Source: the human T2T-CHM13v2.0 reference genome, Homo sapiens
Reading direction: 5' to 3' (one strand)
Assembly (NCBI RefSeq): GCF_009914755.1
Contig: NC_060947.1
Length of the DNA: 64,000 bases
This document shows positions 1-64,000 of the stretch, in pieces. A program made the translations under genes and the position numbers. The notes beneath the pieces were generated by a model. That model had not been told where the DNA came from, searched no databases, and saw nothing but the letters and a program-made list of their open reading frames with translations. Positions within the stretch are counted from its first letter, which is position 1. Each line of letters opens with the position of its first letter.

Positions 1-3000
1 TTTTATCAGTTCTAGGAGTTTTTGGAGGGATCTTTAGGGTTTTCTAGGTATACAATCATGTCATCAGCAGATAGCAACAGTTCGACTTCCTCTTTACCAA
101 TTTGGATGCTGTTTATTTTTTTCTCTTGTCTGATTGCTCTGGCTAGGACTTCCAGTACTATGTTGAATAGAAGTGGTGAGAGTGGGCATCTTTGTCTCAT
201 TCTGGTTCTCAGAGGGAGTGCTTTCAACTTTTCCCCATTCAGTACTATGTTGGCTGTGGGTTTGTCATAGATGGCTTTTATTACATTGAGGTATGTCCCT
301 TGTTTGCTGATTTTTGCTGAGGGTTTTTATCATAAAGTGATGCTGGATTTTGTCAAATGCGTTTTCTGCATCTATTGAGATGATCATGTGATTTTTGTTT
401 TTAATTCTGTTTATGTGGTGTATCACATTTATTGACTTGTGTATGTTAAACCATCCCTGCATCTCTGGTATGAAACCCACTTGATCATGGTAGATTATCT
501 TTTTGATATCTTGTTGGATTCAGTTGGCTAGTATTTTGCTAATGATTTTTGCATCTATGTTCATCAGTGATATTGGTCTGTAGTTTTCTTTTTTGGTTAT
601 GTCCTTTCCTGGTTTTGGTATTAAGGTGATACTGGCTTCATAGAATGATTTAGGGAGGATTCCCTCTTTCTCTATCTTGTGGAATAGTGTCAATAGGATT
701 GGTACCAATTCTTCTTTGAATGTCTGGTAGAATTCAGCTGTGAATTCATCTGGTCCTGGACTTTTTTTGTTGGTAATTTTTTAAAATTACCATTTCAATC
801 TTGTTGCTTGTTATAGGTCTGTTCAGGGTGTCTAATTCTTCCTGATTTAAGCAAGGAGGGTTGTATCTTTCCAGGAATTTATCCATCTTCTCTATGTTTT
901 CTAGTTTATATGTGTAAAGGTGTTCATAGTAGGCTTGAATTATCTTTTGTATTGCTGTGGTGTCAGTTGAATATCTCCCATTTTGTTTCTAACTGAGCTT
1001 ACTTGGATTTTCTCTCTTGTTTTCTTGGTTAATCTTGCCAATGGTCTATCAATTTTATTTATCTTTTCCAAGAACCAGCTTTTTGTTTCATTTATCTTTT
1101 GCATTTTTTTTGGTTTCAATTTAATTTAGTTCTGCTCTGATCTTGGTTATTTCCTTTCTTCTGCTGGGTTTGGGTTTGGATTGTTCTTGTTTCTCTAGTT
1201 CCTTGAGGTGTGACCTTAGAATGTCTATTTGTGCTCTTTTGGGCTTTTTGATGCAGACATTTATGGCTATGAACTTTCCTCTTAGCACTGCATTTGCTGT
1301 ATCTCAGAGGTTTTGATAGGTTGTGTCACTGTTGCCTTTCAGGTCAAAGAATTTTTTAAATTTCAATCTTGATTTCATTGTTGACTCAATGATCATTCAG
1401 GAGCAGGTTATTTAATTTTCATATATTTGCTTGATTTTGAAGGTTCATTTTGGAGTTGATTTCCAGCTTTATTCCACTGTGGCCTGAGAGAGTACTTGAT
1501 CTAATTTCAATTTTCTTAAACTTATTGAGACTTGTTTTGTGGCCTATCATATGGTCTATCTTGGAGAAGTTTCCATGAGCTGATGAATAGAATGTATATT
1601 CTGCAGTTGTTGGGTAGAATGTTCTGTAAATACCTGTTAAGTCCATTTGTTCCAGGGTATAGTTTAAATCCCTTGTTTCTTTGTTGACTTTCTGTCTTGA
1701 TGACCTGTCTAGTGCTGTTAGTGGAATATTGAAGTCCCCCACTATTATTGTGTTGCTACCTATCTCATTTCTTAGGTTTAGTGGTAATTGTTTTATAAAT
1801 TTGGGAGCTCCAGTGTTAGGTGCGTATATATTTAGGATTGTGATATTTTCCTGTTGGACTAGTCCTTTTATCATTATATAATGTCCCTCTTTGTCTTTTT
1901 TAACTGCTCTTGCTTTAAAGTTTGTTTTGTCTTTTATAAGAATAGCTACTCCTGCTTGCTTTTGGTGTCCATTTGCATGGAATGTCTTTTTCCACCCCTT
2001 TACCTTAAGTTGATGTGAGTCCTTATGTGTTAGGTGGGTCTCTTGAAGGCAGCAGATAGGTGGTTGGTGAATTCTTATTCATTCTGCAATTCTGTATCTT
2101 TTAAGTGGAACATTTAGGCCATTTACATTTAACACTAGTATTGAGATGTGAGGTACTATTCCACTCATCATGCTATTTGTTGCATGTATATCTTTTTTTT
2201 TAATTGCATTTTTGTTTTATAGGTCCTGTGGGATTCATGCTTTAAAGAAGTTCTGTTTTGATGGGTTCCCAGGATTTGTTTCAAGATTTAGAGCTCCTTT
2301 TAGCAGTTCTTATAGTGCTGGCTTAGTAGTGGCAAATTCTCTCAGCATTTGTTAGTTTGAAAAAAAACTGTATTTTTCCCTCATTTATGAAGCTTAGTTT
2401 CACTGGATACAAAATTCTTGGTCAATAATTGTTTTGTTTAAGGAGGCTGAACATAGGGCCCCAATCCCTTTTAGCTTGTAGGGTTTCTGCCAAGAAATCT
2501 GCTGCTGATCTGATAAGTTTTCCTTTCTATGTTACCTGGTGCTTTTGTCTCACAGCTCTTAAGATTCTTTCCTTCATCTTAACTTTAGATAACCTGATGA
2601 TAATGTGCCTGGGTGATGATCTTTTTGCGATAAATTTCCCAGGTGTTCTTTGAGCTTTTTGTATTTGAATGTCTAGGTCTCTAGCAAGGTCAGCAAGTTT
2701 TCTTCAATTATTCCCCCAAATACGTTTTCCAAACTTTTAGATTTCTCTTCTTCCTCACGAACGCCAACTATTCTTAGGTTTGGTTATTTAACATAATCCC
2801 AGACTTCTTGGAGGCTTTGTTCATATTTTCTTATTCTTTTTTCTTTGTCTTTGTTGGATTGGGTTAATTTGAAAACCTTGTCTTTGAGCTCTGAAGTTCT
2901 TTCTTCTGATTGTTCAATTCTATTGCTGAGACTTTCCAGAGCATTTTGCATTTCTCTAAGTGCATTCATTATTTCCTGAAGTTTTGATTATTTTTTATTT

Positions 3001-3590
3001 ATGCTATTTCACTGACGATTTCTCCCCTCCTTTCCTGTAGCATTTTTTGATTTCCTTAAATTGGACTTCACGTTTCTCTGGTGCCTCCTTGATTAGCTTA
3101 ATAACTGACCTTCTGAATTCTTTTCAGGTAAATCAGGGATTTCTTCTTGGTTTGGATCCATTGCTGGTAAGCTAGTGTGATGTTTTTAGGGGGGCGTTAA
3201 AGGACCTTGTTTTGTCATATTATCAGAATTGTTTTTCTGGTTCCTTCTCATTTGGGTAGGCTATGTCAGAGGGGCTCAAGGCTGCTGTTCAGATTCTTTT
3301 GTCCCATGGGGTGTTCCCTTGATGTAGTACTCTCCCCCTTTTCTTAGGGATTTGGCTTCCTGAGAGCCGGGCTGTAGTGACTGTTCTCTCTTCTGGATCT
3401 AGCCACCTAGCATGTCTACCAGGCTCTGGGCTGGTACTGGGAGTTGTCTGCACAGAGTCCTGTGATGTGAACTGTCCGCAGGTCTCTCAGCTGTGGATAT
3501 CAGCACCTGCTCCAGTGGAGGTGGCAGCAGGGAGAAATGGACTCTGTGCGGGTCCTTAGTTTTGGTTGTTTCATGCACTATTTTGTGTCT
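1..3590 (-). mobile_element. Old primate L1 (L1PB/L1PA13-16 class), 5' part: 5'UTR, decayed ORF1, ORF2 EN and RT; continues off the left edge
   Basis: ORF-track peptides [18 protein letters not shown]-like (265-480), [12 protein letters not shown] (1419-1874) and QSLQEVWDYVK (2784-2969), with many stops and frameshifts. Confidence 0.9.
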
Positions 3591-3644
3591 GCAATATAGT
3601 CCTCTAGTCTATTTTTAATGGAAACAGAATAAAAAGATACATCC

Positions 3645-3800
3645 ACATTCATTCAGCAAATATTAATTAAGCACTTACTATGTGCCAGGCACTTAAGATT
3701 CATCAGTGGACAAAACAGACAAAATCCCTGTCTTCATGGGGCTTATAGTCTATTGCAGGGAAACAGACAGTAAACATATACAGAAAGAAATCTGTAATGT
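3645..3800 (-). mobile_element. L2 3' end fragment
   Basis: cattcattcagcaaatatt...agcacttactatgtgccaggcact is the reverse complement of the L2 tail. Confidence 0.75.
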
Positions 3801-3940
3801 TAATAAAAATTAGTGCCTTGGTGAAAAATAAAGCTTATCATTAATGAGACTATTGGAAGCCCAGTGTCTTCTGAGGAGATAGATATTTTAGCAGTTTTTT
3901 GATCTTTTAAGAGACTTTTTTTTGTTGTTTTTAAAAACGT

Positions 3941-4239
3941 ATTTTATTTTATTTTTTTGAGACACGGTCTCACTCTCCAGCCCAGGCTGCAGTGCAGTGG
4001 AACAATCACAGCTCACTGCAGCCTTGACTTCCCTGGGCTTAGGTGATTCTCCCACGTCAGTCTTCCAAGTAGCTGGGACTACAGGTGTGCGTCATCATGC
4101 CCGGATAATTTTTCTATTTTTTGTAGAGATGAGGTCTCACTGTTGCCCAGGCTAGTCTCGAACTCCTGGGCTCCAACAATCCTCCTGCCTTGGCCTACCA
4201 AAGTGTTGGGATTACAAGTGTGAAACACTGCACCTAGCC
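3941..4239 (-). mobile_element. AluJ
   Basis: polyT head, dimeric Alu body, J-type gctcactgcagccttgac. Confidence 0.9.
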
Positions 4240-4369
4240 TAACAATATGTTTTAAATCATAGTTTGAAAATCTGATTTGATACCAAGATGCTACTTTTAA
4301 TAATGAATTTACATGTAGCAATTTTAGCTTTAATGAGGCACCTTAATTTTTGTTCAAAATATTTTTATA

Positions 4370-4687
4370 CAGTTGTCCCTCAGTGTCCACGTGGGATTGT
4401 GCAAGTCTCTGATATAAAATGGTGTAGCATTTGCATATAACGTACGCACATCCTCTGTATACTTTAAATCCTCTCCAGATTACTTGTAATGCCTAGTACA
4501 ATGTAAGCGCTATGTAAATAGTTGTTAAACTGTATTGTTTAGGAAATAATGACTAGAAAAAAACTTTACATGTGCAATAGAGACACAACCATCTATTTTG
4601 TTCAGAATACCTTCCAACCCATGGTTGACTGAATTCATGGATGTGGAACCCATGGATGTGGAATCCATGGATATGGAAGGCTGACTG
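4370..4687 (+). mobile_element. MER2 (Tigger-family MITE)
   Basis: TA|cagttgtccctc...ggctgactg|TA termini, core tgatataaaatggtgtagcatttgcatataac; three ~15-bp catggatgtggaa units near the right end. Confidence 0.85.
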
Positions 4688-4752
4688 TAATATAGAAGAG
4701 TATGAATTTGCTAAAACTATCAGAAAATAAGTGTTTCATAATAACTTTTTAG

Positions 4753-4832
4753 GCACCCCACAGTTTACTTGAAGCACTAAAACAGTATTTAGCTTCTTTG
4801 GAAGAGAAAAATGACACTTTACCTCCTTACTG
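4753..4832 (+). pseudogene. PICALM-like exon A (end of ANTH domain)
   Basis: tttttag|...|gtaagt, 80 nt, phase 0-2; APHSLLEALKQYLASLEEK vs PICALM APSSLLDALEQHLASLEGK. Confidence 0.9.
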
Positions 4833-5009
4833 GTAAGTTAATAAATGTCTTAATGTAGGTTAATTTTGTTTCCCTCTAGATAATTTCCTGCGTCTTGAAT
4901 GTTTAATGATATGCGATCGACTAAATAAATTATGGGCTATGAATATGATGGAATACTATTCAGCTATTTTAAATGATGATATGGGACCGAGGTTTTCAGT
5001 CTTTTGTGG

Positions 5010-5124
5010 GATTCCATACTCTTCGCAGGATGATATGCTTCCCAAAGGAACATCTTTTATTAAACTGAATGATTTGCAAAGTCAGAGATTGGGATGGGAA
5101 TATTCAAGAATTTGATTCCTTCAC
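5010..5124 (+). pseudogene. PICALM-like exon B, decayed
   Basis: GTSFIKLNDLQSQRLGWEYSRI*FLH vs PICALM GLSLTKVDEREKQAALEEEQARLKALK; acceptor reads GG, TGA at 5113-5115, no GT donor. Confidence 0.5.
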
Positions 5125-5354
5125 CTAGGGGCTCCTTTAGTGAGAATAACTATTATTGTAGAAGATTATTTAATGACGTGTCAAAGTGCTCATTCATGGA
5201 ATAGAACACATAGTAACATTCAAGACGTGTGTATAGATACACACATCTATCTACACATACACATACATGTACTCTGCTATATATGCATATACATATAAAC
5301 TGAATAATGCAAAATTTGAGGTATGTCACCCCAAACTGTTCACATTAGCTATTT

Positions 5355-5667
5355 CTTTTTTCTTTTTCTTTTTTTTTTTTTTTTTGAGACAGAGTCTCAC
5401 TCTGTCGCCCAGGTTGTAGTGCAGTGGCGTGATCTCGGCTCACTGCAACCTCCACCACCTGGGTTCAGGTGATTCTCCTGCCTCAGCCTCCCCAGTAGCT
5501 GCAATTACAGGCACACGCCACCACACCCTGCTGATTTTTGTATTTTTAGTAGAGACGGGGTTTCACCATGTTGGCCAGGCTGGTCTCTAACTCCTGATCT
5601 CAGGTGATCTGCCTGCCTCAGCCTCCCAAAGTGCTGAGATTGCAGGCGTGAGACACTGCAACCAGCC
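5355..5667 (-). mobile_element. AluS
   Basis: Full dimer with polyT; TSD TTAGCTAT on both sides. Confidence 0.92.
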
Positions 5668-5727
5668 TTAGCTATCTCTAAGTGTAACAATTATGGTTGA
5701 TTTCCATTTTCTTTTTTGTATTTTTCT

Positions 5728-11640
<5,913 letters not shown>

Positions 11641-11907
11641 CTTTTTTGTATTTTTCTATATTTTCAACAATCACTACAAAGGTCACATAATATTAATTCA
11701 TTAGACTTTTTAAGGTTGTATTGATTGTAATCTATTTATATTATCACCTTCTCTTAGACCACAAGCCTATTGACTATTTCTTAATTATCTTTATCACAGA
11801 CAGACATATAGTTAGTATATAGTTGGAGAGATGGATGGATAGATGGATAAACCAAAGAAATGTAAGTTCAGCCAGGCAGAATATATGTAATTCTATTTAT
11901 TATCCAG

Positions 11908-12014
11908 TGTGCCTCATATTTACGGTCATCTTTTAAGTCTTCAACGTGCATTGACTACATCCTTCCCAAATAGTCCAGTTGTGACAGCTTCAGCAAGCAG
12001 AGCTTGGTTTGCAG
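11908..12014 (+). pseudogene. PICALM-like exon D
   Basis: tatccag|...|gtaatg, 107 nt, phase 2-1; HLLSLQRALTTSFPNSPVVTASASRAWFAG vs PICALM DLLDLQQPTFHPSVHPMSTASQVASTWG. Confidence 0.75.
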
Positions 12015-12082
12015 GTAATGTGGCATTATTACATGATTATGTAAGTAATAACTGAAGATAGGATTAGAATCTTCAATTTTTT

Positions 12083-12997
12083 TTAAATTTTATTTTACTT
12101 TATTTTTTTATTTTATTATTATTATACTTTAAGTTTTAGAGTACATGTGCACAATGTGCAGGTTTGTTACATATGTATACATGTGCCATGCTGGTGTGCT
12201 GCACCCATTAATTCGTCATTTAGCATTAGGTATATCTCCAAATGCTATCCATCCCCCCTCCCCCCACCCCACAACAGTCCCCGGAGTGTGATGTTCCCCT
12301 TCCTGTGTCCATGTGTTCTCATTTTTCAATTCCCACCTATGAGTGAGAACATGCGGTGTTTGGTTTTATTGTCCTTGCGATAGTTTGCTGAGAATGATGG
12401 TTTCCAGTGTCATCCACGTACCTACAAAGGACATGAACTCATCATTTTTTATGGCTGCATAGTATTCCATGGTGTATATGTGCCACATTTTCTTAATCCA
12501 GTCTATCGTTGTTGGACATTTGGGTTGGTTCCAAGTCTTTGCTATTGTGAATAGTGCCGCAATAAACATACATGTGCATGTGTCTTTATAGCAGCATGAT
12601 TTATAATCCTTTGGGTATATACCCAGTAATGGGATGGCTGGGTCAAATGGTATTTCTAGTTCTAGATCCTTGAGGAATCGCCACACTGTCTTCCACAATG
12701 GTTGAACTAGTTTACAGTCCCACCAACAGTGTAAAAGTGTTCCTATTTCTCCACATCCTCTCCAGCACCTGTTGTTTCCTGACTTTTTAATGATCGCCAT
12801 TCTAACTGGTGTGAGATGGTATCTCATTGTGGTTTTGATTTGCATTTCTCTGATGGCCAGTGATGGTGAGCATTTTTTCATGTGTTTTTTGGCTGCATAA
12901 ATGTCTTCTTTTGAGAAGTGTCTGTTCATATCCTTTGTCCACTTTTTGATGGGGTTGTTTGTTTTTTTCTTGTAAATTTGTTTGAGTTCATTGTAGA
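12083..12997 (-). mobile_element. 5'-truncated young L1PA (ORF2 C-terminus plus 3'UTR)
   Basis: ORF2 C-terminal peptide [21 protein letters not shown]; TSD TAGAATCTT(C/T)AATTTT at ~12065 and ~12998. Confidence 0.93.
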
Positions 12998-13069
12998 TAG
13001 AATCTTTAATTTTTTTCACTGCTAAACTACCAGCTGTGTCTACTGCCTCTTCCTGAAGCAGTATTTGAC

Positions 13070-13470
13070 CGAGCACTTTCATTCCTAGGAATTTATTCAA
13101 CATATATAGTCAAAATTGTGAAATGATATATGATCAAGAATATTCATTGCAACATTATAATAGCAATGGCACAATTAATAAGAGGCTTGCTTTTATATAA
13201 CTGAAATGTAACAATCTCCAAGTTGTATTGTTAAATGACAAATGAGCAAGATGTGAAACAAAGTATAGTATACTATCATTTTTATTTTTTAAGATAGTAA
13301 AAAGAAGGAATATGTATGTAATGTCTTAAATAATACTTCTGGAAGGATATATAAGAAATGAGTTAAAATGGGCTGCTTCCAAAAAGAGTTTGGTGGTTCA
13401 TGGAAAGAGATGGGTGGGTGAGTCTCCACCATATACCATTTTCTAACTTTTGAAATTAATACCATGAAAA
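13070..13470 (+). mobile_element. Ancient L1M 3' fragments
   Basis: cattcctaggaatttattc...atattcattgcaacatt resembles the decayed L1 ORF2 end. Confidence 0.5.
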
Positions 13471-13597
13471 TAATTACCTATTATTAATATATAAAGTTTA
13501 CAAAGAAACAAAAATATACATCCATACAGTGTGATACTTTGTAATGCTTAAGATGGAAATCCTTTGTAATTTCTTACATTTAGTTTGCTTCATACTT

Positions 13598-14064
13598 AAG
13601 TGGTGTTCTGGAGCCAACTCCTACTAGCTTAGAGGAGCCATAAATTTCCAGGAATATTTCTAGCTGGTTGATGTCACATTGGCAACTTGAAATTGGTCAC
13701 GATGGGAGTATTTATCCTACAGAAATGGGCAAACACTACAAATTAAGCTTTTTTTTTTTTTTTGGAGCCTTGCTCTGTTGCCAGGCTGGAATGCAGTGCA
13801 ATCTCCACCTCCTGGGGTTCAAGCAATTCTCTTGCCTCAGCCTCTCGAGTAGCTGGGACTACAGGCACATACCACCATGTCTAGCTAATTTTTGTATTTT
13901 TAGTAGAGATGGGGTTTCACCATGTTGGCTAGGATGGTCTCAATCTCTTGACCTTGTGATCTGCCTGTCTTGGCCTCCCAAAGTGCTGGGATTACAGGTG
14001 TGAGCCACTGCACCCAGCGTTTTTCTTGAGAGCTGTTTGTTATACATTTATTGGCACACAACTG
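13598..14064 (+). mobile_element. MER63 (hAT) interrupted by an Alu
   Basis: agtggtgttctggagcc...catttattggcacacaactg termini; core matches the MER63 at 61957. Confidence 0.75.
13749..14018 (-). mobile_element. AluS with small deletions
   Basis: polyT plus Alu dimer. Confidence 0.9.
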
Positions 14065-14274
14065 CTCATAGGCAGCCATATTTTGGTTATCTCTACTCTA
14101 GACACAAATCCACGTAATAATGAGCAATATTATCATAGGGCTTATATAGCAGTGTTATCATAGGGTTTATATGTATTTGAATTAAATTTTGTTCTTATTT
14201 TAACTTAAATATTTAGACTGTATGTATGTTAAATGTTTTTATTTTTCTTTTATATATATATATATTTTCAATGG

Positions 14275-14370
14275 ACAAATCTTCTGCATTTTTAATGGCG
14301 AGTTCAACCAAAGCTACGATAAACATAAGTTCTTTGCGTAAAACAATATGCATAGAAAAACTGTACACTT
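14275..14370 (+). pseudogene. Possible decayed PICALM-like exon E
   Basis: DKSSAFLMASSTKATINISS vs PICALM DPFSA...PFLTKSSGDVHLSISS; acceptor reads GG, donor unclear. Confidence 0.3.
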
Positions 14371-14457
14371 GGTTCATTTCCAAAAGAATAACTACTGTCA
14401 CTTTTCTGAGTCCTTGTGCTTTGGGTATTATTAGTGCTTACAACAGATGTTACAAGA

Positions 14458-14860
14458 CAGTTTAACATAGTGGTTAAGAGAATAAGCTATGGATTCAGTT
14501 CGATGTGTATGTATTCTAAAGGCCTATGGGCGTGATTACCAACAGACCAATACTGACTACTGGTGATCTCCACAGTAGTGTCACCCTCATTGCTTCAACC
14601 AATTCTATTGACAATACTGTGACCAGTTGAAACCACTTTTTATCTTAAATTACTATAATTTACAAATGCTGGCCATGGAGCCAGAGTGCTTGGATTCAAA
14701 TTTCACTCTGCCATTCATAGACTGTGTTTTTGAGCAGATCATTTAGCCTCTCTGTACCTCAGCTTCCTTATCCTTTTAAGATTGCTGGCAAAATTAAATG
14801 AGTTGATATACACAGAGTGATTAGAACAGTGCCTAGCCCATAGTAAGTGCTGTTATTGTT
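14458..14860 (+). mobile_element. MIR split by a ~170-bp insert
   Basis: atagtggttaagag...ggagccagagtgcttggattcaaat...agaacagtgcctagcccatagtaagtgct. Confidence 0.75.
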
Positions 14861-14929
14861 GTTTTTGTACTTCTATCCTTCTATCACTCTTACCAACTTA
14901 TTCCATGGTAAACCAAAAGCTCTATCCTT

Positions 14930-16312
14930 GGCAGTTTCACTGAATGATTTTTCTCTATCTCTGGCCTTGGTTGGAGATACTTCCCTTAGGGTTTTAATTA
15001 CTATGTATATTCTGGGGAGAGAGAAAGAGAGAGAGAGAGAATTATATTTCTGTTTACATTTATATCTACAGCTCCAAACTTATATATCCAGCTGTCTAAT
15101 GGACTTTTCCACTTGCATGTTCTACAATTATCTCAAACTCAATTTATCCAAAATGAAATGGCTCACTTACCGTCTCCCAAACCTTGCTCCTTTGCCTTTG
15201 GCATGTGCTTAGTAAATGGCACTGTTATCCATTTACTCAGGTGCTCAGTTGATACCAGGGAATTATTTTTGATACTTCCTTCTCCCTCACTTCCATATCC
15301 AACACATTACCAAATCCTATTCATTCTACTGCTCAATGATCTCTCAATTCTCTCCACTTCTTTCTATCCAAACTGCCTCAACCTTAGCTAAAACCACTGT
15401 CATTTCTCTCTTGGATTACTATAATAGCTACATAACTGCCCCCCCCACATCCATTTGCCCTCCTATAATCCATTCTGAATATGGCAATCAGAGTGATATT
15501 TTAGAAAGTCAAATATAATCATGCTATTCCCTTGATCAAAACCTTTAAGAGAATTTCAGTTATCCAAGGATAAAGCCTACAAGCTTCATGTTGTGTTGTT
15601 CTTGCTCAACTTTCTGGGATACTGGAGTTGTTTCACTTATTTACACATCCCCCAGGGTCTTTCTAATTCTCAGGCTGGAATCCTTTTCTCTCCTTCCCCT
15701 GGCCCTAATCCTCATGGCCTATATAACTTATATTTTATCCTGTAAGTCTCAGATTAACTAACACAGAAGACTAATTCTTGACTCCCTAGATGAAGTTAAA
15801 TTTCCTTGATACATTCATGTAGTATTCTGTACTTCTTCTTTTATAATATTCAACAAATTGTAATTTTACTCAGATCCTGCAGGATCACCGTGATTCACTT
15901 TCTCACATCCTTTAGGTCATTACTTAAAAGTACCCTTCTCGGTGAGCCATTCCTATTTAAAATTTAAATTACTGCATGCGCCAAACTAAATACATAAAGC
16001 AAAAGTTATTAGAGATACATGGAGAACTTGAGAAAAATACTACTATAACGGGCAATTTCAAACCATCTCTTTCATTATTGGACATATCTCTCCCACTGAC
16101 ATATCATGTCTCTTTCCCTGATGTTTTTTCCTTAGCACTTATCAGTATCTGACATAGCATATACTTCATCTTGGTTGTTTTCTGTCTCCATTAGAATGTA
16201 AATCACATGAAGGCAGGGATATTTATCTTTTTTCCTCACTGCTGTATCTTTAGCACCTACTACAGTGTCTGGCACATAACAAGGGCTAAATTAAAATTTA
16301 TTCAATAAATAA
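14930..16312 (+). mobile_element. L2 fragments ending in an L2 3' tail
   Basis: tctcaaactcaatttatccaaaatgaa; tagaatgtaaatcacatgaaggcaggga...cagtgtctggcacata. Confidence 0.7.
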
Positions 16313-16444
16313 CTTTAAATCACTCTTCTTTTACCTAATAATTTGAGGTCCTGTTAGTTTGTAGTGGGAGGGTACACATATATCATTACTCTATTGATAT
16401 AAACTTGGTTTATGTTTTCATCTCATTTTGTCTCTTATTTTTAG

Positions 16445-16575
16445 ATTATTTTGACTACATGATACATTACAACCATCATTACCTTCACAAGCCCACGAAC
16501 CTATTGGAGCCAGACAGCAAGGTGGAACGATTATAGCAAACAACCTAAATGGCTCACCTGCTAGCCTTGTAGGAC
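16445..16575 (+). pseudogene. PICALM-like exon F (frameshifted, donor lost)
   Basis: Strong pyrimidine tract plus ttag|; DYF/LHDTLQPSLPSQ...NNLNGSPASLVG vs PICALM GFDELGGLLKPTVASQ...DDLDSSLANLVG; 131 nt; donor reads ATAAAC. Confidence 0.8.
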
Positions 16576-16683
16576 ATAAACATCTATTTTTAAATTAATA
16601 TTTTAAATATATTTTAAAATGCATTTTAAGAAAAAGTATTTACACAAAAATAATGTAAACCTTCTGTTTGTTTTATGAAACAG

Positions 16684-16714
16684 ATTTTTACTTCGAATAA
16701 ATCCCAGTCAATAG
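16684..16714 (+). pseudogene. PICALM-like 31-nt exon G with in-frame TAA
   Basis: aaacag|...|gtaagt, phase 1-2, same size and position as the recalled PICALM NLGIGNGTTKN exon; TAA at 16698-16700. Confidence 0.75.
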
Positions 16715-17229
16715 GTAAGTTTTTATTATTTAAAAAAAGATAGAGAGGGAGGGCTGGGCAGGAAAGAAAAAAAAAGGCAACCAATAAATACATGCCAGAG
16801 GAAATGGCTTGTAAGAGTAAGAACTAGAAAATAATTTTCAAATTAGATATCATAATTGCTTGTTATGAAACTCTATAACATGTGGACTTTTTAAACTTAA
16901 ATAATTAAAGTGGAAAATTTATTTATTATGCACTATCCTAACTTTTGTAGGTAAAGTTCTTGGTTAAAGTATACTGTATTACATGGTTCTCCACCTACCC
17001 ATCTGATAATCCTTCTTGGCTCATCTGAAGGATCTTCTTTTCTAGGCATGTCTTAAATATTGGCATTCCTCGTAGTTCTTTGTATTCTTGGTTCTTTTCC
17101 TTATGATAATAGACTCTATTAAATAAATAATGCTTATTTTTATTTTATCAAGCAAAAATAATGAATCAACTAGTTGGAGCTCCTGAGTATCTATCATAGG
17201 TTAGCCAGTGTGAACTTCAGTGAGTTAAC

Positions 17230-17769
17230 TCCTAAAATTTCAGCCAAAAAAATAACAGGGAAATGGAAACCAAAGGAAGGCAGAAGTGATAATATTAACA
17301 ACAAGTAATATAGAATGTAAGGTTAAAAGCCAGGTAAAGAGGATAAGGATAAGGATTTTTAGGCCTTATCTGACAAAAAGGGCATGATCTGATGTTAATC
17401 AGCTAGGGGAAACAGCAAGGCCTGTTTCTTCAGATTCTTCTCTGTGATCCTTTGCCTTCAGACATAAGGATGTTTCTTACCTGGATTTTTAGGTCTACCT
17501 AAAAATCCCTCCTTTAAGGATAAGGAGGGATATCATATAACGGTAAAAGGCACTATTTATGAAGACATAACAATATTAATGCTGTAGCACTAAGCTAAAT
17601 ATAGACAGCAAAAGTTATTAGAAATACATGGAGAACTTGAGAAAAGTATAATTATAATGGCAATTTCAGATCACTTCTTTCATTATTAGACAGGTCTAGT
17701 AGATAAAACATAAGTAAAGACGAAGGAATTCGAATAAAACATAATAAATAAATAACAATAATAAACCAG

Positions 17770-17814
<45 letters not shown>

Positions 17815-18960
17815 CGTTCATTTTCTTTAAAGCAATAATATACTTGGCCACAAAGAAAACCGTAACAAAATTTTGAAGAATTTTACAGTCTATATTTTCT
17901 CATAATTCAATAAAATTAGAACTAATTAATAAAAATTTGACCATGAAAATTTTAACCATTTAGAAATTTAAAAATATAATTCTTTTGCCCAAGAGGAAAT
18001 CAAAAGGAAAATTATTAACTATCTAAAGGTAATGAAGAAGAAAACTTCATACCAATGCTAATAGGGCACTGAGAGAGCTAAAACTCAAGATAAAAATTTG
18101 TGGCTTTAAATATCATTATGGTTTTAAAAAGATAAATTTTAAGAAAGAATTTCATTTTTATCTTAAGAAAGTAGAAAATAATTAGGAAGATAAAATTTTT
18201 AAAGCTAAAAGCTTAAATTAATAACACTACCAACAAAAACAGATACAAAATTCCTTGTAAAGTCTAATAAAATAAGCTCCTCTGATTAAATAGAAAAGAG
18301 AATGCAAAAGTTTACAACATTGGGAATAAAAGAGCTGACAGATGGAGGGGAGATTAAAATAATTATGATTGTGCAACCGTTTGGCAACAGCCTGTTTGAA
18401 AATCTAGAGGAAATGGATGATTTCCAAGTAAAATATAAATTACTATATACCGTCCAAGAAGAAGCAGAAAGATGCATAGACCAATTACCACATAAGTCTT
18501 TGAAAAGGTAGCTGAAGATCTACCAGTGCATCATGAGTTCACAGTTGAGCTATCTAACCCTTAAAGAATAGGTAATTTCAATTCTATGCCATAGAAAAAG
18601 GGAAGATCTCCAATTCAGTGTAGAAAGTGACATAACTTTAATATCAAAGCTGAATGAAGATGAACAAAGAAAGGAAGCTGCTAACTGGTCTCACGTATTC
18701 ATTATATTTGGCAGAATCCTACATAAAATATTAACAAATAAAATCCAAGAATATATTTTAAAAATTCATTGCTTGTACAGACTGCTTCTTTGATATTCGA
18801 GCATACTCTATGAAACCCTGCCTGAGATGATACATTTATAGTTTTATAATCTTAAGTATCTAGTAAAGATAATATAAGCTTGATTGACTAGTAAACCTAG
18901 GTATAAAAAATTGTATGCCTGTATTATATTTAATGTTGACAACTCTGAAGATATTCCAGT
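17230..18960 (+). mobile_element. Ancient L1M ORF2 (EN-linker) relic
   Basis: FENLEEMDDF resembles L1 [10 protein letters not shown]; heavily decayed. Confidence 0.7.
17771..17810. repeat. (AC)20 microsatellite
   Basis: Direct read. Confidence 0.97.
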
Positions 18961-19087
18961 TTTTATTTTACCGACAATCTTTCTTTTAAAAATGTGTCTT
19001 GAACATTTATTTATTTTTAATTGACAAAATTTATATATTTATGATTTACGTTGTACAACAGGTGTTTTAATATACATTGTGGAATGA

Positions 19088-19425
<338 letters not shown>

Positions 19426-19763
19426 TAAACCATTTTTTTTGTGGTGCGAACATGTAAAATCTACTTTCAGCAATTTTGAATATTCAATACACTCTTATTA
19501 ACTACAATCAATGTGTTGTACAATAGGCCTCCTGAACTTACTCCTCTGTCTAGCTGAAGTTTTGTATCCTTTGATCAACATCTCCCCAATCCCTTTTCTC
19601 CCCAGGCCTCACAGCCCCTGGTAACTACAATTCTACTCTCTGCTTCTATGAGTTCAACTTTTTTTAGATTCCACATATAAGTGATATCATACAGTACTTA
19701 TCTTTCTGTGTCTGGCTTATTTCACTTAGCATAATGTCCTCCAGTTTCATCTATGTTGTTGCA

Positions 19764-19946
19764 AATGTCCACTATCACTATTCTAGACCAGGCCACTTGA
19801 GACCTCTTGTTTGGATGACTTGAAAAGATTTCCTAACTGACTTCTTCACTCTATCTTACTTGCCCACTATTCATGTTCCATACTCCTCCCAGTCTAATCT
19901 TTCAAAAATGTAAACATGATCATGTTATAGCTTCAGTTCCCCACTG
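19764..19946. repeat. Inverted copy of 22671-22853
   Basis: 183 bp, ungapped, 18 mismatches by hand count (~90%). Confidence 0.92.
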
Positions 19947-20886
19947 AAAGGGAAGGATTTCCTTCTTTTTATAATGAAATAGTATTTAATTATGTGTATA
20001 CCACACTCTCTTTATCAGTTCATCCATTGATGGACACTTGGGTTGATTCTGTATCTTGACTATTGTGAATAGTGATGCAATGAACATGGCAGTGCAGAGA
20101 TCTCCTCAATATACTGATTTCGAGTCTTTTGGATATATACCCAGAAGTAGGATTGCTGGATCATATGGCAGTTCTATTCTTAGCTTTTTGAGGAAAACCA
20201 CAGTTTTCCATAATGGCTGTACTAATTTATATTCCCACCAACAGTATACAAACGTTCTCTTGTCTCCACATCCTTGCCAACACTTACCTTTCATCTTTTT
20301 GATAATAGCCATTCTGACAGATATGAGCTGATATCTTGTGGTTTTAATTTGCACTTCCCTAATGATAAGTGATGTTGAGCATTTTTTCATATATCTGTTG
20401 GTCATTTGTATGTCTTCGTCTGAAAAATGTCTATTCAGGTCCTTTGGCCATAATTGGGTTATCTCTTTTCTTGTTATTGAGTTGTCTGAGTTCCTTATGT
20501 ATTTTGAATATTAACCCCTCTTCAGATGTATGGCTTTCAGATATTTTCTCCCAATCCATAGGTTTTCTCTTACTCTTTTAATTGTTTCCTTTGCTGTGCA
20601 GAAGCTTTTTAGTCTGATTTAATTCTATTTGTTTATTTTAGCTTTTGTTGCCTGAGCTTTTGGGGTCAAATCCAAAAAATTGTTGCCCCAACTAATGTTA
20701 TATAGTTTTTCCTCTGTGTTTTATTCCAGTATTTTTACAATTTCAGGTTTTATGTTTAAGTCTTTAATGCATTTTGAGTTGATTTTTGTATATGGTGTGA
20801 GATAAGGGTTCGATTTCATTCTTCTGCATGTGAATATTACGTTTTCCCAGCACTGTTTATTGAAGAGACTGTTCTTTTCCCATTAG

Positions 20887-21010
20887 ATCTGACATGAAGT
20901 GGTGTCAGCCTTCAGAGATGGAAATTAATGATGGAATAAACTGGCAGTTGAATACCTTCACCTGCACATCAACCATATGGAATTCCATTGCTGCTCCTCT
21001 TCCCTACATG
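20887..21010 (+). pseudogene. PICALM-like exon H (NWQ motif)
   Basis: cattag|...|gtaaaa, 124 nt, phase 2-0, open; DMKWCQPSEMEINDGINWQ..TSTIWN vs PICALM DVNWSQPGEKKLTGGSNWQ..PTTAWN. Confidence 0.9.
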
Positions 21011-21469
21011 GTAAAATTTGTGCTGTATAATTACTCTAGTTTTTTGATATATATATATATAACATAGAAAAATTGTATTAAGGATGTAAGTAGAGGAAGA
21101 AGTGTTTTCTTTTTAATCATTTTTAATGTATTACACTAATACTCGTAAGTATATTAAACTATTTCATAAATTGAAATGTGAAAATTCACATTAGGATCTC
21201 TATAAGGCCTGCAGTTCTCTTCTCATCATAGAATCTACACTTCCACTATTTTGCTCTACTTTTATTGTGCACCTATTAGGTACCATGCACTGTGCTAAGT
21301 GGTAAAGACACAGAATCAAATAGGAACTAGGCTCTACTCTCAAGGAGCTACTGTAAGGGTAGATGAAATAAAGACATTGAATATTTTAAGTGCTAAGATG
21401 GAACACTTCAGAGGGTATATTGATTAATTTTACAAGTAAACTGAACATGAGGTAAAAGGAGATGAGGTG

Positions 21470-21650
21470 AATCTATTGTATATTTCAAAATAGCTAGAAA
21501 ATAATAATTTGAGTGGTTCTAAGATAAAGAAAAGACAAATATTTAAGGTGATGGATATCCCAATTACCCTGATTTGATCTTTACAAATTATATGAATGTG
21601 TTATCACATGTACCCCCGAAATATGTACATTTATTATGTATCAATAAAAA
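21470..21650 (+). mobile_element. Short L1MA 3' end
   Basis: L1MA 3'UTR; TSD AAAGGAGATGAGGT at 21455 and 21661. Confidence 0.8.
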
Positions 21651-21724
21651 TTTTTTTCAGAAAGGAGATGAGGTAAATTGATAGTCACCATGTAGCGGGA
21701 TTGATAAGGAACTAGAGAGACCAA

Positions 21725-22481
21725 TGGGGTTAGGAGGATATTTATTATTTAGGTGCACCAGCCCAGTTCGGATTAACATCCAAAGGACTGAGCCCTGAAC
21801 AAAGAGTTAAGTTACCTTTTAAGCATTTTGTGGGGTGGGGAGAGATCTGTGCAGGGGGAAGCATATTACAGAAGCAAGAAACAATGACAGTTATTCAATT
21901 AATTGAGACATGCTTTACATCATTTCTTACTTTTTAAGGAAAAACATGTTTTACGACTTGAGTTTATCTTTTTAATGACCTTGCAGCTGCACAGCTAGAG
22001 AAACAGGGTCTTCACAATGCCTGGGAAAGGAGGAGAGATAAGGCTCACTAGCCACAGAAAAACAGACAGTTAATTTTAAAGGACTCCAGCTCTTTCTCTT
22101 TCTCAGGGGGAATTGGGTTTTCTTACATACAACTGAGTTTCTGCTTACACATTCTTTAATTTCTTTTTTTTTTTTTTTGAGATGGAGTCTCGCTCTGTCG
22201 CCCAGGCTGGAATGCAGTGGTGTGATCTTGGCTCACTGCAACCTCCACCCCTCCAGGTTTAAGCAATTCTCTGCCTCAGCCTCCGGAGTAGCTGGGATTA
22301 CAGGTGTGTGCCACCATGCCTGGCTAATTTTTTGTATTTTTAGTAGAGACGGAGTTTCACCATCTTGGCCAGGCTGATCTTGAACTCCTGACCTCGTGAT
22401 CCACCCACCTTGGCCTCCCAAAGTGTTGATTACGGGCGTGAGCCACCGCGCCCGGCCAAATTTCTTTTAATTCCTGTTCCA
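21725..22481 (-). mobile_element. ERV1-class solo LTR (possibly LTR15-like) containing an Alu
   Basis: TG...CA termini, ACCA(A/G) TSD, tttatt polyA signal on -. Confidence 0.7.
22163..22457 (-). mobile_element. AluS
   Basis: Full dimer; TSD AATTTCTTTT. Confidence 0.92.
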
Positions 22482-22489
22482 ACCAGTTG

Positions 22490-22925
22490 ACAAATAGGGC
22501 AAGGGCATCACAAGCAGAGGGAGCAGAAAACTACATGGACTATTCAGAAAAATGTAAACAGCTTAACATGGCTGTAGCATAATATATGACAGATGCAATA
22601 AGAGATAAAGCTAGAGAGGTTAATAGAGGCCAGAACTCATAGGAACTTGTATAAGAGTTTATCTTATTGGCAGTGGGGAGCCAAAGCTATAACATGATCA
22701 TGTTTACATTTTTGAAAGATTAGTCTGGGAAGAGTATGGAAGATGGATAGTAGGCAAGTAAGACAGAGCGAAGAAGTCAATTAGAAAGTCTTTTCAAGTT
22801 ATCCAAGCAGGAGGTCTCAAGTGGCCTGGTCTAGAGTAGTGACAGTGGACATTGAAAGAAAGAGATTTCAGAGATACACAGATAGAATTAATAGGACTTG
22901 CTAATAGATTGAAAGTTGAAAGATA
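22490..22925 (-). mobile_element. L2 fragment
   Basis: tttacatttttgaaagattagtctgg is L2-type. Confidence 0.65.
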
Positions 22926-23253
22926 AGATCCCCTATACATTATATGCAATTTTAAAATTCAAAAAGTTCTGGACAACAAGTTTACTTACTTAGTTAAGGT
23001 TTGTGACAAACTCTTTTGGCTGCAAAATGTTATCTGAACTATAATGAGTCTATAGTCACTATTTATGATCTTGTTTGCATTTTGCTGCATAAATATTAAT
23101 GCATTTGATTATAGGGTACTATCCCATCCCCCCTGAGGTGTTACATCATATGTTTTATGTGCATTTTCTAAATTGTCTTTCTAATGTACAAAACATTGTG
23201 AATTTCAAAACACTTTTGATCCCAAGGATTTAAAATATAGGATTGTGGACCTG
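22925..23253 (+). mobile_element. MER46C-like Tigger MITE
   Basis: Ends ggattgtggacctg; core aaatattaatgcatttgattataggg. Confidence 0.65.
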
Positions 23254-23763
23254 TGCTATTTTTTGTATGATTTTGCTTTAAAACTTCCTTGTTTCATAGA
23301 TATAACAAACTGTACATTAACTTTTGAGTAGATAGTGACTTTTCTTTTTCTAATATCCAGCTGAGCTATATCTAGGAATGAAAATTTTGGTAGGGTTTGG
23401 GAAGAAGGAAGGAGTAACTTTGAAGCATACTGAGGAAAGTTGTGGCTGTGCTACTGCAATAGATTTGAAAACAAGGTAAGGCAATTTGAGGGAAATGGAT
23501 GCTTAGAAAATAGACACAGATGACTAAGAAATACTAGAAAAGGTACAGCAAAGAAAGGGGTTTGCAGTAAAGAAGATGAAATGTAGAAATAACATAAATA
23601 TTTAGTTTAAATTTATATGCATAGAGCTGTTCATAGTATTCCCTTATTTTCCTTTTAATCAATGTCTATGCAAACTGTAGTGATCTCTACTCTTTCATTT
23701 CTTGATATTGGTGATTTATGTCTTCTCTCTCTCTCTTTTTTTTTTTTGCCTTGCTTAGAGGAT

Positions 23764-24125
23764 TGATATGGTTTGGCTGTGTCTCCACATAAATCTCATC
23801 TTGAATTGTAGCTCCCATAATTCCCATGTGTTGTGAGAGGGACCTGGTGGGAGATAATTGCATCATGAGGGTGGTTCCCCCCATACTGTTCTCACAGTAG
23901 TAAATAAGTCTCATGAGATCTGATGATTTTATAAGAGGAAACTCCTTTCGCTTGGTTCACATTCTCTCTTATCTGCCTCTATGTAAGACGTGCCATTTGC
24001 CTTCCACCATGATTGTGAGGCCTCCCCAGCCACGTGGAACTGTGAGTCCATGAAACCTCTTTTTCTTTGTAAATTACCCAGTCTCGGGTATGTCTTTATC
24101 AGCAGCATGAGAACAGACTAATACA
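23764..24125 (+). mobile_element. THE1 solo LTR
   Basis: tgatatggtttggctgtgtc...cagactaataca; TSD AGGAT. Confidence 0.93.
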
Positions 24126-24406
24126 AGGATTATAAATTTTAGTTTCAGTGAATTTTCTCTATTGATTTTTTTGTTTTCAATTTCATCGATTTCTACTTTT
24201 TGTTGTTTCCTTTCTTCTGCTTGATCTGGGTTTGCTTTGCTCTTCTTTTTCTAGTTTCTTGGGGTGGAAATTTAGATTATCAAGTTGATATTTTTCTAAT
24301 ACAAGTGTTTAATTTTATAAAATTCCCTCTAAGCCCTGCTTTGATATAAACCAAACATTTTATTATGTTATATTTTCATTTTCACTCAGTCCAAAATATT
24401 TCCTAA

Positions 24407-24812
<406 letters not shown>

Positions 24813-25553
24813 TGATTTCTAGTTTAATTCATTTGTGGTCAGAGAGAATATTTTGTATGCTTTAAATTGTTTTAAATTGCTAAGTTTTGATTTATGACAC
24901 ATGAGATGGTCTGTTTTTGTGAACATTGTTGGGTGAAATGTTATGTATGTATGTAAACGTCAATTAGATCCTGTAGGTTGATTGCATTGTTCTGTATCTT
25001 TGCTGATTTCTGCAAAGTCCTTCTGTCTAGACATCAGAGTAGAGTATTAAGTTCCCAGTTATTGTGGATTTGTTCATTTCTCCTTTCAGTCTGGTCAGTT
25101 TTTGCTTCATATAATTTGAAGCTCTGTTATTTGGTGTATACACATTTAGGATTATTATGTATTCTTGGTGGATTGATCCTTTTACCAATAAGTAATGTTC
25201 CCCTTTATTCCTGGCAATTTTCTTTGCTCTGAAGTCTACTTTGATATTAATGTAACAGCTTTCTTTTGAATAGTGTTTGTGTATTATATCTTCTCTCCAT
25301 TCTTTTAGTTTTAAGCTGCCTATATCATTGTATTTGAAGTGAGTCTCTTGTCTATAGTGCAGAGTTGGATTATTTTTAAAATCCATTCTAACAACCTCTG
25401 TCTTTTATTTGGTGTATTTAGAGCAATTGCACTTAATTTCATTATTGATGTTTGTATTTAGGTCTACCATTTTATTATTTTCCGTTTATCCCCTCTATTT
25501 TTGTTGTTGTTCCTCTGTTTCCTCTTTCCTGCCTTCTGGGTTCTTTGAACATT

Positions 25554-25985
25554 TGTTTTGTCCCACAGGACCTGTGGCTGGAGTCACCTCAAAAGCAGGA
25601 GCAGAGGAGTTCCCACAATGGAGTGCCCCAAACTGTCCTGAGATGGGACTGTTTGGGATTCCAAAGACAGAAGCACTAAGTGCCAGGGTGATCAGTCCAA
25701 AGCATGGACTGGTATGTCTGCAGATACAGGGGCAGGGGATGGAGTTTTTATTAGGGTTTAACAAATTTGGCTCAGTCGTGGGGCCAGTTTTTTTTTTTTT
25801 TTCAGTGTTTTGGGTAACAACCTAGATGCCTTTATTAGCACCTGGGAATGTTCAAGGCCCCAGTTTTTGTTCAGGCCTCCTGGCAAAAACCTGGAGTGGG
25901 CTGGGTCACAAAGTGATCAAGTCACTCTGTGATTTTCTGTCAAGACTCGGAAAGAAAGTTGGGGGAACTGGGGAAGCCCACAACA
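25554..25985 (-). mobile_element. Old ERVL-class solo LTR, family uncertain
   Basis: GC-richer insert in L1M with TG...CA ends and ATTT repeat flanks. Confidence 0.5.
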
Positions 25986-26253
25986 ATTTTTAGTATCCCA
26001 TTTTAATTTATATATTGTGATTTGAATTATATCTTCGTGTAGTTTCCTTTAATGCTTAATCTGGCAATTACCAAACACATTTCACAGTGAGTTTAGAATC
26101 AATATTTGACCACTTCAGTTGGAATGTAGAAACATTAGCACCATATGGGTCCAGCTTACCTTCTTCCCTTTATGTTATAGTTGTCTATCGATTACATCTA
26201 CATACATCGAAAAACCATGCAGACAATCTTACACTTTTTGTTATCAACCATCA

Positions 26254-26736
<483 letters not shown>

Positions 26737-28791
26737 CTATGACTTCTCTTATTTTTCTTTCACTTGAGGATGGCTTTACTCCACCTTTATTCCTAAAGCA
26801 AATTTTCACTGGATATAGAATTCTGGATTGATAATTCTTTTCTTTCAGCACTTGAAAAATGTGCCACTTTATTCTGGCCTCTGTGGTTTCTGACGAAAAA
26901 TTTACAATCATTTAAATCATTGTTCTCCTATAGCCTATGTCATTTTTTTCTGGGGCTGATTTCAAGATGTTTTCCTTTGTCTCTCATTTTCAGAAGTTTG
27001 GTGATGATGTCTGGGCATGGGTTTTGGGGGAGCATATGCTGTTTGGAGTCTATTCAGCTTGATCCTTCATTTCTATGTCTTTTGCCACACTTGGGAATAA
27101 CTGGAAAATTTTCTGCTATTATGTCTTCAAATACTTTTTCAGCACTGCGCTTAGTCACTCCTTATTCTCAGACTCCAATAACACAAATACTAGATGTTTA
27201 GATGTTGTAACACTGGTCCCTGAAGCTCTGTTTGGTTCTTTCAAATCTTTTTTTCTGTCCTTCAGTATGAATGATTTCTACTGGTCTGTCTTTAAGTTCA
27301 CCGAATCTTTGCTCTGTCATCTCCATTCTGTTATTGAGTCCTTCCATGGAATATTTTAATTGTGTTATTGTATTTTTCAGTTCTAAACTTTCCATTTGGT
27401 TTTTCTCTGTATCTTCCATTTATTTGATAATGCTTTCTATTTTAACTTTTGTTGCAAGAGTGTTCATGATTGCTCATTCAATTATTTTTATAACAACCAC
27501 TTTAATGTCTTTGTCAGATAATTCCAATATCTGTGTCATCTCATCATTGGCATCTGTTGATTGTTTTTTCTATGCAAATTGAGATTTTTGTGGTTCTTCA
27601 TGTGCCAAGTAATTTTGGATTGCATCTTGTACATATTGACTGTTATTTTGTAAGACTCTATCTTTTATTAAATTTTATGGAAAATGTTGATATTTGTGTT
27701 TTAACAGGTGTTTCACCTGATTAGGTCTAAGCAGCTAGTTTTAGCTGCTTCTCTGGTCCCTGGTTCTAATGTCAGCTCAGTTTCCACAGCCTCTGTGCTG
27801 TTCTTCAGGTCTGTCCTGCATGTGCACTACTCAGTGGTCAGCTGTGGACCTGCACATTGGTTTCTTCACTGGTTTAGTAATCAGAGTCTTTGCTATGCTC
27901 AAGATTAAAACCACCCATGCATGGGGACAGTGGTAGTGAGCCAAGGAGTCATAAAGTTTCCCTTTGGTATTTTTCAGTTTCCTGGTCAGAAACCACCCAC
28001 TTCTGTGATAAAGACAAGTCAAGGTTTTGAGTGGTGGTAGGACAGAGACAGATTTATTAAAAAGCATTTTTTGTCCCTGCCCTTATGGAGCCATAGCTCC
28101 ACCTAATGGAAATGAATGTTTCCCTCCCTCAGATAGTTGGCTCTTGCAGAACAGTATTTGTCCTATTGTTTCTTTTACTCAGCATTATATCTTTAAGGTT
28201 TATCCATGTTGTAGCATGTATTAGAATTTCATTTTCAAAATTAATTAATTAAATTGACTATAATTGTATATATTTATGGAGTATGATGTGATGTTTTGAT
28301 GTATGTACACATTGTAGAAAGATTCAATCAAACTAATTAGCATATTCATCACTTCACCTTTTTAACCTTTTTTTTTTGCAGTGAGAACATTTAAAATATA
28401 TCCTTTTAGCAATTTTGGAGTATATAATACATTATTAACTATGTTCACCATGCAGTGCAGTAGAGCACTAAAACTTATTCCTCTTGTCTAACTCAAACTT
28501 TGTACCCTTTGACCAACATATCTCCTTTCCCCATCCCTCCCCACCCTTCATCTCTGGAAACTAACATTCTATGAGATTGACAAAATTTTAGATTCCACAT
28601 GGAAGTGAGATCATGAAGTGTTTGTCTTTCTGTGCCTGGCTTATTTAGCTTAACATGTCTTCCAGGTTCATCCAGGTTGTTGCAAATGACAAAATTTTGA
28701 GATAACGGTCCAATTTTATTCTTCCGCATGTGGATATCTAGTTTTCCCAGCACCATTTATTGAAAGCACTGTCCTTTCCCCATTGTATGTT

Positions 28792-29174
28792 TGTATTAGT
28801 CCATTTCCACAGTTCTGTAAAGAAATACCTGAGACTGGGTAATTTATAAAGATAAGAGGTTTAATTGGCTCATGGTTCTGCAGGCTGTACAGGTAGCATG
28901 GCTGGGGAGGCCTCAGGAAACTTATAATCATGGTGGAAGGAGAAGGGGAAGCAGGTACATCTTACATGGCCGGAGCCAGAGGAAGAAAGTGAGAGGGAGG
29001 TGCTACATACTTTTAAACAACCAGATCTCATGAGAATTCACTCACTATCATGAGAACAGCAAGAGGGAAATCCATCTCCATGATCCAGTCAGCTCCCACC
29101 AGGCCCTTCCTCTAACACTGGAGATTATAATTTGACATGAGATTTGAGTGGTGACACAAATCCAAACCACATCA
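28792..29174 (-). mobile_element. MST (MaLR) solo LTR
   Basis: tgtattagtccattt...ccaaaccacatca; TSD ATGTT. Confidence 0.88.
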
Positions 29175-29739
29175 ATGTTCTTGGCACCTTTGTTGAAAAT
29201 CAATTGACTGTAAATGCATAGTTTTATTTGTAGGCTTTTTATCCTGTTCCATTGGTCAATGTGTCTACTTCTATGCCAGTACCATAGCATAGAAGTTTTG
29301 ATTATCATAGCTTTATAATACAGTTTGAAATCAGACAGGGTGATGATTCCAGCTTTGTTCTTTTTGCACAAGATTGCTTTGGACATTTGAGTTTTAAACA
29401 ATGGTTCCATAATATATAACATTTGTTTATCCATTCATCTGTTGAAGAACATCTGGGTTGTTTCAACCTTTTGGCAATTGTGAATAATGCTGCCATGAAT
29501 ATTAGCGCACAAATACCTGTTTGAATCTTTCAATTCTTTTGATTCTATATCCTGAGGTGGAATTGCTGGATCATCTGGTAATTTCATATTTAATTTTTTG
29601 AGGAGCCACCATACCATTTATTACAGCAACTGTACCATTTTACATTTCCACCAGCAACATATGAAAGTTCAAATTTCTCCACACCCTCAATACTTGTTAT
29701 ATTCTGTGTTTTTTGGGAGTGGGTGATTTTGATGACAGC

Positions 29740-30128
29740 TATCTTAGTCAGTTTGAGCTGGTATAATAAGTTGCCATAGACTAGGTGGCTTAAACAAGAA
29801 AAATTTATTTCTCACAGGTCTAGAGGCTAGAAAATCCAATATTAAGGCACTAGTAGATTTATTGCCTGGTGAAGGTCCTCTTCTTGGTTTCCAGACTTCT
29901 TGCCGTACCCATCACGTGGCAGAAAGAGAGCAAGAGTGCTCTCTGTGGTCCTTTATATTCCACTCATGAGGGTCCCACTGTCATAACCTAATTACCTCCC
30001 AAAGGCCCCATCACCTATTACCTATTACCTATTACCATCAACTATTAATGTGATGGTAATCACATTAGGCGTTAGGATTTCAACATATGAATTTGGGGGA
30101 GTGGACAGGAATATTCAGTCCATAACAA
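29740..30128 (-). mobile_element. MLT1A-type solo LTR
   Basis: tcttagtcagtttgagctg...attcagtccataaca; A(C/T)AGC flanks. Confidence 0.8.
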
Positions 30129-30644
30129 TAGCCATACTAATGGGTGTGAAGTGGTATCTCATTGTGGTTTTAATTTGAATTGCCCTAATGATTAATGATG
30201 AGCATCTTTTCATGTGATTACTTGCCATTTGTATGTCTTCTTTGAAGAAACTTTTGTTCAAATCCTTTGGTCATTTTTTAATGTGGTTGCTTTGGTGTTG
30301 TTGACTTGCAGAAGTTCTTTATATATTTTGGATATTAACCCTATATCAGATATATAATTAGCAAATATTTTCTTTTATTTTATGAGTTACCTTTTGACTC
30401 TCTTAAAAGTGTCCTTTGATTATACAAAGGTTTTTAATTTTGATAAACTCCAATTTATCTATTTTTCCTTTTGTTGCCTATACTTTTGGTCTCAAATCCA
30501 AGAATTCATTGCCAAATCCAGTGTCATCAAAGTTTTCCCCTTTCTTTTCTTAGAAGATTTTTATAGTTTTAGTTCTTAAGGTTAGGTCTTTGATTAATTT
30601 TTAGTTAACTTTTGTCCCTGGTATGAGGTAAGGGCCCAAATTAT

Positions 30645-34413
<3,769 letters not shown>

Positions 34414-34900
34414 TTTTAATTGATATTATCAAATGTTTTTCCCCTCATTCTATTAATGTGGTGTATTGCATCGATCGAGTTTTGTATATTGACTCATCAT
34501 TGCATTCCAGGAAGAAATCCCACTTGGTCATGGTGTATAATCCTTTTCATAAACTGCTGGATTCGGTTTGCTGGTGTTTTGTTGAGGATTTTTGCATTAA
34601 TATTCATAAAGAATATTGCTCTACAGTTTTCTTCTATTGTCTTTGGCTTTGGTATCAGAATATAGCAGCTTCATAGAATAAGTTAGGACGTGTTTTCTAC
34701 GCTTCAATTTTTTGGAAGACTTTGAGAAGATTTGGTATTAATTTTTCTTTTGATGTTTGTTAGAATTCGACAAACATCAATTTCAATATTCATCTGGTCC
34801 CGGGCTTTTCTCTTTGGGAAGTTTTTGATTACTGATTCAACCTCTTTACTAATTATAGATCTATTCAGATTTTCTATTTCTTCATGAGTCAGTATCTTGT
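34414..34900 (-). mobile_element. Old L1M ORF2 fragment
   Basis: THEEIENLNRSI peptide (34704-34916). Confidence 0.75.
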
Positions 34901-35243
34901 TTATTTTTTTAATCACTACAAATTAGGCGTAAGTATCATTGTTTTATATAGTCAGTGTTTGTTTAGATTTAAACACATTGTTTACCATTTTCTTTCTCAT
35001 AATTCCTTCTTCTATCTTAGACCTTCTGTATGGGATCACCTGAAGTACATCCTTAAAATTTCCACTGGTAAGAGTGTATTGTTGGTCAACTCAATTTTCA
35101 TTTGTCAAATTTCAATTTTCATTTGGTATACTCTTTTAGTTTGACAGTTATTTTCTCTTAGTACTCTGAAGATATCATTCTACTATATTCTGGCTTCTAC
35201 CACCACCATTGATAAAACAACTTTCAGTCTAATTATATTAGCC

Positions 35244-35748
35244 GTGTAAGCAGAATAATGCCCGCCACCCGGAAGTCAACGTCCTAATCCATGGAATCTG
35301 TGAATATGCTTGGTTACATGGCAAAGGGACCTTGAGGTTGCAGGTGGAATTAAGTTTGCTAATCAAATGACTTTAAAATCGGGAGATTATCCTGGTGGGC
35401 CCAATATAATCACAAAATTCCTTAAAAGTGAAAGAGGGCGGCAAGAGGGACATAAAAAGAGATGTGATAATGGAAGCAAGATTAATGCTACAGTTGCTGA
35501 CTTTGAAGATAGAGCAAGGGGGACACAAACCAAGGGATGTTGGTGACCTCCAGAAGCTGGAAGGAACAAATAAACTGATTCTCCCCTGGAGCTTCTAGAA
35601 GGAATGAAGCCCTGCCAATACCTTGGTTTTAGCCCAATGAGATTCATGTCAGACTTCTGAACTCCAGAACTGTAAGCAAATACATTTGTATCATTTAAGC
35701 CCATAAGTTTCAAGTAATTTGTTATAGCAGCAGTGGTAAACTAATATA
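35244..35748 (+). mobile_element. MLT1C/D solo LTR
   Basis: cagaataatgccc...gtcctaatcc...gttatagcagcagtggtaaactaatat. Confidence 0.82.
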
Positions 35749-36294
35749 GTGATTCTGAATTTTTTTGCTGTCTTTAAGGTTTTGCCTTTTTAATAAGTAG
35801 TTTTACCTTGATATTTCTACAGGTAGATTGGTTCATTGATAGATTGATTGACTGATTTAACTTGCTTAAAATTTATTGGGGCTTCTGGAATCTGAGAATT
35901 ATGATTTTTCTCAGTTCTAAAAATTCTTAGCTGTTATACCTGTAAATATTGGCTTTCTTCCTTGCCCTCTAGTGTCTTCACTGGCAAGCCAATTAGACTT
36001 CTTTTATATCTTTTCACCCTCCTTTTTATCTCTTAAGACCTCTCTCCTGTATTCTCTCTTTATCTCTATGTGCTTCATTTTGGATATTATCTCCAAATTT
36101 ATATTCTACTTTATGAATTCTGTCTGCATCTATGTCTAATTTGCAATTTAGCCCATCCATTGAAGGTTTGTGTTCTTGTAATTCAATCCTTCTGTTAAAG
36201 TTTTAATTTCATTAGTTATGCTTTTAATTTCCAAGAATATATTCTTATGATCTGTTCTTTTTCATAACATCCTGTTCACTTTCATAATAACCTT

Positions 36295-36950
36295 ATTTGT
36301 CTCTTTTTACAGTTTTTTACTTAAAGTCTCTTTTCTCTGATATAAGTATAGCTACTCTTGCTCACTTTTGTTTTTCATTTGTGTGAAATATCTTTTTCCA
36401 TCCCTTCACTTTCAGTCTATATGTGTCTTTACAGATGAAGTCAGTTTCATCAAAATTATTATTGATAAGTGAGGACTTACTCCTGTCATTTTGTTGTTCT
36501 CTGGTTGTTTTGTATATCCTTTGTTTCTTTCTTCCCTTCTTACTGCTTGTCATTGTGGTTTGGTTGTTTTCTATAGTAATAAGGTTGATTCTTTTTTGTT
36601 TCTTTTTATATCTGCTCTACTAATGAGTTTTAATACTTTTGTGTGTTTTCATAATGCTGATTATCTTTTCACTTCCAGATTCAGGACTCCCTTGAGCATT
36701 TCTTGTAAGGCCAGTCTGTTGGTGACAAATTCCCTCAGTTTTTGCTCATCTCGGAAAAACAAAACATCGGTTCGAGCATCTTTTCATATATTTATTAACC
36801 ACTAAGTTCCCTTTTTAACGAAATACCTACTTAAGTTTTCACCTGATTTTTATTGGGTTATTTGTCATTCTCTTATTGCTTTATGAGTTCTATACAAATT
36901 CTGGATACTATTCCTTTGTCAGCTATTTCTTTGTCCCATCTTTTTTTCTG
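36295..36950 (-). mobile_element. L1M fragments
   Basis: KDTYRLKVKGWKKIFH peptide. Confidence 0.7.
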
Positions 36951-37334
36951 TTTGTGACGTTTCTTTTTCAAGAAAGTATTACTTAGTGTTTTAGGAACAT
37001 TTTTGATTAAACATGTTTCCCGCTATGAGTTCTCAGAAATTTAAGAAATACACAAAGGAACCAGGTGGGAATTAAAATTCAGATCTCGCTTTACGACCTA
37101 AAATATAGAACTTTGCAGTAAAGCTAGATTAGAGAAGATAGCAAGGGCTTCTACCTACCTCTTCAAATTGAACTTACTCCCCCAGTCACTCTTGTGAAAA
37201 CTGTAGAACTGGATGGTGGAGACTTCAAAGGGACAGGAAGTTCTGCAAAGATGAGCCAACCTCTTAAGAAGGAAGTAGTAACAGTGCATGCCACTTGCTA
37301 GCAAGCTTTAGACCAGGAGGACTTTATGTAATAC

Positions 37335-37590
37335 TGTAGCTTAGTGGTTAAGAGTACAGGCTTTGGCAGCAGACTGCCTGACTTGGAAATGAGGTAGAGC
37401 CTACTTAATATCTGCGCGACCTTGGACAAAGTACAGAACCTCTCCATGCCTCAGTTTTCTTACCTGTAAGATGGAGATTAATATGGCACCTGTCTTATAA
37501 GTTGTTATGAGGGTTAAATGAGGTAACACATGTAAAATGCTCAGAATAGTGCCTAGGTCACAGTTAGCGCTCAAAAAATATTTGTAATAT
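37335..37590 (+). mobile_element. MIR followed by (GAT)n
   Basis: agtggttaagagtacaggctttgg...cctcagttttcttacctgtaagatgg. Confidence 0.85.
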
Positions 37591-40500
37591 GATGATGGTG
37601 ATGATGATGATGATGATGGAGACTATGTGGCACAGTCCTCCCGCCCACTAATATATGAGACATAGACCACTAAATTAAATCCCCTCAGTCCTCAGGGAGG
37701 GATATGGAAATAAGAGGGCAAGGAGAATAACCATTTCCCCTAACAACAATTAAGATGCTCTGTGGGCATTGAGAACACACGTGGCATAGTTCCCCCTTGA
37801 CAGAATTTTCTAGAACCTTGCTATACTTTCTTATTCTCAAGCTTCAATATTCATACGGTTCACCTAGAATTCTTAAAATGAAGTGGGTTTGGGATGGAGA
37901 TTGAGATTCTGCATTTCTTTTTTGAAAAAACTTTTAAATTTATTTTTAAATTTTTATTTTATTTTATTTTAAGTTCTGGGATACATGTGCAGGATGTGCA
38001 GGCTCGTTACATAGGTAAACGTGTGCGATGGTGGTTTGCTGCACCTATCAACCCATCACCTAGGTATTAAGCCCCGCATGCACTAGCCATTTATCCTGAT
38101 GCTCTCCCTCCCCTAACCCCTCCTGCAGGTCCCAGTGTGTGTTGTTCCCCTCTCTGTGTCCATGTGTCCTCATTCTTCAGCTCCCACTTATAAGTGAGAA
38201 CATGTGGTGTTTAGTTTTCTGTTCCTGTATTAGTTTGCTGAGGATAATGTCTTCCAGCTCCATCCATGTCCCTGCAAAGGACATGATCTCATTCCTTTTT
38301 GTGGCCACATAATATTTCGTGGTGTATATGCACCACATTTTCTTTATCCAGTCTATTATTGATGGGCATTTGGGTTGATTCCACATCTTTTCTATTGTGA
38401 ATAGTGCTGCAGTGAACATACATGTGCATGTATCTTTATAACAGAATGATTTATATTCCTTTGAATATATACCCAATAATGGGATTGCTGGGTCAAATGG
38501 TATTTCTGGTTCTTGGTCTTTGAGGAATCGCCACACTGTCTTCCACAATGGTTGAACTAATTTGTATTCTCCCAAACAGTGTAAAAGCATTCCTATCTCT
38601 CCACAGCCTTGCCAGCATCTGTCGTTTCTTGACTTTTTAATAATCTCCATTCTGACTGGGGTGAGATGGTATCTCATTGTGGTTTTGATTTGCATTTCTC
38701 TAACAATCAGTGATGGTGAGCTTTTTTTTTATATGTTGTCCACAACATATAAAATTGCTTTTGACATTCTTTTGAGAAGTGTCTGTTCATGTCCTTTGCC
38801 CAATTTTTTATGGGGTTGTTTCTTTTTTCTTGTAAATTTAAGTTCCTTGTAGATTCTGGATATTAGACCTTTGTCAGATGGATAGCTTGCAAAAATTTTC
38901 TCCCATTTTGTAGGTGGACTGTTCATTCTGATGATAGTTTCTTTTGCTGTGCAGAAGGTCTTTAGTTTAATTAGACCCCATTTATCAATGTTTGCTTTTG
39001 TTGCGATTGCTTTTGACATTTTCGTCATGAAATCTTTGCCCATGCCTATGTCCTGAATGGTATTGCCTAGATTTCCTTCTAGGGTTTTTATAGTTTTGGG
39101 TTTTATATTTAAGTCTTTTATCCATTTTGAGTTAATTTTTGTAAAAAGTGTAAGGAAGGGTCCAGTTTCAATTTTCTGCATATGGCTAGCCAGTTTTCCC
39201 AGCACCATTTATTAAATGGGGAACCCTTTCCCCATTGCTTGTTTTTGTCAGGTTTGTAAAAGATCAGATGGTTGTAGGTGTGCAGTTTTATTTCTGAGAT
39301 CTTTATTCTGTTCCATTGGTCTATGTATCTGTTTTGGTACCAGTACCATGCTGTTTTGGTTACTGTAACCTTGTACTGTAGTTTGAAGTCAGGTAGTATG
39401 ATGCCTCCAGCTTTGTTTCTTTGCTTAGGATTTTCTTGGCTATATGGGCTCTTTTTTGATTCGATATGAATTTTAAAATAGTTTTTTCTAATTTTGTGAA
39501 GAATGTCAATGGTAGCTTAATGGGAATAGCATCAAATCTATAAATTACTTTGGGCAGTATGGCCATTTTCACGATATTGATTCCTCCTATCCATGAGCAT
39601 GGAATGTTTTTCCATCTGCTTGTGTCCTCTTTAACTTCCTTGAGCAGTGGTTTGTAGTTCTCCTTGAAGAGGTCCTTCACTTCCCTTGTTAGCTGTATTC
39701 CTGGTTATTTTATTCTCTTTGTAGCAATTGCAAATGGGAATTCACTCATGATTTGGCTCTCTGCTTGTCTGTTGTTGGTGTATAGGAATACTTGTGATTT
39801 TGGCATATTGATTTTGTATCCTGAGACTTTGCTGAAGTTACTTATCAGCTTAAGAAGCTTTTAGGCTGAGATGACAGGGTTTTCTAGATATAGGATCATG
39901 TCATCTGCAAAGAGAAACAGTTTGACTTCCTCTATTCCTACTTGAATAGGCTTTATTTCTTTCTCTTGCCTGACTGACCTGGCCATAACTTCCAATACTG
40001 TGTTGAATAGGAGTGCTGAGAGAGGGCGTCCTTGTCTTGTGCTGGTTTTCAAGGGGAATGCTTCCAGCTTCTTGCCCATAAAGTATGATATTGGATGTGA
40101 GTTTGTCATAAATGACTCTTATTATTTTGAGGTATGTTCCATCAATACCTAATTTATTCAGTTTTTAACATGAAGGGATGTTGAATTTTATCAAAGGCCT
40201 TTTCTGTGTCTATTGAGATAATCATGTGTTTTTTGTCTTTAGTTCTGTTTATGTGGTGAATTACATTTATTGATTTGTATATATTGAACCAGGCTTGCAT
40301 CCTGGGGATGAAGTGAACTTGATTGTGGTGCATAAGCTTTTTGATGTGCTGCTGGTTTCTATTTGCCAGTATTTTATTGAGGATTTTTGCATTGATGTTC
40401 ATCAGGGATGTTAGCCTGATGTTTTCTTTTTTTTAGTTGTATCTCTGCCAGGTTTTGGTATCAGGATGATGCTGGCCTCATAAAACGAGTTAGGGAGAAG

Positions 40501-41790
40501 TCCCTCCTTTTCAATTGTTTGGAATAGTTTCAGAAGAAATGGTACCAGCTCCTCTTTGTACCTCTGGTAGAATTCAGCTGGTAGGCTATTTAATACTGCC
40601 TCAATTTCAGAACTTGTTATTGATCTATTCAGGAATTCACCTTCTTCCTGGTTCATTCTTGGGAGGGTGTATGTGTCTAGGAATTTATCCATTTCTTCTA
40701 GATTTTCTCGTTTATTTGCATAGAGGTGTCTATAAATAAATAATGTGTCTATAAATAATACTGTAAAGTATTCTCTGATGGTTGTTTGTATTTCTGTGGG
40801 GTCAGTGGTGATATCCCCTTTATAATTTTTTATTGTGTCTATTTGATTATTCTCCCTTTATCCTTTATTAGTCTAGCTAGTAGTGTATTTTATTAACTGT
40901 TTCAAAAAAACAGCTCCTGGATTTGTTGATTTTTTAAGGTTTTTTTTTTTTGTGTGTGTATCTATCTCCTTCAGTTCCACTCTGATCTTGGTTATTTCTT
41001 GTCTTCTGCTAGCTTTGGGGTTTGTTTGCTCTTGGTTCTCTAGTTCTTTTAGTTGTGATATTAGGGTGTTGATTTGAGATCTTTCTAGCTTTTTGATGTG
41101 AGCATTTAGTGCTATAAATTTCCCTCTTAACGCTGCTTTAGCTTCGTCCCAGATATTCTGGTACGTTATCTCTTTGTTCTCATTGGTTTCAAAGAACTTC
41201 TTGATTTTTACCTTAAGTTCATGATTTGCCCAGGAGTCATTCAGGAGCACATTGTTCAATTTCCATGTAGTTGCTGTGGTTTTGAGTGAGTTTCTTAATC
41301 TTGAGTTCTTATTTGATTGTGCTGTGGTCTGAGAGACTGTTGGTTATGATTTCAGTTCTTTTGCCTTTGCTGAGGATTGTTTTACTTCCTGTTATGTGAT
41401 TGATTTTAGAGTAAGTGCCATGTGGCACTGAGAAGAATGTATATTCTGTTGTTTATGGGTGGAGACTTCTGTAGATATCTATCAGATTCACTTGATCCAG
41501 AGCTGAGTTCAAGTCCTGAATATCCTTGTTAATTTTCTGTCTTGATGGTCTATCTAATATTGACAGTGGGTGATAAAGTCTCCCACTATTATTATCTGGG
41601 AATCTAAATCTCTTTGTAGGTCTCTAAGAACTTGTTTTATGAATCTGGGTGCTCTGGTACTGGGTGCATATGTATTTAGGATAGTTAGCTCTTCTTGTTG
41701 AATTGATCCTTTTACCATTGTATCATGCCCTTCTTTGTATTTTTTGATCTTTGTTGGTTTAAAGTCTGTTTTGTTAAAAACTAGAATTGT

Positions 41791-42239
<449 letters not shown>

Positions 42240-43141
42240 TTATCCAGCTTGCCGTTCTGTGTCTTTTAATTGGGGCATTTAGCCCATTTACATTTAAGGT
42301 TAATATTTTCAGGTGTGAATTTGATTCTGTCATCAGGATGCTAGCTGGTTATTTCACAGACTTTTTATGTGGTTGCTTCATAGTGTCATTGGTCTTTGTA
42401 CTTCAGTATGTTTTTGTAGTGGCTGATAACAGTTTTTTCTTTCCGTATTTAGTGCTTCCCTCAGGAGCTCTTGCAAGGCAGGCCTGGTAGTGACAAATTT
42501 CCTCAGTATTTGCTTGTCTGAAAAGGATCTTATTTCTCCTTCACTTATGAAGTTTAGTTTGGCCAGATAGGAAATTCTGGGTTGGAAATGCTTTTCTTTA
42601 AGAATGTTGAATATTGGCCCCCAATCTCTTCTGGCTTGTAAGGTTTCTGAAAAGAGGTCCACTGTTAGTCTGATGGGCTTCCCTTTGTAGGTGACCTGGC
42701 CTTTCTCTCTGGCTGTCCTTAACATTTTTTCCTTCATTTTGACCTTGGAGAACCTGATGATTATGTGTCTTGGGGTTCATCTTCTCATGGAGTATTTTAC
42801 TGGAGTTCTCTGGATTTCCTGAATTTGAATGTTGGACCTGTCTTGTTAGGTTGGGGTAGTTCTGCTGGATGATATCCTGAAGTATGTTTTCCAACTTTGT
42901 TCCATTGTTCCCCTCTGTTTCAGGTACCCCAATTATTCGTTGGTTTGGTCTTTTTACATAATCCCATAGTTCTCGGAGCTTTTGTTTGTTCCTTTCATTC
43001 TTTTTGCTCTAATCTTGTCTGTCTTATTTCAGCAAGATAGTCTTCAAGTTCTGAAATTCTTTCCTCTGCTTGGTCTATTTGGTTATTGGTACTTGTGGTT
43101 GCATTGTGAAATTCTCATGTTATGTTTTTCAGCTCCATCAG

Positions 43142-44212
43142 TATTGGGGGAACCCGCCCCCAATATTTCAACATAGGTTCTTTCTATTTTCCATACGTGT
43201 CGGCTGGCTGAGAAATAAAGAGAGACCGTACAAAGAGAGGAATTTTACGGCTGGGCCACTGGGGGTGACATTACATATCAGTAGGACTGTGATGCCCACC
43301 TGAGCCTCAAACCAGCAAGTTTTTATTAAGGGTTTCAAAAGAGGAGGGGGTGTAAGAACAGGGAGTAGGTACAAAGATCACATGCTTCAAAGGGCAAAAA
43401 GCAGAACTACTAATAAGGATCTAACAAAGATCACAAGGCAAAGGGCAAAAGCAGAACTATTGATAAAGGTCCAACAAAGATCACAAGGCAAAGGGCAAAA
43501 GCAAGAACCACTGATAAGGGTCTATTTTCAGCGGTGCACATGTTGTCTTGATAAACATCTTAAACAACAGAAAACAGGGTTTGAGAGCAGAGAACCAGTC
43601 TGACCACAAATCTACCAGGGTGGAGTTTCCCAACCCTAGTAAGCCTGAGGGTACTGCAGGAATCCAGGGCATATCTCAGTCCTTATCTCAACTGCACAAG
43701 ACAGACATTCCCAGAGTGGCCGTTTATAGACCTCTCCCCAGGAGCGCATTCCTTTCCCAGGGTATTAATATTAATATTCCTTGCTAGGAAAATAATTTAG
43801 CGATATCTCTCCTACTTGCACGTCCATTTATAGGCTCTCTGCAAGAAGAAAAATATGGCTCTTTTTGCCCGACCCCGCAGGCAGTCAGACCTTATGGTTG
43901 TCTTCCCTTGTTCCCTAAAACTCGCTGTTATTCTGTTCTTTTTCAAGGTGCACTGCTTTCATATTGTTCAAACACACGTTTTACAATCAATTTGTACAGT
44001 TAACACAATTATCACAGTGGTCCTGAGGTGACATACATCCTCAGCTTACGAAGATAACAGGATTAAGAGATTAAAGACAGGCATAAGAAATTATAAAAGT
44101 ATTATTTGGAAACTGATAAATGTCCATATTAAAATGAAATCTTCACAATTTATGTTCCTCTGCCGCAGCTCCAGCTGGTCCCTCCATTCAGGGTCCCTGA
44201 CTTCCCGCAACA
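43142..44212 (-). mobile_element. MER11 (HERVK11) solo LTR
   Basis: Minus strand starts tgttgcgggaagtcagggacc; internal caaagatcacaaggcaaagggcaaaagca repeats; flanks CATCAG/CATTGG. Confidence 0.9.
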
Positions 44213-45152
44213 CATTGGGTCATTTCTGTTCCTCTCTAAAGTGGTTATTCTGGTAAACAGCTCCTGTGATGATTTATCATGGTTCTTAGCTTCTCTGCGT
44301 TGGGTTAGAACATGGTTCTTTAGCTCAGTGAAGTTCATCATTACCCACGTTCTGAAGCCTACTTCTGTCAGTCCATCCATCTTGGCCTCCACCCAGTTCT
44401 GTGCCCTTGCTGGAGAGGTGTTATGATCACTTGGAGGAGAAGAGGCACTCTGGCTTTTTGAGCTTTCAGCATTTTTTTTGTTGATTCTTTCTCATCTTAA
44501 TGAGTTTACCTAGCTTTGATCTTTGAGGCTGCTGACCTTTAGATGGGGTTTTTATGGGGACTTTTTTGTTGATGCTGTTGTTGCTGTTGCTTCCTGTTTG
44601 TTTTTCTTTTAACAGTCAGGCTACTCTTCCATAGGGCTGCTGCAGTTTGCTTGGGGTCCACTCCAGATCCTAGTCACCTGGGTCCCTCCTGCACCTGGAG
44701 GTATCACCAATGGAGGCTGCAGAACAGCAAAGATGGCTTCCTGCCCCTTCCTCTGGGAGCTCTGTCCCAGAGGGGCACCAACCTGATGCCAGTGGGAATG
44801 CTCTTGTATAAAGTGTCTGGCGACCCCTATTGGGGGGCTCTCACCCAGTCAGGAGGCATGGGATCAAGGACCCACTTAAGGAAGCACTCTGGCTGCCCCT
44901 TGGTGGAAGGGGTGCACTGTGCTGGGGAGAAATCTTACTCGTCCACACTGCCTGGATTCCTCAGAGCCAGCAGGGAGAAAGACTAAGTCGGCTGATCCAT
45001 GGAGACTGTGGCTGCCCCTCCCCCCAGGGGCTCTGTTCCAGGGAGATCAGAGTTCTGTCCATAAACCCCTGGCTGGAGTTGCTGAAATTCCTGCAGCAAG
45101 GCCCCACCCAATGAGGAGGGTTGGGTTAGGGTCCAGCCTAAAGAGGCAGTCT

Positions 45153-45228
45153 GGGCTGAGCGTGGTGGCTCACACCTGTAATTCCAGCACTTTGGGAGGC
45201 CGAGGTGGGTAGATCACCTGAGGTCAGG
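45153..45228 (+). mobile_element. Alu 5' stub (3'-deleted)
   Basis: First ~75 nt of Alu only. Confidence 0.85.
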
Positions 45229-45915
45229 TGATATAACTGTGTCTCATGTTATATCACCTAGTAATGGACAAAGAAACAAAGACAGGGATTAAAGTTATGA
45301 CTGGTATTACTCAGCTTTTCATCTGCTGTGTTGAAAGCCAACTTATCATTTTTCACATTATTGTATACATCTAAAAGACATCATAAACGAAGACTGGAAG
45401 TGAAAACTGAAAAACTGAGAAAGTTTTATTTGTTGGAGGTAATGTGATTATGGTTGAAATTTTTATTTAATTTGTCTATTGTTATTGTTTTGTTTATGCA
45501 GTACAGAAAAGTCACAACTCTTTCTTTCTTAGCTAAGTTCACATTACTCTCTGATGTGCAATGTTTTCCAAGCAAATTCCTGTTCCTCAGGAAATTTGAG
45601 CTATTGTGAACTCTGCTCTGCCTTCTAAAACAACACAGCAATAATTAGATGTCTTTAAACCTCTTAAGGAAAGATAATTGCTTAAGGAAAGATCACTGTC
45701 TTGGCTATAAAAAGTTCACTATGAATTTGTTCTCAATGTTAAACATATAGCAGAAAATGTTCTGTATCTTTTAATATTGCTTATTAAATACTAGTAGAAA
45801 ATTTACTTTTTGTCAAGGTTCTACCTCCAGTGACTCCCCAGCAAATGCCTATGTATAGAATGGTAAGAAAAAACGCTCTTTTTTAATCATTCATTTGAGT
45901 TTATTAGAAAATTTT

Positions 45916-52078
<6,163 letters not shown>

Positions 52079-52454
52079 AATGCTTGGAATCAATTACACC
52101 CAATTGCTGTTAAATTTCTCCAATTTATCATGCTATACCTTGCATGAGTAGTCAAAGAGGACATAGTATACAAAGTATATAACACAAAGATAGTTTGAGT
52201 AATACGGTGGAAAGACTATATCACAAGATTGGAAACACCCTGGGATCAAGATCAAATTCTAATGATTTGCACAGCTATCGGACCTTGTGGTGTAACACAT
52301 GGATTATGCATTATGTGTTAGAAATGGTTTGTGAAGGAATTCATCGATTTTGTAGCTTGTTTTATTTAGGCTCTGCACAGAACATCTATACTGTATGATT
52401 GTTCACTTTATCTCGTGCAGCTGTTTGCTAGAGAACCATAAAGAAGGGTTTTGA

Positions 52455-52751
<297 letters not shown>

Positions 52752-53483
52752 AGAAAAGCCTCTTTTAAGATATCAAGAGTTGGATATATGGTTACAACTA
52801 CGAACAGAAAAAAATTATACAGATATTTTTAAATGGAAGGTAATCCATCCACATTCTTTTCTTGCATTGGAAAAAATGGCAGCTCTCTGAAAAATAATAT
52901 AGCACATGCCTTGTGAGATGGCTAACAGTAATAAAGAAAGGAACCCTGGAAATGGGGATGAAAAGAGATGCACAGAAGTGGAATAGTCAAGAGAAAGCTG
53001 CTTCAGAATTAATAGATAATCCAAAATAGGAATTATCAACATGCACATAATAGAGATTCAAGTATTAATATGGTTTAGTTTAGGTTACATTCTTGGTTTA
53101 TTCTAAGAGTTATGAACTACTGTTTGCTGCTGGTTTTTCTCCCCTTCTGAAGGATTTTATTGTTGTCTCATTTTGTTTTGTTTTATTTGCCATTTTGCTG
53201 TTTGGGATCACTTCTAGTCTATATTAATCAGGTTTAAAAAGTTGAACTGATTTTGCTGTTATCATATAAAGCTTCTAATGGGAGACATTGTTAATACAGA
53301 TAGAATATCTGGAATTTTTCTGATTCCAACTTTCTTTTAACTCATTTTTAGTTTATTGTTTATATTCTGCTTATTTGGCAAATTTTCATGATTTAAAATT
53401 TTTCTTAGTTAAAAATTGTTTGTAATCACTAGTTCTATTTGTAGCTTCAGTGCACTGCATAAATTTTATGCAATACAATACAG

Positions 53484-53571
53484 GTAATGGAAACTCTGAA
53501 GTCATTTAGTTGCTCCAGCCACACACCAATTAGCTCATGTTGTTTTTGCTGTTGGTCCATTCCAGAAAATG
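53484..53571 (+). pseudogene. Possible PICALM/SNAP91-like exon I
   Basis: Ends ...VAPATHQLAHVVFAVGPFQKM|gtaaat in the expected slot; acceptor and frame ambiguous. Confidence 0.3.
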
Positions 53572-53609
53572 GTAAATATACAGGAACATACAGAGGATAA
53601 CAAATATTC

Positions 53610-55130
<1,521 letters not shown>

Positions 55131-57173
55131 TTTGAGTCCTGTTTGTGGACTTCTCTATACATCCTCTATAATAATATACTGTATGTGCCAGTTAGTTTCC
55201 AGAAGAGGATTCGAGTATAATATGATACTAGGTGTGCATGCATGTTAGAACTATGAGTGAACCCAAGCCCAGAAAAAATAGACTTAGTAAGAATTTAAGG
55301 TAGAAGGAGTAGAACTGAGATACTCCACAGGTCAGGGTCCAAGTACCAAAGGAGTGTGGTAGATTCCAGGTTAGGCATCAGTAACCAAAGTCCATTTATT
55401 AGTATAACAGGGCTTGAGGCAAAAGTATGGGTTGCAGAAAAAACTATGAAGGGCTACGTAAAAAGCCAGGCTATTTCAGATTCTTTCCAAACAATGGTGA
55501 ACAGAACAGGGCCCATTTCCCAGGGAGAGAAGCTGACAGGAATCGGGTAAAAAGTAGACCCTAGCATTGACTTGACTACAGAATGAGAATCCCACTCCTC
55601 AGGCATGAATAACTATGGACCCAGGTGGACTGAAGGAGGTATATTCACCTAGGTTTCCTAAAAGGACTAGGTGCTCAGTCTAGTCACCACATGGGGCTAT
55701 TCCAGGGTGTACTATCTGATAGCATCACAGAAGTAGACCAAGATCTTCATCCTCAGGCAAGAGCAATTTCAAGGATTTCTAGGCAGCACTGGTTTGTAAG
55801 GCAAGAGGTCTTGGTACCTTGCTCACTTAGGCCCTTTGTTTGATACTGCAGAAGTGGCATCCCTGCACACTGAAGATAGCTAGGAACTGCTTCCAAATTG
55901 CTGGCATGGGGCTGAGACAGGAGGAAGGACTGGAAAACTTAAATGTTACTATCAACTAAAATTCTTTTAACTTCATTTTCACTTCTCATCCATTCTATAT
56001 ATATGTGGGTATTTTTTTAAGATCCAAGTGCTAGACTCTGTTAACCTTCCTCTTATTCAGTTGGGACCCTATCTCTAGTCTGTCGAGAAAATTAATGTTT
56101 CTGATTATATTTAATATATTCATTATCCTTTCCAATGTGTATGTTATTCACATGCTCAGTGAACATGTCCTCTACAACATTTTCATTGATAGATGAAGAT
56201 GAACAAGAAGATCAAGAACATAACCCTGTAGTGTATCACCAGAAACCTCTCAGCAGGTCAACATATTAACCCTTAGCCTTTGGTTATGAGTCATTTGAAC
56301 AGTTTCTAATTTACCCAGTTGTTCTTAAGTAAGCCCATATTTCCTCAATCAGTGAGGGAGAAGTGAGGGAAAAGATCAAGAGGAGGAAGCAGTAGGCTTG
56401 GTAAGCCATGCCAAGGAGTTTACACACTATCTACAGTCAATGAGGGTCCATTTAATGGTTTTAAACAGTGGAGGGAGATGGTCACAGTCTTATATTAATG
56501 GGTCTGTGCAACCTCCTTAGTTTGTTCTTCATTAATTGCTATTCTTTCATCTTTTGAATATAATTTAAAATCTGAGCTCATAAAGTAACTAGAAGAGTAA
56601 AACAAACTAAAGAGATGTCAAAGCCTTTCTAGTTCCACCTACGTCCTTGACCTGATGTGCTTGCGCTTCCTTCACTACTTTCATCTGGCAAATTTCTATA
56701 CATCCTTCACATTTAACCTGTAGATCGCCATATCAAATCATATGTTCATACTAAAGTATTTCATGAAAGATACATACATACCAGTATACATTTAACATGT
56801 TCCATGTCCACCTACAAACTTCCTTTCTTTTTCCTATGAGTATTATTGGCCTTGAGATGTTGGAGTTCTGTCTTGAAAAGAGTCATTTGTAGGCCTTACT
56901 TTGTGGCTAATTCATCCCTGCTTTTCAATAACTATTCTTTAGGTTTTCCACACTCTTTGGTCTGTCACACTTTATCACTAGCAGCCCCTTCACAGATACA
57001 TTTTCGTCTTTTTCTTTGCATCTGGCATTTAGCATTCCTTTCAATTGATGCTTATTAAATATTAATATAATATTTACTCTAGGGGGCTACTTGTTCTCAT
57101 GGTACTATTGTATTAGGAGAGCAATTAAATACTAATTAATTTTTAACTGATTGTTTTCTTTTACAATTCATAG

Positions 57174-57281
57174 GTTCCAACTCCATTGGGAGCTCCTTCT
57201 CTAATGGCACCTCAACCCATGATTCATACCCAGCAAGGCCTAAGGACCAGTAGTCCTTCCACTCCATCCCCAGAGCATCAG
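57174..57281 (+). pseudogene. PICALM-like exon J
   Basis: Branch point, pyrimidine tract and catag|...cag|gtacgt; 108 nt, phase 0-0, open; PTPLGAPSLMAPQPMIHTQQGLRTSSPSTPSPEHQ vs PICALM PPQMGSVPVMTQPTLIYSQPVMRPPNPFGPVSGAQ. Confidence 0.85.
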
Positions 57282-58176
57282 GTACGTTTGGGCTGTTGTT
57301 GCTAAGGGCCTTGGCAGAGATAGGCAGTCACTGGAGGCAGGATCAGTGTTATAATGGAGTTTTGCAACATAGCCATCTTTTGTATACTGTTGGTCTCTCA
57401 TAGAAGAAAGCATAGTTCTAACATTTTCATCATCATAGAAAGACACAGAACTGTGCAGACCTGGTGCAGACCTCTATAAACTTGTGTTGTTAAGCCTCAA
57501 CTGGCTTCTTATATTTATTCAGCCATCCTTTTATTCATTTATTTGTTTATTCAGTCAACAAACCCAACTGTGATTAGTATTGGAGAAGTGGCTAACTCAG
57601 TCTGGAGATTTCAAGGATGACTTACCAGAGAACTGATATTTAAGTTTAATAATAAGATTTAAAAATAGACAGAGAGTTAACAGAGTGAGAAAGCGTGCTC
57701 CAGATAAACACAGACACAGAGAGGGAAGCACAAAGCACCATGGGAACTCAAAGAACGGAATAATTAATTTAGCAAAGGAAGCTTTCAAGTACTGAATGAT
57801 AAAGAAGATTTCAAATAGTAGATGTATAGCGGATAGAAGAAGTTTGGCATTACAGGCAGAAAGAATAGGTTGAACAAAGAAGTGGAAGTAGGCAGTGGTA
57901 ATATGAGTGAGTATAGCTGAAGTGTATGGGAGAGTGTCATGATCCAGGTGTCCATTGTCTCAGAGTATTGTTTTCTAGAAGACTTTACAAGGTTTCTTCT
58001 TTCAGTCTTCAGCTGATGTGCTGAGCCCCCTGATACCTGAACATTTGTTTTAGGAGGAGTGACAAAGCTTCAGGTGTTAGATAATGAGAAAAATGACGAG
58101 AGTTTTGTATTAAAATATTTGTAATTTATTTCATAACTACAAATAAAAATATGTATAAATGATTAAATATTTACAG

Positions 58177-58302
58177 ATCTGTCTCTCATTCAGACGCAGT
58201 CCAAGTAGAGGTCCCAAAGCAAAAAGATTCAGATTCAGAAGTGAATAAAAAGATCTTTCAACAGGCTGAACTGAATCCTCCACATCTTCCAAGTAAAATA
58301 AA
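58177..58302 (+). pseudogene. Last coding exon, SNAP91-type C-terminus
   Basis: ttacag|; SPSRGPKAK/DSDSEVNK/DL across A-run slips vs SNAP91 SPKKPPAKDPLADLNIKDFL; unshifted stop at 58246; AATAAA at 58297. Confidence 0.55.
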
Positions 58303-58463
58303 CGTTTACTTGGAAGACATTCAATACTCTTGAAATTCTTTAATTTGACGTTTGGAGGTTATGTACTCTATTTTTCTTATTTTAATGGTTAATAATTCAC
58401 CTAACCCACTCTAGTCTTCCAACCACACCCCTTCCCTAACAAGTTCCTAAAAGCACGTGTGTC

Positions 58464-58813
<350 letters not shown>

Positions 58814-59170
58814 TCAGTAGCCACAGTACAAGCCTTACTTCATACCAGGTGTTCTTCAGTTGTTTGGCCCCTTTAGGGACTGCTACAGATCTAGTCATGA
58901 CTCTCATCTAATCCAGAGCCAGGTCCCTAGGTAAAATCTCAGGACTTCATCCCCTGAAGACTGCCATGGAGTGACAATTCGCTTCCTTCCTGTCCTCATA
59001 GCAAGGCTGATGGCATCATTTTGCTGAAATTGATTTCCTGAGCAGACTCTCCAGACTCCCAGCATGTAATTGCTGTAGCTGCTCTCTAAGTAACAGCAAG
59101 AGCAATGGTTGCCTATGATTCCTTGTCTTGGGCAGGGAGTGTGATCCCTGAGTAACTAACATAAACTCAC

Positions 59171-59267
59171 CTTGCCATGGGAAATTTCATCAAGTATTCT
59201 GGTCTCTGCTGGCTTGGCTTTCTTGAAACTGTAATGTGCCCACACACCGTTATTTTTGAGCCATCAT
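59171..59267 (-). pseudogene. CD84-like cytoplasmic exon
   Basis: atacag|97 nt|gtgagt; DDGSKITVCGHITVSRK/KPAETRILDEISHGK vs CD84 DAASKKTIYTYIMASRNTQPAESRIYDEILQSK; 1-nt frameshift. Confidence 0.88.
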
Positions 59268-60229
59268 CTGTATCACAAATAAACAGAGACTACAATATGT
59301 GAAAGGTGATGAATTTTCTAGAGATTAGCAATTCCAAAATCCTCTTTAGGAAGAGGAAATGGAGGCCCTAAGAGAGATGACTTCCAAGGTTTCTTGGCTC
59401 CAAATCCAGAATTTTTTCCAATGTGTAGGCAAAAGCAGGTCTTCCATGCAAGATGGAGTCCCACTACACTTAGTGTCTCTGGCACTTAGCATTAACTGTC
59501 TTGCCCAGCTAGGTGGTTTTTCATGTGAGTGTCTTAGTTTCTTAACTAGATTTATTATCTCCAGTTATACACTGCATCGGATTCTTCTAGTGTAATTTAT
59601 CTTCACTACCTCAATGTTGAGCACATTGTACATGCTCCACAAACATTTGTTGCTTGATTCACACAGTCAATAAATAATGATCAAGCAATAAATATTGATC
59701 AACTTGATCAATAAATAATGATCAGTTATCAAGCTCAGTGTGAGGCCCAGAGAAGCAAAGGCAAGAGAAACAAGTCCATACCCTTAAGTATTTATAGGCT
59801 GATAGAGGCACTCGTCTCAGCTTCTCCTTTTCTTTGGTACTGACATCAGACATTTTAGAGTCAAGTTGAAAAGAGTTGGTCGTATTTTTGGGCTTTCATA
59901 TTTCAAGGCATTTCAACATATCCACAAATAGCAGGCCCAGTGAGCTGTGCAATATCATGGGGCTCCAATGTTTTAGGAGTTAGTCCTGAGCCAGACTGAA
60001 TGCTCTCTCTTATCTGTATATGTGAAGAATAGCCCTTCTTCCTCCCCAGGAGGCTGTGAGGGATTTAAAACAGATGTCTATCTGAGGGACCCTGCAGATC
60101 TCCCATGCTATGAGCAGGCTGTGTGATTTCTCCCCATCATGAGGCCATTATCATGACATGTTATGGCTCATGTCTCAAACCCTTGAGTTTCTTATTCTGT
60201 GCCATATCCATGCCTTTCAATTATCAGGA

Positions 60230-60460
60230 CAGTAGCTGAAATTTATTGAGGGCTTACTAGGTACTGGGCACAGTATCAAGTATGTTATTATGTGTAATTC
60301 CATTCAATCTACTTAATAATATGTGCCCAAAGCCCTATTATTATGGTTATTTTACAATGGAGAAAACTGAGACAGTGTTAAAGTAACTAACCTAATATCC
60401 CATAGCCAATAAATAATCAAGCTTGACTGCAAAGTGCATGCTCTTAGCCTTAACCATTGT
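60230..60460 (-). mobile_element. MIR
   Basis: atttattgagggcttact...ttttacaatggagaaaactgagac. Confidence 0.75.
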
Positions 60461-60520
60461 GCTGGAAATGCACCATCTCTCCCAATTATTATACAGGAAA
60501 ACTTGTGACTGGGAATTTAC

Positions 60521-60550
60521 CATGGCTTATACTGAAGGTCTTCATGTATC
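60521..60550 (-). pseudogene. CD84-like short optional exon
   Basis: ccttag|GYMKTFSISH|gtaaat vs CD84 GSCLNTFTKNP; phase 1-1. Confidence 0.55.
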
Positions 60551-61217
60551 CTAAGGAGTCCGGCCCAAAGGAGATTCAGGAACATGAAAGCAGAGTTTGA
60601 ACCTTTTTACATCCATGCTTTTTATTGGGTTTGGTTGGAAAGGAAGAGCTTGGGTGGACATGGGGGCAGAGGGATTTGGAGGGTGTAATTACTCACCTTG
60701 GGGCCCAAGATCAGGTTTTCTAAATTGAGAATTGCATAGTTACAGAAGGAACCCGGAGGATCCAGTGGGATCTAGTGACAACCATGGGATGCAGAATTAG
60801 TACTAGTGCCCTGATGACTCACCAGAGGTCGTAGTCAAAATGTATTAGCACTAGAAGTGAGTCTGGAGATCCTCTAGTCCAAAGCTCACATTTCACATGT
60901 GAGGACACTGAGCTAGATAGGTGAAGACACTTGTCTAATGAGGCACAGCCTGTTAAATGACAGGGTTAAACTAGAACCCAAGTTCTAGGGCCTATTACAC
61001 AGTGGCAAGCCTAGAAATGGATTCTGGAAATAAAGCAGGGTAATGTCTGGGAGTCCCCAGGGCCATCATTCTGGCAGATGAGGTGGTGGGGTGGGGGTTG
61101 CAGAAGGGTTAGTTCCCTGAACAAAGGACCTCTCCACATCACCTTGGATAAATAACATCAGTCCCAGGAAAAAGGAAATCACATTGCCACATTTTACCTT
61201 GTCTAGGAAAATCCTAC

Positions 61218-61337
61218 CTTGTCCTCTCTTGTATAAACAGAGCAAAAACACTGAAGATACAATAACAATACACAGTGAGAACACTACCAGCACACTCAAC
61301 AACCCAGGGTAGTGAGTATGGAGGCCCATTGGCATGT
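61218..61337 (-). pseudogene. CD84-like transmembrane exon (open)
   Basis: ttccag|120 nt|gtagga; DMPMGLHTHYPGLLSVLVVFSLCIVIVSSVFLLCLYKRGQ vs CD84 DIAMGFRTHHTGLLSVLAMFFLLVLILSSVFLFRLFKRRQ. Confidence 0.93.
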
Positions 61338-61716
61338 CTGGAAATAGAATACACATGTATTCTGACTTACTAGGAAATAGCCCCAAGAGGCTGGGGTGGC
61401 TTAGCATGCAGGAGCACTATCACAGTTGAGTGCCCTCCAGGGGAGTTCCAAAGCCCCTAGGGGAAACTGCACTTTCTGCTCTCAGAAGTCAGGATTAGAA
61501 ACTGAATCAGAAGGTCGAGCAGAGGCTGTCTCAGAACATCCTGAAATGCTTGGCATCTCTCTGAAGGCCTTGGGCTCTTTCCCAGTGGGCTTCCTGGGAG
61601 GAAATGACCCCAGTGACCAGGCTCAGGAAAAAGGAGACACATTCCCCCAGCCTCAGGATTTGCAGCTCTTCAGAGTAATTTCAGAGGCTTGTGGAGATTG
61701 GGACAGAACCTGTTAC

Positions 61717-61952
61717 CTGCACAAAGCTTCCAGGCAAAGATGGAGTGAGAGTTGTTGTCGGTTCCCGGCTGTACAAATTTAAGTCAACTCTTGGTTATCT
61801 GGGTTCTGGAAGTTGCTAAGGATATCACCCTCTTCTTCCAGGGGACTCCAATTGTATGTCACATCATTTTCTTCCTTCTCTGCAGAGCACATTAGTGTGA
61901 CATTTACAGGTACTATTCACTGAAGTCATTAAACTCTGGCTTCCCAAAATAT
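61717..61952 (-). pseudogene. CD84-like IgC2 exon
   Basis: SLMTSVNSTC/NVTLMCSAEKEENDVTYNWSPLEEEG..QELT*ICTA..KLCA|gtaac vs CD84 SLMASVNSTCNVTLTCSVEKEEKNVTYNWSPLGEEG..QELTYTCTA; TAA at 61779-61781, several frameshifts. Confidence 0.93.
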
Positions 61953-61956
61953 GAGC

Positions 61957-62803
61957 CAGTGGTGCACCAGAGCTGGCTTGTACCAGCTTGTGAGAACCAA
62001 TTGTTAAATTTCTAGAAATTCTGCAAGATGGTTGTTAAACACAGCCATCATTTAAAATTAAATTATAAAAATTTACAATTAAATTCTTTTAAAGGCAAAG
62101 GTAATAAATATTCAAAATTTATCACCTTCTAATTATTTTTCGACATTTGAATGTTACCTATGCTCTTGAGGTTATTTACATCGATTGTATCTGTGTGCTA
62201 CTGGGCATGTCCTCCCAACTCGACATGGATTGAAATCAGCCATTGTGGGAGTATCCAGGCTACAGAAATTGGTAGATGCTACAAACTACGGCTTGATCTA
62301 TGTTTGTCACTCTAGACTTGAAAGCAATGGAGAAAATGTTACTAATGCAGATTCAGCTTAAAAGTGAGTTGTGTCTGTAGCCATTATTGTGAACAGCACC
62401 ATAAAATGAGGCAATATTTTTCTGGTATTTGAAAACCATTATCCAATTCAGCAAATAAATCACTGACATTGTTGATGAATGATCCAAGTACCAATATAAA
62501 AATAATTGTTGAATTACTTTTTTCTTATTACTTAACATAAATGAAAATATCAAGCAACATTCATGTCAGAACTACACTAGTTCATCAATTGCAACTGTAG
62601 GTTGTCTAGGGAGATATGTATTTGGCAAAAATCAAAAGCATCCTGTCAGAATTGGTTATACAGAATTAACGATAAAGAGTATTGTATATTTTATTATCAC
62701 TTATGAAATTGTGTGCTATACACCTTTTACATCAATACAATTTATAATAAATATATACCCCCTTTCTAAAGAGAATTAGTTGAACATTTATCAGCACAAC
62801 ACT
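61957..62803 (+). mobile_element. MER63C/D (hAT) element
   Basis: cagtggtgcaccagagctggcttgtacc...aacatttatcagcacaacact. Confidence 0.8.
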
Positions 62804-64000
62804 ACGTGAAATGATTGTTTAAGTTGTTCTGTTTCCTGTTGTATGCGTATTTTCTTTACATTTTGTTTTGTTTTGTTTCAAAAGTGTCCATGGTGAAAAA
62901 CTACAACCTTTTAAAGTCTGTTTTAAAAAATGCTTTTATTAAAGCAATCTAAAGATAAGCTGTAAAAGGTGTGGGCTACTGAAGGGTTGCTAAAGACCAA
63001 TCATATTTAGTCAGGTAATAGCTAGATTTGGATCTGGCAAGAGGAAGTTTTTTTTTTTTTCTTTTCCTTTTTTTTTTTGCTAAGAGATAAGAAAATGACC
63101 ACCTATAGAGTTGATAAGGTTAGTGTACTCTTGGAAAAGCTGCTGCAGCCATGGCAGGAAGGAAAGAATTGGTATACAACTTTCTAATTAAGAGAACACT
63201 AGAAAGGAAATATATTCAGCAGTATAAATAAGGGAATCTTCTGTTTGTACCTGTAAGGGAGTAAAACATGAGCGATAAGCTGATAAGGCTTTTGGCTCCA
63301 AAAGAAAAACCTGGCCCGAAGTGTCAAATACTATATCTCTTAGAGGGATTTATTCCAAATTAAAATTAGTGATAATTTGGAGAAATATTTCCTAAAGTTT
63401 GAAGTAAGTCCTTGATTGGTTCTAACAATGATTAATATAGATAGGGATCAGTGAAGTTGAACAAAATTTGCATGTGTATCTGATATCTCAATGTTTTTCT
63501 GTAGAAACGTTACCTACTTTTCAAAAACAAAATTTTTTTTTGGAAGGCACTGAGGTGGGGGAGAGTGGTGAAGAATAGAATTCCCATATACTTTTCTCTC
63601 CAGGAACAGAGACATTATCTTACAAAACTGCTGACCAGAAAAGGTCAGAGTCATGGTTAGCTAACATGTCTTCATCCTCCCAAGCCAAATCGCATAGAAG
63701 CCACTGGAGAACTAGTTTGGAATTCCGGCTTCACTACTATGTAGTTGTAGGATTTTGGAGGAGCTGTACAGGTTCACTGAGCTTTAGTTTCCTCATTCAC
63801 AATATGACGATACCAATTTCTTCCTCATATTATATCTAAAGACATATCTATGTCTATATGCTTGATCGTACATTATGTGCGGAGATAAACCGGTAACAGT
63901 GATTGCCTCTGAGAAGAGAGACTTACTTTCCATTGCGTAATTCTTAGGCTCATGGTAGAATTTGTGCAAGTGGATGAAGCACTGCCTCACTGGGAAACAC

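What the first reader, a model, noticed from the sequence alone, without database searches (positions are those of the whole stretch)
4753..58302. Hidden third CALM/AP180-family gene: intron-containing PICALM/SNAP91 paralog buried in L1s
Seen: splice-bounded exons at 4753-4832, 11908-12014, 16445-16575, 16684-16714, 20887-21010, 57174-57281 and 58177+, all on +, with joining phases 0-2, 2-1, 1-1, 1-2, 2-0, 0-0. Known (recalled): PICALM has SLLDALEQHLASLE, DLLDLQ, DLDSSLANLVG, W..QPGE..NWQ and QP.IY.Q in this order and phase, and humans have only two such coding paralogs (PICALM, SNAP91). Inference: introns plus strong protein divergence argue against a retrocopy and for an ancient paralog, possibly a lost ohnolog or unitary pseudogene. 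The ORF track does not reveal it.
Basis: partly seen in the sequence, partly recalled or inferred. Interest (0 to 1): 0.92.

Follow-up and report, generated by a model that had tools for sequence, protein, structure and literature searches.

The report
Dead third CALM gene beside VBP1
Human Xq28 holds the broken, intron-containing remains of a third PICALM-like gene that birds, fish and many other mammals still carry, so humans have lost one member of this endocytosis gene family.

Summary
The claimed exons match an X-linked 'PICALM-like' protein predicted in other mammals: 12 tblastn pieces at E<1e-3, all on +, in gene order, against 0 in 20 shuffles. The predicted ANTH exons exist 6.5-14.5 kb upstream of the window. 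The relic has 16 exons over about 73 kb, with PICALM/SNAP91 intron positions and exon sizes.

It is the human remnant of a third vertebrate CALM-type gene lying directly upstream of VBP1. Bird, lemur and deer read-through models join it to VBP1 exon 2. An ANTH tree gives a third clade of sauropsids, ray-finned fishes and eutherian X copies (99/98), beside PICALM proper. The non-ANTH tail agrees independently.

The human copy is dead: a 1-base deletion in exon 4, a 1-base insertion and scrambled end in exon 5, an AT donor, and an in-frame TAA. Exon 57174-57281 survives as an alternative VBP1 exon.

Corrections: exon start 16492 rather than 16445, an extra exon at 45818-45862, and an unsettled last exon. 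Eight literature searches found nothing on it. Other species' annotations list it as 'PICALM-like'. Interest is moderate.

The parts
4753..4832 (+). Exon 9 of the relic, the first exon inside the window (APHSLLEALKQYLASLEE...). Exons 1-8 (the ANTH domain) lie upstream of the window at window places -14500 to -6550 and are listed in section 4 of the full report, because this field takes only places 1-64000.
   Evidence: (E 4e-8). Upstream exons.
11908..12014 (+). Exon 10. Counterpart of the bird stretch holding DLFDLQ; human reads HLLSLQ.
   Evidence: (E 2e-8).
16492..16575 (+). Exon 11, short form. The donor after 16575 is AT, not GT. The long form of horse and chinchilla would begin near 16461, where human has no AG.
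   Evidence: (E 5e-13).
16684..16714 (+). Exon 12, 31 bases, with an in-frame TAA at 16698-16700 where orthologues have E or G.
   Evidence: No tblastn piece of its own; supported by position, AG/GT and phase.
20887..21010 (+). Exon 13 (SDMKWCQPSEMEINDGINWQ...).
   Evidence: (E 6e-14).
45818..45862 (+). Present in the horse, seal, armadillo and sloth models, skipped in the cow and lemur models.
   Evidence: E 0.08 alone; AG/GT, in phase on both sides.
57174..57281 (+). Exon 15. Also an exon of alternative RefSeq VBP1 transcripts. In the lemur read-through model (deer and bird models likewise continue into VBP1 exon 2) its counterpart is spliced in phase to VBP1 exon 2 (window place 68482, beyond the window).
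   Evidence: (E 8e-11). Hub annotation in the finding.
58177..58333 (+). Region of the last exon; boundaries unsettled. One frame resembles the seal and rabbit model ends. Another (from 58194) resembles the marmoset and lemur ends and stops after TQSK in human.
   Evidence: (seal, E 1e-3).

Best explanation
The window holds the 3' half of a dead gene. The whole relic runs from window place -14500 to about 58300 (chrX:153,373,500-153,446,300 of T2T-CHM13). It lies on the + strand between BRCC3 and VBP1 and has 16 exons, cut at the same places as PICALM and SNAP91.

It is the human remnant of a third vertebrate CALM-type clathrin-adaptor gene whose place is directly upstream of VBP1. That gene is almost invariant in birds, geckos and ray-finned fishes. 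It was heavily remodelled on the eutherian stem: a long ANTH stem branch, a start at MGxxxSK, loss of two or three lysines of the lipid-binding patch, and loss of about 150 residues of the motif-bearing tail. It is still predicted whole in many eutherians.

In human it is disabled several times over, so it makes no CALM-like protein. The lesions are a frameshift in ANTH exon 4, a frameshift and damaged end in exon 5, a lost donor after exon 11, and a TAA in exon 12.

The one piece still in use is exon 15 (57174-57281). Alternative VBP1 transcripts take it up and splice it to VBP1 exon 2, the same junction as in the read-through model of lemur.

Shown here: the exons, their homology, the lesions, the neighbourhood and the tree. 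Inferred: that the orthologues are functional, when the human gene died, and what the eutherian protein does.
For: Homology and structure:
- Collinear exon matches, with a shuffle control.
- Pfam ANTH hits upstream of the window on chrX +.
- Canonical junctions and exon sizes equal to PICALM.

Orthologues:
- 93 of the 120 listed hits are eutherian X-type proteins, and 39 of those 93 are at least 400 aa.
- The human read-through groups with macaque at 100/99, inside an X clade at 100/100.

Third clade:
- Sauropsid, fish and X copies form a clade at 99/98. PICALM proper has 99/95 and SNAP91 has 98/95.
- The non-ANTH tails of horse, seal and armadillo score 91-168 bits against sauropsid 'PICALM-like', 29-96 against fish, 18-50 against PICALM proper (no hit for armadillo), and nothing significant against SNAP91 (seal only, E 0.8).

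Synteny:
- Many bird records of this gene are named prefoldin subunit 3 isoforms.
- Fused models carry ANTH plus Prefoldin domains.
- Their prefoldin parts match human VBP1 exons at window places 68479-87142, at 74-100% identity (86-100% for exons 2-5).
- Peromyscus models are named after BRCC3.

Lesions.

No other copy in the genome: the ANTH search found only the loci on chromosomes 11, 6, 7 and 12, the relic, and weak ENTH-type hits.
Against: - An AU test on the ANTH domain does not reject a tree with the X copies and PICALM proper held together (lnL difference 9.85, p 0.107).
- ANTH identity of the X copies to the third clade and to PICALM is the same, 64-73%.
- All 'intact' orthologues are computer predictions. 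Their C-terminal ends differ between species, so some may themselves be decaying.
- I saw no expression data.
- Only one human haplotype was read, so no lesion is shown to be fixed.
- I could not see GENCODE/Ensembl or HGNC, so the relic may already be annotated there.
- I did not verify here that birds or fishes also keep PICALM proper. An eel paper lists four Calm/Picalm genes (passages), which fits but proves nothing.
- No marsupial, monotreme, amphibian or shark sequence was seen.
Confidence: 0.9

Rival explanations
1. The X-linked gene is a duplicate of PICALM made in early mammals. It would then not be the orthologue of the sauropsid and fish gene next to VBP1.
For: The AU test does not reject X copies plus PICALM proper as one clade (p 0.107). 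ANTH identity of the X copies to PICALM equals that to the third clade. The long stem (0.54) makes placement by sequence alone unsafe.
Against: The bird gene of the third clade and the mammalian X gene both sit directly upstream of VBP1 and are joined to VBP1 exon 2 in predicted read-through models. The tail, which is independent of the ANTH columns, is two to five times closer in bits to the sauropsid gene than to PICALM proper. The free tree supports the third clade at 99/98.
Confidence: 0.04
2. The human locus still encodes a protein. Candidates are a short N-terminal ANTH fragment, or an isoform that skips the damaged exons.
For: Exon 1 keeps its ATG. Exons 1-3, 6-10 and 13-15 keep their frames and splice sites. 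Bonobo models of 197 and 214 aa are predicted by skipping exon 5. Exon 15 is transcribed within VBP1 isoforms (hub annotation).
Against: The frameshift in exon 4 gives a TGA inside the ANTH fold. Skipping exons 4 and 5 would remove core helices of the domain. RefSeq annotates no gene here (hub table). ANTH identity between the human read-through and macaque is 93%, which by my rough estimate from general knowledge is close to unconstrained change.
Confidence: 0.04
3. Retrocopy or chance similarity.
For: None beyond the general abundance of pseudogenes.
Against: Sixteen exons spread over 73 kb, with AG/GT borders at PICALM's intron positions. Twelve significant pieces against none in 20 shuffles.
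Confidence: 0.005

Closest known systems
PICALM (CALM), human chromosome 11
   Same: ANTH domain, with the horse orthologue scoring 408 bits against the CALM ANTH structure 1hf8. The same intron positions and exon sizes in the ANTH part.
   Different: A separate clade in the tree. The relic is broken. Its eutherian orthologues have changes at CALM K28, K38 and K39 and tails of 122-220 residues. Twelve of 18 have no D[LI][LF] motif and 17 of 18 have no NPF.
SNAP91 (AP180), human chromosome 6
   Same: ANTH domain and the same intron positions.
   Different: More distant, at 58-63% ANTH identity, in a separate clade at 98/95. The tails show no significant similarity.
'Phosphatidylinositol-binding clathrin assembly protein-like' genes of birds, geckos and ray-finned fishes (NCBI/UniProt predictions). 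An Atlas cluster near the pufferfish member bears the name 'picalm b' (a lead only).
   Same: The same clade, the same neighbour VBP1 in birds, and the closest tail. Bird, gecko and gar proteins match the human locus exon by exon.
   Different: These are 600-675 aa and nearly invariant: bird against gecko 99%, gecko against Polypterus 97% over the ANTH domain. They keep the KKKH stretch (printout), 2-3 D[LI][LF] motifs, and an NPF near a conserved end (10 of 11). The eutherian forms lost these, and the human one is dead.
Human unitary pseudogenes: genes lost in the human lineage with intact orthologues elsewhere. The concept is from general knowledge; no example was examined here.
   Same: An intron-containing relic at the ancestral position, with disabling mutations, predicted intact orthologues in other species, and no working copy elsewhere in the genome.
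   Different: One exon lives on inside a neighbouring gene's alternative transcripts (hub annotation).

Membership tests
CALM/AP180 family (ANTH-domain clathrin assembly proteins) | ANTH domain (Pfam PF07651) | tested here: met
   Two chrX exon hits pass the 21.5-bit cut-off (30.8 and 30.1 bits) and a third scores 19.5 bits. Orthologues score 184-207 bits. 408 bits against the CALM ANTH structure 1hf8.
CALM/AP180 family (ANTH-domain clathrin assembly proteins) | Exon-intron structure shared with PICALM and SNAP91 | tested here: met
   The same boundaries for exons 2-9. Sizes are 76/103/94/112/107/42 in PICALM against 76/102/-/112/107/45 in the relic.
CALM/AP180 family (ANTH-domain clathrin assembly proteins) | Basic lipid-binding patch at the start of the ANTH domain (CALM K28, K38, K40, H41; this residue list is recalled, not from a call) | tested here: not met
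   In the alignment to 1hf8, horse has G at K28, E at K38 and P at K39, and keeps K40 and H41. The human exon 1 reading also lacks the codon at H41. The sauropsid member keeps KKKH (printout).
CALM/AP180 family (ANTH-domain clathrin assembly proteins) | Long disordered tail with clathrin/AP-2/EH-binding short motifs (motif definitions from general knowledge) | tested here: inconclusive
   Third-clade sauropsid and fish tails are 323-377 aa, with 2-3 D[LI][LF] in 11 of 11 and NPF in 10 of 11. I took 20 of the 39 long eutherian models; 2 lacked the anchor motif and 18 were scored. Their tails are 122-220 aa, with no D[LI][LF] in 12 of 18 and no NPF in 17 of 18.
CALM/AP180 family (ANTH-domain clathrin assembly proteins) | Open reading frame | tested here: not met
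   Human has frameshifts in exons 4 and 5, a TAA after QFNA, an AT donor after 16575 and a TAA at 16698-16700.
Third vertebrate CALM paralogue (the gene upstream of VBP1) | Falls in the clade of sauropsid and fish 'PICALM-like' proteins | tested here: met
   The clade has 99/98 support and the X clade inside it 100/100. The alternative of X with PICALM proper is not rejected (p-AU 0.107).
Third vertebrate CALM paralogue (the gene upstream of VBP1) | Tail closest to that clade | tested here: met
   91-168 bits against sauropsid, 29-96 against fish, and 18-50 or none against PICALM proper, for 3 of 3 queries.
Third vertebrate CALM paralogue (the gene upstream of VBP1) | Lies directly upstream of VBP1 on the same strand | tested here: met
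   Human: hub table. Bird, lemur and deer: ANTH+Prefoldin read-through models whose prefoldin part matches human VBP1 exons. No genome map of another species was seen.
Unitary pseudogene | Disabled at the ancestral locus, predicted intact orthologues elsewhere, no working copy in the same genome | tested here: met
   lesions; orthologues; no further copy. Fixation in the human population was not tested.
Processed pseudogene (retrocopy) | No introns | tested here: not met
   Sixteen exons over 73 kb with AG/GT borders.

The most novel reading that the evidence does not exclude
On the eutherian stem the VBP1-adjacent CALM paralogue was not merely let go but rebuilt. The new protein would be anchored by an N-terminal myristoyl group (MGxxxSK start in 61 of 93 models) instead of the lipid-binding lysines. 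It would be stripped of most clathrin and AP-2 motifs, yet kept under purifying selection on its ANTH domain in most eutherian orders (about 80-93% identity between orders). It was then lost in the ape lineage. In parallel, read-through from this gene into VBP1 exon 2 is an old, conserved feature from birds to mammals, and this is why exon 15 outlived the rest of the human gene.
Probability: 0.3. Interest if true: 0.7.

Novelty: new member of a known kind. Interest (0 to 1): 0.58.

Why it matters
PICALM is a leading Alzheimer's-risk gene and a leukaemia fusion partner, and CALM and AP180 are usually treated as the only two vertebrate members of the family (general knowledge).

A third member changes how knock-down and knock-out results in fish, birds and non-primate mammals should be read against human biology. 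It is almost invariant from Polypterus to birds, remodelled in eutherians and dead in humans. Redundancy may exist in those animals that humans lack.

It also gives a dated, stepwise case of gene death on the X chromosome. It explains where an alternative VBP1 exon comes from.

The value is limited because annotation pipelines already list the gene in other species, and because unitary pseudogenes are a known kind of feature.

Tried and rejected
- Searching the human genome with exon 20888-21010 found only the exon itself at E<=0.001. That exon is too diverged to find PICALM directly, so I used the Pfam ANTH model instead.
- tblastn suggested that exon 6 begins at LFNFQ. I rejected this because PICALM and SNAP91 begin that exon at the following codon and the extra residues are the pyrimidine tract.
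- An alternative donor/acceptor pair that would bridge exons 4 and 5 in frame is probably chance, since it does not use the ancestral sites.
- I looked in the human DNA for remains of the central exons present in birds (residues about 290-384 and 420-507). None was found at E<1.
- The non-mammalian hits at the bottom (frog, peafowl, reedfish, nightjar) turned out to be SNAP91, at 97-100% identity to the human SNAP91 exons. They are not orthologues of the relic.
- Further library representatives were fish-type third-clade or other proteins. No marsupial-like intermediate was recognised.
- Literature: searches gave 0 papers. Searches gave 3, 6, 6 and 1 papers, none about a third paralogue or a human relic. 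I read the search listings, plus passages of PMC4199285, PMC5583359 and PMC8834532.
- Earlier findings of this scan were not open.
Full report
**1. The observation**

- All seven follow an AG. Five are followed by GT; 16575 is followed by AT and 58302 by CG.
- Read exon by exon they give CALM-like peptides, such as APHSLLEALKQYLASLEE and SDMKWCQPSEMEINDGINWQ.
- Read as one string they contain stops.

**2. The upstream ANTH exons**

The window is chrX:153388001-153452000 of the genome held as G000. A search of that genome with the Pfam ANTH model gave 22 matches.
- Most fall in four loci on chromosomes 11, 6, 7 and 12. By recall these are PICALM, SNAP91, HIP1 and HIP1R.
- Three lie on chrX +, 8-12 kb upstream of the window:

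| Place on chrX | Score |
|---|---|
| 153375529-669 | 30.1 bits |
| 153379128-280 | 30.8 bits |
| 153380178-291 | 19.5 bits |

The family cut-off is 21.5 bits.

**3. Orthologues in other mammals**

The first chrX ANTH exon, used as a protein query, found 2617 database proteins. The best 120 were listed.
- 93 of those 120 are X-type proteins, at 72% identity or more to the horse member. Of these, 39 are at least 400 aa, 29 are 300-399 aa and 25 are shorter.
- Those that carry a source name are mostly called 'phosphatidylinositol-binding clathrin assembly protein-like'. They come from all four eutherian superorders, for example cow, horse, seal, bats, armadillo, sloth, elephant, rabbit, chinchilla and mouse lemur.
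- Some are named after the neighbours: 'prefoldin subunit 3 isoform' in horse, mouse lemur and deer, and 'BRCC36 isoform' in Peromyscus.
- Primate models are short: bonobo 197 and 214 aa, macaque 309, marmoset 357.

**4. The whole relic**

I ran tblastn of the horse, seal and cow proteins against 94 kb (30 kb upstream plus the window). It gave a collinear series on + from window place -14500 to 58249.
- With the horse query, 12 pieces have E<1e-3 and all 12 are on +.
- Twenty shuffled queries gave none (best E 0.015). The reversed query's best E was 0.92.

A search for GT/AG pairs that keep the frame fixed the junctions. It gave 16 exons. Exons 1-8 lie upstream of the window (window place w = chrX 153388000 + w):

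| Exon | Window place | Note |
|---|---|---|
| 1 | -14500..-14425 | Begins with ATG, reads MGLSASK...; GTGAGT donor; one codon shorter than horse and macaque; GC 0.54-0.58, CpG o/e 0.42-0.45 around it |
| 2 | -12476..-12334 | First ANTH exon; Pfam 30.1 bits; 94% identical to horse |
| 3 | -10365..-10290 | 76 bases, as in PICALM |
| 4 | -9305..-9204 | 102 bases against 103; 1-base deletion near -9289 |
| 5 | -9044..about -8965 | 1-base insertion at -9025; end damaged |
| 6 | -8845..-8734 | 112 bases, as in PICALM; Pfam 30.8 bits |
| 7 | -7815..-7709 | 107 bases, as in PICALM; Pfam 19.5 bits |
| 8 | -6594..-6550 | 45 bases against 42 |

- Exon boundaries coincide with those of human PICALM and SNAP91.
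- Exon sizes match: PICALM exons 3-8 are 76/103/94/112/107/42 bases and the relic's are 76/102/damaged/112/107/45.

This is a gene duplicate with its introns, not a retrocopy.

**5. The human copy is broken**

| Lesion | Where | Evidence |
|---|---|---|
| One base missing in exon 4; the reading GYTMST continues out of frame to a TGA, and FIRRYSKY follows in another frame | near -9289 | |
| One extra base in exon 5 | -9025 | |
| After QFNA an in-frame TAA; the five codons present in macaque and other models are not recognisable; no in-phase GT donor | end of exon 5 | |
| Donor of exon 11 is AT | 16576-77 | |
| In-frame TAA in exon 12 | 16698-16700 | |

- No canonical junction restores the frame between exons 3/4 and 5/6.
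- The bonobo models read exon 4 in one frame and skip exon 5. The macaque model has exon 5 whole.
- I infer from predicted proteins only that exon 5 was damaged in apes and exon 4 later. This needs genome alignments.

**6. What gene it was**

A scan of 1.84 billion representatives with the horse protein found 1978 relatives. The best non-mammalian one, P0121, is from a flycatcher.

Its close relatives (best 120 of 8000 scored) have these properties:
- They are bird and gecko proteins of 460-842 aa, mostly 600-675.
- They are 99-100% identical to it over the first 300 residues.
- They are named 'PICALM-like', 'PICAL protein' or 'prefoldin subunit 3 isoform'.
- Several carry a Prefoldin domain as well.

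I checked the fused models directly.
- Pfam finds ANTH plus Prefoldin in two bird, one lemur and one deer model.
- For one of the bird models (P0347) and for the lemur and deer models, the prefoldin part matches the human VBP1 exons at window places 68479-87142, at 74-100% identity (86-100% for exons 2-5).
- In the lemur model the junction joins the counterpart of exon 15 to VBP1 exon 2, at window place 68482.
- So the bird gene sits directly upstream of VBP1, as does the human relic.

A second family search, from a pufferfish member, showed the gene in teleosts and in Polypterus, gar, bowfin and paddlefish.

**7. The tree**

I took 52 of the 496 database proteins, chosen by me for taxonomic spread and coverage. 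To these I added three readings from the human genome: the relic with X at the breaks, and the PICALM and SNAP91 ANTH parts. A careful IQ-TREE run on 280 ANTH columns gave:

| Clade | Support |
|---|---|
| SNAP91 | 98/95 |
| PICALM proper | 99/95 |
| Third clade: sauropsid + ray-finned fish + eutherian X copies | 99/98 |
| Eutherian X clade | 100/100, stem length 0.54 |
| Human relic + macaque | 100/99 |

Against this, an AU test does not reject a tree that holds the X copies with PICALM proper (lnL difference 9.85, p 0.107). ANTH identities do not discriminate either, at 64-73% to both.

Two independent lines decide the matter.
- Synteny with VBP1 (section 6).
- The tail outside the ANTH columns, where horse, seal and armadillo tails score as follows:

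| Target | Bits |
|---|---|
| Sauropsid proteins | 91-168 |
| Fish third-clade proteins | 29-96 |
| PICALM proper | 18-50 (none for armadillo) |
| SNAP91 | nothing significant (seal only, E 0.8) |

Bird, gecko and gar proteins also match the human locus exon by exon.

**8. How the gene changed**

Outside mammals the ANTH domain is nearly frozen: bird against gecko 99%, gecko against Polypterus 97%, bird against gar 94%. Eutherian copies differ in four respects.
- Start: 61 of 93 models begin MGxxx[S/T]K. By recalled consensus this looks like an N-myristoylation signal. It aligns with residues 19-24 of CALM, so the first 17 or so residues are gone.
- Lipid patch: CALM K28, K38 and K39 are G, E and P in horse. 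That these lysines bind PI(4,5)P2 is recalled, not tested.
- Tail: it is 122-220 residues against 323-377. Twelve of 18 have no D[LI][LF] and 17 of 18 have no NPF. All 11 fish and sauropsid proteins have D[LI][LF] motifs and 10 of 11 have NPF.
- Ends: they differ between species.

Even so, ANTH identity between eutherian orders is about 80-93%. By my rough estimate from general knowledge of neutral divergence, this is far more than unconstrained sequence would keep. I infer purifying selection in many lineages, but no dN/dS was computed. The human read-through against macaque is 93%, which that estimate cannot distinguish from neutrality.

**9. What still works in human**

According to the RefSeq table supplied with the finding, other VBP1 transcripts use exons 45306-45438 and 57174-57281.
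- The second of these is exactly exon 15 of the relic.
- It is in phase with VBP1 exon 2, as in the lemur read-through model (deer and bird models likewise continue into VBP1 exon 2).
- In that frame the first of these exons (45306-45438) is open but has no ATG. The first in-frame ATG lies in the relic exon.
- Whether a protein starts there is not known.

**10. Age of the duplication**

The tree puts the split from PICALM proper before the divergence of ray-finned fishes and tetrapods.

A block duplication is plausible. RAB39B lies 44 kb beyond the window, and its closest human paralogue is on chromosome 11 at 107.97 Mb (75% identity). That is the same chromosome as PICALM at 85.95 Mb. Its name, RAB39A, is recalled. 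This is one gene pair only, so 'ohnolog' is not shown.

An eel study lists four Calm/Picalm genes (passages) and a zebrafish-based paper speaks of two (passage).

**11. Novelty**

Eight full-text searches found no paper on a third CALM/AP180 paralogue, on a human relic, or on PICALM together with VBP1 and BRCC3.
- The library covers open-access papers and bioRxiv only.
- Supplements were not consulted.
- The gene is, however, routinely predicted in other species.
- I could not see GENCODE or HGNC.

I therefore rate it a new member of a known kind: a unitary pseudogene, and a third member of a known family, of moderate interest.

Noticed in passing
window 45306-45438, 57174-57281, and window place 68482 onward (beyond the window): In the frame shared by relic exon 15 and VBP1 exon 2, the alternative VBP1 first exon is open but has no ATG. 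The first in-frame ATG lies inside the relic exon (MAPQPM...). An alternative VBP1 isoform could therefore begin with about 26 residues derived from the dead gene.
   Followed up: partly
window 45818-45862 and 45853-46354: The newly found exon 14 of the relic abuts and overlaps the start of a RefSeq 'enhancer' element (45853-46354). It lies about 400 bases after the alternative VBP1 first exon.
   Followed up: no
upstream of the window, window places -15000 to -14250 (chrX:153373000-153373750; locus L025): The region around exon 1 of the relic is GC-richer (0.54-0.58) with CpG o/e 0.42-0.45, against 0.06-0.16 a kilobase downstream. It looks like a decayed CpG-island promoter.
   Followed up: partly
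L036 (chrX:153495001-153502000); G000:C11:107969005-107969427: RAB39B's second exon has its closest human relative on chromosome 11 (75% identity, E 3e-68), the chromosome that carries PICALM. This is one gene pair in favour of an Xq28/11q duplicated block.
   Followed up: partly
database proteins P0440/P0464 (Albula) and P0445/P0482 (Scleropages): Two early-branching teleosts each have two third-clade genes on different contigs, falling in two fish subgroups of the tree. This fits the teleost genome duplication. An Atlas cluster near the pufferfish member is auto-named 'picalm b', so fish 'picalm a/b' names may hide an older paralogy.
   Followed up: no
database proteins P0105, P0107 (Peromyscus): Models named 'BRCC36 isoform' carry an ANTH domain. 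Pfam found no other domain in P0107. The upstream neighbour BRCC3 is apparently merged with the PICALM-like gene in that annotation.
   Followed up: partly
G000:C17:19231173-19231487, C17:51403750-51404073, C22:40358400-40358690, C6:19235409-19235528: Weak ANTH-model hits elsewhere in the genome (16-28 bits). They cover the N-terminal third of the model and are probably ENTH-type genes. They were not examined.
   Followed up: no
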